Below, piece after piece: positions 1 through 64,000 of a DNA stretch of 64,000 nt. The DNA lies in NCBI GenBank assembly GCA_963707215.1, contig CAVPPB010000001.1, positions 544,001-608,000 of the forward strand. The letters run 5' to 3'. The notes beneath the pieces are model-generated. The model was not told the DNA's origin and did no database searches. It worked only from the letters and a program-made list of their open reading frames with translations. The DNA is from an uncultured Chloroflexia bacterium (GTDB lineage Bacteria > Chloroflexota > Limnocylindria > Limnocylindrales > CSP1-4). The position numbers and the translations under genes were made by a program. The stretch's first letter is position 1, and the number at the start of each line of letters is the position of its first letter.

Positions 1-468
1 GCGACCCTCGGCGGTCGGACCGACCTCGCAGCCAGCCTCCGGCACCTCGATCTCGCCTTCCGGCGTCGCGGCCTCGCCGTCGTCGTCTCCGACCTGCTCG
101 GCCCGCCCGAGCGCTGGGTCGACGCCCTGCGGAGGCTCGGCCAGCGCCACGACCTCGTCGTCGTGGAGGTGGTCGATCCTCGGGAGCTGCGGCTACCCGA
201 CGTCGGCGAGGTCCGCCTCGAGGACCCCGAGACGGGCCTCCAGCGGACCGTCGACACGGGCGACGTTCGCCTCCGCGCGGACTACGCCGAGGCATCCGAC
301 CGGCGAAGAGCCGCCGTGGGTGCGGCCGTCCGCTCGGCGGGCGCCACGCATCTCCGACTGCGGACCGACCGCGACTGGATCGGACCGCTCATCGCCTGCC
401 TGGAGTCCCGCCGCCGCGACCGGATCGCCGGCCGCAGGGACGGTCGCTCGACCGGGTGGCGACGATGA
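1..468 (+). CDS. DUF58 family protein (MoxR-associated), 5'-truncated by the window edge
   Basis: Frame is open from base 1: TDLAASLRHL...RRGLAVVVSDL...HDLVVVEVVDPRELRLPDVG...EDPETG. Its stop overlaps the ATG of a VWA gene (ATGA), the usual MoxR-DUF58-VWA layout. Confidence 0.85.
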   Translation, partial: ATLGGRTDLAASLRHLDLAFRRRGLAVVVSDLLGPPERWVDALRRLGQRHDLVVVEVVDPRELRLPDVGEVRLEDPETGLQRTVDTGDVRLRADYAEASDRRRAAVGAAVRSAGATHLRLRTDRDWIGPLIACLESRRRDRIAGRRDGRSTGWRR

Positions 469-1457
469 CGTTCCTCGCCCCCGAGCGGCTGGTCCTGCTC
501 CTGGTCCCGCTGATCCTCGCCGCCATCTACGTCATCCGCCAGCGCTCACGACGGCGCTACGCGCTGCGCTTCACCGATCTCGAGCTGCTCGGGACCGTGG
601 CCCCCCGCCGGCCGGCCTGGCGCCGTCACGTGGCCGCCCTCGCCTACCTGGCCGCGGTGCTGCTGCTGGCCGTGGGTGCTGCCCGGCCGGCGACGGCCGT
701 CGAGGTGCCCAGCCAGCCCACGGTCGTCCTCGCCCTCGACGCCTCGATCTCGATGGAGGCCACGGACGTGGATCCCAGCCGGATCGCGGCTGCCCGCGAG
801 GCGGCTCGCCGTTTCCTCGAGCTGGTGCCCGAGGGGGCCCGGGTCGGGCTCGTGGCCTTCGATGCCGGCGCTAGGACGCTGGCCGCCCCGACGACCGACC
901 GGACCGAGGTGCTCCGGGCGATCGACCGGCTCCGCCTGGGTCCGGGCACGGCCGTGGGCGAGGCGATCCACACGGCCCTCGACCTCCTGCCGACCGCCGA
1001 GGCGGCCGGCGATGGCTCGGACGAGGGTCCCACGGTCGGCGACGGCGGGGATGGAACGCCCGACGGTCTCGCGGCCGGGGCGATCGTCCTGCTGTCCGAT
1101 GGCGAGACCACGGTCGGGCGTCCGCCCGACGAGGCCGCCGAGCGCGCCCGCGACCTGCAGGTCCGGATCAGCACGATCGCCTTCGGGACCGACTCGGGCA
1201 CCGTCGTCGTGGACGGGATGACCGTCCCGGTCCCGGTCGATCGCGACGCCCTCAGGCAGATCGCGGAGACGACCGGCGGCCAGGCCTTCGAGGCCCAGAC
1301 GGCCGAGGAGATCCGCTCGGTCTTCGAGGGCCTCGGCCGCGGGGTCGGCACCCGCACCGAGCCTCGCGAGGTCACCGACGGGGTGGTCATGGCCGCCCTG
1401 CTCGCCGGCCTCGTCGCCGCGGGGGCATCGCTCCTCTGGTTCAGCCGACTGCCCTAG
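465..1457 (+). CDS. VWA (von Willebrand A) domain membrane protein, BatA-like
   Basis: N-terminal hydrophobic segments, MIDAS motif DASISM, GTAVGEAI and LLSDGE motifs, C-terminal TM helix. Confidence 0.9.
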   Translation: MTFLAPERLVLLLVPLILAAIYVIRQRSRRRYALRFTDLELLGTVAPRRPAWRRHVAALAYLAAVLLLAVGAARPATAVEVPSQPTVVLALDASISMEATDVDPSRIAAAREAARRFLELVPEGARVGLVAFDAGARTLAAPTTDRTEVLRAIDRLRLGPGTAVGEAIHTALDLLPTAEAAGDGSDEGPTVGDGGDGTPDGLAAGAIVLLSDGETTVGRPPDEAAERARDLQVRISTIAFGTDSGTVVVDGMTVPVPVDRDALRQIAETTGGQAFEAQTAEEIRSVFEGLGRGVGTRTEPREVTDGVVMAALLAGLVAAGASLLWFSRLP

Positions 1458-1618
1458 GTTCGGGAGGCGGACCGGGCGGCGCGCGCTCGCGCCAGTCGTC
1501 CTGGTCCGTGGCCGGGTCCGGTGTCTGGCGTGCGCGCGGCGATCGACCTGGTGCCGGGCCGGGCGCGTCGCCGGTGCCAGGCCGGGTCGGGTCACTGACC
1601 CCGCGCCACGAGCACCGT

Positions 1619-1797
1619 CGGATCCTTGCGCGTACCAGTGCCACTGGTGCTATGGACGGCGCAACTGCCGCGACCGTCACGCCAGATCGGGAGCCACGCT
1701 CGGCCGGCCGTCCCGATCTTCCATCGCACCAGCCACGCTGGTGGAACGCTCGAACCGCCGTGATAGCACCAGCCACACCGGTAGGAGCGAGGATCCG
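1619..1797. repeat. ~180-bp element bounded by ~40-bp imperfect inverted repeats (MITE/REPIN-like)
   Basis: 1620-1660 GGATCCTTGCGCGTACCAGTGCCACTGGTGCTATGGACGGC versus the reverse complement of 1757-1796, GGATCCTCGCTCCTACCGGTGTGGCTGGTGCTATCACGGC. Inner inverted repeat AGATCGGGA (1684-1692)/TCCCGATCT (1711-1719). Confidence 0.65.
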
Positions 1798-2091
1798 GAC
1801 GAGAGCCCGACGCGGGAACCGGGGTGGACGATCCGGGCGAGAGCCCGGCGCCATCCGAGCCCGGCGGATGAGCCGCGACCCGAGCCGGTCCGCCCGCGCT
1901 CCGAGCCCGGCGCGGCCCCTCGCCCGCGCGACCCGAGGGCGTGCGGCCCGAGCCGCCTGAGCCCGGTCGAGGAGGCCGACGGGCAAGGGGACGCCCCGCG
2001 CCGTCCGGGGAAGGGAGCCGGGCGACTGCGGGGCGTCTCAGGTGAAGGGTCGGGGGCGCGGGGCGGTCGTCGGGGGCCGACCGCCGTCGCG

Positions 2092-3258
2092 CTAGATCCG
2101 ACCCTTGGGAACGGTGTGCCAGTACGTCTTGTTGAAGACGATCTTGCCGAAGTGGAAGAGCGCGTTCGGCTTGCGCGGACGCGGTGGGTGGTCGTAGTCG
2201 AACTGGAGGATCGTGCCCTTGCCGTCCCCGATCTCGAAGAAGCACATGACCTTGCCTTCGTACTCGCCGTGCTTCTTGTCGGTCGCCCGCGCCTGGATCG
2301 CGGCCGAGATCCGCTCGGCTACCACCGGGGCCTCGAAGTGGGCCGTGGAGCCGGCCTTCGAGAGGGGCAGGTCGGTCGCGTCGCCGAGCGCGTGGACGTT
2401 CTTCCGCCCGCCGACCTCGAGGGTGTGGCGGTCGGTCGGCAGCCAGCCGCCCGGTGCGGGAGCCAGACCCGAGTCCATGAGGAACTGGGCGCCCTTGTGC
2501 GGGGGCACGAGGATGAGCAGGTCGTACTCCAACTCCTCGCCCTCGAGGCTTTGGACGACCTTGCGCTCGGGGTCGATGGTCTCGACGTTGAAGAAGGTGT
2601 GGAGCTCGATCCCCTTCTCCTCGAGGATCGGGGTCGCCATCTCCGAGACGCTCTCGATGGTGAAGGCACGGCCGATCGGCGAGCAGTAGTGGAGATCGCT
2701 CTTGTCCCGGAGACCGCGCTCGCGGAGCTCGGACTCGATGAGGAAGATGACCTCGAGCGGAGCGGGCGGGCACTTGTAGGGCATCGAGGCGATGCCGACC
2801 ACGACCTTGCCGCCCTTGAACCCGTCGAGCGCCTTGCGGAGCTTCTCGGCCGCGCCGGCGGAGTAGAAGTGATGGGCCTCGGTGTCGAAGTGCTCGATCG
2901 CCTCGGGCAGGATCCTGGACCCGGTGGCGAGGACGAGCTGGTCGTAGGCCAGGCGCTGTCCGTCGTTGAGCTCGACGATCTGGTTCGCCTCGTCGACCGA
3001 GACGACCTTGCCGATGACGAGCTGGACCCGCTTGTCGAGGAGCGACCGCTCCGGTCGGACCAGGTTCTCCTTCTTCTCGGGACGCTTGCCGCCCATGGCG
3101 ATGTACATGAAGCCCGGCTGGTAGACATGCTTCCCGGTCGCGTCGACGACCGTGACGGTCACGTCACCGCGCTTCACCTCGCGGTGGAGCTTGCGGACGA
3201 GGAGGTTGGCGGTCAGCGTGCCGCCGACCCCTCCGCCCAGGATGAGGATGCGCTGCAT
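2092..3258 (-). CDS. sqr: Sulfide:quinone oxidoreductase-like FAD-dependent oxidoreductase (type III/SqrC-like)
   Basis: GGGVGG Rossmann motif, HVYQPG, PYKCPPAPLE, GDATDLP.SKAG and YEGKVMCF (two catalytic-type Cys); lies in a TusA/DsrE cluster. Confidence 0.8.
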   Translation of the reverse strand: MQRILILGGGVGGTLTANLLVRKLHREVKRGDVTVTVVDATGKHVYQPGFMYIAMGGKRPEKKENLVRPERSLLDKRVQLVIGKVVSVDEANQIVELNDGQRLAYDQLVLATGSRILPEAIEHFDTEAHHFYSAGAAEKLRKALDGFKGGKVVVGIASMPYKCPPAPLEVIFLIESELRERGLRDKSDLHYCSPIGRAFTIESVSEMATPILEEKGIELHTFFNVETIDPERKVVQSLEGEELEYDLLILVPPHKGAQFLMDSGLAPAPGGWLPTDRHTLEVGGRKNVHALGDATDLPLSKAGSTAHFEAPVVAERISAAIQARATDKKHGEYEGKVMCFFEIGDGKGTILQFDYDHPPRPRKPNALFHFGKIVFNKTYWHTVPKGRI

Positions 3259-3273
3259 CGATGATCCCTTCGC

Positions 3274-3522
3274 CTAGCGCAGCTTCTCGACGACCAGCTC
3301 GTCGTAGCCGTCGCGCGTCTCGAGGACGACCAGGCGGTGCCCGGCCTTCTCGATCCACTTCGGGATGTCGACCTTGGAGCCCGAGTCGGAGCTGTAGACG
3401 GCGAGGATGTCGCCCACGCTGGCCTCGCGGATCGCCCGGATGAGCTCCATCAAGGGGCCGGGGCAGAAGCTGCCGCGGGCATCGATCGTGCGGGTCACGG
3501 TGTAGGTCGCGCTTTCGGTCAC
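3274..3522 (-). CDS. tusA: TusA family sulfur carrier
   Basis: IDARGSFCPGPLMEL (CPxP), DSGSKVDIPKW, 82 aa. Confidence 0.9.
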   Translation of the reverse strand: MTESATYTVTRTIDARGSFCPGPLMELIRAIREASVGDILAVYSSDSGSKVDIPKWIEKAGHRLVVLETRDGYDELVVEKLR

Positions 3523-3617
3523 GGAGGGTCTTCCTTCCTTGGTTCGGCTCGGGCGCGCCCGGATCGGGCCTGGCGCACCCGTGATGGTGTCGGCGTGGCG
3601 GCTCGCGCTCGCCGGTT

Positions 3618-4181
3618 TCAGATGAACAGCGGGGAGCTGCCGTCCTGCATCATCCCGATGACAGTGGCGGCTCCGACCGGCTCGCCCATCCCATCGATGA
3701 GGTCGTCGCGGGTCAGGCCGAACATGTCCATCGTCATCTGGCAGGGGATGAACTCGACGCCCATCAGCTGGGCTGCCTCGAGGAGCTCCTTGGGGCTGGC
3801 CACGTTGTGCTGCTTGGCCAGCTTCCGCATCATCCAGGGGCCCATCCCGAGGAAGTTCATCTTCGAGAGCTTGCGGTGGCTGATCCCCGGCCGCTGCATG
3901 AAGGACATCATCTTCTGCATCCAGTTCTGGCCGGTGATGCGTCGATCGTCCTTGACGAAGTTCTGGAGGCCCCAGAAGGTCACGAAGACGCTCGTCTTGG
4001 CGCCCATCGCCCCGGCCGTCGAGGCCAGGATCATCGTGGCCCAGGTCTTCTCCAGCTCGCCGCTGTAGTCGATGATCAGGATGTCGTGGGGCTTCGCCTC
4101 GTGCTCGTGCTCGGGCACGGGCTGCGGCTGGGTCGTCTCCTCGACCACGGCGGCGGTCTCGACCTCGGCGGTAGCGGTCAT
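3618..4181 (-). CDS. DsrE/DsrF/DrsH-like (DsrE2-type) sulfurtransferase
   Basis: FVTFWGL, LSKMNFLGMG, PCQMTMDMFG, VGAAT motifs; ATG at 4181. Confidence 0.88.
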   Translation of the reverse strand: MTATAEVETAAVVEETTQPQPVPEHEHEAKPHDILIIDYSGELEKTWATMILASTAGAMGAKTSVFVTFWGLQNFVKDDRRITGQNWMQKMMSFMQRPGISHRKLSKMNFLGMGPWMMRKLAKQHNVASPKELLEAAQLMGVEFIPCQMTMDMFGLTRDDLIDGMGEPVGAATVIGMMQDGSSPLFI

Positions 4182-4192
4182 GGCTGTGTCCC

Positions 4193-4426
4193 TCACTTCT
4201 TCCGGAGGACGAAGCGGAACACGCCGCCGTCCTGGGTCTGCTCGACGGTCGGGTTCCCGGTCGATTTCGACCAGGCCTCGAAGTCCTTGACCGAACCGGG
4301 ATCGGTCGCCAGGACCTCGAGCAGCTGGCCCGAGGCGAGGTCCTTCATCGCCTGGGCCGTCTTGACGATCGGCAGCGGGCACGACAGGCCCTTTGCATCG
4401 ACGGTCCGGGTGATCTCGAGGGTCAT
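4193..4426 (-). CDS. tusA: TusA family sulfur carrier (second copy)
   Basis: VDAKGLSCPLPIVKT, ATDPGSVKDFEAW. Confidence 0.92.
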   Translation of the reverse strand: MTLEITRTVDAKGLSCPLPIVKTAQAMKDLASGQLLEVLATDPGSVKDFEAWSKSTGNPTVEQTQDGGVFRFVLRKK

Positions 4427-4471
4427 GGTGCGGTGGCTCCCTTCCGTTCGTTGGGGCTGCTGGTGGTCGGG

Positions 4472-4885
4472 CTAGATGAAGACGACCTGGCCCTCGCCGG
4501 CGTTGAGGTAGAAGGCGGTAACGCCCTCCACGCCATCGACGAGGTCGTCGAGGTCCGACTCCTCGAGGTGGAGCAGGTCCATCGACAGCGAACAGGCCTG
4601 GATGTCCACCTCGCCGAGGTCCTTGGCCTGGCGCAGCGTCTCCGCCCAACTGGCCTGCCCGGCTGCGCGCAGACCGTCGACGGCGGCCCGGCCCTCGGCG
4701 CCGGCTTCGGGTGCCAGGCCGTGGTCACGATCGATGCGGTCCTTGCGGAAGGCATCGAGCGCCCAGTACTGGAGGAAGACGTTCACCGGCTTGGCGAGCG
4801 CCGCGGCGCCGGCGGTGAGGACCGCGGCGGCCTGCAGCTTGTCGTCGGTGCCGGAGAAGAGGACCAGGTTCAGTGGCTGTTCCAT
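4472..4885 (-). CDS. DsrE/DsrF/DrsH-like family protein
   Basis: SGTDDKLQAA, VFLQYWAL, QACSLSMDL, GVEGVTAF motifs. Confidence 0.85.
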   Translation of the reverse strand: MEQPLNLVLFSGTDDKLQAAAVLTAGAAALAKPVNVFLQYWALDAFRKDRIDRDHGLAPEAGAEGRAAVDGLRAAGQASWAETLRQAKDLGEVDIQACSLSMDLLHLEESDLDDLVDGVEGVTAFYLNAGEGQVVFI

Positions 4886-4891
4886 CGGGGG

Positions 4892-5260
4892 CTACCTCTT
4901 GGCGAGTGCGGGTCGGGTGGGATCGACGTCAGACTTGACGTCGTCGGCGGTGCCGCTGACGAGGCTCGCGAGTCGGTCGAGCCGGCGCTCGAGGACCCGG
5001 CGCATGACGCCGCAGGCGACCATCACGTCGGGGTCGGTCAACCGATAGCGGACCTCGCGGCCGTCGCGCTCGGCCTCGACGAGACCGGCCGACCGGAGCA
5101 CCGCCAGGTGCTGCGAGACGTTGGGCTGGGCCACGCCGAGCTCCTCGGCCAGCCGACCGACCTCGCAGGGTCCCTCGGCCAGGCGATGGAGGATGTCAAG
5201 GCGCCGCGGGCTCGCGAGCGTCTTGAGGATCTCGGCCTGGAGCGTCGTGATGTCGTCCAT
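4892..5260 (-). CDS. ArsR/SmtB family repressor, possibly sulfane-sulfur sensing
   Basis: LKTLASPRRLDIL...QPNVSQHLAVLRSAGLV...REVRYRL winged HTH; two Cys (GPCEV, VACGV); first gene of the sulfur cluster. Confidence 0.9.
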   Translation of the reverse strand: MDDITTLQAEILKTLASPRRLDILHRLAEGPCEVGRLAEELGVAQPNVSQHLAVLRSAGLVEAERDGREVRYRLTDPDVMVACGVMRRVLERRLDRLASLVSGTADDVKSDVDPTRPALAKR

Positions 5261-5279
5261 GTCCGGATGGTCCCATCGT

Positions 5280-5295
5280 ATGCGCAGATGCGCAT
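5280..5295. promoter_or_regulatory. Palindromic operator ATGC-N8-GCAT abutting the arsR -10-like hexamer
   Basis: ATGCGCAGATGCGCAT next to a minus-strand TACGAT (5275-5280). Confidence 0.55.
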
Positions 5296-5340
5296 CAGTG
5301 CGGATGGGCCCTTCCGCAGGGCCGAGCGGCACGGGGGCCC

Positions 5341-5354
5341 GGGCCGGAGGTCCC
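5341..5354. promoter_or_regulatory. DosR-type box upstream of the sulfur operon
   Basis: GGGCC-GGAG-GTCCC. Confidence 0.5.
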
Positions 5355-5425
5355 GGCCTCGCGCGGGCCACCTGGTCCCGTCGCGGCGCGGGCCCTGAGC
5401 CGGCGCTGCTCGACCTCGCGAGTCC

Positions 5426-6538
5426 TCAGCAGATCCGGGGCAGCTGCTCGCCGACCAGCATGTCGACGATCCGTTCCGAGCCGACGACGGTCCGGATCGT
5501 CACCATCCCGGGGTGGTCCGCGACGACCGCCCCGATGACGGCGGCGTCCGCGCCCTCGGGCGTCGCCCGGATCGCGGCCAGGGCGGCGCCAGCATCCTCC
5601 CCAGCCACGATCGCCACGCACTTGCCCTCGTTGGCGACGTGGAACGGATCGAGGCCCAGGAACTCGCAGGCCGCTCGCACCGGGCCCGGGATCGGGATGG
5701 CCGGCTCGTCCAGGGTGATCCCGACACCGGACGCAGCGGCGATCTCGTTGAGGGCCGAGGCGAGGCCGCCACGGGTGGGATCGCGGAGGACGTGCACGTC
5801 GGGCACCACCGCGACGAGGCCCGCGACGAGACCGGCCAGCGACTGGGTGTCCGATTCGATCTCTACCTCGAACTCGAGGCCCTCACGGACGCTCATGATC
5901 GCGACCCCGTGGAGCCCGATCGGCCCGGAGAGGATGACCGCGTCCCCGGGTCGGGCCCGGTCGGCGGCCGGCGCCACGTCCGGTGGAACGATACCGATGC
6001 CGGCGGTGTTGACGAACAGGCGATCCGCCGCGCCACGACCGACCACCTTCGTGTCGCCGGTGACGATCGCGGCGCCGGCCCGGGTGGCGGCGGCCGCGGC
6101 CGACGCCGTCACGGCCCGCAGCTCGTCGAACGGCAGGCCCTCCTCGATGACGTAGGCGAGCGAGATCGCCAGCGGTGCGGCGCCCATCATGGCGAGGTCG
6201 TTGACCGTGCCGTTGACCGACAGGTCGCCGATGTCGCCGCCCGGGAAGGCGATGGGGCTGACGACGAACGAGTCGGTCGTGAAGGCCAGCCGCTGGCCGG
6301 CGATCTCCACGATGGCCGCATCGTTGAGCGGTCCGGCCGGCATCGCGCCGGCCAGTGAAGGGGCGATCACGTCGCGCATGAGCGCCCCGGACAGCTGCCC
6401 GCCCGAGCCGTGGCCCAGGATCACCCGCTCGACCTCGGGGAACGGGGCCGGGCAGGCCACGCCATCGGCGTCGATGACGGGGCCGCCGGAGGACCCGGCC
6501 GACTCGCCCCCTGCCCGGGCCCGGTCCAGGTCCGTCAT
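5426..6538 (-). CDS. hypE: Hydrogenase maturation protein HypE
   Basis: [35 protein letters not shown]-terminal PRIC. Confidence 0.97.
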
Positions 6539-7689
6539 CGCGACGTCTCCTCTTGCGAAGCCCCGATGGGCCCGGCCATCTGGAGGGGCCGGGCCGGGAC
6601 CCCGATCCCCCGGCCTGCCGCGTAGAAAGCGGCGCAGGTGCCCTCGGAGCTGACCATCGGCGCCCCGAGGGGCTTCTGCGGCGTGCACAGGACCCCGTAG
6701 GCGGTGCAGTCGAGTGGCGCCTTCTCGCCGGTCAGGATGGCCCCGGCGATGCAGGCCGGGTGCTCCTGGGTCGCGATCGCCCCGACGTCGAACTTGGCCT
6801 CGGCGTCGAACCGCGCGAAGCCCGGCTTGAGGCGGTAGCCCGACGACGGGATCTCGCCGATGCCGCGCCACTTGCGCTCGCCCACGTCGAAGACCCGGAA
6901 GACGGTCTCCTGGGCCAGCCGGTTACCCTCCCGCTTGACCGCCCGGACGTACTGGTTCTCGACCTCGGCCCGCCCCTCTTCTAACTGCTTGATCGCCATG
7001 AGGATGCCCTCGAGGAGATCGAGCGGCTCGAACCCCGTCACGACGATCGGCACCCGGTAGCGCTCGGCGATGGGCTCGTACTCGGTCCAGCCCATCACGG
7101 CACAGACGTGGCCGGCCGCCAGGAAGGCCTGGACCTGGTTCGACGGCGACTCCAGGAGCGCCGTCATCGCCGGGGGCACCAGGACGTGGGAGACGAGGAT
7201 GGAGAAGTTGTCGATGCCCAGCTGGCTGGCCTGCCAGACGGCCATCGCATTCGCCGGGGCCGTGGTCTCGAAGCCGACCGCGAAGAAGACGACCTGCTTG
7301 TCCGGGTTGGCCGTCGCGACCTTGAGGGCGTCGAGCGGCGAGTAGACGATGCGGACGTCGGCGCCGCGGGCCTTGAGGGCCAGGAGGTCGGTCGTGGAGC
7401 CCGGGACCCGGAGCATGTCGCCGTAGCTGGTGAAGATGACGTCGGGCCGGGCGGCGATCGCGAGGGCCTTGTCGACCTGCTCCAGCGGGGTGACGCAGAC
7501 CGGACAGCCGGGCCCATGGATCATCCGGACGCCCGGCGGCAGGAGCTCGTCGATGCCCTGCTTGACGATCGTGTGGGTCTGGCCGCCGCAGACCTCCATG
7601 AGCGTCCACGGCCGGGTGGTGACCCGGTGGATCTCGGCGAGCAGCTTCTTGGCCAGGACCGGGTCGCGGTACTCGTCGAGGTACTTCAC
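6535..7689 (-). CDS. hypD: Hydrogenase maturation protein HypD
   Basis: [29 protein letters not shown]. Confidence 0.97.
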
Positions 7690-8015
7690 GCGAGCGGGCC
7701 TCCGCCGCCGGACGGCGCGCCGGGCGCCGGGTCGTCGATCACGGCAGGGGCGCTCATCCCGGGTCCCATCGTGGCGAGCTCCGCCTGGACGAGGTCGCCC
7801 ATCTGCTCGAGGAGCTCGAGCGTCTTGAGTGCCTCCTCCTCGTCGACCTTGCTGATGGCGAAGCCGACGTGGACGATGACGTAGTCACCGACCTCGACGT
7901 CCGGGACATAGGCAAGGCAGGCCTCCTTGCGGACCCCGCCGAAGTCGACGCGACCCATCGGCAGGCCCGCGTCCGCACGGACCTCCATGACCTTGCCCGG
8001 GATGCCGAGACACAT
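7686..8015 (-). CDS. hypC: Hydrogenase chaperone HypC
   Basis: MCLGIPG N-terminus, VIVHVGFAI. Confidence 0.97.
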
Positions 8016-8030
8016 CGCTCGCCCTCCTCG

Positions 8031-10439
8031 CTACCGGCCGGGACCGGCCACGCGGCCGACCATGCCCGCCATCGTCGCCGCCGCGACGGCCGCCTGTCCA
8101 TAGCTGATGCCACCGTCGTTGACCGGCACCTGCCGGTTGACGTGGACCTCGAATCCGTCCGCCGCCAGGCGGCGCAGGAGCGCGCCGCTCAGCCAGCCGT
8201 TCTGGAAGACGCCGCCCGAGAGGCAGACGACGCCGAGCCCGGTCGAGGCGCGAACGTCGGCGCAGATCGCCCGGGTGACCGTCGCGATCGTCTCCTGGAA
8301 GCGGGCAGCGAGACGTCCCGTCGGGACGCCCTCCTCGACGCCGTCGAGGAGCCCCACCAGGGTCGGCCGCGGATCGTAGACCAGGAGGTCCCCGCGCCGG
8401 ACGAGGCGCCAGGGGAGCGGGTCGTGCCGGCCGGGTTCGGCCGCCATCTCGAGATCGATGGCGGCCTGGGCCTCGTACTCGGCGACGTCGCGCAGACCCA
8501 GCAGCGAGGCAGCCGCGTCGAAGAGCCGGCCGGCGCTCGAGGCGAGCGGCGCATTGAGACTGCGGGCCAGCTGGACCCGGACGATGCCGACCTCCCGGGG
8601 GTCGAGCCGACCCAGGAACGCGCCGGCCGGGCCGTCCGGGGCAGCCAGGTCGACGCCGGCGCCACCGTCGAACGCCTCGGCGCCCAGCAGGTAGCCGAGG
8701 GCCATCCGGTAGGGCTTCCGGACGGCCAGGGCGCCACCGGGCATCGGGGCCAGCCCGAACCGGGCGACCCGGCGGTAGCCGGCCAGATCGGCCACCAGGA
8801 CCTCGCCGCCCCAGAACGTGCCGTCGTCCCCCATGCCCAGCCCGTCGTAGGCGACCCCGATGAACGGCTCGACGAGACCGTGCTCGGCGGCGCACGAGGC
8901 GACGTGGGCGTGGTGGTGCTGGACGGCGATGCGGCGGTCGGAGGGGAAGCGGCGGTCGGCGTACTGGGTGGAGAGATACGAGGGGTGGCGGTCGTGGGCG
9001 ACCCAGCCCGGCTCCAGGTCGAGCAGCCGGGCGAGGTGAGCGAGGTTCTCCTCGAAGGCCCGGTGGACCAGGAGATCCTCGAGGTCGCCGATGTGGGGGG
9101 CGACGTGGGCGCGGCCTCGGGACGCCAGGGCGAAGGTGTGCTTCAACTCCGCGCCCGCGGCGAGCACGACCTCGCCGTCCGGCAGCCGGATCGGCAGATC
9201 AAGCGGCTCCGGGGCATGACCGCGGCCACGGCGGATGATCGACGGCCGGGCGTGCCGGCCGGTGCCGATCACCCGGGTCACCGAATCGTCGTAGCGGGCA
9301 CGGATCCGTCGGTCGTGGGCGAGGAAGGCGTCGGCGATGCCCCCGAGTCGCTCCAGGGCGTCGGCGTCGTCGATCGCGAGGGGCTCGTCGGACAGGTTGC
9401 CGCTGGTCAGCACGAGCGGCCGACCGACTGCCGCGAGGAGCAGGTGGTGGAGCGGCGTGTACGGCAGGAAGAGTCCCACCCGCCGGTTGCCGGCGACGAC
9501 ACCGGCCGCGACGTTGCTACCGGCGGTCTTCCCCGCCCGGATCCGGCAGAGCACGATCGGGCGGGCCGGGTCGACCAGCAGTCGCCGCTCCGCGGGCGTG
9601 ACGACGGCGAGCGACCGGGCCGCCGCGAGGTCGCGGACCATGACCGCGAACGGCTTGGCCCAGCGACGCTTGCGGTCGCGCAGCCGGGCCACCGCGGTCG
9701 CGTCGGTCGCGTCGCAGGCGAGGTGGTAGCCGCCGAGCCCCTTGATGGCGACGATCCGGCTGCTCAGCAGGTCTCCGGCGGCGGCTTCGAGCGCCTCCTC
9801 CGCCCGGGCGACGGGAGCCGGGTCGACGGTCCGGCGGTAGACGAGGATCGGACCGCAGGCCGGGCAGGCGACCGGCTCGGCGTGGAACCGTCGATCGCGG
9901 GGATCGCCGTACTCGCGTGCGCAGGCGGCGCAGAGCGGGAAGTCGCGCATGGACGTCTGCTGCCGGTCGTACGGCAGGGCCTCGATGATCGTGGCCCGGG
10001 GCCCGCAGTTCGTGCAGTTCGTGAAGGGATAGCGGTACCGCCGATCGGACGGGTCGGCGATCTCGCGGAGGCAGTCGTCGCAGGTGGCGATGTCCGGCGG
10101 GAAGAGCCGCTCGGCGGACGGCGCGGAGACGCTCCCGTCGATGACGAAGCCGGAGCCGACGGGCGGGGCGATGGCATCGGGCAGGTCGGCGACCTCCACC
10201 CGGTCGACCCGAGCCCGAGGCGGCGCCTCGCTCCGGAGCCGCCCGATGAGCGAGGCGACGTCCGCGGCCGTTCCGGCGACCTCGACCTCCACCCGCCCGG
10301 CGGCATTGCGGACGCGGCCGTCGAGGCCGAGCTGGTCCGCCAGCCGGAAGACGAAGGGCCGGAAGCCGACGCCCTGGACGACGCCCTCGACGACGATCGC
10401 GCGGCCGACCCGGACGGTGGCGTCAGGGGCCGTCGGCAT
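8031..10439 (-). CDS. hypF: Carbamoyltransferase HypF
   Basis: VQGVGFRP acylphosphatase domain, two CxxC zinc fingers, KGLGGYHL, QHHHAH, NDGGISYGQ; start placed at ATG 10439. Confidence 0.96.
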   Translation of the reverse strand: MPTAPDATVRVGRAIVVEGVVQGVGFRPFVFRLADQLGLDGRVRNAAGRVEVEVAGTAADVASLIGRLRSEAPPRARVDRVEVADLPDAIAPPVGSGFVIDGSVSAPSAERLFPPDIATCDDCLREIADPSDRRYRYPFTNCTNCGPRATIIEALPYDRQQTSMRDFPLCAACAREYGDPRDRRFHAEPVACPACGPILVYRRTVDPAPVARAEEALEAAAGDLLSSRIVAIKGLGGYHLACDATDATAVARLRDRKRRWAKPFAVMVRDLAAARSLAVVTPAERRLLVDPARPIVLCRIRAGKTAGSNVAAGVVAGNRRVGLFLPYTPLHHLLLAAVGRPLVLTSGNLSDEPLAIDDADALERLGGIADAFLAHDRRIRARYDDSVTRVIGTGRHARPSIIRRGRGHAPEPLDLPIRLPDGEVVLAAGAELKHTFALASRGRAHVAPHIGDLEDLLVHRAFEENLAHLARLLDLEPGWVAHDRHPSYLSTQYADRRFPSDRRIAVQHHHAHVASCAAEHGLVEPFIGVAYDGLGMGDDGTFWGGEVLVADLAGYRRVARFGLAPMPGGALAVRKPYRMALGYLLGAEAFDGGAGVDLAAPDGPAGAFLGRLDPREVGIVRVQLARSLNAPLASSAGRLFDAAASLLGLRDVAEYEAQAAIDLEMAAEPGRHDPLPWRLVRRGDLLVYDPRPTLVGLLDGVEEGVPTGRLAARFQETIATVTRAICADVRASTGLGVVCLSGGVFQNGWLSGALLRRLAADGFEVHVNRQVPVNDGGISYGQAAVAAATMAGMVGRVAGPGR

Positions 10440-10893
10440 GGGGACGCTCGCGATCGCCGGTGGCCGCTCGAACGGCCGGGTCGGCGGAGGGGGAGGACGG
10501 CACGGCACCATCGTGCACGAGCCCGTCAACGCCGGCGAGGCGACCCGGCCCGGCGGTGCCGGACGACGCCGCCGCCGCGTCCCACTCGAGCTCGATCGAC
10601 TCGTCGGACGAGGATCCCAGGGTAGGCCCGCCGCAGCCGGGGCAGGTGCCGCCCGGAAGACCGTCCGACGAGGTGCCGCAGGAGGGGCACCAGCGCGGTG
10701 CCGGCCGATGGACGATCGTCAGCCGAACCGGATCCAGGCCCGGGGCGACGACCTCCAGGTGGAAGCGCAACGAGGCATCGAAGTCGGCCGGCGCATCGTG
10801 GCCGCCGGTCACCAGGACGCGAACGGGGACGCCGTCGATCCCGTGGTCGCGGATCGCGTCGGCGATGGTCCGGGCGATCCCAGCCTCGTGCAC
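10423..10893 (-). CDS. hypA: Divergent nickel metallochaperone HypA
   Basis: MHE N-terminus, CPSC and CPGC zinc knuckle, position within the hyp operon. Confidence 0.75.
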   Translation of the reverse strand: MHEAGIARTIADAIRDHGIDGVPVRVLVTGGHDAPADFDASLRFHLEVVAPGLDPVRLTIVHRPAPRWCPSCGTSSDGLPGGTCPGCGGPTLGSSSDESIELEWDAAAASSGTAGPGRLAGVDGLVHDGAVPSSPSADPAVRAATGDRERPHADGP

Positions 10894-10899
10894 CGGTCG

Positions 10900-11397
10900 T
10901 CAGGCTCCGACCGCCGCCGCGACGTCGGCCGCCGCTGCCATGGCCTCGTCGACGGCGAGCCGGACCGCCCGGGGGACGGCGGCCTCGACCGCCGGCGTGA
11001 GGTCGAGGCCCACGGCGATGGTCCCCGGCTGGATCGCCACCAGGGCGACCCGGTCCGGCAGGGTCCCGGTCAGCCGGGCGACCTCGATGAGGTCGCCCAC
11101 GCCGACCTGGTGGGGCGAGACGTGGCCGCCGAGGGCCGAGTGCAGCTCGTCGCCGCGGAGGACGCCAACGGTCCCCGGGGCGGCTCGGAGGTCGACGGCA
11201 TCGACCATGACGAGGGCCGCGCAGTCGCCGATCATCGGCAGCAGGTCGAGACCCAGGGTGCCGCCGTCGACCGCCCGGATGCCGGGCGGCAGGTCCAGCG
11301 CCGCCACCTCGTCGGCGACGCGGATGCCGACCCCCTCGTCCTGGAGGAGGACGTTGCCGACGCCCAGGACGAGGACGCCGCCGTCGGGACGGCTCAC
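10900..11397 (-). CDS. Hydrogenase maturation endopeptidase (HyaD/HybD family)
   Basis: GVGNVLLQDEGVG, DGGTLG, VDAV, SPHQ; GTG start overlaps the cytochrome b stop. Confidence 0.93.
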   Translation of the reverse strand: MSRPDGGVLVLGVGNVLLQDEGVGIRVADEVAALDLPPGIRAVDGGTLGLDLLPMIGDCAALVMVDAVDLRAAPGTVGVLRGDELHSALGGHVSPHQVGVGDLIEVARLTGTLPDRVALVAIQPGTIAVGLDLTPAVEAAVPRAVRLAVDEAMAAAADVAAAVGA

Positions 11398-12167
11398 TCG
11401 GCGACCCCCTGGACGTCCCAGCCGCCGTCCCGGGCCTCCTGGATCTCCCGGCGGGTGACGAACTTGTTGCCGCTGAAGATGCTCGACATGAGGCCGTTCC
11501 GCTCGAAGTGGTCGACCAGGAGCGCGCTGTAGATGTGGTGGATCATGAAGGCGATGATCGCCCACATCAGCAGGTGGTGGATGAGGCGGACGGTCTGGAC
11601 GCCAAGGCCGGTCGTGAGCCACCCGAACAGCGTCGCCCAGGGCTCGGTGCCGTGGACCGCGGCAAGCGCGAAACCGGTGAAGGTCTGGAGCAGGAACAGA
11701 CCGAAGACGATGATGTAGGTGCCGGCTGCCAGGGCGTTGTGCCCCAGGACCGTCGGCACTTCGCTCCGGGCGAACACGTACCAGCCGGTCTGGTGACCCA
11801 TCTCCCGGAACTGGTGTCGGCTGTGGGGGAAGAAGGCCCGCCAGTTCGAGAAGCGGTTCCCGACGAAGAGCCAGTAGGTCCTCAGGATGCCCGACGCCAC
11901 GAAGATGAAGGCGAAGAGCATGTGGATCGAGCGGACGACGCCCATCGTCCGCTCGTCGGCGCCGAAGAAGAACGGATCTGCGATATAGCCGCCGGTGACC
12001 GTCAGGACGGCGACCGAGCCGAAGGTGATCCAGTGGGTCACTCGCACCGGGACCTGCCAGACGTAGATCCGGACGCGCTGGCGGGCCAGCGGGATGGTGA
12101 TGTCGCCCTCGATGGGGCCGTTGGAGTCCTGCTGCGAAGCCGGGACGGCCGTGCCGGATGCGGTCAT
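11394..12167 (-). CDS. Ni/Fe-hydrogenase b-type cytochrome subunit
   Basis: YVWQVPVRVTHW, RSIHM, GHNALA, RLIHHLLMW, IHHIY heme-ligand His residues; 4 TM segments. Confidence 0.93.
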   Translation of the reverse strand: MTASGTAVPASQQDSNGPIEGDITIPLARQRVRIYVWQVPVRVTHWITFGSVAVLTVTGGYIADPFFFGADERTMGVVRSIHMLFAFIFVASGILRTYWLFVGNRFSNWRAFFPHSRHQFREMGHQTGWYVFARSEVPTVLGHNALAAGTYIIVFGLFLLQTFTGFALAAVHGTEPWATLFGWLTTGLGVQTVRLIHHLLMWAIIAFMIHHIYSALLVDHFERNGLMSSIFSGNKFVTRREIQEARDGGWDVQGVAE

Positions 12168-12180
12168 CGCGCGCCTCCCC

Positions 12181-13890
12181 TCAGACGACCCGGATCTCGA
12201 CGGACGAGCCGCGCGCCGGGTCGTGGACGTGCACGGCGCAGGCCATGCAAGGATCGAAGGAGTGGACGGTCCGAAGCACCTCGACCGGCTTGGTCGGGTC
12301 GGCGATCGGTGTCCCGATCAGGGCCTCCTCCCAGGCGCCGCGGTTGCCCGCGGCGTCACGGGGTGAGCCGTTCCAGGTCGAGGGGACCACGAACTGGTAG
12401 TTCTCGATGTTCTGGCCGTCGATGACGATCCAGTGGCCCAGCGAGCCGCGCGGCGCCTCCTCGAGGCCGAAGCCCTCGGCCCGCTCGGGCCAGCTCTTCG
12501 GGTCCCAGAGAGAGACGTCGGCGATGGCCAGGTCGCCGCGGTCGAGGTTCGCCGACAGCTCCTCGAGCCAGGTCGGCAGGCGAGCCGCCAGGACCTGGGT
12601 CTCGACCGCCCGGGCCGCGATCCGGCCGAGGGTGCTGAAGAGCGCCTCCGGACCGACGCCGAGGGCGCCCAGGACGCCGTCGACCGCGGCCTTGACCTCG
12701 GCGTTGCCGGCCACGTAGGCAACCAGCATCCGGGACAGCGGACCGACCTCCATCGGCTGGCCGTCGTAGCGGGGCGCCTTGAGCCAGCTGTACTTGTCGA
12801 ACCCCTCGAGGGTGTCGAACGGCGGTGTCGGGCCCGCGTACCTCGGGTTGGTCTCGCCCTGGCCCGGGTACTTGAGGGCGGCGTCGTCGTCGCTGTACTC
12901 ATAGTACGAGTGGGCGACCGTCTCGGCGATCTTGGTCGGGTCGACGTCCACGACGGTGGAGATGTCGCGGGCCATGATCCGGCCGCGCGGCAGGTAGAAC
13001 GCCGACGGCTGGCCGGAGTCGTCCTCCGGGAACTCGCCGTAGGACATGTAGTTGCCGATGCCGGCGCCGATGCCGGCCCAGTCCTTGTAGAACCCGGCCA
13101 CCGCCAGGACGTCCGGGATGTAGACCCGGTCCACGAAGTCCTTGGCCTTCTGGAGGAGGCTGGCGACCTCCGAGATGTGGCGGGCATTGAACGCGGTCGG
13201 CGAGTTCGGGTCGAGACCCAGGGCCATGCCGCCGACGACGTAGGTCTGGGGGTGCGGGTTCTTGCTGCCGAGCAGGGCGTGGATCCGGATGACCTCGCGC
13301 TGCCAATCGAGCGCCTCGAGGTAGTGGGCGACCGCCAGGAGGTTGGCCTCGGGCGGCAGCTTGTAGGCCGGGTGGCCCCAGTAGCCGTTGGTGAACGGGC
13401 CGAGCTGGCCCGAGTCGACGTAGGCCTGGAGCTTGGCCTTGACGCCCTCGAAGTACGAGACGCTCGAGAGCGGCCAGTCGCTGATCGACTGGGCCAGGCG
13501 CGAGGTGGCCAGCGGCTCGGCGCTGAGGGCCGACACGACGTCGACCCAGTCCAGGGCGTGCAGGTGGTAGAAGTGGATGACGTGGTCCTGGACGTACTGG
13601 ATGCCGGCGATGAGGTTGCGGACCAGGCGGGCGTTGGTCGGGATCCGGATGTCCAGGGCGTTCTCCACGGCCCGGACCGAGGCCAGGGCATGGACCGTGG
13701 TGCAGACGCCGCAAGCCCGCTGGGCGAAGACCCAGGCATCGCGCGGATCGCGACCCTTGAGGATCAGCTCGAGCCCGCGGAACATCGTCCCCGAGCTCCA
13801 GGCGTCGGTCACCGCGCCGCCGGAGACCTCGACCTCGATCCGCAGGTGACCTTCGATCCGGGTGATCGGGTCGATGGCGATCCGGGTCAT
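12181..13890 (-). CDS. Group 1 membrane-bound [NiFe]-hydrogenase large subunit
   Basis: DPITRIEGH, L1 motif QRACGVC, L2 motif SFDPCMACAVH followed by a cleavable C-terminal tail. Confidence 0.97.
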   Translation of the reverse strand: MTRIAIDPITRIEGHLRIEVEVSGGAVTDAWSSGTMFRGLELILKGRDPRDAWVFAQRACGVCTTVHALASVRAVENALDIRIPTNARLVRNLIAGIQYVQDHVIHFYHLHALDWVDVVSALSAEPLATSRLAQSISDWPLSSVSYFEGVKAKLQAYVDSGQLGPFTNGYWGHPAYKLPPEANLLAVAHYLEALDWQREVIRIHALLGSKNPHPQTYVVGGMALGLDPNSPTAFNARHISEVASLLQKAKDFVDRVYIPDVLAVAGFYKDWAGIGAGIGNYMSYGEFPEDDSGQPSAFYLPRGRIMARDISTVVDVDPTKIAETVAHSYYEYSDDDAALKYPGQGETNPRYAGPTPPFDTLEGFDKYSWLKAPRYDGQPMEVGPLSRMLVAYVAGNAEVKAAVDGVLGALGVGPEALFSTLGRIAARAVETQVLAARLPTWLEELSANLDRGDLAIADVSLWDPKSWPERAEGFGLEEAPRGSLGHWIVIDGQNIENYQFVVPSTWNGSPRDAAGNRGAWEEALIGTPIADPTKPVEVLRTVHSFDPCMACAVHVHDPARGSSVEIRVV

Positions 13891-15050
13891 CGGTCGGTTC
13901 CCTCCGTCTCATCGTCGATCGGCTTCTGCGCCAGCTTCGGGTCGTCGGCGGCCATGTGGGCCACGGCGACGGGCTGGTGCTCCACGCCGCGCTTGCGGCG
14001 GCCGTAGCTGATGACGCCATGGACGGCCGAGAGGCCGGCGACGGCGCCGACGAGGGCGACGCCCACCTGGTCGACCGTCACGTCGTTGGGGAACGGAGGC
14101 GGAGCCGGGAGACGGCCGTAGAACGGCGTCATCTCGTCCCAGAAGCGTGGCATCGTGCAGCCGACGCAGCCATGCCCCGACTTGACCGGCCAGCTGGTCC
14201 CGTCGTTGAAGCGAGCCGTCGGGCAGTTGGCCATCGTCTCGGGGCCCTTGCAGCCCATCTTGTAGAGGCACCAGCCCTCGCGGTGGCCTTCGTCACCCCA
14301 CGCCTCGACGTAACGGCCGGCCTCGAAGTGGGCGCGCCGCTCGCACTGGTCGTGGATGAGCTGGCCATATGCGAAGAGCGGCCGGCCGAGCGTGTCGGTG
14401 GCCGGCAGCTCCCCGAAGGTCAGGTAGTGGACGATCGTGGCCGTCAGGTTCTGGACGTTCATGGGGCAGCCGGGCAGGTTGACGACCGTCCTCGACGGCG
14501 CGAGCTGGGCCGCCCCGATGGCCCCGGTCGGGCCACCGTTGGCCGCCGGTAGACCGCCATCGAAGGCGCAGCTGCCGACGGCGATCGTCGCCAGCGCCCC
14601 GTCCATGACCTCGTTGGCGATGTCGCGGAAGGTCCGCCCGCCGACCGTGCAATAGATGCCGTCGTCGGCGATGGGGATCGAGCCCTCGATGACCGCGATG
14701 TAGCCGTTGGGGTACTTCTCCATCGTGGCGATCCGGGACTCCTCCGCCTGGACGCCGGCGGCCGCCATGATCGTCTCGTGGTAGTCGACCGACAGGATGT
14801 CGAGGACCAGCTCGGCGGTCGTGGGATGCGACGCCCGCAGGAACCCCTCGGTATTGCCGGCACAGTCCTGGCCCTCGAGCCAGATGACGGGGATCCGTGG
14901 GGCCGACTCGAGCGCCCTGGCGATCCTCGGCGCATACGACGCCGGCAGGGCCAGGGCACCGGCCATCGCGGCCGAGAACTTCAGGAATGCCCGCCGGCTG
15001 ACGCCTCGCACGGTCAGCAGGTCGGCGATCCCGCCGGTCGATCCATCCAT
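13887..15050 (-). CDS. Group 1 [NiFe]-hydrogenase small subunit (Tat-exported, C-terminal anchor)
   Basis: SRRAFLK Tat motif, QDCAGN, GSCA, PGCP, HDQC, CLYKMGCKGP, GHGCVGC, C-terminal TM helix. Confidence 0.96.
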   Translation of the reverse strand: MDGSTGGIADLLTVRGVSRRAFLKFSAAMAGALALPASYAPRIARALESAPRIPVIWLEGQDCAGNTEGFLRASHPTTAELVLDILSVDYHETIMAAAGVQAEESRIATMEKYPNGYIAVIEGSIPIADDGIYCTVGGRTFRDIANEVMDGALATIAVGSCAFDGGLPAANGGPTGAIGAAQLAPSRTVVNLPGCPMNVQNLTATIVHYLTFGELPATDTLGRPLFAYGQLIHDQCERRAHFEAGRYVEAWGDEGHREGWCLYKMGCKGPETMANCPTARFNDGTSWPVKSGHGCVGCTMPRFWDEMTPFYGRLPAPPPFPNDVTVDQVGVALVGAVAGLSAVHGVISYGRRKRGVEHQPVAVAHMAADDPKLAQKPIDDETEGTDR

Positions 15051-15147
15051 CGCTCGCCCTCACGAATGGCCGCCCGCCGCACTCGCCGGCGAGCGCCCGG
15101 CCTCGTTGGATGGGGGGATGGTGGAGGGCCGTCCGGCGATCTCGTAT

Positions 15148-15255
15148 GGGCCGACAGGCCCTCACTGCCGGGACCTCCGGACCGGATGGAACGCATTCGT
15201 ATGGTCGCATGGATCCCCGCAGCGGGCGGCCCGTCGGGTTCGGGCCATCGGTCCC
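15148..15255. promoter_or_regulatory. DosR-type boxes in the divergent hydrogenase/ybaK promoter
   Basis: GGGCC-GACA-GGCCC (15148), GGGAC-CTCC-GGACC (15170, 22 bp later), GGGCC-ATCG-GTCCC (15242). Confidence 0.55.
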
Positions 15256-15386
15256 GGCCGACCGGGCCCTCCCACCCTGTCGCGACCGTCGCGACGGGCA
15301 CGACGATTCGGCCTGTCCGCCAGACGACGAACCCGACGGACCCGGCGACCGGTCCCGGTGGGGCGCAGGGCGGGAAGGAGGGCGCG

Positions 15387-15911
15387 ATGGCGACCAACGA
15401 ACGCGAAGCGACCACCGGACCGCACGCCGGCCTTCTCGATTGGCTGGCCGCGCACGGGGTCGAGTACGAGCTCCACGAGCATCCGCTGACGTTCACGGCC
15501 AGGGAGACGGCCGAGATCGAGGGGGTCGATCCCCGCCGGTTCGCCAAGGTCGTGGCCGTGGAAGCGGCCGACGGACGCCGCGCCCTGATCGTCGTCGACG
15601 CGATCGACCACGTCGACCTCGGCAAGGTCGCCGATCGCCTCGGGGTCGATCAGGCTCGCCTCCTGACCGAGGGTGAGCTGGTGGGCTTCGCCCCCGGCTG
15701 CGACGTGGGGACGATGCCGCCGATCGGCGAGCTCTTCGGGGTGGACGTCCTGGCCGACATCGCCGTTCGCGAGGACCCCGAGATCACCTTTCACGCGGGC
15801 AGCCACCACTTCACCGTCCACGTCGATCGCGCCGGCTGGGAGCAAGCGACCCGGGTGACCTACGCGGACCTCGCCGACAGCCGGGATCGCCAGCCGGCCT
15901 GGGCCCGCTGA
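15387..15911 (+). CDS. YbaK/EbsC family aminoacyl-tRNA deacylase
   Basis: AAGGAGG RBS; HPLTFTA, FAKVV, CDVGTMPPIG, TFHAGSH. Confidence 0.88.
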   Translation: MATNEREATTGPHAGLLDWLAAHGVEYELHEHPLTFTARETAEIEGVDPRRFAKVVAVEAADGRRALIVVDAIDHVDLGKVADRLGVDQARLLTEGELVGFAPGCDVGTMPPIGELFGVDVLADIAVREDPEITFHAGSHHFTVHVDRAGWEQATRVTYADLADSRDRQPAWAR

Positions 15912-16025
15912 GCGGATCAGGACCGAACGTCCTCCGGGGCGGTCCGGACCGCCCGTCATGAGGCATCCTCCGGCCCTGCCGACGACCGTGGTCCGCGCGC
16001 AGGCTGTGCCCGGAGGTGCGACCTG

Positions 16026-16313
16026 ATGGCCGTCTCGTCACTCATCGACCCGGGGGCCGTGGCGCTCGAGGCCGGCGTCCGGGTCGAGCCCTTCGAGCCC
16101 CTGGCGATCGCGGTCGACCGCTGCAAGGGCTGTGAGCTCTGCGTCACAGCCTGTCCCAAGGGCGTGCTGGCGCTGGATCTTGCCGCCGTCAACGGTCTGG
16201 GCTACCACCCCGTCCGCCTGACCGAGCCGACGGGCTGCACGAGCTGTGCGATCTGCGCCCGCGTCTGCCCCGACGCCGTCTTCACCGTCTACGCACGACC
16301 ACGGGAGGGCTGA
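16026..16313 (+). CDS. 2x[4Fe-4S] ferredoxin subunit of 2-oxoacid:ferredoxin oxidoreductase (delta)
   Basis: CKGCELCVTACP and CTSCAICARVCP; NGLGYHP. Confidence 0.9.
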   Translation: MAVSSLIDPGAVALEAGVRVEPFEPLAIAVDRCKGCELCVTACPKGVLALDLAAVNGLGYHPVRLTEPTGCTSCAICARVCPDAVFTVYARPREG

Positions 16314-16314
16314 G

Positions 16315-17700
16315 GTGGGCAGCACCGTTCGCGACCAGGATGCGGTCGCTGTCGCCGCCGCAGGGGTGGTCGCCGCCGCCAACCCGGAGCGCGTGCTCCT
16401 GAAGGGCAACGAGGCGATCGCCGAGGCCGCCATCCAGGCGGGCTGCGACGCCTACTTCGGATATCCGATCACACCCCAGGCCGAGCTCCTCGAATGGATG
16501 GCCCGGCGGATGCCCGAGGAGGGTCGGGCGTTCGTGCAGGCCGAGAGCGAGCTCGCCGCGATCAACATGGCCCTGGGCGCCGCGGCCACCGGGAGCCGGG
16601 TCCTGGTGAGCTCATCGTCGCCGGGGATCAGCCTGATGGCCGAGGCCATGAGCTACATGGCCGCCTCGGAGCTGCCCGTCGTCCTGGTCAACATCATGCG
16701 CGGCGGCCCGGGCCTCGGATCCATCGGACCGGCCCAGGGCGACTACTTCCAGGCGACCAAGGGCCACGGCCACGGGGACTACCGGACACCGGTCCTGGCC
16801 CCCGCCTCGATCGCCGAGGCGATGGCGCTCGTCGCCGACGCGTTCGAGCTGGCCGAGCGCTACCGGACCCCGGTCATGATCCTGGCCGACGGCATCCTCG
16901 GCCAGGCCATGGAGCCGGTCGTCCCGGCCTATCGCTGCCCGCCCCGCCGGATCCCGGGTTGGGCGGTCGAGGGAGCCGATGGCCGCCCGCCCAGGATCGT
17001 CAGGTCGCTCCACCTGAAGCCGGAGGCGCTCGAGGCGCACAACCGGCACCTCCAGGCGAAGTACGCCGCGATCCGGCACCGGGAGGTCCGCTGGGCGGGC
17101 GAGGAACTCGACGACGCCGAGCTTGTCATCGTCGCCTATGGCACCGCTGCGAGGGTAGCCCGCACGGCTGTACACCGTGCCCGTCAGACGGGCCTTCGGG
17201 TCGGCCTGTTCCGGCCGATCACCCTCTGGCCGTTCCCCGAGGTCGCGCTCCGCTCGATCGCAGGCCGCTGCCGCGGCGTCCTCGCCCTCGAGCTCGCCGC
17301 GGGTCAGCTGGTCGAGGACGTCCGCCTCGCCGTCGAGGGACGAGCCCCGGTGACCCACCACGGTCGGACCGGCGGGATGGTGCCGTCGCCCGGCGAGGTC
17401 GTCACCGCTCTCCGCCACCTGTTCGCCATCACCGAGCCCATGGCGCTCGACGACTCCCCCGCTGGATGGCTCTCCGAGCCCGATCCCCTGAGCCTGCTGG
17501 ACCGGCCGGACCCGAACCTCGCTCCGATGGACGACGAGCCGGTCGAGATCCCGCCGGAAGGTCCGTCTGGTCCGCAGGACCGAGCCGATCCGCCAAGCCC
17601 GGCCTCCGACGCCGACTGGCGCGACCTTGTCCGAGGGACGAAGACGCGAGGCCGACTCGCACCCATGGCGCGGACGGTCACCAAGGAGATGCGCTCGTGA
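16315..17700 (+). CDS. vorB: Vor-type (2-ketoisovalerate-like) 2-oxoacid:ferredoxin oxidoreductase alpha subunit
   Basis: KGNEAIAEAA, YFGYPITPQ, QAESE, SSSPGISL, RGGPGLG, FRPITLWPFP. Confidence 0.9.
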   Translation: MGSTVRDQDAVAVAAAGVVAAANPERVLLKGNEAIAEAAIQAGCDAYFGYPITPQAELLEWMARRMPEEGRAFVQAESELAAINMALGAAATGSRVLVSSSSPGISLMAEAMSYMAASELPVVLVNIMRGGPGLGSIGPAQGDYFQATKGHGHGDYRTPVLAPASIAEAMALVADAFELAERYRTPVMILADGILGQAMEPVVPAYRCPPRRIPGWAVEGADGRPPRIVRSLHLKPEALEAHNRHLQAKYAAIRHREVRWAGEELDDAELVIVAYGTAARVARTAVHRARQTGLRVGLFRPITLWPFPEVALRSIAGRCRGVLALELAAGQLVEDVRLAVEGRAPVTHHGRTGGMVPSPGEVVTALRHLFAITEPMALDDSPAGWLSEPDPLSLLDRPDPNLAPMDDEPVEIPPEGPSGPQDRADPPSPASDADWRDLVRGTKTRGRLAPMARTVTKEMRS

Positions 17701-18494
17701 CGACCACGATGGCACCGGCCGCTCCCCGGGTCGTGTACGAACATCCGGCCCTGCTCGACGAACGGTCGACCCACTACTGCCCCGGCTGCGGTCATGGGAC
17801 CGTCCACCGCCTCCTCGCGGAGGTGCTGGGCGAGCTCCACCTCGGCCCTCGGACCATCGCCGTCGCGCCCGTGGGCTGCGCGGTCTTCGCCTACGACTAT
17901 CTCCGGCTCGACTTCGTCGAGGCGCCGCACGGGCGCGCGCCGGCCGTGGCGACGGGCATCCGCCGGGTCCGCCCGGACGCGTTCGTGCTGACCTACCAGG
18001 GCGACGGCGACCTGGCGGCGATCGGGACGGCCGAGATCGTCCACGCGGCGGCCCGCGGCGAGACGATCACAGCGGTCTTCGTGAACAACGGCATCTACGG
18101 GATGACGGGCGGCCAGATGGCGCCGACGACGCTGCTCGGCCAGCGGACCACCTCGACGCCGCTCGGCCGCGACGCCCGGGAGGCCGGCTATCCCCTGCCG
18201 ATCACCGAGATGCTGGCGATCCTTCCCGGGGTCGCCTACGCCGCTCGCGGCACCCTGGCCGACCCGGGCTCGATCGGCAAGGTCAGGGCGATGCTGCGGC
18301 GGGCCTGTGAGGTCCAGATCGACGGCGCGGGCTTCGCCATCGTCGAGGTCCTCGCCAACTGCCCGGTCGGCTGGGGTATGACGCCGCCCGAATCGATCGC
18401 CCACCTGGCCGAGGTGGCCCGGACCTACCCGGTCGGCGTGATCCTCGATCGAGCCAAGGGCGTCGGTGTCCGCCCCGACCCGACGGAGGCCTGA
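17697..18494 (+). CDS. 2-oxoacid:ferredoxin oxidoreductase beta (TPP-binding) subunit
   Basis: HYCPGCGHG, HGRAPA, YQGDGD...NNGIYGMTGGQ; GTGA overlap with the alpha stop. Confidence 0.92.
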   Translation: MTTTMAPAAPRVVYEHPALLDERSTHYCPGCGHGTVHRLLAEVLGELHLGPRTIAVAPVGCAVFAYDYLRLDFVEAPHGRAPAVATGIRRVRPDAFVLTYQGDGDLAAIGTAEIVHAAARGETITAVFVNNGIYGMTGGQMAPTTLLGQRTTSTPLGRDAREAGYPLPITEMLAILPGVAYAARGTLADPGSIGKVRAMLRRACEVQIDGAGFAIVEVLANCPVGWGMTPPESIAHLAEVARTYPVGVILDRAKGVGVRPDPTEA

Positions 18495-18496
18495 CC

Positions 18497-19060
18497 ATGG
18501 AGCTGTCCACGATCTTCGCCGGGTTCGGGGGTCAGGGCCTTCTCTTCGCCGGGACCGTCCTGGCACGGGCCGCGATGTCCGAGGGCCGCGAGGTCCTCTG
18601 GATCCCCTCCTACGGACCGGAGATGCGCGGCGGGACCGCCTCCTGCACCGTCATCCTGGGCGACCGGCCGATCGGCTCGCCGGTCGTCGACCGGGCCGAC
18701 GCAGCGGTCGTCCTCAACCCACCATCCCTGGCCAGGTTCGAGCCGCTGATCGCACCTGGCGGTCTGCTGGTCCTGAACGTCTCCCTGATCGAGGCCGAAC
18801 CCGCCCGCCGCGACCTCGAGGTCGTCGCGCTGCCCTGCACGGCCCTGGCGCGCGAGGCCGGGGACGACCGACTGGTCAGCGTGGTCGCACTCGGAGCGCT
18901 GGTGGCCCGCCGGCCGGTCGTCTCGCGGGCGGCGATCCATGCGGCGATGGCCGCCGTCGTGTCGGCCAAGCGCCCGGAGATCCTGGACGCCGACCTCGCC
19001 GCGTTCGACACGGGCTACGACCGGACGGAGGTCCCGGTGGGGGCGTCGGCGGACCGCTGA
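18497..19060 (+). CDS. 2-oxoacid:acceptor oxidoreductase gamma subunit
   Basis: AGFGGQG, PSYGPEMRGGTA. Confidence 0.92.
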   Translation: MELSTIFAGFGGQGLLFAGTVLARAAMSEGREVLWIPSYGPEMRGGTASCTVILGDRPIGSPVVDRADAAVVLNPPSLARFEPLIAPGGLLVLNVSLIEAEPARRDLEVVALPCTALAREAGDDRLVSVVALGALVARRPVVSRAAIHAAMAAVVSAKRPEILDADLAAFDTGYDRTEVPVGASADR

Positions 19061-19150
19061 GGCCCGTCGTCGAACGCTCGAGGCGCGTCTCCGGCACGGG
19101 GCGCGTCGGCGGTCCGCCCTCGCATGGGCGCCCGGGCGCCTCCCCTGAGC

Positions 19151-20029
19151 TCAGGCGACGAAGGCGACCGTGGCGTAGCCGACGACACGGTCGGGCCCCG
19201 TGCCGGCATCGGCCGAGGTCGCCGTCCGAAGGACGACGCCGCGCCTCGCTCCCAGCGCCCGGACGGTCGCGATCGCGAGCAGGATCGGCTCCAGGCCGCA
19301 GGCGCCACAGGCGACGCCTGGGACCGTCCCTCGGCGGTACTCGTGCTCCCGGCGGGCGAGCTCGGGGGCGTCGAGCGCGACGATCGGCTCGAGGATCGCG
19401 TCGTCGACCGCCCGCGCCGTGGGGTCGTCAGGGTAATGGGCCAGGTCCGACGTGGCGACGATCACCGGGACCGGCCGCCCCGGCTCCGCCTGGCGGAAGG
19501 CCAGAAAGGCCCCGGCCAGGCGCTCGCCGGCCTCGGCCAGGCCGCCGCGCTCGTGGAAGCCGACGAGCAGGGGCACGAACCCACGTCCCAGCTCGACGAG
19601 GAACGGCAGCTGGACCTCCAGGGAGTGCTCTTCGCGGTGGACGTCGGTGTCGGGCCGGTAGGGCCCCCCGAGGCGGAGGATGGCCCTGGCCAGGTGCGAG
19701 TCGACGGGGACCTCGCCGAGCGGGCAGGCCCAGGCGCCGTCCGGCCAGACCCCGATGGCGTCGTAGCCTGGGACCCAGTGGTTCGTCCCGGCGAGGACCA
19801 CCGGCCGAGCTCGGTCGGCGACCAGGAGACCCCACCCGACGGCGGCGACAGCTCCCGAGTAGGCCAGCCCGGCGTGCGGCACCAAGAGTCCCAGGAGCCG
19901 GCCCTCGAGGGGCGGCGGCTCCCCGGCGGTCGCCCGGATGTCGGCCAGGAGGCGACGGAGCGAGCCTGGGTCCCTGGGGTAGAAGCTGCCGGCATGCATC
20001 GGCGGCCGGACCGCCCCGTGCATGATCAT
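19151..20029 (-). CDS. amrB: AmmeMemoRadiSam system protein B (MEMO1 family)
   Basis: AGSFYP, PHAGLAYSG, EEHSLEVQLPFL, SDLAHY, ACG, VVGY. Confidence 0.9.
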   Translation of the reverse strand: MIMHGAVRPPMHAGSFYPRDPGSLRRLLADIRATAGEPPPLEGRLLGLLVPHAGLAYSGAVAAVGWGLLVADRARPVVLAGTNHWVPGYDAIGVWPDGAWACPLGEVPVDSHLARAILRLGGPYRPDTDVHREEHSLEVQLPFLVELGRGFVPLLVGFHERGGLAEAGERLAGAFLAFRQAEPGRPVPVIVATSDLAHYPDDPTARAVDDAILEPIVALDAPELARREHEYRRGTVPGVACGACGLEPILLAIATVRALGARRGVVLRTATSADAGTGPDRVVGYATVAFVA

Positions 20030-21159
20030 GTCCCCCTCCCGCCGGCCGCGGCAAGGCCGATGCCGGCTAGCTTGCGCCCGCAGGATGGACAGCCACCATC
20101 GAGCAGGTCGATCCGGGACGTGCGGAAGCCGGTCCGCCGGATCAGCGGTCGGCCGCAGCCGGCGCAGCGAGTGTCCTCCAGGCCCGACTCCGCGAGATTG
20201 CCGGCGTAGACGTGGGCCAGGCCGCTGCGGCGCCCGATGTCGACGGCCCGCAGGACCGAGGCCCGCGGCGTGGGTGGGACAGCCGCCATCCGGTGGGCCG
20301 GATGGAAGCGACTCACGTGCCACGGGGTCTCCGGCCCCAGCTCGGTCCCGATCCACTCGGCGATGGCGGTCAGCTGGGGCTCGTCGTCGGTGAGGCCCGG
20401 GATCAGGAGCGTCGTCACCTCGACCCAGATGCCGGCCCGGCGCATCCCCACGAGCGTCTCGAGGACCGGCGCCAGGCGGGCGCCGACGATCCGTCGGTAG
20501 ACCGCATCCGAGAAGCCCTTGAGGTCGACGTTCGCCGCATCGCACACCGGCGCCAGGAGCTCGATCGCCTCGGCCGTCTGGTAGCCGTTGGTGACCAGGA
20601 CGTTGCCCAGGCCGGCGGCCCGGGCAAGTCGCGCCGTGTCGTACGCGTACTCGAGGAACACCGTCGGCTCCACGTAGGTGTAGGAGATCGAGCGCGCCCC
20701 TGACGCCAGGGCTCCTTCCACGACCGCGTCCGGGGGGAGCGTCGTCGCCAGCGGCACGAGCTCCTCGCGCTCCGCCTGGGCGATCTCCCAGTTCTGGCAG
20801 AAGCGGCAGTGGAAGTTGCAGCCCCTGGTGGCGATGGAGTACGAGGCAGTCCCGGGCCAGGCGTGGAAGAGCGGCTTCTTCTCGATGGGCTCGGTGTGGA
20901 CGGCGACCGCCTCACCGTAGACGAGGGTCATCAGTCGGCCGCCGGCGTTGGCCCGCACCCCGCAGATGCCCCGCCGGTCCAGCCGGATCAGGCATCGATG
21001 GGCGCAGGCGTGGCAGCGCACGGCCCCGTCGGCCAGCACCTCGCCGAGGCGGGCCGGTGCCACGCCCCGGGCCGGGAGATCGTGGACGCGACCGCGACCG
21101 AGCCGAACCTCGGGTCGACTCGTGTAGGCGGTCGGCGGGCCCCCGGGGTGGATCGCCAT
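20026..21159 (-). CDS. amrS: AmmeMemoRadiSam system radical SAM enzyme
   Basis: CHACAHRC, GICGVR, PIEKKPLFH, GCNFHCRFCQN (CxxxCxxC), HVSRFHP, C-terminal CxxC pair; start uncertain. Confidence 0.9.
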   Translation of the reverse strand: MAIHPGGPPTAYTSRPEVRLGRGRVHDLPARGVAPARLGEVLADGAVRCHACAHRCLIRLDRRGICGVRANAGGRLMTLVYGEAVAVHTEPIEKKPLFHAWPGTASYSIATRGCNFHCRFCQNWEIAQAEREELVPLATTLPPDAVVEGALASGARSISYTYVEPTVFLEYAYDTARLARAAGLGNVLVTNGYQTAEAIELLAPVCDAANVDLKGFSDAVYRRIVGARLAPVLETLVGMRRAGIWVEVTTLLIPGLTDDEPQLTAIAEWIGTELGPETPWHVSRFHPAHRMAAVPPTPRASVLRAVDIGRRSGLAHVYAGNLAESGLEDTRCAGCGRPLIRRTGFRTSRIDLLDGGCPSCGRKLAGIGLAAAGGRGT

Positions 21160-21269
21160 GCGGGCAACGCTGCGCGACCGGCAGGCGCGCGACAAGAGCC
21201 GAACCTACCTCGAGAGGGCACGTCGGGCCGGGCCGGCGATATCGACGGTCTCGCCGGGGAAGAGCGGGT

Positions 21270-22802
21270 TCAGCCCTTGATGACGGCCAGTGGACGGAGA
21301 CGGGCGACCGAAGTGATCAGGCCGGCGATCCCGGCGGTCCGGACGACCGCCTCGACGTCCTTGTAGGCGATCGATGCCTCCTCGGCGAGCAGGTCGCGTC
21401 GCTCGGCCCGGACGATGATCCCGGCCGCGGCCAGCTGGGCCGCCACGTCGATCCCTCGAAGCTCGCGGCTGGCGGCGTGCCGCGAGAGGTTCCTTCCCGC
21501 TCCGTGACAGGATGACCCGAACGCATCGGCCATCGAACCGGGCGCGCCCGCGGCGACGTACGAGGCACGGCCCATGTCCCCGGGGATCAGGACCGGCTGG
21601 CCCACAGCCCGGTAGGGTTCGGGCACGTCGGGATGGCCGGCCGGGAAGGCGCGCGTGGCGCCCTTGCGATGGACGCAGACTCGCCGGTCGCGCCCGGCGA
21701 CCCGGTGGGTCTCCAGCTTGGCGATGTTGTGGGACAGGTCGTAGACCTGACGGAGCCCGAGCGACGCCGCGGACGCGCCCAGGACCCGCTCCATCGCGAT
21801 CCTGACATGGTCGACGATGAGCTGGCGGTTGGCCCAGGCGAAGTTGGCGGCAGCCGCCATCGCGCCGAGGTAGGCGGTCGCCTCCGGGGATCCCAGCGGG
21901 GCGCAGGCCAGCTGGCGATCGGGGAGCTGGATCCCGAACCGCGACAGGGCTGCGTCCATCGTGGCGACGTGATCGGTGCAGACCTGGTGACCAAGGCCCC
22001 GCGATCCGCAGTGGACCATCACCGTGACCGCGCCCGCCTCCAGGCCGAAGGCCGCGGCGGCGATCGGATCGTCGATCCGGTCGACGACCTGCAGCTCCAG
22101 GAAGTGGTTCCCGGAACCGAGCGTCCCGAGCTGATCAGCCCCCCGCTCGCGGGCCCGCGGGCTGACCGCCGCCGGATCCGCCCCGGCAAGGCGACCCTCC
22201 TCCTCGGTCCGGGCAAGGTCGTCGTCCGTGCCGTGACCGCGAGCGACGGCCCAGGCCGCGCCCTCGCGGAGGACCGCGTCGAGCTCTTCGCCGCGCAGCT
22301 TCCGGCCAAGGCGAGCTCCGACCCCGGACGGCACGGCCCGGAAGAGCTCATCGGCCAGTGCCGCCAGGCGCGGCCGGACATCGTCCTCGGCAAGGTCCGA
22401 GCGCAGCAGCCGGACGCCGCAGTTGATGTCGAAGCCGATGCCGCCGGGGCTGATCACCCCGTCGTGGGCGTCCATGGCGGCGACCCCACCCACCGGGAAG
22501 CCGTAGCCCCAGTGCACGTCGGGCATCGCCAGCGACGCTCCGATGATGCCGGGCAGGGTCGCCACGTCAGCGACCTGCACGAGAGCGGGATCGCCACGAA
22601 GCGGCCGGATGAGGGTGTCGTCGGCGAAGACGAGGCCCTCGACCCGCATCGCCCGAGCCTCGTCCCTGGGGATCCGCCAGCGGACCTCGTCCAGCCGCTC
22701 CAGGGCGGGAACCGCCCGGGACGATCGCGGCCCGGCCGGACCAGCCGACCGCGGACGATCCCGCGGGCGGCGGCTCTCCCGGCGACCGTGGCGTGCCATC
22801 AC
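21270..22802 (-). CDS. rtcB: RtcB RNA ligase
   Basis: MPDVHWGYGFPVG, DINCG, GTLGSGNHFLE, HCGSRG, HNIAK, HRKGAT, HGAGR. Confidence 0.96.
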   Translation of the reverse strand: MMARHGRRESRRPRDRPRSAGPAGPRSSRAVPALERLDEVRWRIPRDEARAMRVEGLVFADDTLIRPLRGDPALVQVADVATLPGIIGASLAMPDVHWGYGFPVGGVAAMDAHDGVISPGGIGFDINCGVRLLRSDLAEDDVRPRLAALADELFRAVPSGVGARLGRKLRGEELDAVLREGAAWAVARGHGTDDDLARTEEEGRLAGADPAAVSPRARERGADQLGTLGSGNHFLELQVVDRIDDPIAAAAFGLEAGAVTVMVHCGSRGLGHQVCTDHVATMDAALSRFGIQLPDRQLACAPLGSPEATAYLGAMAAAANFAWANRQLIVDHVRIAMERVLGASAASLGLRQVYDLSHNIAKLETHRVAGRDRRVCVHRKGATRAFPAGHPDVPEPYRAVGQPVLIPGDMGRASYVAAGAPGSMADAFGSSCHGAGRNLSRHAASRELRGIDVAAQLAAAGIIVRAERRDLLAEEASIAYKDVEAVVRTAGIAGLITSVARLRPLAVIKG

Positions 22803-23287
22803 ACGTCCAGGTAGGCGGTGAGGATCCAGCCCGACGCCCCATCGGACTCGACCGCGAGGCCGTGATAGGTCGCCGACTTCACGTCGGCTCGGCGCAGGAT
22901 CCGCACGCCGTCGAACGGCTCGGTGACGATCGACGCCTCGAGCTCCCAGGTCCCGGCCGAGGTCGTCTCGATCCTCGACACGTTCACGCCGACGAGCGCG
23001 CCGTCGACGTCGATCGTGCCCACCAGCTCGTTGAGCCAGGCGTAGGCCAGGGCGACCGGGTCCCGGCCGGCCAGGCGAACGGTCCGCTCCGTCCTCGGCT
23101 CGCTCGGGCCATCGGAGGCCGCACCTGACCGAGCGTCCCGTCGCTCGGCGGCGAGGTCGGCCAGGGCCAGCCCGGCCTCCTCGAAGACGGCGACGAGGTC
23201 GGGGCCGCGCGCCTGGACGCCGACGTCCGCCGTGTGGGGCAGGACCCGGTGGCCCCGCCCGGTCGAGCGGCGCCCGCCCGCGGTCAC
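22799..23287 (-). CDS. Archease (RtcB cofactor)
   Basis: HTADVG N-terminus, VKSATYH, C-terminal LDV; coupled to rtcB. Confidence 0.92.
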   Translation of the reverse strand: MTAGGRRSTGRGHRVLPHTADVGVQARGPDLVAVFEEAGLALADLAAERRDARSGAASDGPSEPRTERTVRLAGRDPVALAYAWLNELVGTIDVDGALVGVNVSRIETTSAGTWELEASIVTEPFDGVRILRRADVKSATYHGLAVESDGASGWILTAYLDV

Positions 23288-23478
23288 TCGCCCGTCGGGG
23301 GATCCACCGGCCAGCTGCGGGTCAGGCCATCGGGCGACTCGTAGCCACCGTCGGCCCGGAGGTGCCAGTCCTCGCCCGGCTCGGTGTACTCGGTGCGCTG
23401 CCAGCCCTCCGGCGTGAGGACGAAGGTGTCTCCCGGCTCCGGCGCGTCGTCGTGGGCGCTGGACAGGGCGTCGGTCAT
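23284..23478 (-). CDS. Small hypothetical protein (64 aa) leading the archease-rtcB operon
   Basis: GGAGG RBS before ATG 23478; stop overlaps the archease GTG; codons mostly end in G/C. Confidence 0.6.
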   Translation of the reverse strand: MTDALSSAHDDAPEPGDTFVLTPEGWQRTEYTEPGEDWHLRADGGYESPDGLTRSWPVDPPTGE

Positions 23479-23581
23479 GTCGTCCCTCCGCTGCAAGGCT
23501 CGACGGATGGACCCAGCATGCCCCAGACGTTCGGCGGTGGGAAGAGCCGGCCGACCCGGATGCCGCGTGGCCCCGGGCGGA

Positions 23582-23629
23582 CCCGGTCGGTCGGGACCGG
23601 CGGCCCGGTCGGTCGGGACCGAGGGGACC
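23582..23629. promoter_or_regulatory. DosR-type boxes within a direct repeat of 22-bp period in a divergent promoter
   Basis: CCCGGTCGGTCGGGACC at 23582 and 23604; GGGAC-CGGC-GGCCC at 23593-23606. Confidence 0.55.
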
Positions 23630-23691
23630 TCGGGGATCCCGAGCTCAGCGGGGATACTGGTGCGGCCTGGCCGGTCCCGCTCGGAGGCCCG

Positions 23692-24729
23692 ATGACCGAC
23701 GCCGTGTCACTCGCGACCCCGCTGCTCCTGTTCGGGGCGTCCTCGCTCCTGGTCATCGGATCCGGCGTGGTCCTCGCGCGCGAAGGCGACCAGATCGCCC
23801 ACCGGACCAAGCTGGGTGGCATCGGGGTCGGCGCCTTTCTCCTCGCCGGCGCGACATCGTTGCCCGAGATCGCCACGGACATCTCCGCGTCACTCGCCGA
23901 CGCCCCGGACCTCGCCGTCGGCGACCTGTTCGGGTCGAGCATGGCGAACATGGCGATCCTCGCGGTGATCGACCTCATCCATCGGGGACGCGTCTGGCCG
24001 AGCGTCGGCATCGGCCATGCGCGACTGGCGGCGGTGGCCATCGCCCTGACGTCGATGGCCGTCCTCGGGATCCTGGCCGGCGGCGGGATGTCGATCGGCT
24101 GGGTCGGGGTCGTGCCCGTGGCCATCGCGACCGCCTACGCGGCGGCAGCGCTGTGGATGCGGCGAACCAGCGGCGAAGGTCGTAACGCTGAGGAGCGCCC
24201 GAGGGACAAGGAGATCATCGAGCCGATCGGCTGGGCGGCCGAGGAGCAGGCGACGCCGCTGCGGATCATCGCGCTGCGCTTCGCCGCCGCCGCCCTCGTG
24301 GTGCTCGTCTCGGCGCCGATCCTGGCCGTGTCAGCCAAGTCGATCGCCGATCAGACGGGGATCGGCCAGACCTTCGTGGGGACGGTGCTCCTGGCGGCCT
24401 CCACGTCGCTCCCGGAGCTGGTCGCTTCTCTTGCGGCCGTCAGGATCGGCGCCTACGACCTCGCGGTCGGCAACCTCTTCGGCAGCAACGCGTTCAACAT
24501 GGTGGCTCTCCTGGCGGCTGACATCGCCTATCTGCCCGGACCGATCCTGGCCGCCGTCGAGTCGGTCCAGGCGATCGCCGGCATCGGGGCGATCCTGCTC
24601 ATGGCGCTCGCCCTGATGGCCGTCGTCCACGGCGCGCGGACCCGGCTACGAAGGCTGGAGCCTGATGCGCTCCTCGTCCTCATCACCTGGGTCGCGCTCC
24701 TCGTGATCATCTACGCCAGCGAGCCATGA
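23692..24729 (+). CDS. Na+/Ca2+ exchanger (CaCA/YrbG family)
   Basis: Two alpha repeats (ATSLPEI...GDLFGSS and STSLPEL...GNLFGSN); about 10 TM segments. Confidence 0.92.
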   Translation: MTDAVSLATPLLLFGASSLLVIGSGVVLAREGDQIAHRTKLGGIGVGAFLLAGATSLPEIATDISASLADAPDLAVGDLFGSSMANMAILAVIDLIHRGRVWPSVGIGHARLAAVAIALTSMAVLGILAGGGMSIGWVGVVPVAIATAYAAAALWMRRTSGEGRNAEERPRDKEIIEPIGWAAEEQATPLRIIALRFAAAALVVLVSAPILAVSAKSIADQTGIGQTFVGTVLLAASTSLPELVASLAAVRIGAYDLAVGNLFGSNAFNMVALLAADIAYLPGPILAAVESVQAIAGIGAILLMALALMAVVHGARTRLRRLEPDALLVLITWVALLVIIYASEP

Positions 24730-27428
24730 CGTCCGACCCGACCGCTCCGCAGCCGGTCGCTACGCCGCTCGTGGAGCATCCGTGGACCCTGCCGGCCGCT
24801 GATGTCACCGAGCGCTTGGGCAGCGACGCCGAGGTGGGGCTGGATGCGGGAGCCGCCACTGACCGCCTGGCCCGCTACGGCCCGAACTCGCTCATGGAGC
24901 GGAAGGGCGTGCCGGTCTGGCGCCGCTTCCTCGAGCAGTTCGCCAACGCGATGATCCTCGTCCTCCTCGCGGCGGCCGCGGTGACGACGCTCATCGGCGA
25001 TCTCAAGGACACCGTCGTGATCCTGGCGATCGTGCTCCTCAACGCGGTCATCGGCTTCGTCCAGGAGTACCGCGCCGAGCAGGCGATGGCGGCCCTCAAG
25101 AGGATGACCAGCCCGACCTCGGTCGTCGTGCGGGACGGTCGTCCGGAGGCGGTGCCCGCCGAGACCCTCGTGCCGGGGGATGTCGTCAGGCTCGAGGCCG
25201 GCGACGTGGTCACCGCCGACCTCCGGCTCCTCGAGACGCGGGCCCTGCGGATCAACGAGGCGGCCCTGACCGGCGAGTCCGAGCCGGCGGAGAAGACGAG
25301 CAGCCCTCTTCCGGAGGTCAGCGAGGCGGTCCTCGCGGACCAACGGAACATGGCCTTCAGCGGGACCGCGGTGACCTACGGGCGGGGTCGCGGCGTCGTG
25401 GTAGCGACCGGCATGAGCACGGCCCTCGGGCGCGTCGCCTCGCTGCTCCAGGAGGGACCGGCGGGCCGGACGCCGCTTCAGCGACGTCTCGACGGGTTGG
25501 GTCGCTGGCTGGCGGTCCTCGCGCTGGGCGTGTGCACGCTCGTCTTCGTTGCCGGCATCCTCCGGGGCGAGCCGGCGGACGTGATGTTCCTGACCGCCGT
25601 CAGCCTCGCCGTCGCCGCCATCCCCGAGGGCCTCCCGGCCGTGGTCACGATCGCCCTCGCCCTCGGAGCCCGGAGGATGGCCCGTCGCGAGGCGCTGATC
25701 CGCAAGCTGCCGGCCGTCGAGACGCTGGGCTCGGTCACCGTGGTCTGCTCCGACAAGACCGGCACCCTGACCGAGAACCGGATGCTCGTCGAGCGGGTCT
25801 GGACCCCGAACGCCGAATACACGGTCACCGGTGACGGCTACGCGCCCGACGGCACCATCGACCCCGATCCCTCCGCGGACGAGGGCTTCGCGTCGCTCGT
25901 CCGGGTTGCCGCGGCCTGCAACGACGCCTCGCTCCGCGGGCCCACCACGGCCGGCGGGGCGTGGGGCGTCACGGGCGATCCGACCGAGGGGGCACTCCTT
26001 GCGCTGGCCGCCAAGTCGAGCGTGGGGGACGCGTTCGATCCTGATCATCCCAGACGGATCGAGGAGCTGACCTTCGATGCCGATCGACGCCGGATGGCCA
26101 CCTTCCATGACGCCGACGACGGCGTCTGGGTGGCCGTCAAGGGAGCGCTGGAGTCAGTGGGCCCCCTCGTCGACGCGAGCGAGCGCGACGTGGTCGCCGC
26201 CGCCGAGCGTCGGGCCGGCGAGCTCGCGGCGGACGGGTTCCGCGTGCTGGCGCTCGCCGAGCGGACCGTGTCGAGCGTACCGACACCACCGCAGGCAGCC
26301 GAGCACGACCTTCGGCTGCTGGGCCTGGTCGCCATGGCCGATCCGCCGCGGGCGGCGTCGGCTCCCTCGATCGAAGCGGCCCGCCGAGCCGGCATCCGGC
26401 CGGTGATGATCACCGGCGACCACCCGCTGACGGCCTCGGCGATCGCCCGCCGCATCGGCCTGCTGGAAGGTGAGGTCCGGGTGCTCACCGGAGCTGAGCT
26501 GGCGGACCTCGACGAGGTGACCTTCCGGGTCCTCGTGGAGGACGTCGCCGTATACGCCAGGACCAGCCCCGAGCAGAAGGTCCGCATCGTCGACGCGCTC
26601 CAGCGTCGCGGTGAGGTCGTTGCCATGACCGGTGACGGCGTCAACGACGCGCCGGCCCTTCGCCTGGCCGACATCGGGGTGGCGATGGGGATCATGGGGA
26701 CCGAGGTCTCGAAGGAGGCCGCCGACATGGTCCTGGCCGACGACGACTTCGCGACGATCGTCCGGGCCGTCGAGGAGGGCCGCCGGATCTATGACAACAT
26801 CCGGCGCTTCGTCCGCTATCTGCTGGCCACCAACACGGCCGAGGTCGTCGTCGTCTTCGCGGCACCGTTCCTCGGCCTGCCGCTCCCGCTTCAGCCGGTC
26901 CAGATCCTGTGGATCAACCTGGTGACCGACGGGCCGCCGGCGCTGGCCCTGGGCGTCGAGCCGGTCGAGCCCGATGCGATGAAGCGGCCGCCGCGCCCGC
27001 CGAGTGAGTCCATCCTGGGCCGCGGTCTGTGGCAACGGGCGCTGGCTACGGGACTCCTGATGGCGATGGTCACCCTCGCGGTCCAGGCGCTGGCGATCGC
27101 GCAGGGTTGGGCCTGGCAGACGATGGTCTTCACGACCCTCGCCTTCCTCCAGTTGGCCAACGCCCTGGCGGTCCGGTCCGAGCGTCAGTCGGCCCTGTCG
27201 CTGGGTTGGCGCTCGAACGTCCCGCTGATGGCGGCCGTCGTCGCCATCACGCTGGTCCAGCTGGCACTGATCTACGTGCCGCCGCTGCAACCGGTCTTCG
27301 ACACCGAGGCTCTCGGCCCGATCGAGCTGGCGGTCGTGCTGGTGGCGTCGTCGGTCGGCTTCGTCGCCGTCGAGTTCCAGAAGTGGCTGGAGCGGCGTCT
27401 CGCGGACCGGCGCGGCGTCAGCGCTTGA
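24726..27428 (+). CDS. P-type IIA cation (Ca2+-like) transporting ATPase, CtpF-like
   Basis: [35 protein letters not shown]. Confidence 0.95.
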
Positions 27429-27783
27429 GCAGCCGGAACAGGACGCCGCGGATCGTCAGGATCACCAGGATCCCCATGAGCGACCCGAAGAGGATCTGAC
27501 GGTTACGGTCGATCGCGGGGACCCACTCGACGTCCTGGCCGCGGATGACGAACGCACCCGCCGGCTTCGCGGTGACGCCGAAACCGACCCCCGATCCCTC
27601 TCCCTCGATGGCGGACTCCCCCGCGGCGCGGGTCGCCGGCGTCACCCCGCTGCCACCGCCGCCCCCGCCCATGACGGACGAAGCGGTGATGACGATGGCG
27701 CCGTCGCGCTCGACCGGCTCCGAGTAGACCGTCGTCGCGGTCATCCCCTCGCGGATCTTGCTGAGCAGCTCGCTGGCATCCAT
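27418..27783 (-). CDS. YtfJ/GerW-like protein
   Basis: VYSEPVERDG, GGGGGGSG, GEGSGVGFG, PAGAFVI, WVPAID, C-terminal TM; AGGAGG RBS. Confidence 0.75.
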   Translation of the reverse strand: MDASELLSKIREGMTATTVYSEPVERDGAIVITASSVMGGGGGGSGVTPATRAAGESAIEGEGSGVGFGVTAKPAGAFVIRGQDVEWVPAIDRNRQILFGSLMGILVILTIRGVLFRLLKR

Positions 27784-27931
27784 AGCGGCACCTCCTGTCC
27801 CAAGCCTACGCCGGCTGGCCCGGGACCGCAGACGGCAGCCTTCGCGATGGGTCGAGCGCTGCCGCGCATCGAGGAGATCGGAAGGGAGCCGGTGCGCTCG
27901 GGATGGATGACCCGGCGCGGCGCGGCGGGTC

Positions 27932-28360
27932 CTAGCTGCCGCGCTCGGCCTCCTCGGCCATCGCCCGGACCAGGTCGCTCGTCGAGACGACACCGATCGG
28001 CAGGCGCTCGTCGTCGTCGGCAACGACCACCAGGCGGTGGACGTGGTGGCGCTCCATCTTCCGGGCCGCGTCGGCCAGCGGTGTCGACCGGAGCACCGTG
28101 ATGGCCGGGCTGGACATCAGGTGACGGACCGAGAGGCCCGGCCAGTTGGCCCACAGGAACTCGGTGGCTCGAGCGCGCAGGAGGTCCGTCTGGGAGAGGA
28201 CGCCCACCAGCAAGCCGCTGCCGTCGACCACGGGCAGGCCGTGGACGTGGTGCTCCTCCATGAGCTTCACCGCATCGCCCAGGGGGGCGTCGCTGCGGAC
28301 GACGACGAGCTCGCCGGCCATGACGTCGCCGACGCTCGAGCCAGGGATGGGATCGGTCAT
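27932..28360 (-). CDS. Tandem CBS domain protein (Hrp1/Rv2626c-like architecture)
   Basis: VGDVM...GLPVVD...GVLSQTDL; HLMS...HRLVVV...GVVSTSDL. Confidence 0.92.
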   Translation of the reverse strand: MTDPIPGSSVGDVMAGELVVVRSDAPLGDAVKLMEEHHVHGLPVVDGSGLLVGVLSQTDLLRARATEFLWANWPGLSVRHLMSSPAITVLRSTPLADAARKMERHHVHRLVVVADDDERLPIGVVSTSDLVRAMAEEAERGS

Positions 28361-28617
28361 CGCGGGGATTCCTCCGGATGGGACGCCGCATCCCGCCGCT
28401 CGGACGGCCCCTGGGCGATCGTCGCCAGGAAGGCCGCCGTCGAGACCGCGAAGGATCCGCCGTCGACGTGGGACGTGGCGGGGCAGGCACGAGCCGCCTC
28501 GGGGATGCGCGTGTCGAGATGGGCGACCGCCTGGGAGCCGACGGCGATCGCCGCCACGTCCGGGGACCGGGGTCCACGGGACGCGCCGAACAGCCCGGAC
28601 GCTGGGGTCGCGGTCAT
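28357..28617 (-). CDS. Hypothetical 86-aa protein, possibly leaderless
   Basis: TACCCT hexamer 6 nt upstream of the ATG; ATGA coupling to the CBS gene; no recognisable domain. Confidence 0.4.
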   Translation of the reverse strand: MTATPASGLFGASRGPRSPDVAAIAVGSQAVAHLDTRIPEAARACPATSHVDGGSFAVSTAAFLATIAQGPSERRDAASHPEESPR

Positions 28618-28653
28618 GCCCCGAGGGTATCCCCGACCGGAGTCACCCGCTGG

Positions 28654-28690
28654 GTGGCCCCGGTCCCGAATCCCGGGGGCCGTTCGGCAC
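28654..28690. promoter_or_regulatory. Paired DosR-type boxes upstream of the CBS operon
   Basis: GTGGC-CCCG-GTCCC (28654) and GGGCC-GTTC-GGCAC (28677). Confidence 0.45.
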
Positions 28691-28746
28691 CGCGCCCTCG
28701 CCCGCCATCCCTGCTCGGGCGTGGCCGTTCGGCGGGCAGGCTCACC

Positions 28747-29334
28747 TCAGCGCCCCGGCAGGGCCTGGACGATGCCTGCCAGCTCCGCGGCGATGCGCTC
28801 AGCGAAGGCGTCCGTCGCCGCGGCGACCGCGGGTGACGGATCGCAGCCGACGTCGAACCGGGCCCCGCCGATCCCCACGAGGACGCCGGGCGGCGGGTCG
28901 CCGCGGAGCGCCGTGGCGAGGGCGACCAGCTGGTCGACCGGCAGGACGTGGCTCGATCGCGGCATGGCCTCCCGGCCGTTCCGCTCGATCCTGCCGGCGG
29001 CCAGGTCGGCCAGCCGCTCGAGCGAAAGGACGACGATCGATCCGGCCGGGATGCCGACGACCGCATCGACGACGATCGCGGCGCCACCGGTGGGCAGCTC
29101 CACGAGGTCGGCGGGGTCGAGCTGGCCGGTCTCGCGGAGCTCGACCAGCTCGCGGGCGGCGCCATCGAGCGCGACGAGGGCACGTCTGGCGGCAGCGAAG
29201 GACACCGAGTCGTCGCCCCGGTGGCGCTCGCCGAGCACGATGATCCGGATCGGGCGCGCGGGGAGGTCGCCCGTCGGACGACCGCCGGCGACGATCCCGG
29301 CCTCGCGGGCCAGGCGACCGAGGGGGTCCTCCAT
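28747..29334 (-). CDS. Hydrogenase maturation protease (group 3b-associated)
   Basis: IIVLGERHRGDD, IVVDAV, SSH motifs; TGATG overlap with the large subunit stop. Confidence 0.8.
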   Translation of the reverse strand: MEDPLGRLAREAGIVAGGRPTGDLPARPIRIIVLGERHRGDDSVSFAAARRALVALDGAARELVELRETGQLDPADLVELPTGGAAIVVDAVVGIPAGSIVVLSLERLADLAAGRIERNGREAMPRSSHVLPVDQLVALATALRGDPPPGVLVGIGGARFDVGCDPSPAVAAATDAFAERIAAELAGIVQALPGR

Positions 29335-30677
29335 CAACTCGCCCTCCCTGCCTGGCGATCCTGGTCGATGGCCTCGACGCGGAGGTCCAGGAAGTGGGTC
29401 GCGCAGGAGATGCAGGGGTCATAGGCCCGCACGAGCATCTCGAGGCGCTCCCGGGCAGCGTCATGGGGGAGATCGAGGACCTCCGGCGCGAAGCGGGCGA
29501 GGTCGGCCTCGATGGAGGCCTGGTTCTGGCTCGTCGGCGGGACGATCCGGGCCTCGGCCACCAGGCCTCGCTCGTCGACCTCATAGCGGTGGTACAGCAG
29601 ACCGCGAGGCGCCTCGGTGGACCAGGCACAGCGCCCGGGTCGGGGCGACCAGGTGACCCGCGGCTCGGCCGGCGACGCGTAGGCATCGATGAGGTCACGG
29701 GCCTCGGCACAGGCATGGACGAGCTCGACGGCCCGAGCCACGATCGAGCGATGCATGTTGGTCCGGATCTCGTCGGCCAGCCCGGCGGCCCGGAGCGCCT
29801 CGGCGGCCAGCGGGTGGAGGGCGTCCCCGGCCAGGGTCACCCGCGCCGCAGGTCCGAGCAGGTAGATGCGCCCGTCGCGGGTCCGGGCGTGGAGGGCGTT
29901 CGAGCCCTCGACCTGCTCCTCGACGAACGCCTCGTCCCAGGCACCGGTCGGCACGTCGATCCCGTCGCCCGAGACGATCCGGCCATGGCTGAAGGGGTAC
30001 TCGGCCTCGTCACGGAGGCTCACCAGGAGGGGCTCGCGGGTCAGGCCGGGCGTCGGCAGGCCAGCCACGAAGGCGACCGTCTCGGTGGCGAGCCGGACGG
30101 CCTCGTCGAGCCGGGCGCGGACCTCTCCGAGGGCCGCCCGTGACGGCGTCCGGCTGAAGCCGCCGACGCGGACGCTGACCGGGTGGATGCTCCGCCCGCC
30201 GAGGGCCGCCACGAGCTCGTTGCCGACCTTCTTGATCGCCAGGCCCGCGGCGACACGATCGCGATGGTCGGCGGCGAGCGCGATGGCCGACGGGTAGCCG
30301 AGGTAGTCGGGGAGATGGAGCAGGAAGACGTGCAGGGCGTGGCTCTGGATCCACTCGCCCGCGTAGAAGATCCGGCGAAGCGCCCGCACCGCCGGATCGA
30401 CCTCGATGCCGAAGCCATCCTCGAAGGCGTGGACGGCGCTCATCTGGTAGGCCACCGGGCAGATGCCACAGATCCGGGCGACGATGTCGATCACCTCGTC
30501 GGGCGCCCTCCCGACGACCAGCTGCTCGAAGTAGCGGGGCGCCTCGAAGATCGAGAACCGTGACTCGACGACCTCGCCGTCGCGGACGCGCAGCAGGAGC
30601 GAGCCTTCTCCCTCGACACGGGTCAGGTAGCCGGTCCTGTAGACGCGCTCATCGACCGGAGGCTTCGTCGTCGGCAC
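29334..30677 (-). CDS. Group 3b (sulfhydrogenase-type) [NiFe]-hydrogenase large/alpha subunit
   Basis: TRVEGEG, ARICGICPVAY, EAPRG, PPTSQN, YDPCISCATH. Confidence 0.95.
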   Translation of the reverse strand: MPTTKPPVDERVYRTGYLTRVEGEGSLLLRVRDGEVVESRFSIFEAPRYFEQLVVGRAPDEVIDIVARICGICPVAYQMSAVHAFEDGFGIEVDPAVRALRRIFYAGEWIQSHALHVFLLHLPDYLGYPSAIALAADHRDRVAAGLAIKKVGNELVAALGGRSIHPVSVRVGGFSRTPSRAALGEVRARLDEAVRLATETVAFVAGLPTPGLTREPLLVSLRDEAEYPFSHGRIVSGDGIDVPTGAWDEAFVEEQVEGSNALHARTRDGRIYLLGPAARVTLAGDALHPLAAEALRAAGLADEIRTNMHRSIVARAVELVHACAEARDLIDAYASPAEPRVTWSPRPGRCAWSTEAPRGLLYHRYEVDERGLVAEARIVPPTSQNQASIEADLARFAPEVLDLPHDAARERLEMLVRAYDPCISCATHFLDLRVEAIDQDRQAGRAS

Positions 30678-30680
30678 CGC

Positions 30681-31598
30681 CTAGCCCTCCCCGCCGGCAG
30701 GTCCGCTCGCGTGACCCTCCCGGCCCGCCGGTCGGTCGCCGAGTGGACGACCCTTCCGGGCCGGTGCCGCTGCCGCGCGGGGACCACCCCGCGCCGTGAT
30801 GGCCGATCGGAACGGCTCGGCGAAGGCCGTGAAGCCGGCGAACAGGCGGGCGACGTCGGTCGGCGGGTTGCCGGCCGACTCGAACCAGGTCGCCAGCTCG
30901 TCGGCGTTGGCGTGCTCCTTGGGGCCGAAGCAGCCGTAGCAGCCGCGACCGAAGGCCGGACAGATGGCGCCGCAGCCGGTCCGCGTCACCGGCCCGAGGC
31001 AGGGTGTTCCATCGACCACCAGCACGCAGGTGATGCCGCGACGCTTGCACTCGAGGCAGACGGCCTCGTCACGGATCTGCGGCCGGCGACCCAGGGAGAG
31101 GGATACGAGCAGCTCGCGGAGCAGTCCAGGAGCGATGGGGCACCCGTGGAGCTCGGCATCGACCGGGACGTGAGCCGCCACCGGGGTCGCCTCGGCGAGC
31201 GACTCGACAAGTTCCGGCCGGGCATATACGGCAGCCCGGATGTCGTCGTGGTCCGCCCAGTTGCGGAGGGCCTGGATGCCGCCCGTCGTCGCACAGGCCC
31301 CGATGGTCACCAGGAGGCGCGCCTGGCGCCGCAGCTCGGCGATCTCGCGGACCTGGTCCGGGGTGCTGATCGAACCCTCGACCAGGAGGACGTCATAGGG
31401 CCCGCTGGAGCGGCGCGAACTGGCCTCGGGGAACTCGACGATCTCGAACCGCTCGGCGATCTCCAGCAGCTCGTCTTCGAGGTCGAGGAGCGTCAGCTGG
31501 CAGCCGTCACACGAGGCGAACTTGACGACCCCGATCCGGAGCCGCGCCGGTCCGGCCGCGGTTCCGAAACCATGGGTCGCGCCCGTCGGCCCGGTCAT
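30681..31598 (-). CDS. Group 3b hydrogenase small/delta subunit
   Basis: KFASCDGCQL, GACATTGG, GCP, VCLECK, CLGPVT..GCGAICP...RGCYGC. Confidence 0.94.
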   Translation of the reverse strand: MTGPTGATHGFGTAAGPARLRIGVVKFASCDGCQLTLLDLEDELLEIAERFEIVEFPEASSRRSSGPYDVLLVEGSISTPDQVREIAELRRQARLLVTIGACATTGGIQALRNWADHDDIRAAVYARPELVESLAEATPVAAHVPVDAELHGCPIAPGLLRELLVSLSLGRRPQIRDEAVCLECKRRGITCVLVVDGTPCLGPVTRTGCGAICPAFGRGCYGCFGPKEHANADELATWFESAGNPPTDVARLFAGFTAFAEPFRSAITARGGPRAAAAPARKGRPLGDRPAGREGHASGPAGGEG

Positions 31599-33637
31599 CA
31601 CATGCCCTCCCGGGCGAAGACGTGGGAGAGCTGGGCCAGGGAGAAGACCGGGCCGTCACGGCAGATGAAGAAGGGCCCCAGCTGGCAGTGGCCGCACAGG
31701 CCGATGCCGCACTCCATATGTCGCTCCATCGTCACGAAGACCCGGTCGGGCGTGAGACCGCGCTCGTAGAGGGCCTCCGCCGTAGCGGCCATCATCCGCT
31801 CGGGGCCGCAGACGAAAGCCACGGCCCGCGAGCCGTCCCAGGTCGCCCGATCGAAGAGGTGGGTCACGATGCCGACCGGGCCCGTCCAGCCGGACTCGAC
31901 CCCCGCCCGGTCGACCGTCACGGCCACCTCGAAGTCGTCCCGGCCGGCGAGCCGCTCGAGATCGTCGGCGAACAGGAGGTCCCGGGGCGTCCGGGCCCCG
32001 TAGTAGAGGCGGATGGACCCGAAGCGGAGCCGCTGGGCAAGGACAGCGTCGAGCAGCGGCCGCAGCGGGGCGAGCCCGATGCCGCCGGTGACCACGATGA
32101 CGTCGCGACCGACCGCCCGCTCGACCGGCCAATCGGTCCCGAGGGGTCCGCGGAGCCCCAGCTCGTCGCCCCGCGCCAGGCCGATCAGCTGGGTCGTTGC
32201 CGGCCCGGCCGCCCGGATCGTCAGCTCGATACCGTCCGGACGGTAGCGACTGATCGAGATCGGCAGCGGCGGGAAGCCCGGCAGGTCGACCATCACGAAC
32301 TGCCCCGGGGCACCGGCCGGGAAGGCTGGGTCCAGTCGGTCGAGGACCAGGGTCGAGACATCGGCCGTCTCCGGGCGGATCGCCCGGACCCGGGCCACCG
32401 TGTAGGCGGCCGGGGTCGTCGCAGCGGGCTCAAGGTCCGCGGCCCGGACCTCCAGTGGCGGGGCCACGGTGGCCAGTTCCTCGCGGACGTCGATGCCGAC
32501 CGGGCACCAGGTGATGCAGCGTCCGCAGCCGACGCAGCCGGACGTCCCGAACTGGTCGATCCATGTCGCGAACTTGTGGGTCAGCCACTGGCGATAGCGG
32601 TCCCTGGCGCGGCTGCGGAAGTTGCCCCCGGCGACCTTGGCGAAGCCGATCGTGAAGCAGCTGTCCCAGGTCCGTTCGCTGGTGCTGACCTTCCCGTCGA
32701 GGTCGGAGCGCTGGACCACGCTGCTGCAGAAGCATGTGGGGCAGACCAGGGTGCAGTTGCCGCAGGTGAGGCAGCGGGTGGCGGTCCCGAGCCAGCGGGG
32801 GCTGTCCCACTGGGCCAGCAGGCGGTCGTGGAGTCCCTCCGTCTCGACCGGGTCACCGATGGCGACCCGGACGGCCTCGACCTGGCGACCGGCCTCGAGG
32901 ATCCGTTCCGGCGACGCGGCCGCGAGGGGGAGATGGGCCAGGACCTCCGCTCCCGCCGCGGTACCGGCCCTGACCACGAAGCCGTCGTCGAGCTCCGAGA
33001 GGACGAGGTCGGCCCCGTCGCGTACCTCGGGACCCGTGCCCATCGAGGTGCAGAAGCAGGTCCCGCCGGCGACCGAGCACTCGACCGCCACGATGAACTG
33101 CGCGGCCCGCCGCGCCCGGAAGTCATCGTCCGTGAACGGGCCACCGAGGAAGACCCGGTCCTGGATCGCCAGGCCGGCCAGCTCGCAGGCCCGCAGGCCG
33201 ATGGCTGCCACCCTGGGGGCGTCGGGCACCGCGGGCACGAAGCTGACCGAACCCTCATCCCGTGTCCCGACGGACAGCGGTACGTGCGGTGGGAAGGTCG
33301 TCCGCTTCACCCCGCCCGGGCCGACCGTGAACCGGAACTGCCGCGGATCGTCGTCGTCGCGCCCGAGACGGTATCTCCCGGGGGCCTGCTCGTCGCGCCA
33401 GCCACGCGGCAACTCGTCGGTGGAGGCGATCTCGTCGAACACGATGGCCCCATCCCTGACCGTCGGACCCAGGACGACCCGGCCGTCCGCCCGGAGGTGG
33501 TCGATCAGGACCTGGAGGTTGGCGCGGGCCAGGAACCAGGCCCCCTCGGTCGGGCCGGGATCGCGGCCTGGCGTACCGCCGGTGCTCCAAGCCTGCGACG
33601 GCGGGACCCGCGGGGTGGACATGGGGTGACCAGCCAT
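31598..33637 (-). CDS. Fused group 3b hydrogenase beta (4Fe-4S) + gamma (FAD/NAD(P), 2Fe-2S) subunit
   Basis: One ORF containing [23 protein letters not shown] and [12 protein letters not shown], then [20 protein letters not shown] and [11 protein letters not shown]. Confidence 0.9.
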
Positions 33638-33672
33638 GTCCGCATCGTCGGGGTCCCGACGATCCGAGGGCA

Positions 33673-33753
33673 GGGCCGCGGGTCGCCGGGCCTGCGTGCC
33701 GAGCGGACCGAGTGGGTGCAGGCAGGTCCCGACCGCCACCGGCCGTTCGGCCC
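33673..33753. promoter_or_regulatory. Four phased DosR-type boxes upstream of the group 3b hydrogenase
   Basis: Sites start at 33673, 33696, 33717 and 33740 (spacing 23/21/23). Best match is CGGCC-GTTC-GGCCC; the third site is weak. Confidence 0.5.
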
Positions 33754-33777
33754 CCGGCGGGGACCGAGTGGGCGACC

Positions 33778-34266
33778 CTACCAGGCAGCCTCGCCCTGGG
33801 CGGCGAAGAGGTCGAGGAGTTGCTCCCGCGTCGCGATGAGCCGCCGGGTGACGGCCTGGAGGAGGCGTGGATAGACGGTCGTGGCCAGGCGGCAGTCCGA
33901 GCGGAGCAGCCCCCGGAGAGCCGCGCCGTCGAAGGCGACCAGCTCGACCGGCTCGAGCGCCGTCGCGGTCGAGGTCGCCCGATGCGGCGTCGTCAGCGCA
34001 GACCAGCCGATGATGTCGCCTGGCTCGACGGTCAGGATCGTGACCGCGCCCCGCTCTGGGACCAGGACGCTCAGGGCCACCCGACCTTGGCGCACGATGC
34101 CGAAGACCGTGCTCTCCTCGCCCTCGCGGAGCAGCTCGTCTCCGGGCTCGTACCGATGGATGCGAGCGAGCTCCGCCAGGATGGAGCCGGCCTCTGCCGG
34201 CAGGTTGGCGCCGAACCAGGCCAGGGCGGGATCGTTGGCCGCGACCTGCCCATCACCGATGGCCAT
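33778..34266 (-). CDS. Cyclic-nucleotide-binding domain protein (Crp/Fnr-like, no HTH)
   Basis: LLREGE, GRVAL, PGDIIGWSAL, RLIATREQLLDL; typical partner of group 3b operons. Confidence 0.85.
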   Translation of the reverse strand: MAIGDGQVAANDPALAWFGANLPAEAGSILAELARIHRYEPGDELLREGEESTVFGIVRQGRVALSVLVPERGAVTILTVEPGDIIGWSALTTPHRATSTATALEPVELVAFDGAALRGLLRSDCRLATTVYPRLLQAVTRRLIATREQLLDLFAAQGEAAW

Positions 34267-34276
34267 CCGGGAGGCC

Positions 34277-34645
34277 TCAGGCCTCGAGCCTGCGGAGCTG
34301 CTCGACGAGTGCCGCCTCCGTCACCTCGCCGGCCGGCTCGACATCGACGAGCCGGTCGGGGTGGTGGAAGATCGCGACGTATTCGCGCTCCAGCTGGGTC
34401 CGCAGCCCGCTTGAGCCCATGATGAGTACCCGAGCCGCATCACCGACCTGGTGGGCGATACGGCCGAGGTAGGTCGCCTCGTCTTCGCTGCAGGTCACCC
34501 GGACGACGTCGACCCAGCCGCTCGCGGTCCTCCGAGCGACGATCGTCGTCTCCGGTCCGACCCAGGCGAGGGCCGCCACCCGTCGAAGCGGGTCGGTGGC
34601 AGTAGCAGGTGTCGTTGTCTCGGGAGCCCTATGTCGGCCCTGCAT
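34277..34645 (-). CDS. Hypothetical protein resembling small eRF1-domain-2/baeRF-like 'translational machinery' proteins
   Basis: VGDAARVLIMGSSGLRTQLE...RLVDVEPAGEVTEAALV pattern; GGAGG RBS. Confidence 0.5.
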   Translation of the reverse strand: MQGRHRAPETTTPATATDPLRRVAALAWVGPETTIVARRTASGWVDVVRVTCSEDEATYLGRIAHQVGDAARVLIMGSSGLRTQLEREYVAIFHHPDRLVDVEPAGEVTEAALVEQLRRLEA

Positions 34646-34692
34646 CGATGTACCTCCGGGTGAACTGTCCCTCCGGTCGGCGGGGAGAGCGT

Positions 34693-34706
34693 GTGCCGTC
34701 GGTCCC
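34693..34706. promoter_or_regulatory. DosR-type box
   Basis: GTGCC-GTCG-GTCCC upstream of the ORF starting at 34645. Confidence 0.45.
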
Positions 34707-34791
34707 GAAGCGTGGGTCGCACCGTCACGGGCGGCCGGGACCAGGAGAGCGGGCGTGCCGGGCCGCGAACCGGACCGGCTGATCGCCGGGC

Positions 34792-36132
34792 TCAGCTCGG
34801 CGCCGAGACGGAGCCGGCCGCCGCGATGATCGGCGCCAGGAGCGAGCCGAGCGAGGGCCCGGCCACCTCCTCGAGCTCGTAGCGGACGCGGACCACCGGC
34901 TTCTCGGGGTGCAGCACCCGGGTGAGATCGATCGGCGTGGCTGCCAGGACCAGGTCGGCGGGGACCGCGTTGAGGGTCGTCTCGAGCTCCTTCACCTGGG
35001 CATCGCCGTAGCCCATGGCGGGCAGGAGCGGGCCCAGAGCCGGGTACCTGGCAAGGGTCGCTGCGAGGGCGCCGGTCGCGAACGGCCGCGGATCGACGAC
35101 CTCGGCGGCCCCGAAGCGCTCGGCGGCCACGATCCCGGCCCCGAAGGTCATCCCGCCATGGGTCAGGGTCGGTCCGTCCTCGACGACCACGACGCGCTTC
35201 CCCGCGATGTCGCCACCCTCGAGGGCCAGCGCTGATCGAGCCTCGATCACCGTGGCATCGGGAGCCAGCTCGGCGACGCTGGCCCGGACGGTGGCCAGGC
35301 CCTCCGGGCTCGCCGAGTCGACCTTGTTGATGACGACGACGTCGGCCAGGCGCAGGTTGGTCTCGCCGGGGTGGTACCGGCGCTCGTCGCCCGGGCGCAA
35401 CGGGTCGACGACGACGACGGCCAAGTCGGGCCGATAGAAGGGCAGGTCGTTGTTGCCGCCGTCCCAGAGGACCACGTCGGCCTCGGACTCGGCGGCGGCA
35501 AGGATGGCCGCGTAGTCGACGCCGGCGAAGACGATCCGGCCGGCATCCAGGTGCGGCTCGTACTCCTCGCGCTCCTCGATCGTCGTCCGGTTCGCGTCGA
35601 GGTCACCGTACGAGGCGAACCGCTGGACCCGCTGGGCGGCAAGGTCGCCGTAGGGCATCGGGTGGCGGACCACAGCGGTGCGGAGCCCGGCAGCCTCGAG
35701 GATGGAGGCGACCCGACGCGTCGTCTGGCTCTTGCCCGAGCCCGTTCGAACGGCACATACCGAGACGACCGGTCGACTGCTCTGGAGCATCGTCCGGGTG
35801 GGTGCGTGGAGAACGAACTCGGCCCCCCCGGCCAGCGCCCGGCTGGCGGCGTGCATCACCGTCTCGTGGCTGACGTCGCTATAGCAGAAGGCGACCCGGT
35901 CCACCTGGCGCTCGCGGATGATGGCCTCCAGCTCGGCCTCGGGCTCGATCGCGATCCCCTCGGGGTAGAGCGGGCCGGCCAGCACCGCCGGATAGCGGCG
36001 ATCGTCGATGCCGGGGATCTGGGTGGCGGTGAAGGCGACGACCTCGACCGTCGGATCCTCGCGGTACAGGACGTTGAAGTCGTGGAAGTCACGCCCGGCC
36101 GCCCCCATGATCGCGACGCGGGTCCGGGTCAT
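34792..36132 (-). CDS. Cyclic 2,3-diphosphoglycerate synthetase-like P-loop GTPase
   Basis: IMGAAGRDFH, TATQIP, RTGSGKS, RHPMPYG, EEREEYE, WDGGNND, EDGPTLTHGGM. Confidence 0.88.
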   Translation of the reverse strand: MTRTRVAIMGAAGRDFHDFNVLYREDPTVEVVAFTATQIPGIDDRRYPAVLAGPLYPEGIAIEPEAELEAIIRERQVDRVAFCYSDVSHETVMHAASRALAGGAEFVLHAPTRTMLQSSRPVVSVCAVRTGSGKSQTTRRVASILEAAGLRTAVVRHPMPYGDLAAQRVQRFASYGDLDANRTTIEEREEYEPHLDAGRIVFAGVDYAAILAAAESEADVVLWDGGNNDLPFYRPDLAVVVVDPLRPGDERRYHPGETNLRLADVVVINKVDSASPEGLATVRASVAELAPDATVIEARSALALEGGDIAGKRVVVVEDGPTLTHGGMTFGAGIVAAERFGAAEVVDPRPFATGALAATLARYPALGPLLPAMGYGDAQVKELETTLNAVPADLVLAATPIDLTRVLHPEKPVVRVRYELEEVAGPSLGSLLAPIIAAAGSVSAPS

Positions 36133-36590
36133 CGAGCACCTCCATGGGCCATCGTCGGCCCTACGGGATGGGAACGCGCCTCGACCCTGGATCCGGCCGT
36201 GCCGGCCGCGCACAGGTCGCGAAGGCGACGCACGAGGGCGTCGCCCTCGATCTGCTTGAGCAGGACGGCCCCGACGCCGGCCTCGCCGGCCGAGCGGCGC
36301 GCATCGGCACTCCAGTAGGCCGCCAGCAGGGCGATCCGGCACGGCTCGATGCCATCGAGCGCGAGCAGGACCGCCTGCCAGCCTCCGTGCACGGCCGCAT
36401 CGACGACGACGACGTCCGGGTGCGTCTCGTCGGCGGCCCGGGCCGCGGTCCGGGCGGAGGACGCCACGCTGACGACGAACCCGTGGCGGGCGAGATGCGA
36501 CCGCAGCGCCTCCCCTGAGATGGCGTCGTCGCAGACGAGCAGGAGGGGACGGCGGGGTGCACCGGGAGGATGGGGCGCCGGCCGTTCCAT
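36129..36590 (-). CDS. Stand-alone atypical response-regulator receiver protein
   Basis: LLLVCDD, PDVVVVD, GAVLLK CheY-like pattern; stop overlaps the next ATG. Confidence 0.65.
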   Translation of the reverse strand: MERPAPHPPGAPRRPLLLVCDDAISGEALRSHLARHGFVVSVASSARTAARAADETHPDVVVVDAAVHGGWQAVLLALDGIEPCRIALLAAYWSADARRSAGEAGVGAVLLKQIEGDALVRRLRDLCAAGTAGSRVEARSHPVGPTMAHGGAR

Positions 36591-36626
36591 GGCCCCGAGG
36601 GTGCGCGTGGCCCCGGGTCGGTCATA

Positions 36627-36774
36627 GGGACGACGGACCCGTTCGTCCGGTCCGTCCGGCCCGCCGGACCCGGGCTCGGCTGGTGACCTTCAGCGGCGGC
36701 GGCCCCCCTGCCGGGCTGGCCCTCGGATTCGTGACCTTCGGCCCATCCCCCACCCTGTCCGGGCTGGGCACGAT
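36627..36774. promoter_or_regulatory. Divergent promoter region with DosR-type boxes
   Basis: GGGAC-GACG-GACCC (36627), GGTCC-GTCC-GGCCC (36649, 22 bp later), GTGAC-CTTC-GGCCC (36731); + strand CACGAT (36769-36774). Confidence 0.55.
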
Positions 36775-36780
36775 GCGGTC

Positions 36781-36855
36781 CGAGGTGGGTGCCGGAGGGG
36801 ACGCCCGGTGCCCACCCCGAACCCTCGTCGCGCGGCGACGGGGGCTTCTTCGTCT
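36781..36855 (+). ncRNA. Candidate small RNA (two hairpins, the second terminator-like)
   Basis: 12-bp stem 36784-36795/36805-36816 and 10-bp stem 36822-36831/36835-36844 followed by CUUCUU. G-U pairs form only on the + strand. Starts just after the promoter. Confidence 0.5.
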
Positions 36856-36990
36856 CCGGGCTCGATCGCCAGCACCGCTGCACGATCGGCAGCCCGGGCG
36901 GTGGTCCCGGCTATCGCCCCGGGGGTCAAGGCCGACGCGGTCGCTGCGACGTCGGGCAGGGCGGCCGAGGCTCGGACGGACCGGCGAACC

Positions 36991-38262
36991 TCACAACCAG
37001 TGGGTGGTCCTGGCCTGGGCGAGGAGATCCTCGCGGAAGTCCGGATGCGCGATCCCGATCAGCTCGAGCGCCCGCTCCCGGACCGACTTGCCCCACAGCT
37101 GGGCGACCCCCCACTCGGTCACGATCGTGCGCGCATGGCCCCGGGTCGTCACGACGCCGGCGCCCTCCTTGAGGAACGGGGCGATCCTCGACACCCGACC
37201 GCCGGCTGCCGTCGACGGCAGGACGATGATGGCCTGGCCTTCGGCCGCCAGGGTCGCCCCGCGGACGAAGTCCATCTGGCCGCCGATCCCGCTGTACATC
37301 TGCCAGCCGATGGAGTCGGCCACGACCTGGCCGGTCAGGTCGACCTCGATGGCCGAGTTGATCGAGACCATCCGCGAGAACGAGCGGATGACATGGGTGT
37401 CGTTGGTGAAGTCGACGGCCCGCATCTCGACCATCGGGTTGTCGTGGACGAAGTCGTAGAGGCGCTGCGTGCCCATCAGGAACGCGGCGACGATCTTGCC
37501 CCGGTTGCGCTCCTTGCGGGCCCCCGTGACCACGCCCTTCTCGACGAGGTCGACGACCACGTCGGTGAACATCTCGGTGTGGATCCCGAGGTCCCGCTTG
37601 TGGGCCAGGGCCAGGGCGACCGCGGCCGGGATGGCGCCGATGCCCATCTGGACCGTCGCTCCGTCCGGGATGAGATCGGCCACGAACTCGCCGATCCGGC
37701 GCTCCAGGTCCCCGATCTCCGGCACCGGCCGCTCGTAGGGCGGCTCGTGGACCTCCACGCCGAGGTCGATCTGGTTCACGTGGATGAACGACTCGCCGAG
37801 GGTGCGGGGCATGGCCGAGTTGAACTGGACGATGACCGTCCGGGCGGCGTCGATGGCGGCCTGCATCGCCTCCACTGAGACCCCCAGCGAGCAGAACCCG
37901 TGGGCATCCGGGGGGGTCGCGTTGACCAGCACCGCGTCGAGGGGGATGATCCGGCGCTTGAAGAGGACCGGCACGTCGGACAGGAAGGTCGGGATGAAGT
38001 CGGCCCGACCCTCGTTGACGGCCCCGCGGGCATTCGGGCCGATGAAGAGGGCCCGATGGCGGAAGTGCGGAGCCATCTCCGGCGCCAGGTGCGGACCCGG
38101 ACCCTCGGTGTGCAGATGGATCATCTGGACGTCGCGGAGCTCGGGAGCCCGGGCCACCAGGGCGTCGAGGAGGACGCTGGGGGTGGCGGCGGCGCACTGG
38201 ACGTAGACGGTCTGGTGTGAGCGGATCCCGGCGACGGCCTCGCCGGGGGTGACGATCCTCAT
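36991..38262 (-). CDS. Acetyl-CoA hydrolase/transferase (4-hydroxybutyrate CoA-transferase family)
   Basis: QMGIGAIP, LGIHTEM (catalytic Glu), INSAIEVDLTGQ, GIGGQMDF, IAHPDFRE. Confidence 0.93.
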   Translation of the reverse strand: MRIVTPGEAVAGIRSHQTVYVQCAAATPSVLLDALVARAPELRDVQMIHLHTEGPGPHLAPEMAPHFRHRALFIGPNARGAVNEGRADFIPTFLSDVPVLFKRRIIPLDAVLVNATPPDAHGFCSLGVSVEAMQAAIDAARTVIVQFNSAMPRTLGESFIHVNQIDLGVEVHEPPYERPVPEIGDLERRIGEFVADLIPDGATVQMGIGAIPAAVALALAHKRDLGIHTEMFTDVVVDLVEKGVVTGARKERNRGKIVAAFLMGTQRLYDFVHDNPMVEMRAVDFTNDTHVIRSFSRMVSINSAIEVDLTGQVVADSIGWQMYSGIGGQMDFVRGATLAAEGQAIIVLPSTAAGGRVSRIAPFLKEGAGVVTTRGHARTIVTEWGVAQLWGKSVRERALELIGIAHPDFREDLLAQARTTHWL

Positions 38263-38269
38263 GTCGGCC

Positions 38270-38334
38270 AGTCTACGGGCGGTGACCGAGAGGCCGTGCG
38301 GGCCGAACGGACCGGGGCCGGGGCCGCGTGTCCT
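38270..38334 (-). promoter_or_regulatory. Leaderless promoter with paired DosR-type boxes
   Basis: TAGACT 7 nt before the ATG; GGGCC-GAAC-GGACC (38300) and GGGCC-GCGT-GTCCT (38321). Confidence 0.55.
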
Positions 38335-38361
38335 GCCGATGGACCGGCCGGTGGCGGGCGC

Positions 38362-39036
38362 CTAGGCCCCGCCGCCGCCGATGCGGTGCTTGGCGACGAA
38401 CGCGGCCGCCTGGGCCCGACGTTCCAGGTTGAGCTTCGAGAGGATCGAGCTCACGTAGTTCTTGACGGTCTTGTCCGACAGGAAGACCTCGGCGGCGATC
38501 TCCTTGTTCGTCTTGCCCTCGGCCACCAGCAGGAGGATCTTCTGCTCCTGGGCGGTGAGCTGAGCGAGCTCATCGGTATAGGCGCCGGTGGCGATCCGGC
38601 GGACCCGGTCGAGGACCTTCTCCGTGACCGCCGGGTCGAGAAGCAATTCGCCACGGCCGACGCTCTCGAGGGCGGCGACGAGGTCGCGGGCCCGGATCTG
38701 CTTGAGGAGGTACCCGGACGCGCCCGCGACGATCGCCGACAGCACGGCCTCCTCGTCCGGGTAGCTCGTCAGCATGACCACCCGGGTGGCCGGCAGCTCC
38801 GCCCGGATCTCCCGGCAGGCCTCGATCCCGGAACCGTCGGGCAGTCGGACGTCCATGATCACGATGTCGGGCTGGAAGCGGCGGGTCTGCTCCAGGGATT
38901 CGGCGACCGACCCCGCCTCCGCCACGACCTGGAATCCCGCACGGCGGTCAAGGAGGGCCACGAGGCCTTGGCGGACGACCTCATGGTCGTCGACCACGAG
39001 GAGCCGCAGCGGCCGGGCCTGGGACGTCTCGGTCAC
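38362..39036 (-). CDS. DosR/DevR-like NarL-family response regulator
   Basis: VDDHEVVRQGL, DVRLPDGSGIEACR, LTSY.DEEA, AGASGYLLK, TNKEIA..FLSDKTVKNYVSSILSKL..RRAQAA (DosR-like HTH). Confidence 0.9.
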   Translation of the reverse strand: MTETSQARPLRLLVVDDHEVVRQGLVALLDRRAGFQVVAEAGSVAESLEQTRRFQPDIVIMDVRLPDGSGIEACREIRAELPATRVVMLTSYPDEEAVLSAIVAGASGYLLKQIRARDLVAALESVGRGELLLDPAVTEKVLDRVRRIATGAYTDELAQLTAQEQKILLLVAEGKTNKEIAAEVFLSDKTVKNYVSSILSKLNLERRAQAAAFVAKHRIGGGGA

Positions 39037-39068
39037 GGGCGTCGATCCCTCCGTCAAGCCGGTGTCGA

Positions 39069-40724
39069 TCAGCTCGCGATCGAGTCCGGGTCACGTGATG
39101 GCAGTGTCACGATGATACGCGTACCGGCCCCGGGACCGCTCTCGATCGCGACGGCACCCCCGAGCGCGGTCGTCCGACCGCGGATATTGGCGAGGCCCTG
39201 ATGCGAGGGCCCCCGGACGAACTCCGGGTCGAAGCCCCGCCCGTTGTCGGCGATCTCCATCCGAAGCGAGCCATCGGATTCGGCCTCGACGCGCATCGCA
39301 GCCCGGCTGGCGTCGGCATGCCGGGCGATGTTCGAGAGGGCCTCCCGGGCGATCAGGAGCAACTGGAGCCGCGCCTCGGCGGGGAGCTCGCGATCGACGT
39401 CGCTCCCCACGACGAGGTCGATGTCGATCAACGTGTTGAGGCGGAACTCCTCGGCCAGGCCGGCCAGGCCGGTCGGCAGGTCGGCATCCACGAGGAGCTC
39501 CGGCCGAAGGCCGAAGATGAAGTTGCGGATGTCCCGGATCGCGAGGTTCAGTGATTCGATGGCCCGGTCGACGCGCTCGGCCGCCTCGGGCGGGCTCTCG
39601 TCCATCAGGTCGGGCACGTCCTCCAGCGAAAGGCCCACGGCATAGAGCCGCTGGATGATCCCGTCGTGGAGGTCGCGGCCGATCCGCTCCCGTTCCTCGA
39701 CGATGGCCAGGCGCTGGACCCGCTCGTGAAGGCGAGCGTTCTCGATGGCGATGCCGGCGTGGCGGGCGAACAGCTCGACGAACTCCTGGTCGGCTTCGGT
39801 GAACTCGTCCGCCCCGTGCTTGTCGGTCAGGTAGAGGTTGCCGACCGCGACCCCCTTGACTTCGATCGGGACCCCCAGGAACGAGCGCATGACGGGGTGG
39901 TCGGGCGGGAAGCCGGCACGCCGCGGATCGGCGGTGACGTCTGGGATGCGCACGGAGCCGCTGTGGAGGAGGTCCCCGAGGATGCCTCGGCCACGCGGCG
40001 GGGTGCCCACCCGGTCGCGCTCCTCCTGGGTCATGCCCGAGGTGATGAAGCGCTCCATCGCGCCGCGCTCGTCGAAGAGCCCGAGAGCCGCGTAGGACGC
40101 GTCGGAGAGGTCGCGGACGGTGTCGACGATGAGCTGGAGGACCCGGTCAAGGGACAACACGCCGGCGATCGCCCGGGTGGCCGTGTCGAGGGCAGCCAGT
40201 CGCTCGACCGTCCGGTGCATCCGGGCCCGGGTCCAGCCGGCCGCAAGGGCCAGCTCCACGGCCCGGACCGCGTAGGCGGCCGTCGGGTCGGGCCGGTCGA
40301 GCCAGAGGTCGCCGAGCAGGACGGCCGGGTCGCTGGCCGACAGCTCGTAGCGAACGAGATCCCCGGTGGCCGTCCCGGTCGGGACCTCGTCGGCCAGCGA
40401 TCCATCGCCGATGGCGATGGCCGGGAGCGGCTCCGCGTGCACGATGAGCCTGGCTCCCCGGGCGCGACAGGCCCGGACGAGGGCGGTCAGGGCCCGCTCG
40501 AGCCGGGCCTGGCGCTCGACGTCCGGCTCCTGCAGCCAGGCGTCCAACGCATCGAGGGCGACGACGACGGGGAATGCGTCGGCGCCGGGCGACGTTTCGG
40601 CCAGGGGGACGGCGACGGCCACCGGCACGACGCCCTCGGCCGGGTCGCCGGCCACGCCGAGCGCGCGGCCGGTCTCCGCGGGACGGTCCGCCGGGTCGGA
40701 CGCGGGGGGCGCACTCGGGTCCAT
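39069..40724 (-). CDS. DosS/DevS-like GAF-domain histidine kinase (HisKA_3)
   Basis: GAF segment P.GRGILG...GFPPDHPVMRSFLGVPI...GNLYLT; ERERIGRDLHD; EALSNIARHA; DNGRG; GLANI. Confidence 0.9.
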   Translation of the reverse strand: MDPSAPPASDPADRPAETGRALGVAGDPAEGVVPVAVAVPLAETSPGADAFPVVVALDALDAWLQEPDVERQARLERALTALVRACRARGARLIVHAEPLPAIAIGDGSLADEVPTGTATGDLVRYELSASDPAVLLGDLWLDRPDPTAAYAVRAVELALAAGWTRARMHRTVERLAALDTATRAIAGVLSLDRVLQLIVDTVRDLSDASYAALGLFDERGAMERFITSGMTQEERDRVGTPPRGRGILGDLLHSGSVRIPDVTADPRRAGFPPDHPVMRSFLGVPIEVKGVAVGNLYLTDKHGADEFTEADQEFVELFARHAGIAIENARLHERVQRLAIVEERERIGRDLHDGIIQRLYAVGLSLEDVPDLMDESPPEAAERVDRAIESLNLAIRDIRNFIFGLRPELLVDADLPTGLAGLAEEFRLNTLIDIDLVVGSDVDRELPAEARLQLLLIAREALSNIARHADASRAAMRVEAESDGSLRMEIADNGRGFDPEFVRGPSHQGLANIRGRTTALGGAVAIESGPGAGTRIIVTLPSRDPDSIAS

Positions 40725-40765
40725 GCCGGGAGGGTAGCATCGGGACGGCCCTCGCCGACCACCGG

Positions 40766-40801
40766 GGGCCACCCGGACCGCGAGCGCGGGACATGGGTCA
40801 C
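40766..40801. promoter_or_regulatory. Paired DosR-type boxes between the kinase and multicopper oxidase genes
   Basis: GGGCC-ACCC-GGACC (40766) and GGGAC-ATGG-GTCAC (40788, 22 bp later). Confidence 0.55.
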
Positions 40802-40838
40802 TATCGGGTCAGCAAGGAGGTACGGGAGCATCCCGCGC

Positions 40839-42158
40839 ATGTCTACCAACGAGCCGCAGGTCAACCTGCACCCCGATCCCGCCGCCCCGTCCGAGGCGGA
40901 TCCTGATCGAGCGAGCCAGGTCGCCGCGCCCCCCAGCGGGCTCGTGGTGCCGAGCGACGGCACCCTGTCCCGACGAGGATTCCTGGGCGCCGCGGCCGTC
41001 GCCGGAGGCGGAATCGTGGCCGCCACCGTTGCCGCCTGCACGCCGGCGGCCGGCGCCGGCTGGACCTTCGGTCCGACCTTCGTCCCGGGGGCAGCGGCCT
41101 CCCCCACCCCCGTGCCGTCGGCCGATGCCTCGGCCGCACCCTCGGCCGCGCCCAGCGCTTCCCCGGCGCCCAGCGGCCCACCGCTGCCGTCCGGCTGGTC
41201 GGAACATGACCTGCGAGCCCAGGAGAGGGTCCGCCGCTTCGTCGGCAACCTGGCCGGCCCGCTCGGCATGGGCGAGTTCCTCGACGACCCCCTGGGTCCG
41301 CCGACCGAGGACCCCGAGTTCACCAAGGTCCCCCAGGGCAACCAGCCACTGGAGCCCACGATCGACGGCGACACCAAGGTCTTCGACATCACGGTCGAGG
41401 AGATGGACTGGCCGATCGACGCCGAGCTTCCCCCGCTCAAGGCCCTCGGCTACAACGGCACCTGGCCCGGCCCGGCCATCAGGGTCACCGAAGGCGACAA
41501 GGTCCGCATCAACGTCAAGAACAACCTGCTCGAGACGACCGGCGTCCACTGGCACGGCCTGGAGCCGGAGGACTTCAAGCAGGACGGGATCCCCTTCGTG
41601 ACCCAGCTCCCGATCGTCCCCGGCCAGACCTTCACCTACGAGTTCGTGGCCCGACCCTTCGGATCGCACATGTACCACTCGCACCACAACGCGACCGACC
41701 AGGTGGGTCGCGGCCTTCTGGGCGCCTTCATCGTCGAGCCGGCAGACGTCGCCGAGTCCTACGCGCAGAAGTACGGCGTGACCCAGGAGGTCATCTTCAT
41801 CCACAACGACGCCCTCGGCGGCTTCACCATCAACGGCCACGGCTTCCCGGCCACGACGCCGATCGTCGCCAAGCTCGGCGAGAAGGTGTTGATCCGCTAC
41901 ATGAACGAGGGCACGATGATGCATCCGTGGCACACCCACGGGTTCCGCCAGCGGGTCGTGGCCCGGGACGGGGCCCCGCTGGGTGGCGCGGAGTTCTTCT
42001 GCGACACCCTGGGGGTCAACCCCGGCGAACGGTTCGACGCGATCGTGGATTGCGATCGACCGGGCGTTTGGGCCTTCCACTGCCACATCCTCCCCCACGT
42101 CGAGGGTCTCGACGGCATGTTCGGCATGGTGACGGCGCTCGTCGTCCTGCCCGAATGA
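40839..42158 (+). CDS. Tat-exported (possibly lipoprotein) two-domain multicopper oxidase
   Basis: SRRGFLG Tat motif, VAAC possible lipobox, HWHG, MYHSH, HPWHTHG, HCHILPH...M. Confidence 0.88.
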   Translation: MSTNEPQVNLHPDPAAPSEADPDRASQVAAPPSGLVVPSDGTLSRRGFLGAAAVAGGGIVAATVAACTPAAGAGWTFGPTFVPGAAASPTPVPSADASAAPSAAPSASPAPSGPPLPSGWSEHDLRAQERVRRFVGNLAGPLGMGEFLDDPLGPPTEDPEFTKVPQGNQPLEPTIDGDTKVFDITVEEMDWPIDAELPPLKALGYNGTWPGPAIRVTEGDKVRINVKNNLLETTGVHWHGLEPEDFKQDGIPFVTQLPIVPGQTFTYEFVARPFGSHMYHSHHNATDQVGRGLLGAFIVEPADVAESYAQKYGVTQEVIFIHNDALGGFTINGHGFPATTPIVAKLGEKVLIRYMNEGTMMHPWHTHGFRQRVVARDGAPLGGAEFFCDTLGVNPGERFDAIVDCDRPGVWAFHCHILPHVEGLDGMFGMVTALVVLPE

Positions 42159-42175
42159 GCTGACCGGCAGGACCG

Positions 42176-42667
42176 ATGACGTCGACGGGACCCGAGTCAC
42201 CGCAAGGAGCCCCGGCCGGATCCGGCACGCTCCTGCTGGCGACCGACCTGTCGACGGCGTCGGCAGCGGCCACCGCCGCGGCCTTCGACCTGGCCGCCCG
42301 TCTCAGCTCGTCGCTCCTCATCGTCAGCGTCATCGACCCGGGTCAGCTGCGCCTGCCGGGTGGCCGATTCGGCTCGCGGGTCGACCAGATCCGGGCCCAG
42401 CAGGAGGCGGCCGCCCAGGAGCTCGTCGGGCGGGGTCGCCGCCTCGGCGTCTCCGTCGCGTTCCTGATCTGGGAGGGTGACCCGGGCGAATCGATCATCG
42501 AAGCCGCGACCGCGGAGCGGGTCGAGATGATCGTGGTCGGGAGCCACGGCCGGGGCGGGGTCGGTCGCGCCCTCATCGGGAGCGTATCGGACCACGTCGT
42601 CCGCCATGCGTCATGCCCGGTCCTGGTGGTTCGCCAGGACGTCGAGGAGGGACGCGTCGCCGGCTGA
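42176..42667 (+). CDS. Universal stress protein
   Basis: LLATDLS, EGDPG, IVVGSHGRGG...IGSVSDHVVRHASCPVLVVR. Confidence 0.93.
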   Translation: MTSTGPESPQGAPAGSGTLLLATDLSTASAAATAAAFDLAARLSSSLLIVSVIDPGQLRLPGGRFGSRVDQIRAQQEAAAQELVGRGRRLGVSVAFLIWEGDPGESIIEAATAERVEMIVVGSHGRGGVGRALIGSVSDHVVRHASCPVLVVRQDVEEGRVAG

Positions 42668-42741
42668 GCACCGGGTCGCTCCCAGGGCCGATCACCACGT
42701 CCGCCGGTCCGGTCGGACACCCGGCGGCCCGGGCCGCGGCG

Positions 42742-43524
42742 TCAGCCGGTGTACGCGCCCCCGGGATCGAGCTCCTCGCGGATGAGCCGGATCTCTTCGG
42801 CGGTAGGCGCCGGCGTCGTGGCCAGGTCCGGGGAGATCCGCGGCTCCCAGCCCATGGTGCCCCGGACCTCCTCGAGGGTCGCCCCCTCGTGGAGAAGGTC
42901 GAGCCGCATCTCGCCCTGCTCGTCGAAGTGGTAGATGCCGAGGTCGGTCACCACGACGGACGGGCCGCGGCCAAGCCAGCCCTGCTCGCGGCGGATCCGC
43001 TCGGCCTGCTCGGCCCCGCCGAGGTTCCCCGGCGAGGTCCGGAAGTCGATCCGCTCCACGAACGAGCGGGCCGACTGGCGCATGATCACGAAGACCTGGC
43101 GGGCGTTGATCGCGATCTCGCAGGCGCCGCCGCTCCCCGGCAGGCGCGTCCTGGGTGCCGCGTAGTCGCCGATGACGGTCGTGTTGATGTTGCCGAAGCG
43201 GTCGATCTGGGCCGCGCCGAGGAAGCCGACGTCGACCAGGCCGCCCTGGAGGTAGAAGGCGAACAGCTCGAACATCGAGGTCACGGCCGTGGCCCCGGTC
43301 ACGATCGTCGGGTCGCCGATGGAGAGCGGGAGACGAGCCGGCTGGGCGCCGAAGACGCCGGCCTCGTAGACGAGCTCGAGGTCGGGCGAGACGGTCCGCT
43401 TGGCCAGGTTCACGGCGATGTTCGGCAGGCCGACGCCGACGAAGCAGACCCGCTGCCCGGCCAGCTCGCGGGCGGCGGCGACGATCATCATCTCCGTCCG
43501 GGAGAAGCCCTCCGTGGCGGTCAT
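42742..43524 (-). CDS. CoA-transferase subunit B (GctB/CatJ family)
   Basis: CFVGVGLP, VYEAG, FLGAAQIDRFGNINTT, LPGSGGA. Confidence 0.9.
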   Translation of the reverse strand: MTATEGFSRTEMMIVAAARELAGQRVCFVGVGLPNIAVNLAKRTVSPDLELVYEAGVFGAQPARLPLSIGDPTIVTGATAVTSMFELFAFYLQGGLVDVGFLGAAQIDRFGNINTTVIGDYAAPRTRLPGSGGACEIAINARQVFVIMRQSARSFVERIDFRTSPGNLGGAEQAERIRREQGWLGRGPSVVVTDLGIYHFDEQGEMRLDLLHEGATLEEVRGTMGWEPRISPDLATTPAPTAEEIRLIREELDPGGAYTG

Positions 43525-44435
43525 CGGTAGTCCCCGTAGTCGACGCTGCCGGAGGGCGCGTGGCCCGGCCGCAGGGCGGCCAGCCGCTCCTCGCCGAGCC
43601 TGGCCACGTAGGCGGCCCGACCATCGAGGCCGTAGACCCACTCGCGGAGCCACGCCTCGGTCGTGACCGGGTCTCGACTGATGGGATCCCAGTCGAGGTA
43701 GAACCGGTTGTCCCGGTCGTAGCTGCCCTGGACGTACGAGGGGTGGGCCCCCCATGGCTCGACGACCACCGCATCGACGATCAGGCCGGGGATGATCGTC
43801 CGGTTCGGGTCGGCCCTGATGACGGCCTCGTCGACGAGCTCTTCCACGACGACGATGACCCGCTCGGCGGCGAACGCCGCTTCCTTCTGGCAGCCGAGCA
43901 GGCCCCAGACCTGGGTGTCGCCGTTGGCCGAGGCCCGCTGGGCGTGGACGATCGTCACGTCGGGGCGGAGCGGCGGCACCGCGTAGACGACGCCCTCGCC
44001 GTACGGGGACTCCACCTGCCGGATCAGCGGGTTGGCCACCGGCAGATCCGTCTCGAAGTAGCTGCGGAGGGGGAAGAACGGGAGCCCGGCAGCGCCCGCG
44101 GTGTAGCGGGCGACCATGCCGAAGTGGCTGTACTCCTCCAACTCCAGCGATGCCTCGAGACCCTCGGTGACCCGCCGGATGGCATGGAGGCCGCCGACGC
44201 CGGGGTTCCCGAGCCAGCTGAAGACGAGCTTGCGGGCGACCCCGGCGGCGATCATCTGGTCGTAGATGACGTCGGGGGTCATCCGGGCCAGGACGAGGTC
44301 CCGTCGGCCCTGGCGGATGATCTCGTGCCCGGCCGCGAACGAGATGAGGTGGGTGAAGCCCTCGATGGCGACCGTGTCGCCGTCCCGCACGAGCTCCGCG
44401 ATCGCATCCCGCATCGAGGCGACCTTGTGGGTCAC
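43521..44435 (-). CDS. CoA-transferase subunit A (GctA/CatI family)
   Basis: EGFTHLI, GHEIIRQ, RMTPD, GNPGVG, PWGAHPS. Confidence 0.9.
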   Translation of the reverse strand: MTHKVASMRDAIAELVRDGDTVAIEGFTHLISFAAGHEIIRQGRRDLVLARMTPDVIYDQMIAAGVARKLVFSWLGNPGVGGLHAIRRVTEGLEASLELEEYSHFGMVARYTAGAAGLPFFPLRSYFETDLPVANPLIRQVESPYGEGVVYAVPPLRPDVTIVHAQRASANGDTQVWGLLGCQKEAAFAAERVIVVVEELVDEAVIRADPNRTIIPGLIVDAVVVEPWGAHPSYVQGSYDRDNRFYLDWDPISRDPVTTEAWLREWVYGLDGRAAYVARLGEERLAALRPGHAPSGSVDYGDYR

Positions 44436-44496
44436 GCCGCGTCCTCCTCCATGGGTCCGGTGTCGGGGCCGCTCGACCCCCGCCGAGCGGCCCGAG

Positions 44497-45858
44497 TCAC
44501 CCCGCCGACTCGGGCTCCTCGTCGAGCAGCCCCTCCAGGGCTGCCTGGTGGACCGCCTCGACGGACTCGCGGTGGTGGAGCGCGACCTCCTCGACGGCCT
44601 CGCCGAAGACCCGGATGGCGGTGGCCATCTCGTCCTCCGTCACCACGAGCGGCGGCGACATCCGCACCGCGTCGTCACCGGCCTCGAGGACGAGCAGGCC
44701 CCGGCGGAAGGCCGCCAGCTGGACGGCCTCGGCCGTATCGCCCGAGTCGAACTGGACGCCGATCATGAGGCCTCGCCCGCGGATCTCGCGGACGGCGCCC
44801 GGGAACCTGTCCAGCAGGTAGCCAAGGCCCTCGTGCGCCTGGCGACCCCGGTCCGCCGCATTCTCGATGAGGCCCCCCTCCAGCAGCGCCACGGTCTCCA
44901 TGAGCGCCGCCAGGGCGACCGGGTTGCCGCCGTACGTGGAGCCGTGCGCGCCGGGCCCCCAGTCCATGACCCCGGCCCGCGCGATCATCGCGCCGATCGG
45001 CATGCCCGAAGCGATGCCCTTGGCGGTCAGGAGGATGTCCGGCTCGACCCCCGAGTGCTCGACCGCCCACATGCGGCCGGTCCGGCCGGCGCCGGACTGG
45101 ACCTCGTCGGCGATGAGCAGGATGCCGTGGCGGTCGCAGAGCTCGCGCAGCCGAGGCAGGAAGTCGTCCTCGGGGACGACATAGCCGCCCTCGCCCTGGA
45201 TCGGCTCGACGATGACGGCGGCGAACTCCTCGGCCGGCATGAGGCGCTTGAAGACGCGCGACTCGATCTCGTCGAGGCCGGCGTTGCCGAAGGGGACGTG
45301 GTAGACGCCCGGCAGCAACGGCCCGAAGTGGGCGTGGTACTTGGCCTTGCTGGCCGTCAGGCTGAGGGCACCGTAGGTCCGCCCGTGGAAGGCGCCCAGG
45401 AACGCGATCACGTTCGGCCGACCGGTGTGATAGCGCGCCAGCTTCAGGCCCGCTTCGACCGCCTCGGCGCCGCTGTTGCCGATGAAGGTCCGGACCGGCC
45501 GCGACATCGGGGCGATCCGGGCGAGCTCGGCTGCCGCCTGGGCGTAGATCGGCAGGTAGAAGTCCGACGCGCTGAAGTGGATCAGGGACTCGGCCTGACG
45601 GGCGATGGCGGCGCTGATCCGTGGATGGGCGTGGCCGGTGGAGTTGACGGCGATCCCGGCGGCGAAGTCCAGGAAGAGGTTCCCGTCGATGTCCTCGACC
45701 GTGCAGCCCTCGCCGCGGACGGGGACGATCGGGTAGGCCCGTGGCAGGCTCGGGCTGGTCCAGGCGTGATCGAAGTCGATGTGGGCGCGAGCCTTGGGCC
45801 CGGGCAGCTCGGTCACGATGCTCGGCACGGGACGCGCCTGCACGACGGGTGCGGTCAC
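44497..45858 (-). CDS. Class III PLP aminotransferase (GABA/ornithine-type)
   Basis: LDFAAGIAV, NSGAEAVE, FHGRT, EPIQGEGG, DEVQSG, TAKGIASG. Confidence 0.93.
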   Translation of the reverse strand: MTAPVVQARPVPSIVTELPGPKARAHIDFDHAWTSPSLPRAYPIVPVRGEGCTVEDIDGNLFLDFAAGIAVNSTGHAHPRISAAIARQAESLIHFSASDFYLPIYAQAAAELARIAPMSRPVRTFIGNSGAEAVEAGLKLARYHTGRPNVIAFLGAFHGRTYGALSLTASKAKYHAHFGPLLPGVYHVPFGNAGLDEIESRVFKRLMPAEEFAAVIVEPIQGEGGYVVPEDDFLPRLRELCDRHGILLIADEVQSGAGRTGRMWAVEHSGVEPDILLTAKGIASGMPIGAMIARAGVMDWGPGAHGSTYGGNPVALAALMETVALLEGGLIENAADRGRQAHEGLGYLLDRFPGAVREIRGRGLMIGVQFDSGDTAEAVQLAAFRRGLLVLEAGDDAVRMSPPLVVTEDEMATAIRVFGEAVEEVALHHRESVEAVHQAALEGLLDEEPESAG

Positions 45859-45916
45859 GGATCCTCCTCGGGAACACGCCCCACCGGCCCGCGGTCGCCC
45901 GCCGGATCGCCGAGGC

Positions 45917-45941
45917 GCATAGGTCTTATGCAGATTGCATA
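45917..45941. promoter_or_regulatory. AT-rich overlapping palindromes (putative operator) upstream of the aminotransferase operon
   Basis: GCATA-GGTCT-TATGC overlapping TATGCA-GAT-TGCATA. Confidence 0.45.
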
Positions 45942-46078
45942 GGGAGTATAGCCGGCCGCCGGTGCTCCTCGAGGGCCGGCCGTCACCTGAAGGTCACCCT
46001 CGGCGTGCCCAGCAGCCCTCGATCGGATGGGCCGGATGGGCCTGCGGCGGGCACCGGCGTCGCGCTAGCGTCCGTCCC

Positions 46079-46435
46079 GTGCTCACCGTCGCGGCCGGCT
46101 ACGCCATCCTCGTCGCCATCATGGTCATCGGCCTGTGGGTCGGCTCGCTCCTCCGGGGAGCGGTCCCCGAGCTGGCGACCGAACCATGGGAGATCCGCTT
46201 CCACATCGCAGCGGAGACCGGGATGGCGGCGCTGCTGGCCGTCGGCGGGCTGCTGGCCCTGGCCGGCGCGCCCGGCGCCGAAGGCCTCCTGCTGCTGGGT
46301 CTGGGAGCGGTCCTCTACTCGGTCGTCAACAGCTCCGGTTACTACGCCCAGCGGGGCCAGGTCGCGCCACTGTTGCTCTTCGGGATCCTCCTCGCGGTGA
46401 CCGTCGCGATCGCGATCGCGCTCATCGTCGCCTGA
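46079..46435 (+). CDS. Small 4-TM hypothetical membrane protein
   Basis: Hydrophobic ORF with EIRFHIAAE and NSSGYYAQ; start uncertain. Confidence 0.65.
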   Translation: MLTVAAGYAILVAIMVIGLWVGSLLRGAVPELATEPWEIRFHIAAETGMAALLAVGGLLALAGAPGAEGLLLLGLGAVLYSVVNSSGYYAQRGQVAPLLLFGILLAVTVAIAIALIVA

Positions 46436-46490
46436 CGGAACGACGCCCGGCCGTCGGGCCGGGCGTCGTTGCTCGCGGGTGGTGCGCTGG

Positions 46491-48071
46491 TCAGTCGACG
46501 ACGGTGTGGCTCTGCTCCCGCAGGAACTGGGCGACGTAGTACATGCTCAGACCGCTCTTGCCCGTGGAGCCGGAGCCCTTCCAGCCGCCGAACGGCTGCT
46601 GGCCCGGCCAGGCGCCGGTCGTGGCACCAGCCCGCCGGTTCACGTACAGGACGCCGGCCTGGATCTCGTCGAGGAACCGCTGGACCTCGGCCGGGTCCTC
46701 CGAGTAGACCCCCGCCGTGAGGCCGTAGAGATTGTCATTGGCCAGGGCCAGGGCCTCGTCGAGCGAGTCGACCGGGTGGACCGCGGTGAAGGGGGCGAAC
46801 AGCTCGTCCTGGAAGAGACGGTGGTCGGCCGAGAGGCCCCCGACGACCGTCGGCTCGACGTAGAACCCGCGGGCCATGTCGCCATCCGTCAGGTGCTCAC
46901 CGCCGATGTAGACGGTCCCGTCACGGCGGGCCTCGGCAACGGCCTGCGACCAGCGGTCGACGGCCCGCCCATCGATGACGGGGCCCAGGAAGACCTCCCG
47001 ACGGAGCGGGTCGCCGATGACCAGCTTCTCGGTCTTCTCGACGAGCAGACGGATCAGCTCGTCGTGGACGGAGCGGTCCACGTAGACACGGCTGTTCGCC
47101 GAGCACTTCTGACCGCCGAAACCGAAGGCCGAGCGGACGATGCCGTCGGCCGCCTCGTCCAGGTCGGCCGAGCGGGCCACGATGGCCGGATTCTTGCCGC
47201 CCATCTCCACGATGCAGGGCCGCGGGTAGCGGGTCGAGAAGGTCCGGTAGAGATCGAAACCGACCTCGTAGGAGCCGGTGAAGACGATCCCGTCGATGCC
47301 CGGGTTCTCCCGCAGCTCCGCCCCGACGGACTCGCCGGGTCCCATGACCAGGTTGATGGCCCCGTCGGGGACACCCGCGTCACGGTAGGCCTCCATGAGC
47401 GTGATGGCGCTCATGGAGCTGGCCGTCGCCGGCTTGAAGACGACCGTGTTGCCGGCCAGGAGGGCCGCCGACGAGGGACCGGCCGCCAGGGCCATCGGGA
47501 AGTTGAACGGGCTGATGACCGCGAAGACGCCGTGCGGGCGGAGGATCGAGCGGGTTTGGACGCCCTCGACGCCACCGTTGTCCATCGGGTGGTCGTAGTA
47601 GTCGTTGTCCTCGGCCGTCTGGCAGTAATAGCGGATCAGGTCGGCCGACTCCTCGACCTCGCCGAGCGCCTCGAGGCGGCTCTTGCCGACCTCGATCGCC
47701 ATCAGCGCGCCGTACTCCATCTGCCGCTCGCTGATCAGATCGGCCGCCCGCCGGAGGATGGCGATGCGCTCCTCCCACGGGGTCGCGGCCCAGGCCGGCT
47801 GGACGGCCCGGGCGGCCGCGATGGCATCCACGACGTCGGCCCGGGTCCCTCGGGCGAAACGGCCGACGAGGATGTCCGTGTCGATCGGCGAACGGAGCTC
47901 GGACTCGCCGTCGCCGCCGCGCTGGCGGCCGCCGATGAAGTTCTGGTGGCTCTTGCCGAGGCGAGCCCGCGCCCGCTCGAGGCCCTGGTCGTAGGCGGCG
48001 TGGAGCTCCTCGTTGTCGGCCCGGAGCGTGGCGTAGGTGATCTTGATCCGCGGACGCGGGTCGGTCGTCAT
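46491..48071 (-). CDS. Aldehyde dehydrogenase (P5C dehydrogenase-like)
   Basis: ISPFNFP, FTGS, EMGGKNP, GQKCSA, ELFAP, QPFGGWKGSG. Confidence 0.93.
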   Translation of the reverse strand: MTTDPRPRIKITYATLRADNEELHAAYDQGLERARARLGKSHQNFIGGRQRGGDGESELRSPIDTDILVGRFARGTRADVVDAIAAARAVQPAWAATPWEERIAILRRAADLISERQMEYGALMAIEVGKSRLEALGEVEESADLIRYYCQTAEDNDYYDHPMDNGGVEGVQTRSILRPHGVFAVISPFNFPMALAAGPSSAALLAGNTVVFKPATASSMSAITLMEAYRDAGVPDGAINLVMGPGESVGAELRENPGIDGIVFTGSYEVGFDLYRTFSTRYPRPCIVEMGGKNPAIVARSADLDEAADGIVRSAFGFGGQKCSANSRVYVDRSVHDELIRLLVEKTEKLVIGDPLRREVFLGPVIDGRAVDRWSQAVAEARRDGTVYIGGEHLTDGDMARGFYVEPTVVGGLSADHRLFQDELFAPFTAVHPVDSLDEALALANDNLYGLTAGVYSEDPAEVQRFLDEIQAGVLYVNRRAGATTGAWPGQQPFGGWKGSGSTGKSGLSMYYVAQFLREQSHTVVD

Positions 48072-48139
48072 CGGGACTCCCCTGCTGTACATGGGTCGAC
48101 GGCGGCCGCCACCAGGCGGCCGACTTGGGGATCGCGGAG

Positions 48140-49093
48140 CTAGTCTAGCGCCCCCACCAGGGCCGCCAGTGAGGGCGCGATGGCATCGGGGCGAGTGCCA
48201 CTGCGCCTGCCGGCGAGGGCCGCGACCTCGTCTGCTCCGTGCTTGCCGGTGAGGACGAGGATGCCCCGCAGGCCGACCCGCTGGGCGGCCCCGACGTCGG
48301 CGACGAGGTCGTCGCCGACCATCGCCACGGAGGCCGCAGGAAGGCGTCGCAGACCCAGGTCGCCGGCGAGGGATCGGACAGCCTGGCGGAAGACGACCGG
48401 TGACGGTTTGCCGCAGAGGACGGCCCGCCGGCCGGTCGCGTACTCGAGCCCTGCGACGACGGCCCCCGAGTCGAGCGTCTCTCCTCGCCGAGTCTGCCAC
48501 CAGGGGTTCCGGTGCATGGCGACCAGCTCGGCGCCACGGCGGACAGCCCGGAACGCAACGTCGAGGTGCCCGAAGGGCAGGTCGTCGCCAGCGTCCCCGA
48601 TCACCACCGCGGCCACGCCTCCCTGGAGCTCATCGACGGCAGCGACGTCGATGAGCCGCTGGCCCGCGAACTCGCGGAGCGCATCGGCGGCGCCGATCAC
48701 CAGCAGGGATCGACCCGGGTGCCGGGTGGCCGTGTAGGCGGCCGCCGCCGAGGCGGCCGTGACGATGCGCTCGGGCGAGAGCTCGATGCCGTCCGACGAG
48801 AAGCGGGCGGCCAGGGTGTCTCGGTGGGCCGAGGAGAAGTTGGTGACGATCCGGTACGGGATCCGCAGGGCTTCGAGCCGGCCGATGGCCGCCATCGAGC
48901 CCGGGATCGGAGCGCCGACCCGGACCAGGACCCCATCGGCGTCGAGCACGAGAGCGCGGACGCCGTCGAGCGCCCGCCGGATCGTCGCCGGGTCGTCGGC
49001 CACGAGAAGGCGCTCCTGGGGCAGCTTCGGGCCGAGCGCCGCGAGCCCACCGGCCGAGCGCCGCGAGCCCGCGGTCGCCTCGAGGTCATCCAT
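48140..49093 (-). CDS. HAD-IIA family hydrolase
   Basis: [20 protein letters not shown]...DV, LTGK. Confidence 0.85.
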
Positions 49094-49161
49094 CGAGCGG
49101 GATGGTACCGTGCGGTGACCCGCGCCCGGAGGGGTCGGCGCGCGGCGAGGGAGGCCGACGG

Positions 49162-49953
49162 ATGGGACTGCTCGACGGGAAGAGGGCGCTGATCTTCGGC
49201 GTGGCCAACGACCACTCGATCGCCTGGGGCATCGCCCGGGCGCTCCACGCCCATGGAGCGGTCGTCGGGTTCTCCTCGATCGAGTCGCTCATCGAGAAGC
49301 GGGTCCGGCCGCTCGCGGAGCAGCTCGGGTCGACCTTCGTGGAGCCGTGCGACGTCCGCTCGGACGAGGAGATCCGGTCGGTCCTCGAGCTCTGGGGCCA
49401 GCGCCACGGCGAGCTCGACATCGTGGTCCACGCGCTCGCCTTCGCCAAGCGGGAGGATCTCGCCGGCCAGTTCGTCGACACTTCGCGGGACGGCTTCGCC
49501 CTCGCCCTCGACGTCAGCGCCTACTCGCTCGTCGCCCTGGCACGCGAGGCCCGCCCGTTGCTCCGCTCGGGTGGCTCGATCATGACCCTGACCTACTACG
49601 GGGCCGAGAAGGTCACGGCCAACTACAACGTGATGGGCGTTGCCAAGGCGGCCCTCGAGGCATCGGTGCGCTACCTCGCAGCCGACCTCGGCCCCGAGGG
49701 GATCCGGGTCAACGCGATCAGCGCCGGCCCCGTGCGGACCCTAGCGGCGGCCGGCGTGGCCGGCTTCAAGCGCATGTACGGCGCCTTCGCCGAGGTCGCC
49801 CCGATGCGCTCGAACATCTCGATCGACGACGTCGGGGGCACGGCCGTCTGGCTGGCGTCCGACCTCTCGCGGCAGGTGACCGGCGAGATCATCCACGTGG
49901 ATGGCGGCTTCAACATCCTCGGCGTCCCGACCGTCGAGGCCGCCGGCTCCTGA
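49162..49953 (+). CDS. fabI: Enoyl-ACP reductase FabI
   Basis: [45 protein letters not shown]. Confidence 0.95.
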
Positions 49954-49955
49954 CG

Positions 49956-50402
49956 GTGGGCTTCCTCCGCCGGCTGCTCGGTCCGCGAGAGCCCGCCGAC
50001 GCGGACGAAGGCGGGGCCGCGAAGGGGGATCCCCGCCTCGAGGACGACCCTGCCAGGGCCCGGGAGCTGACCCGTGGTTTCGACGCCGGCCTGGACGATC
50101 TCGCCCAGCGGCAGCTGCGCTACGCCGACCTGGCCTGGCGGCCGCCGTCCCAGCTGCGGCGCGAGGGCGACTGGATCCTCATGGAGCGCTGGGAGGCCCG
50201 TCGCGAGGACGGCCGCACCGTCACCCTGAAGTCAGGAGAGCGCCTCACCTACGTCGGCGACGGCCTGGGCTGGCCGGGGTCGGTGCGGTTCTCGACCGCG
50301 AAGGGCGTCCTCGTCGACCTTCCTCCGGGTCATGGCCAGGACGGCTGGCCCGACGACCTCCAGAGGCCGCGGTCGCCGACAGCCGGGTCCGCGGACGACT
50401 GA
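49956..50402 (+). CDS. Hypothetical protein
   Basis: GTG 2 nt after the fabI stop; plausible composition (GFLRRLLG...LAQRQLRYADLAW). Confidence 0.6.
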   Translation: MGFLRRLLGPREPADADEGGAAKGDPRLEDDPARARELTRGFDAGLDDLAQRQLRYADLAWRPPSQLRREGDWILMERWEARREDGRTVTLKSGERLTYVGDGLGWPGSVRFSTAKGVLVDLPPGHGQDGWPDDLQRPRSPTAGSADD

Positions 50403-50429
50403 GGCGGCCCCCTTGCCGGCGCGGGACGG

Positions 50430-50939
50430 CTACCAGCCCAGGGTGCCCGGCCCGCCCTTGAACGGACCGCTGACGCGCGAGGTGATCCAGCCTCCGTAGA
50501 AGTCGCCAGCCTGGGCCTGGACGCGCTCGTCGCCGACCCAGGCCTCGTCCACCCGGCCGGCGTAGAAGGCCCAGGCACCCCGGATGGCCTCGAAGCCCGG
50601 GGCCGGGTCACGGTAGCCCCAGGCGGCGCCCTCCACGACGCGTCGGCCGACGATGAGGTCAGCGTAGGTTGCCCGCCCCTTGAACTCGCAGACCGTGGTC
50701 CGAGCCGACGGGCGGAGGAGGTCGGCCCGGACGTCCTCGGCCGGGATGTAGTAGGTCGGCGGGTGGCTCGTCTCGAGGACCCTATGGCCGCGGACCGTGT
50801 CGGCGACGACGATGCCGTCGACGATGACCCGCAGCCGCTCCCGGACGGGCTCGACCACGGGTGGCCTGGGATAGTCCCAGACCGACTCCGCCTCCGGACG
50901 CCGCGGTCCGTCGACGGTGGGCTCGGAGTTCCGCTTCAC
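50430..50939 (-). CDS. DUF427 family protein
   Basis: ESVWDYPRPP, LETSHPPTYY, CEFKGRA, FYGGWIT, GPFKGGPGT.GW. Confidence 0.88.
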   Translation of the reverse strand: MKRNSEPTVDGPRRPEAESVWDYPRPPVVEPVRERLRVIVDGIVVADTVRGHRVLETSHPPTYYIPAEDVRADLLRPSARTTVCEFKGRATYADLIVGRRVVEGAAWGYRDPAPGFEAIRGAWAFYAGRVDEAWVGDERVQAQAGDFYGGWITSRVSGPFKGGPGTLGW

Positions 50940-50961
50940 GTCCTTCGTACGTACGAGCGGC

Positions 50962-51513
50962 TCAGGCGGATGGGTCGCCGCCCGGTCCGCCCGGCCCGCC
51001 CGCATCGCCAGGACCCGCGCAGGTCCTGCACCGCCCGACCACCGAGAGGTGCGAGAGGTCGATCGAGAAGCCCCGACTCGCCCTGAGCGTCTCGACGAGC
51101 GCTCGACCCTCTGCCCCGTCGATCTCCCACGTGGCCCCGCAGTCGCGGCAGGTGATGTGCCCGTGCACGCGGCCCGGCAATACGTGGAACTCCTCGCGTC
51201 CATCGGCGCCGTGGCTGTGCCGGATCAGCCCGAGCTCTTCGAGGACGTCGAGGGTCCGATAGACGGTCGATGGGATCGTCGCCGGATCGAGCTCGCGGCA
51301 ACGCTCCACGAGCTCGGCACCGGTCACGTGGCCGTCGGCGGTGGAGAGCACCTCGACGAGGGTCCGGCGCTGGGGCGTCCAGCGAAGCCCCCGGTCGTGC
51401 AGACGCTGGCGGACCGTCGCCCACTCCGACCGGCCGGACGTCGGCGCCCGGGGACCTGTCGCCGGGGCCGACGAGGCACTGGCGCCGGAGGTCCTGGATC
51501 CGTCCACTCGCAT
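50962..51513 (-). CDS. Fur-family regulator, Nur (nickel uptake regulator)-like
   Basis: TPQRR, STVYRTL, LEELGLIRHSH, HGHITCRDC, HLSVVGRCRTC; divergent from the Ni/Co ECF operon. Confidence 0.85.
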   Translation of the reverse strand: MRVDGSRTSGASASSAPATGPRAPTSGRSEWATVRQRLHDRGLRWTPQRRTLVEVLSTADGHVTGAELVERCRELDPATIPSTVYRTLDVLEELGLIRHSHGADGREEFHVLPGRVHGHITCRDCGATWEIDGAEGRALVETLRASRGFSIDLSHLSVVGRCRTCAGPGDAGGPGGPGGDPSA

Positions 51514-51553
51514 CAGGCGAACAGGATAGCGCGGGAGATGCACGCTGTCGCTA

Positions 51554-51591
51554 ATGCAACACGTTGCATCAATGGTCGCCCGGGACTAGAA
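51554..51591 (+). promoter_or_regulatory. Palindromic operator over the -35 of the ECF operon promoter
   Basis: ATGCAAC-AC-GTTGCAT (51554-51569); TAGAAT at 51586-51591. Confidence 0.6.
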
Positions 51592-51617
51592 TCCGAGCGC
51601 CTTCCTGGAGGGACCGA

Positions 51618-52349
51618 ATGCCGTTCACCGCGATCCTCGACCGACCGATCATCGAAGCGGTCGCGCCCGGGCTCCACACGCCGGACGGCTTCCTGACCGT
51701 GCCGGTCGCGCTGGTCATGTGGGTGGTCGCCGTGACGGCCCTGGCGATCTCGGTCCAGCGGACCAACCGGACCCTCGACGAGCGGCAGATCCCGCTGATG
51801 GGGGTGATGGCGGCGTTCATCTTCGCCGCCCAGATGGTCAACTTCCCGGTCGCCGGCGGCACCTCCGGGCATCTCCTGGGCGGAGTCCTCGCAGCGGTCC
51901 TGCTCGGGCCGTGGGCCGGGACCCTGGTGATGGCCTGCGTCATCGCCGTCCAGGCGCTCGTCTTCCAGGACGGCGGCCTGGTCGTGCTGGGGGCCAACAT
52001 CGTGAACATGGGCGTCATCGGCACGATGGGCGGCTATGTCGTCTACCGCTCTCTGGCGCGCATCCTCGGCGGCGAGTCCCGGGGGCGGATCCCGGCCGCG
52101 GGAGTGGCCGCCTGGCTCTCGGTCGTGGGAGCGGCGGTCGCCATCTCGATCGAGCTGGCCGTCTCGGGTACGACCGCGATCGAGGTCAGCCTGCCGATCA
52201 TGATGGGCGTCCATGCCGTCATCGGGATCGGGGAAGCGCTCATCACGATGGCGGCGCTGGCCTTCATCCGGGCGACCCGTCCCGACCTGCTCGACCTCCG
52301 CGTCGCATCCGAGGCCCGGGCGCTGCGCGCCCGCGGTGGTCTGACGTGA
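51618..52349 (+). CDS. cbiM: Ni/Co ECF transporter substrate-binding subunit CbiM/NikM
   Basis: HTPDGFL, AFIFAAQM.NFP, GTSGHLLGG, QALVFQDGG, GANIVNM, HAVIGIGEALIT. Confidence 0.9.
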   Translation: MPFTAILDRPIIEAVAPGLHTPDGFLTVPVALVMWVVAVTALAISVQRTNRTLDERQIPLMGVMAAFIFAAQMVNFPVAGGTSGHLLGGVLAAVLLGPWAGTLVMACVIAVQALVFQDGGLVVLGANIVNMGVIGTMGGYVVYRSLARILGGESRGRIPAAGVAAWLSVVGAAVAISIELAVSGTTAIEVSLPIMMGVHAVIGIGEALITMAALAFIRATRPDLLDLRVASEARALRARGGLT

Positions 52350-52696
52350 GCGAGGAGGGTCGGCCACCACGGGCAGGACCGACGGACGGCTCGGCCCACG
52401 AGCCCCGAGGCTGGCGGACCCGCCGGTGGTGGATCGTCGGCCTCGTCATCGCGGCCCTGGTGGTCGTGGTGCTGGCGCCGCTCGCCTCCTCCGACCCCGA
52501 CGGGCTCGAGCGGGTCGCCGAAGACCAAGGCTGGATCGAGTCTGCCCTGGATCCGCTGTACTCCATCGTCCCCGACTACACCGTCCCGGGGCTCGGGGGG
52601 AACCTGTCGACGATCGTCGCGGGCCTGCTCGGGGTCGGCCTCGTCTTCGCGCTGATGATCGGCCTCGGGTGGCTGCTCCGGCGCCGTCGCACCTAG
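52346..52696 (+). CDS. PDGLE-domain protein (NikN/CbiN-like)
   Basis: ASSDPDGLERVA, PDY, two TM segments. Confidence 0.88.
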   Translation: MSEEGRPPRAGPTDGSAHEPRGWRTRRWWIVGLVIAALVVVVLAPLASSDPDGLERVAEDQGWIESALDPLYSIVPDYTVPGLGGNLSTIVAGLLGVGLVFALMIGLGWLLRRRRT

Positions 52697-52705
52697 GGGG
52701 CCCAG

Positions 52706-53503
52706 CTGGACCTCGATCGCTACGTCGCCGGCGACAGCCCGATCCATCGAGCCGACGCGCGCCTGAAGTTCCTGCTGGCGGTCGGCTTCATCGTCGCAGT
52801 CGCGCTGCTCCCGTCGGGTGCCTTCGTCGCCATCGGGCTGGCCTGGGTCGCCATCGTCGTGGTCTCCGTCGCAGCGGGCCTCGGGCCGCTGCGGACGTCC
52901 CGGGCCGGGCTCGTCGCAGTGCCCTTCGCCCTGGCCGCCCTGCCGCTCGTCGCGACCCGGCCCGGCGAGCCCATCACCGCCTTCGACCTCGGCCCGCTCG
53001 CGGTGACCATCACCGACGCCGGGGTCCGCGATTTCCTGACGATCCTGCTCAAGAGCTGGGTCAGCGTCCAGGCCGCCCTGCTGCTCGCCTTCACGACCCC
53101 GTTCCACGATCTCGTGGACGCCCTCCGTGAATTGCGGGTGCCGCGGATCATGATCGCCATCATCGGCTTCATGTACCGCTACCTGGCCGTCATGACCGAC
53201 GAGGCCAGCCGGATGATGCAGGCTCGGGCCGCCCGGTCGGCAGTCCCTCGCGGGGGCGGCGGCGGAGGGACGGTGGCGTGGCGGGCCAGTGTCACCGGGC
53301 GGATGGTCGGGTCCCTTTTCCTGCGCTCCTACGAGCGGAGCGAGCGGGTCTTCGCGGCCATGCAGGCCCGCGGCTTCGACGGCGAGTTCCGCTACCTGGA
53401 GGGACCGGCCCTTCGACGTCGCGAGGTCGCCGTCTTCGCGCTCGCTGCCGGGGCAATCGTCGTCTACGTCGTCGCGGCCCAGCTCTGGCTCCCCCGGGCG
53501 TGA
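52706..53503 (+). CDS. cbiQ: ECF transmembrane component CbiQ/NikQ (no canonical start; CTG proposed)
   Basis: DSPIHRADARLK lies upstream of the first GTG (52859); YRYL, ARAAR, FLRSYERSERVFAAMQARG. Confidence 0.85.
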   Translation: MDLDRYVAGDSPIHRADARLKFLLAVGFIVAVALLPSGAFVAIGLAWVAIVVVSVAAGLGPLRTSRAGLVAVPFALAALPLVATRPGEPITAFDLGPLAVTITDAGVRDFLTILLKSWVSVQAALLLAFTTPFHDLVDALRELRVPRIMIAIIGFMYRYLAVMTDEASRMMQARAARSAVPRGGGGGGTVAWRASVTGRMVGSLFLRSYERSERVFAAMQARGFDGEFRYLEGPALRRREVAVFALAAGAIVVYVVAAQLWLPRA

Positions 53504-54345
53504 GCGGATCGACGCCCGGCCCGGCCGAGCACAGTCACGTCCACGAGCACGCGGGTCTGCCCCCGCACGAGCACCTCCACGAGCACCCCGAGGCTGGATC
53601 CGCGGCCGCGCCGACACGGATCGACGATGACCCCAGCCGCTGGGTCGAGGTCCACCACCTGCACTTCCGCTACCCGGACGGCTTCGAGGCGCTCCGGGGC
53701 ATCGACCTGACCATCGGCCGGGGCGAGCGGGTCGCCCTGGTCGGCCCGAACGGGGCGGGCAAGAGCACCCTGATGCTCCACATCAACGGCATCCTCGAGC
53801 CGAGCCACGGATCGGTCGCCGTCGCCGGCACGGTCGTCGACCGGTCGACGGTGAAACGGATCCGGGCCGAGGTCGGGCTCGTCTTCCAGGATCCCGACGA
53901 TCAACTCTTCAGCCCGACCGTGTTCGAGGACGTCGCCTTCGGGCCCATCCACATGGGGGCGCCTCGGGACGAGATCCACGACCGCGTCGAGCGAGCCCTG
54001 GCCTCCGTCGGCATGAGTGGCTTCGAGCAGCGAGTCCCCCATCGGATGTCGCTGGGCCAGCGGAAGAGGGTCGCCCTGGCCACGGTCCTGTCGATGGACC
54101 CGAGCGTGCTGGTGTTCGACGAGCCGTCGGCCGGGTTGGATCCGCGCGGCCGGCGGGAGCTCATCCGCCTGCTGGGGTCCCTGCCCCAGGCCCAGCTGGT
54201 GTCGACCCACGACATGCGGCTGGTCGCCGAGCTGTTCCCGCGGGTCGTCGTCATGGACGATGGGGTCATCGTGGCCGACGGCCCCACCGAAGCGATCCTC
54301 TCGGACGACGTGCTGCTCGAGGCCCATGGCCTGGAGCGTCCCTAG
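53500..54345 (+). CDS. cbiO: ECF ATPase CbiO/NikO with His-rich N-terminus
   Basis: GPNGAGKST, FQDPDDQLF, MSLGQRKR, DEPSAGLDP; HSHVHEH...HEHLHEH leader. Confidence 0.9.
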   Translation: MSGSTPGPAEHSHVHEHAGLPPHEHLHEHPEAGSAAAPTRIDDDPSRWVEVHHLHFRYPDGFEALRGIDLTIGRGERVALVGPNGAGKSTLMLHINGILEPSHGSVAVAGTVVDRSTVKRIRAEVGLVFQDPDDQLFSPTVFEDVAFGPIHMGAPRDEIHDRVERALASVGMSGFEQRVPHRMSLGQRKRVALATVLSMDPSVLVFDEPSAGLDPRGRRELIRLLGSLPQAQLVSTHDMRLVAELFPRVVVMDDGVIVADGPTEAILSDDVLLEAHGLERP

Positions 54346-54545
54346 GGGCGCCGACCCGTCCGTCGCGTCGCCCGACTACGCACCGTTCGGGTCGGCGGAG
54401 CATGGACCCGGCCTCGCAGGATCTGGCACGGGCGGCTTCACCGGGAGGCATCCGCCGCCTCGTCACGCATCGGCCGTACGCACGACATGCATGCCAAGCG
54501 GGGCCGAGGTCGTCGGGACGCTGCCGGTCGCGACGGTCGACGAGC

Positions 54546-55280
54546 TCAGTCGCCGGCCTGGAGCTCCAGCCTCGAGAGTCGCCAGACGCAGATCGCGAAC
54601 GAGATCGCGACCACCGCGCCGAGCCCGACCACCGCGATGACCGGGTCGAGACGGAGCTCGGTGTCGAGCGGACCTCCGGGGTCCAGCGCGGCGGCCACGG
54701 CCAGCGTGTACTCGCGGATGCTGAGCGCCCTGGAGCCCTCGAAGAGGCCGGCCAGGAGGCCCTCCCAGACGATGACGTAGGCGAGGCCGGCGATGAGGGC
54801 ACGGGTCGTCAGGACCCCGAGGGCGACGAACAGGAACGTGTACGCCACGGCCCCGACCGAGACGCCGGCGGTGAGGGCCATGACGGTCGTCAGGGCCCCG
54901 CGATCGCCACCGATGGCCAGGCCCGCGATGAGCGTCGAGCCGGCCACGAGGATGACGACGGGCGGCGTCGTGGCGAGGAGCTTGCCGACGGCGATGCGCC
55001 AGCGGGGCACCGGCTTGGTGAGCAGGTGGATGATCGTGCCATCCTCGACCTCGGCCCCGATGGCCGCGGTGCCCAGGACGAGCGCCACGAGCGGCAGGAC
55101 CGCCCGGACGACGAGCTGCTCGATGGCGTTGGCAGTCCGCTCCACGCCCTCGCCGGGCAGCCCGCGCCAGCGGGCCAGCAACCCGATCAGGATAGGGATC
55201 GCGACGAGCAGGAGCAGGAACAGGACCCGCCGCCGCGCGAAGAGGGCCCGCAGGGTCGCGACGGTGATGACTCGGATCAC
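54546..55280 (-). CDS. ABC-2 type permease
   Basis: About 6 TM segments, EVEDGTIIHLLTKPVPRW. Confidence 0.85.
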   Translation of the reverse strand: MIRVITVATLRALFARRRVLFLLLLVAIPILIGLLARWRGLPGEGVERTANAIEQLVVRAVLPLVALVLGTAAIGAEVEDGTIIHLLTKPVPRWRIAVGKLLATTPPVVILVAGSTLIAGLAIGGDRGALTTVMALTAGVSVGAVAYTFLFVALGVLTTRALIAGLAYVIVWEGLLAGLFEGSRALSIREYTLAVAAALDPGGPLDTELRLDPVIAVVGLGAVVAISFAICVWRLSRLELQAGD

Positions 55281-55296
55281 CGGTGCCCTCGTCGCG

Positions 55297-56319
55297 TCAT
55301 CGGCGCACCAGATAGGCGAAGACGCTCTCCAGCGACTCGTCGGTGGGACGGACCTCGAGGAGCGTGACGGCGCCGGCCCGGGCCAGCACAGGGAGGCGCC
55401 GGGCGAAGGCCGGGAAGTCGGCGGTCCGGACGATGAGCCGCTCGTCCCGAAGGTCGGCCGCGAACACCGAGGGCTCGGCGATCAGGGCGGCCGCCAACCG
55501 GCGGTCGTCGGACGAGCGGATCGTGAACTCGTGGGGCCGGTCGGTCATGAGGCGCCGGATCTCCCGGAAGTCCCCACTGGCCGCCAGCCGTCCCGCGTAC
55601 AGGACCAGCACCTGGTGGGCCAGCCGCTCGACCTCCTCGAGGATGTGCGAGGAGAAGAGGATGGTCCGGCCCTCGGCGGCCATCTGGCGCAGCAGGTCCA
55701 TCATGTGCAGCCGCTGACGCGGATCCATCCCGTTGAACGGCTCGTCCAGCAAGAGGACCGCTGGGTCGTGCACGAGCGCGGCGGCCAGCTTCGCCCGCTG
55801 GCGCATGCCCTTCGAGTACGTCCCAAGGGTCCGGTCGGCGGGGTCGAGGAGGTCGACGATCCCGAGGGCCCGATCCGTAGCGGCACCCGGATCGGCGAGG
55901 CCCTGGAGGGCGGCGGCATCGAGCACGAAGCGACGGCCGGTCAGGTGGGAGGGCACGGCCTCGCGCTCGGGCACCAGGCCGACCTGGCGGTAGACGCCCG
56001 GGTCGCGCCAGGTGGGCCGGCCCAGGACGGAGACGGAGCCGGCCGAGGGCCGCAACAGCCCGGCCAGCATGCCGAGCAGGGTGCTCTTCCCGGCGCCGTT
56101 GGGGCCCAGCAGCCCCGTGATGCCGGCGCCCACGCCGAAGCTCACGTCGTTGACGGCGACGACGTTGCCGTACCAGCGCGATGCGTGCTCGACGCGGATC
56201 GGCGCATCGGGAGGCACCTCGAAGACGGCGCTCTGGGGCGCGGCCAGGAGCGGCGGCGCCGGGGCGACGACACCGTCGGGGGCGACCCAACCTTCGACGG
56301 GACCACGCGGCACGGTCAC
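55297..56319 (-). CDS. ABC transporter ATP-binding protein
   Basis: GPNGAGKST, YSKGMRQR, LLLDEP, SSHIL. Confidence 0.9.
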   Translation of the reverse strand: MTVPRGPVEGWVAPDGVVAPAPPLLAAPQSAVFEVPPDAPIRVEHASRWYGNVVAVNDVSFGVGAGITGLLGPNGAGKSTLLGMLAGLLRPSAGSVSVLGRPTWRDPGVYRQVGLVPEREAVPSHLTGRRFVLDAAALQGLADPGAATDRALGIVDLLDPADRTLGTYSKGMRQRAKLAAALVHDPAVLLLDEPFNGMDPRQRLHMMDLLRQMAAEGRTILFSSHILEEVERLAHQVLVLYAGRLAASGDFREIRRLMTDRPHEFTIRSSDDRRLAAALIAEPSVFAADLRDERLIVRTADFPAFARRLPVLARAGAVTLLEVRPTDESLESVFAYLVRR

Positions 56320-57233
56320 GGCTGGATGGTCCGGTAGCGCCACAGCAGCGCGCCGATCGCGAGGACCGACCAGGCCACCGCAGCCAGCGGCCAGACGACG
56401 TTCGACAGGGACCGGCCGGCGCTCGTCCGGGTCAGGTCGAAGAAGAACTCGTTGGTCCCCTCGAGGATGTCCGGTGGGCTGAACAGCGTGAGCCAGCCGG
56501 CCGTCGACTCACCGACCAGGGCAACCGCGACCGCGCTGACGAGCGGCGGGACGATGAGCAGGGCGATGATCCCCGCCGTGGCGAAGGCCCGGCGGGGCGT
56601 GTAGGCGGCGATCGCCAGGCCCAGTGAGCCCAGGAACACCCCGGCCAGGGCGGCCTGACCGATCACGGCCGGGACCTGCTCGGCATCGGCCACGATGGCC
56701 GCGACGACGTCGGCCGGGACGAGCGCGCGACCGACGAGGATGACCGCCTGGGGCACCAGGAGCAGGAGCAGGAGGGCCGCGACCAGGGCGACGAGCTTGC
56801 CGCCCGCGTAGTCCTCGCGGTGGAGGGCGCGGGCGAAGAGGAGGGCGAGCACCCGGTGCCGCTGGTCGCCACCGACGAGCTCGGGCGCCTGGGCGGCGAC
56901 GAAGAGGGCCACGAGGGGCCAGACGTACTCGAAATACGACGAGAAGCCGACGATCGCCTCATCGTCGAAGGCGCCCCCGGCCTGGCCCAGCTGGGACACC
57001 AGGGCGGAGACCCCGACCGCAACGACCGCAGGGATCATCGCCAGGGCGAAGAGGCCGAACGGGACGATCTTGGCCCGGCCGGACCGGCCGATGCCCCAGC
57101 AGGCCCGGAAGGCGTCACGGATGAGCGTCGCGACCGCGTGCCTCCGCCCCAGGCGGGGTCCGTCGTAGCCCCGATAGCCCAGGTCGTAGATGCTGCCGGC
57201 GGCGCCCGGCCGGCGGGAAGCCGGGGCGGTCAT
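56316..57233 (-). CDS. ABC-2 type permease
   Basis: IYDLGYRGYDGPRLG N-terminus, multiple TM segments. Confidence 0.82.
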   Translation of the reverse strand: MTAPASRRPGAAGSIYDLGYRGYDGPRLGRRHAVATLIRDAFRACWGIGRSGRAKIVPFGLFALAMIPAVVAVGVSALVSQLGQAGGAFDDEAIVGFSSYFEYVWPLVALFVAAQAPELVGGDQRHRVLALLFARALHREDYAGGKLVALVAALLLLLLVPQAVILVGRALVPADVVAAIVADAEQVPAVIGQAALAGVFLGSLGLAIAAYTPRRAFATAGIIALLIVPPLVSAVAVALVGESTAGWLTLFSPPDILEGTNEFFFDLTRTSAGRSLSNVVWPLAAVAWSVLAIGALLWRYRTIQP

Positions 57234-58123
57234 CGGAAGAGGTCCTCGAGGGTCCGGCGCTCGGGCTCGATCCGGACGAGGCCGAGGCCGAGGTCGGCGA
57301 CCGTGTCGCGGACAAGGTCGTAGTCGCCGTCGCCGCCGAGATCGACCAGGACGTCGAACCCGTCGATGCGGTGCTGGAGACCCGCGTCGCCCAGGCGCGC
57401 GGCCAGTCCTGCCGGGTCGTCGTCGAGCTCGACACGGACGACGCCGGTCTTGGTCGTGAACTCGGACAGCGGGGCCGCCCGCAGCAGCTTGCCGCCCTCG
57501 ATCGCGACGAGGAAGTCGCCGACCCGCTCGATCTCGCCGAGGAGATGGGACGCGAGGATGATCGCGATGCCGAACTCGCGACCGGTCCGACGGATCAGAT
57601 CGAGCATCTCGTCGCGACCGGCGGGGTCGAGGCCGTTCGTAGGCTCGTCGAGGAGGAGCAGACGGGGGTCGTGGACGAGCGCCTGGGCGAGCATCACGCG
57701 CTGGCGCATCCCGGTCGAGTAGCCGCCGATGGGCCGGTAGCGCTCCTCGTACAGGCCGACGTGGCGGAGGACCTCGGCCGTCCGCTCCCGGGCGGCGCCC
57801 CGGGGCAGCCCCGAGAGCATCGCCATGTGGTTGACCAGCGTCGTCGCCGAGACATCGGGCGGGAGCGCGTCGTGCTCGGGCATGTAGCCGACGAGCGCGC
57901 GGACGCCGACCCCGTCGGTCGCGACGTCCCGGTCGAGCACGTAGGCCCGCCCCGACGAGGCCGGGAGCAGCCCGAGGAGGATCCGGATGAGGGTGCTCTT
58001 GCCGGCCCCGTTCGAGCCGACGAGCCCGACGATCCCCGGCTGGAGCTCGAGGGTCAGGTCGTCGAGCGCCAGGACGCCACCCTGATAGCGCTTGGTGAGG
58101 CCCTCGGTCCGAACGAGCGTCAT
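57230..58123 (-). CDS. ABC transporter ATP-binding protein
   Basis: GSNGAGKST, YSTGMRQR, LLDEPTNGLDP, ASHLL. Confidence 0.9.
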   Translation of the reverse strand: MTLVRTEGLTKRYQGGVLALDDLTLELQPGIVGLVGSNGAGKSTLIRILLGLLPASSGRAYVLDRDVATDGVGVRALVGYMPEHDALPPDVSATTLVNHMAMLSGLPRGAARERTAEVLRHVGLYEERYRPIGGYSTGMRQRVMLAQALVHDPRLLLLDEPTNGLDPAGRDEMLDLIRRTGREFGIAIILASHLLGEIERVGDFLVAIEGGKLLRAAPLSEFTTKTGVVRVELDDDPAGLAARLGDAGLQHRIDGFDVLVDLGGDGDYDLVRDTVADLGLGLVRIEPERRTLEDLFR

Positions 58124-58247
58124 GCGCTCGATGGTACTCCCCGACGGCCCGACGGCCGCGGTTGCCCTACCGGTCATGCGGCCGCGCGTCGCAGGGGTCG
58201 CGGGTCCCTCCGGGAGCGCTGGGCGACAGCAGGGTATCGTGCGTCGC

Positions 58248-59561
58248 ATGATCCACCGGACCCGCCTGACCGAGGCTGCACCGGGGTCGGCCCACGTCGC
58301 CCCGGGACCCGGCGATGCGGTCGGCGAGCAGCTGGAGCAACTCAGGTTCCTCCATCACGTCATCCGCCTGGCCACGACCGCGCGGACCTGGGATGAGCTC
58401 CTCGAGACGGTCGTGGACCAGACGCGCGATGCGCTCCACGCCGACGTCTCCTCGCTGTACCTGCTGGAGCGGGATGAGCCGGTCCTCGCCCTGGCCGCGA
58501 CCAACGGGCTCGACAAGTACCAGATCGGCCGCGCGAAGGTGCCCTACGGCGAGGGCGTCACCGGCCACGTGGCGGCCTCCCGCGAGCCGGAGATCATCCC
58601 GGACGTCCGCCACGACCCGCGGTTCATGTGGGTCCGCGGGATCGACCAGAAGCGCTTCGTCGCCTCGATGCTGTCGGTCCCCCTCGTCTGGCACGACAAG
58701 GTGGTCGGCGTGCTCAACGTCCAGACCGAACAGCCGAGGACCTTCAACCGGTCTGACGCGGACCACCTCGGGGCGATCGCCGACGTCCTCGCCGGGATCG
58801 TCGAGCGGGTCCGCCTCCAGCAGGAGGCGGAGGAGCAGGCCGAGGAGCTGCGGACCCTCGAGCGGGTTCGCGGGGAGCTCGTCGCGCTCGTCACCCACGA
58901 ACTGCGAACGCCGCTGGCCGTCGTTCGCGCGTACACCGACCTGCTGTCCGAAGAGCCGCCACTCGACGGTCGCGAGTCGCGTGATCCGGACCGGCGGGCC
59001 ACCCGCGAGCGCTGGCATCGTGCGGCGCTCGGCCAGGTCGAGCGGATCGACCGCCTCATCGACTCGGTCCTGGCCTCGATCCGACCGGCCGCCGAGCTGC
59101 CACCCGCCGTCATCGTCCCGGTGGACGTCGCCGCCCTCGCCCACCGTGTCGTCGAGGACCTCGCGCCGCTCCTGGAGGGTCACCGGGTCCGAGTCGCCGC
59201 ACGGGTCCGGCGTCACGCGATGGCCGACGAGACGCGGTTGCGCCAGATCCTGGAGCACCTCCTCGAGAACGCCGTGAAGTACGCGCCGCCCGACACGCTC
59301 ATCCTCGTCTCCATCGAGCTCGCCGAGGGGCGGGTCCGACTCTGCGTCGTCGACGAAGGGCCCGGGATCCCGGAAGAATGGCGTGATCGCATCTTCGAGC
59401 CGTACGCTCGCCATGACACCAAGACGGCGCGGGGATCCGGGATCGGCCTGTATGCCGGGCGGCGCCTCGCCGAGGGCATGGGTGCCGGGCTCTGGTGCGA
59501 GCCGGTGGACCCGACCGGCGCCAGGTTCGTGCTGGCGATGCCCGCCGCCGCTGCACTCTGA
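58248..59561 (+). CDS. Cytoplasmic GAF-domain sensor histidine kinase
   Basis: GEGVTG...SMLSVPL...GVLNVQ GAF; THELRTPL; ENAVKY; DEGPGI; GSGIGL; no TM segment. Confidence 0.9.
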   Translation: MIHRTRLTEAAPGSAHVAPGPGDAVGEQLEQLRFLHHVIRLATTARTWDELLETVVDQTRDALHADVSSLYLLERDEPVLALAATNGLDKYQIGRAKVPYGEGVTGHVAASREPEIIPDVRHDPRFMWVRGIDQKRFVASMLSVPLVWHDKVVGVLNVQTEQPRTFNRSDADHLGAIADVLAGIVERVRLQQEAEEQAEELRTLERVRGELVALVTHELRTPLAVVRAYTDLLSEEPPLDGRESRDPDRRATRERWHRAALGQVERIDRLIDSVLASIRPAAELPPAVIVPVDVAALAHRVVEDLAPLLEGHRVRVAARVRRHAMADETRLRQILEHLLENAVKYAPPDTLILVSIELAEGRVRLCVVDEGPGIPEEWRDRIFEPYARHDTKTARGSGIGLYAGRRLAEGMGAGLWCEPVDPTGARFVLAMPAAAAL

Positions 59562-59576
59562 GGAGGGAGTCGATCG

Positions 59577-60269
59577 ATGCCGAGCCGTCGGCAGCTGCGG
59601 ATCCTCGTCGTTGACGACGACCCGGCGATGGTCGGGGCGATCACCGCCTTGGTCGGCACGGAGGGCCATCAGGTCGTGACCGCCTACGACGGGATCAGCG
59701 CGGTCAAGCGGGTCGAGGATGAGGCACCCGATCTCGTGCTGCTCGACCTGGCGATGCCTGGCCCTGACGGTTACTCGGTAGCCGGGCGCATCAGGGCACT
59801 GGGTCGTATCCCGATCATCGTCGTCTCGGGCGAGAGCAGCGAGCCAGCCAAGGTGCGGGCCCTCGAGCTGGGGGCCGACGACTACCTCGTCAAGCCGTTC
59901 GGCAAGGCCGAGCTGCTCGCCCGCATCAACGCGGTCATGCGTCGGGTGGACGAGAGCGGGGCGAGCGCAGGCCCCCTCCATGCCGGAACGCTCGAGATCG
60001 ACCCGGGTCGGGTCGAGGCCAGGATCGGCTCGACGGTCCTCCCGTTGACGCCCACCGAGTATCGCCTCCTCGAGGCGCTTGTCCGGGCGGGTGGCGACGT
60101 CGTGCCCCAGGCCCGGCTCGCGCGGGCCGGCTGGCCAAGCGATCCCGATCCCGACGTTCTCTGGCTCAAGCCGCACCTGACCCGCCTGCGGGCGAAGCTC
60201 GGTGTCGCCGGCGGACCGACCGTCGTCGCGGTCCGGGGGTCCGGCTACCGGATCGACGGCGGTCGTTGA
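59577..60269 (+). CDS. OmpR-family response regulator
   Basis: VVDDD, LLDLAMP, GADDYLVKPF, LTPTEY, VRGSGY. Confidence 0.92.
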   Translation: MPSRRQLRILVVDDDPAMVGAITALVGTEGHQVVTAYDGISAVKRVEDEAPDLVLLDLAMPGPDGYSVAGRIRALGRIPIIVVSGESSEPAKVRALELGADDYLVKPFGKAELLARINAVMRRVDESGASAGPLHAGTLEIDPGRVEARIGSTVLPLTPTEYRLLEALVRAGGDVVPQARLARAGWPSDPDPDVLWLKPHLTRLRAKLGVAGGPTVVAVRGSGYRIDGGR

Positions 60270-60350
60270 GCCCGAGCGGAGGCGCGGCGATCATGGATGG
60301 CCGCACGCGCCCGGGGACCGCGAAGGCGGCCGCCCGTCGCGGCCGCGGGC

Positions 60351-60581
60351 CTAGGCGAGGTGCGACGCTGCCGCCTCACCGCTGCCGTCGTGAGCCAGCT
60401 CGGCGCAGTCCACGCGGCACCCGCGGGCATCGCGGCCACCCAGCGCACCGAAGTGGAACCAGGTGCTGCCATCGGACGGACCCACGAGCTGCAGTCGGCA
60501 GCCGCAGGCAGCGCAGGTCACCGGGCCGATGCCGTCTCGACGCGCCGAGAAGGAAGGGCGGGGATCGGTCATGTCGTACAT
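60351..60581 (-). CDS. Small Cys/His-rich hypothetical protein (putative zinc binder)
   Basis: GAGG RBS; CAACGCRL...WFHF...RDARGCRVDC...H; 76 aa. Confidence 0.6.
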   Translation of the reverse strand: MYDMTDPRPSFSARRDGIGPVTCAACGCRLQLVGPSDGSTWFHFGALGGRDARGCRVDCAELAHDGSGEAAASHLA

Positions 60582-60652
60582 CCTCGGGTCCTCCGCAGAG
60601 GGGTGGTGGCGGGGTCTGACCGGGAGCGACGCTGGCCCACGGTCCTCCGAAC

Positions 60653-64000
<3,348 letters not shown>

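Follow-up and report, generated by a model that had tools for sequence, protein, structure and literature searches.

DosR-type two-component systems have hitherto been studied in tuberculosis bacteria and in Streptomyces. The Dev boxes of M. tuberculosis are described as arranged in tandem with helical phasing, as in the pair at -42.5 and -63.5, and their positions G5 and C7 are reported to be essential for DevR (PMC3177182). For Streptomyces, the EMSA-tested OsdR consensus is given as AGGGCCGATCGGCCCT (PMC5069765). S. coelicolor and M. smegmatis are both known to have a clustered regulon of this type, so the concept itself is not new. Here we describe such a system in the Chloroflexota and demonstrate the gene content of the locus and the presence, enrichment, phasing and conservation of its boxes.

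The window, a stretch of 64,000 nucleotides, originates from a 72% G+C genome of Limnocylindria (Chloroflexota) and not from an actinobacterium. Its closest named records are Candidatus Limnocylindrales and Chloroflexota MAGs, in line with the suggestion of a first-pass annotation that the lineage is probably non-mycobacterial. The host is an uncultured soil or water bacterium of the Chloroflexota. The basic observation of that annotation, a DosR/DosS-type pair and shared boxes in a gene island of about 40 kb (2092..42667), is confirmed. Its interpretation is supported in part: a clustered regulon stands, but it is not confined to the island, and the membership of Vor and archease/RtcB is less certain. 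Judging from sequence, this Limnocylindria bacterium probably (roughly 0.8) has a two-component regulon of the DevR/OsdR type, with the island as its core.

Regulator and sensor kinase

The regulator gene (38362..39036, minus strand) encodes a DosR/DevR/OsdR-like protein of 224 aa with REC and NarL-type GerE HTH domains (Pfam). Its top PDB match is M. tuberculosis DevR (3C3W, E 1.6e-56, residues 11-216); in this alignment the phospho-acceptor Asp motif is kept, and the recognition helix KTVKNYVS is identical to that of M. tuberculosis DevR/DosR. Orthologues with 81-98% identity are present in 16 of 18 same-family genomes. Within its own genome the regulator has about 30 matches; the full helix is absent from nine of nine paralogues, and its TVKN part recurs in two paralogous regulators, which could bind similar boxes.

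The DosS/DosT-like sensor kinase (39069..40724, minus strand) comprises an N-terminal part of 190 aa, a haem-type GAF domain (192-335), HisKA_3 and HATPase_c (Pfam). The GAF domain matches the haem GAF-A of DosT/DevS (2VZW, 2W3D; E 1e-30), and the residues that align with the haem-ligand His and the distal Tyr of DevS are conserved. The DevR and GAF-A matches uphold the earlier identification of the pair at 38362-40724, except that the second of two GAF domains ascribed to the kinase was not recovered: Pfam detects one, and the N-terminal 190 residues match no Pfam family. This N-terminus varies among relatives, many tblastn matches beginning at residues 137-190.

A shared box in the island promoters

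De novo EM converges on the box GGGCCGnnCGGCCC from island intergenic DNA, and a separate de novo EM on relatives' promoter regions (n=41) arrives at the same form, which equals the Streptomyces OsdR consensus. The best-conserved half-site positions in the relatives' matrix, G3 (0.88) and C5 (0.97), correspond to G5 and C7 of DevR. Boxes resembling GGGAC-N4-GTCCC had been proposed for most island promoters; a shared box is indeed there, in the OsdR form and not in the literal pattern. GGGACN4GTCCC has no exact match in the island, and when up to two mismatches are allowed, the window as a whole shows no enrichment (95 matches versus 131 +/- 12 expected). With up to one mismatch, it has 6 matches in the 2,864 bp of island intergenic DNA (2.1/kb), compared with 76 in 462 kb of other intergenic DNA (0.16/kb) and 0.16/kb in island coding DNA.

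We scanned this genome with a matrix of 73 sites, all from relatives' promoters (the relatives-only matrix); intergenic regions were defined by our own crude gene caller, which assigned 81-86% of the DNA to genes. At 9 bits or more, island intergenic DNA contains 13 sites, where the rest of the intergenic DNA would lead one to expect 1.18 (P 5e-10); at 8.5 bits or more it contains 15, whereas 1000 dinucleotide shuffles give 1.4 on average and never more than 7. Sites in island coding DNA are at background. A site scoring 8.5 bits or more is present in 9 of the 16 promoter-bearing intergenic regions of the island and in 205 of 1541 elsewhere (Fisher P 7e-5). Among 617 sliding 40-kb segments, the top eight all overlap the island with 10-16 sites each, the next best having 9 and the median being 2-3. 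The motif is thus enriched over both the rest of the genome and shuffled background, and the proposed physical clustering is borne out, the island being the densest 40-kb segment of the genome. The 20 sites listed previously were of unequal quality: with the relatives-only matrix, 14 are supported (at least 8.5 bits), three are weak (15170, 15920 and 36627; 6.5-7.3 bits) and three are unsupported (28654, 33673 and 33717; at most 5.4 bits each, 28654 only 1.1). Sites 5319, 5365 and 23560 were absent from that list.

In intergenic DNA, the spacing between paired sites that score 7 bits or more has its peak at 21-24 bp (20 of about 47 pairs spaced 10-60 bp, 5 of them in the island, where dinucleotide shuffles give 0.012), whereas pairs in coding DNA have a flat spacing distribution without this peak. 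The phasing previously noted as 21-23 bp is confirmed, in intergenic DNA only, and resembles that of the M. tuberculosis Dev boxes. In three promoters (sRNA, CoA-transferase and unk118), about 33-34 nt separate the centre of the box from that of a -10-like hexamer downstream; in the dosS promoter, the proximal box is about 5 nt farther from its hexamer than in the others.

Conservation in relatives

Upstream sites of at least 8.5 bits are found in relatives for dosS (9/13), USP (9/10) and MCO (3/3), counts that overstate independence because the relatives are kin. A box in the dosS/MCO-USP promoter is also present in 5 of 6 sister-family genomes. REC (3/3), CBS (3/3) and cNMP (2/2) likewise have upstream sites. 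In one relative, G018, four sites precede the 3b-like hydrogenase orthologue, and three boxes spaced 22/22 bp lie 87-131 bp upstream of the orthologue of the group-1-like hydrogenase; a match to this hydrogenase was found in just 3 of the 20 other family genomes. L003 has a pair of boxes 22 bp apart upstream of ArsR, and sites precede DsrE in G016. Reciprocally, when relatives' regions are scanned with a matrix built from the 20 previously listed sites, a site is found in 29 of the 41 that precede island orthologues versus 31 of 157 others (odds ratio 9.8). For the genes on either side of the island, relatives mostly show no site (CoAtrA 0/5, Aldh 1/6). Boxes are kept upstream of orthologues across genera, even where the flanking DNA is not alignable.

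Promoters and operons of the island

The gene content agrees with the first-pass annotation (Pfam, NCBIfam), and so does predicted regulon membership for the group-1-like and 3b-like hydrogenases, the sulfur relay, the REC/cobW-like operon, the MCO-USP operon and the sRNA. Scored with the relatives-only matrix, the divergent dosS/MCO-USP promoter (40766..40801) has boxes at 40766 (9.9 bits) and 40788 (10.5), 22 bp apart. The MCO-USP operon (40839..42667, plus strand; Pfam Cu-oxidase_3/_2, Usp) comprises a multicopper oxidase with a twin-arginine-like leader, its start codon at about 40839 placed by eye, and a USP (42176-42667) whose top PDB match is M. tuberculosis Rv2623 (2JAX/3CIS, E 1e-15). 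With the same matrix, boxes 38300 (11.0 bits) and 38321 (10.2), 21 bp apart (38300..38334), lie upstream of the CoA-transferase gene; their centres are 44.5 and 65.5 nt away from the ATG, and TAGACT stands 13 nt ahead of this codon. This gene (36991..38262, minus strand), syntenic with dosR in most relatives, encodes an acetyl-CoA hydrolase/transferase that is butyryl-CoA:acetate CoA-transferase-like (Pfam; NCBIfam TIGR03948, below cut-off). Boxes 36649 (9.9 bits) and 36627 (6.5, weak), 22 bp apart (36627..36662), precede an operon (34792..36590, minus strand; Pfam) of a REC-only protein (36129-36590) and a cobW-like P-loop protein (34792-36132). The sole PDB match of the latter is cyclic 2,3-diphosphoglycerate synthetase (9SXB, E 0.0015, 114 residues), and its nearest Atlas cluster is automatically named cDPGS family. 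A box of 10.9 bits (34693..34706) lies upstream of unk100 and a cNMP-binding protein (34579-33778, minus strand).

The group-3b-like [NiFe] hydrogenase (28747..33622, minus strand; FeS/NAD, small and large subunits, maturation protease; Pfam) is preceded by boxes 33696 (8.7 bits) and 33740 (10.1), 44 bp apart (33696..33753); its best NCBIfam matches are sulfhydrogenase ShyA/HydA, below cut-offs, and also hydrogenase protease. The strongest island box, GGGCCGTTCGGCAC (28677..28690, 15.1 bits), is upstream of CBS-YtfJ (28360-27418, minus strand), on which it possibly acts via a small ORF (28617-28357) with TACCCT 12 nt before its ATG at 28617; the YtfJ promoter is without a good site. The group-1-like uptake [NiFe] hydrogenase operon (5426..15050, minus strand; small and large subunits, cytochrome b, protease, HypA/F/C/D/E; Pfam) has E. 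coli hydrogenase-1/2 large subunits as best NCBIfam matches, below cut-offs. Upstream of it, the region 15126..15255 holds boxes 15126 (6.8 bits), 15148 (10.1) and 15170 (7.3), spaced 22/22 bp, and, on the side of the tRNA_edit gene, box 15242 (9.6 bits). Boxes 5319 (11.8 bits), 5341 (10.9) and 5365 (7.5), spaced 22/24 bp (5319..5378), precede the operon ArsR-DsrE-TusA-DsrE-TusA-SQR (2092..5260, minus strand; Pfam), which encodes an ArsR-family regulator, two DsrE-like and two TusA proteins and a type III sulfide:quinone reductase (NCBIfam SQR type III, below cut-off). Outside the original island bounds, boxes 45973 (11.4 bits) and 46029 (8.9) (45973..46042) lie between an aminotransferase gene (minus strand) and unk118 (46079-46435, plus strand); box 46029 is centred 43.5 nt before the unk118 start codon, with TAGCGT 13 nt before it.

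Other genes assigned to the regulon fit less well. The Ca-type P-ATPase, Na/Ca exchanger, Memo/radical SAM, RtcB and archease genes are present (Pfam, NCBIfam). Boxes 23560 and 23593 (8.5 bits each; 23560..23606), between orf64-archease-RtcB (minus strand) and Na/Ca exchanger-P-type ATPase (plus strand), are 33 bp apart and out of phase; in G018, nothing upstream of orf64 exceeds 5.7 bits, and no site of at least 7 bits precedes RtcB or the radical-SAM gene. The best site in the Fd-VorABG promoter (genes at 16026-19060, plus strand; Pfam, NCBIfam) has only 6.5 bits. The boxes thus argue little for Vor or archease/RtcB, which, like the ion pumps, we regard as less certain members. The proposed counterparts of M. 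tuberculosis regulon genes are alike at the family level only; equating the CBS protein with Rv2626c was not sustained, as the PDB matches of the former with E 1e-8 or better do not include Rv2626c.

Genome-wide, 82 promoter-bearing intergenic regions have either a phased pair or a site reaching 11 bits, and only 6 of these regions lie in the island. With some 76 such regions elsewhere, the island is the core of the regulon and not the whole. Sites of at least 12 bits outside the island number 41 intergenic and 32 coding, and strong boxes beside housekeeping genes (parAB, mreD) suggest that genome-wide predictions are noisy or reflect other regulators.

Proposed mechanism and alternatives

We infer that the regulator binds the boxes and activates the promoters in response to a signal, hypoxia by our inference. 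The haem-GAF histidine kinase would sense low O2, NO/CO or redox state and phosphorylate the NarL-family regulator encoded alongside, dimers of which would bind the 14-bp palindromic boxes. Most promoters would carry two or three boxes, 21-24 bp apart on the same helix face. The proximal box, about 33-34 nt upstream of the -10 centre where visible, would lie roughly at -42 from the start, and the regulator bound there may recruit RNA polymerase, like DevR. Predicted direct targets are its own operon (autoregulation), MCO-USP, the CoA-transferase, the REC/cobW-like operon, the cNMP-binding protein, the 3b-like and group-1-like hydrogenases, the sulfide-oxidation/sulfur-relay operon, CBS-YtfJ and the sRNA, with additional targets presumably elsewhere in the genome.

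It is conceivable, though on balance unlikely, that the same regulator and boxes respond to a signal other than oxygen limitation (sulfide, H2-linked redox state, NO/CO or a ligand of the kinase N-terminal domain), and that the island encodes a reductant/sulfide-handling programme and not dormancy. Redox enzymes of H2, sulfide and 2-oxoacids make up the bulk of the cargo, the kinase N-terminus is variable and matches no family, and Pfam detected in the island no classic mycobacterial members such as nitroreductases, alpha-crystallin or triacylglycerol synthase. However, the conserved haem-ligand His and distal Tyr speak for oxygen, and the O2-sensitive 3b-like hydrogenase, Vor and radical-SAM enzyme, together with USP and CBS, fit a low-oxygen programme. 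Since it is debated whether DosS is a redox or an O2 sensor, this alternative is a shade of the main reading.

We find it improbable that the boxes are bound chiefly by another NarL-family paralogue, or shared by several, with the island regulator controlling few promoters. The many paralogues, two of them keeping TVKN, and the many strong boxes far from the island would allow it, and one TVKN paralogue, with a GAF-HisKA_3 kinase, itself has phased boxes upstream; yet the full DevR helix is unique to the island regulator, the boxes of its own operon are conserved in relatives and in the sister family, and site density is highest around its gene. That the boxes are not protein sites, but chance G+C-rich palindromes or hairpin-forming terminator/REP-like elements, is hardly credible and already disfavoured: the box carries little information in 72% G+C DNA, the literal pattern is not enriched over the window and GGGCCG..CGGCCC could form a short hairpin, but the sites and phased pairs far exceed those in dinucleotide shuffles, persist upstream of orthologues beside unalignable flanks, keep a fixed spacing to -10-like elements and avoid convergent intergenic regions (strong or phased in 4/276 versus 82/1557 promoter-bearing ones).

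A candidate small RNA gene

Within the proposed DevR/OsdR-type regulon, a candidate DosR-box-driven sRNA (36770..36855, plus strand), previously undescribed, is recognized by covariation and conserved structure. Its promoter box, GTGACCTTCGGCCC (36731..36744; 10.5 bits, relatives-only matrix), is followed by a -10-like ACGAT, a 12-bp hairpin (36784-36816) with loop AGGGGACGC, and a terminator-like hairpin (36822-36844) followed by a T-rich tail. Rfam yields no match. Scores are 77.6 bits for the forward strand and 21.3 for the reverse. The stem is 99.7% paired in 26 instances, with compensatory changes at 8 of 12 pairs; by this measure the sRNA, as had been claimed, is real as a conserved structured element. 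It is single-copy in 22 of 35 other family genomes. The box lies about 42 nt upstream of the predicted start in all 26 aligned instances, and its centre is 30-32 nt before the -10-like element in 22 of them.

A DevR/OsdR-type two-component system in Chloroflexota

The gene block at 2092-42667 (the island) lies in a window corresponding to G000:C1:544001-608000 of the source genome (G000; 3.26 Mb, five contigs, 72% G+C). A search with the kinase gave, as nearest public records bearing a name, MAGs labelled Candidatus Limnocylindrales or Chloroflexota, and for this reason the guess of the first-pass annotation that the lineage is non-mycobacterial was right; it is not even actinobacterial. The best of these, L001, has a kinase of 84% and a regulator of 98% identity.

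The regulator (38362-39036, minus strand) has the Pfam domains Response_reg (13-123) and GerE (159-213) and aligns along its full length to DevR of Mycobacterium tuberculosis (3C3W, E 1.6e-56), which scores 194 bits among solved structures, versus 156 for VraR and 121 for NarL. In NCBIfam, a database without a DevR model, the best match was NarL, below cut-off. The Asp in 'imDVRLPDG' is aligned with the Asp of DevR 'vlDVRLPDG', the phospho-acceptor being given as Asp54 in PMC3029386. The two NarL-type regulators have an identical recognition helix, KTVKNYVS, which was found in none of the nine paralogues examined in G000, although TVKN is kept in two of them. The Lys-x-x-Lys-Asn residues of this helix are those that contact DNA. 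Orthologues of the regulator (81-98% identity) are present in 16 of 18 genomes of the same family, whereas all 12 genomes of a sister family of the same order (f2, G019-G030, about 1.1 Mb each) have paralogue-level matches only (E 1e-13 to 1e-16); among the f2 genomes searched, the haem-type GAF domain was found in 0/2 and the small RNA described below in 0/5. The alignments place the regulator with the DevR/DosR-OsdR subgroup of NarL response regulators, and it is predicted to bind the box once phosphorylated.

The kinase (39069-40724, minus strand) ends 32 bp before the start of the regulator. Its residues 192-335 match the haem-binding GAF-A domain of DosT/DevS (E 1e-30), and the His and Tyr of 'dHPvMRsFLGVP' and 'GNLYLTDK', corresponding to the haem ligand and the distal tyrosine of DevS, are both kept. 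In DevS these are presumably His149 and Tyr171, as counted along the 2W3D chain. Pfam predicts a single GAF domain (190-328) directly before HisKA_3, which together with HATPase_c forms the kinase core, rather than the tandem GAF-A/GAF-B arrangement; the N-terminal part of about 190 residues (1-191), which also sets the protein apart from DevS, matched no Pfam family even at E up to 1 and may hold a divergent GAF fold. The kinase is thus DevS/DosT-like, and it is predicted to bind haem and to respond to O2, NO or CO. At E of at most 1e-15 the haem-type GAF domain matches 131 of 301 sampled Chloroflexota genomes, a tally that takes in G000 and comparison genome G175 (flagged unpublished). As for the proposed hypoxia/dormancy regulon, a DevR/OsdR-type pair and box are indeed present, and hypoxia as the signal is inferred.

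Outside the window, at G000:C1:859512-861951, a second GAF-HisKA_3 kinase lies beside a NarL-type regulator with the recognition helix GTVKNHVH and 40% identity to that of the island. Two in-phase boxes (best 13.3 bits) precede it, and this may be a cross-regulated paralogous system.

The box and its enrichment in the island

The box had first been described as GGGAC-N4-GTCCC-like. Taken literally, that pattern shows no enrichment: with up to two mismatches the whole window has 95 matches versus 131 expected, and the island has no exact match. The listed sites instead resemble GGGCCGnnCGGCCC, and palindrome-constrained EM on the 16 promoter-bearing intergenic regions of the island arrived at GGGCCGnnCGGCCC, as did the same procedure on 41 regions upstream of island orthologues in relatives, near-identical L001 being left out. 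Counts of exact gapped palindromes in island versus other intergenic DNA were too insensitive to reveal the motif. The island box equals the OsdR consensus of Streptomyces, AGGGCCGATCGGCCCT, which is described in PMC5069765 as EMSA-tested and as conforming to the DevR box; the comparison with OsdR/OsdK of S. coelicolor covers the box. The best-conserved half-site positions, G3 and C5, correspond to G5 and C7, reported as essential for DevR (PMC3177182). Position 4 differs from that of the M. tuberculosis box in being mostly C rather than A (0.70 versus 0.24) in the matrix built from 73 sites in relatives' promoters (the relatives-only matrix).

With this matrix, the 2,864 bp of island intergenic DNA contain 16, 13 and 10 sites at 8, 9 and 10 bits, compared with 2.1, 1.2 and 0.7 predicted from other intergenic DNA of G000 (P ~1e-9), and the coding DNA of the island does not exceed background density. 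When the 17 intergenic regions of the island were shuffled 1000 times with dinucleotides preserved, the mean number of sites of at least 8.5 bits was 1.4 and the maximum 7, versus 15 observed. When 40-kb windows were slid along the genome (n=617; median 2-3 sites), the best eight, with 10-16 sites, all overlapped the island, the next best having 9. Promoter regions with a site make up 9/16 in the island and 205/1541 elsewhere. In other words, the enrichment of boxes in the island is real and statistically strong. Site by site, the original list of 20 holds up for the most part: 14 score 8.5 bits or more, 15170, 15920 and 36627 are weak, and 28654, 33673 and 33717 are unsupported; 5319, 5365 and 23560 had been missed. 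Position 28654, 23 bp from the strong site 28677, would fit a secondary box of the kind described for DevR as poorly conserved (PMC3177182), albeit without sequence support.

Tandem phasing and promoter geometry

The repeated 21-23-bp phasing was confirmed. Among about 47 intergenic pairs of sites (at least 7 bits each) spaced 10-60 bp apart, spacings peak at 21-24 bp, with 5 pairs in the island and 15 elsewhere, while pairs in coding DNA have a flat spacing distribution; shuffles yield 0.012 phased pairs against the 5 observed. A spacing of 22-23 bp recurs in relatives, for instance upstream of dosS in G012, G018, L002 and L004. Tandem boxes occupy five island promoters (5319/5341/5365, 15126/15148/15170, 36627/36649, 38300/38321 and 40766/40788), and three have a single site (28677, 34693 and 36731). 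For M. tuberculosis, PMC3177182 gives 2-4 tandem Dev boxes in every regulon promoter, with helical phase required, and centres at -42.5 and -63.5 for the tgs1 sites.

The CoA-transferase gene, dosS, unk118 and what may be a small ORF at 28617 each have a TANNNT hexamer 12-13 nt ahead of the start codon, and relatives' dosS promoters have TGCTAGGCT or TGCTACGCT at this position. The centre of the proximal box is 33-34 nt upstream of that of a -10-like hexamer for the small RNA, the CoA-transferase gene and unk118; for dosS the distance is 39 nt. With a transcription start some 7 nt past the hexamer, the proximal box would be predicted near -42 to -43. In M. tuberculosis the proximal box lies near -42 (PMC3177182). 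Many genes across the window seem to be leaderless (for example 38262, 40724 and 46079), judging by a hexamer near the start and no Shine-Dalgarno sequence. The possible ORF mentioned above (28357-28617, minus strand, 86 aa) separates the CBS gene from the strongest box, 28677, and has TACCCT 12 nt 5' of its ATG; the in-house caller did not call it, and the stretch may instead be a long 5' leader belonging to CBS.

Conservation of boxes in relatives

In the reciprocal test, a matrix made from the 20 originally listed sites, unfiltered, and applied at 8.5 bits found a site in 29/41 of the relatives' regions upstream of island orthologues versus 31/157 other promoter regions of the same loci (odds ratio 9.8), although these counts are not independent since the genomes are kin. 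A site precedes USP in 9/10 cases, dosS in 9/13, REC, CBS and MCO in 3/3 each and cNMP in 2/2; for genes of the island flanks the figures are 0/5 (CoAtrA), 1/6 (Aldh) and 1/5 (AT3). The site at 44466 (9.5 bits) in the CoAtrA promoter was accordingly judged to be due to chance, because none of the five relatives has one. Gene order near dosRS is variable: the full island order occurs in G018 and L001 only, while a core of dosS-dosR-CoA-transferase plus USP is widespread. As gene order varies and upstream boxes are kept, the boxes follow the genes and not the neighbourhood. In 5/6 genomes from a sister family of the same class, dosS likewise has a strong box no more than about 120 bp upstream, and the group-1-like hydrogenase of G018 has three upstream boxes with 22/22-bp spacing.

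Gene content

Genes were called with a simple in-house codon-usage caller, and 50 ORFs were annotated with Pfam and 19 with NCBIfam. All gene families named in the first-pass annotation were found where it had placed them, and a 195-aa protein formerly without assignment (28747-29334) proved to be a hydrogenase maturation protease (NCBIfam). For the large hydrogenase subunits, the best NCBIfam matches were the E. coli Hya/Hyb-type hydrogenase, below its curated cut-off (12181-13890), and sulfhydrogenase ShyA/HydA, all below curated cut-offs (29334-30677); their partner subunits in Pfam, a cytochrome b and an FeS/NAD-binding subunit, fit groups 1 and 3b. The group-1-like hydrogenase is sporadic, being present in 3/20 other genomes of the family. 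A second match resembling a hydrogenase small subunit (56% identity, one in-frame TGA) occurs outside the window at G000:C1:833669-834490 and may represent a pseudogene, a pair of genes or a case of codon recoding. The link of the 'cDPGS-like' protein (34792-36132) to cyclic 2,3-diphosphoglycerate synthetase is weak: its sole PDB match is 9SXB (E 0.0015, 114/446 residues), Pfam gives cobW (E 6e-5), NCBIfam gives no match, and the cDPGS name of the nearest Atlas cluster is automatic.

Counterparts of M. tuberculosis regulon genes had been claimed for the island, and at the level of families they are there: USP, CBS, RtcB/archease and Ca-type P-ATPase are shared with the Rv2623-Rv2631 and Rv1996-Rv1998c blocks as listed in PMC5309233, which assigns Rv2626c, Rv2630, Rv2631 (RtcB) and Rv1997 to the regulon. 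The best solved relative of the USP is Rv2623 itself. The CBS protein is not linked specifically to Rv2626c; its PDB matches with E of at most 1e-8 do not include that protein, and domain architecture alone is in common.

Extent of the regulon

The claim of one regulon within 40 kb was too narrow, since many likely targets lie elsewhere. Across the genome, a phased pair or a site scoring 11 bits or more is present in 82 promoter-bearing intergenic regions, just 6 of which belong to the island; convergent intergenic regions with such sites number 4/276. Of the 76 regions outside, we took the 36 that contain a phased pair or reach 12.9 bits and annotated their 47 flanking genes. Among these, plausible members with a stress or redox role include the second GAF-HisKA_3 kinase, CBS-BON, PPK2/rhodanese, a PNPOx-like protein, flavodoxin, ferritin, cupredoxin, another multicopper oxidase, a Mo-hydroxylase and a sigma factor; housekeeping genes (parAB, mreD, ABC transporters) also stand beside outside sites. 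This target list is noisy, because the motif is weak and may be shared by two paralogues. Within the island, membership of Vor and of archease/RtcB is less certain, as the sites found there are weak. The original interpretation is right in kind, namely a DevR/OsdR-type regulon in Chloroflexota with a physically clustered core, the island being this densest core rather than the full extent.

A candidate small RNA

The inclusion of a small RNA in the regulon was strengthened. The candidate locus lies on the plus strand, flanked by two minus-strand genes (for the CoA-transferase and REC), and comprises, in this order, the 36731 box, a -10-like ACGAT near 36773, a 12-bp hairpin with loop AGGGGACGC (36784-36816) and a terminator-like hairpin with a T-rich tail (36822-36844). 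A covariance model built from five copies found one copy in 22/35 other genomes of the family, mostly 3-8 kb from dosS by comparison of coordinates, none in five small-genome sister-family genomes and marginal hits only in two other families. Across 26 instances the stem is 99.7% paired, with compensatory changes in 8/12 pairs, in an alignment that was fitted to the model and so favours the structure, whereas slid controls pair at 33-54%. A MAFFT alignment of the five copies gives 100% pairing and compensatory changes in 6/12 pairs. The G-U pairs and the score of 77.6 bits forward versus 21.3 in reverse point to the plus strand, and in many copies a T-run directly follows the hairpin.

A box of at least 9.6 bits lies upstream of all 26 instances; in 22 its centre precedes the -10-like element by 30-32 nt, and the remaining four are truncated hits or have a second box at that place. 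This promoter is the most tightly box-linked of the regulon. Rfam gave no match anywhere in the window at gathering scores, nor one within 36650-36950 when E up to 1 was allowed. We regard the element as a candidate for a previously undescribed family of 45-80 nt with a single hairpin and a nearly invariant purine-rich loop, GGAGGGGACGCC. A DosR-regulated small RNA, DrrS, is reported from M. tuberculosis (PMC5360333). A search for complements of the loop near gene starts revealed no pattern, and among the public sequencing runs listed for 33600-42700 there was no RNA run, the matches being DNA runs with small word shares.

Comparison with known systems and significance

The concept of such a regulon is already known, and the undescribed small RNA family is the most novel element. 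Autoregulation, predicted here from the box upstream of dosS, is another feature shared with M. tuberculosis. There, however, the regulon is listed as nine dispersed blocks (PMC5309233), while here 9-10 promoters are within 40 kb of a chloroflexotal genome and the cargo adds a group-1-like hydrogenase, SQR/TusA/DsrE, Vor and a multicopper oxidase. Clustering of targets around the regulator gene is described for OsdR, an actinobacterial system tied to development, for which the parts of PMC5069765 consulted mention no hydrogenase or sulfur cargo. According to PMC2799521, a hypoxia-induced cluster of M. smegmatis with a devR copy (msmeg_3932-3955) adjoins the group 3b hydrogenase Hyd3 (msmeg_3931-3927), and Hyd1 is also induced at low O2. 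Those are experimental expression data, whereas the island is known from sequence and its hydrogenase groups from best family matches.

Our full-text literature search combining DosR/DevR with Chloroflexi or Chloroflexota retrieved nothing on topic among the papers listed. We would put at roughly one in three the probability of the following joint reading: the haem-kinase circuit is not an actinobacterial speciality but old and widespread in Chloroflexota, and its Limnocylindria version couples H2 uptake and evolution, sulfide oxidation and 2-oxoacid fermentation to low O2, with the small RNA as a post-transcriptional arm. As a bolder guess, the Shine-Dalgarno-like loop of this RNA might titrate a C/U-rich partner, either mRNAs or the anti-Shine-Dalgarno sequence of 16S rRNA, and such titration would favour the leaderless-looking mRNAs of the regulon during dormancy. 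The island extends a regulon studied mainly as a dormancy switch of tuberculosis to an abundant, uncultured environmental phylum, over which distance the box, tandem phasing and autoregulation appear to be conserved. It also provides a testable list of genes possibly switched on as O2 runs out (two hydrogenases, sulfide oxidation, Vor and the CoA-transferase) and a new candidate small RNA family whose unusually clean promoter is suited to reporter and binding assays.

Other elements near the island

At the left edge of the island, a 634-bp gap (1458-2091) with no called gene and only one weak box (1489, 7.4 bits) contains three similar inverted repeats, (G/T)ACCAG-N6-CTGGT(G), about 60-70 bp apart. 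On the other side, the promoter region of a class III aminotransferase gene (45859-46078) carries two DosR-like boxes and also a palindrome, TGCATA-N5/6-TATGCA, beside the -10-like element GGCTATACT. In G009, G010, G011, G018 and L003 the region upstream of the orthologue has kept both the palindrome and this element, and the palindrome probably serves another, local regulator as its operator.
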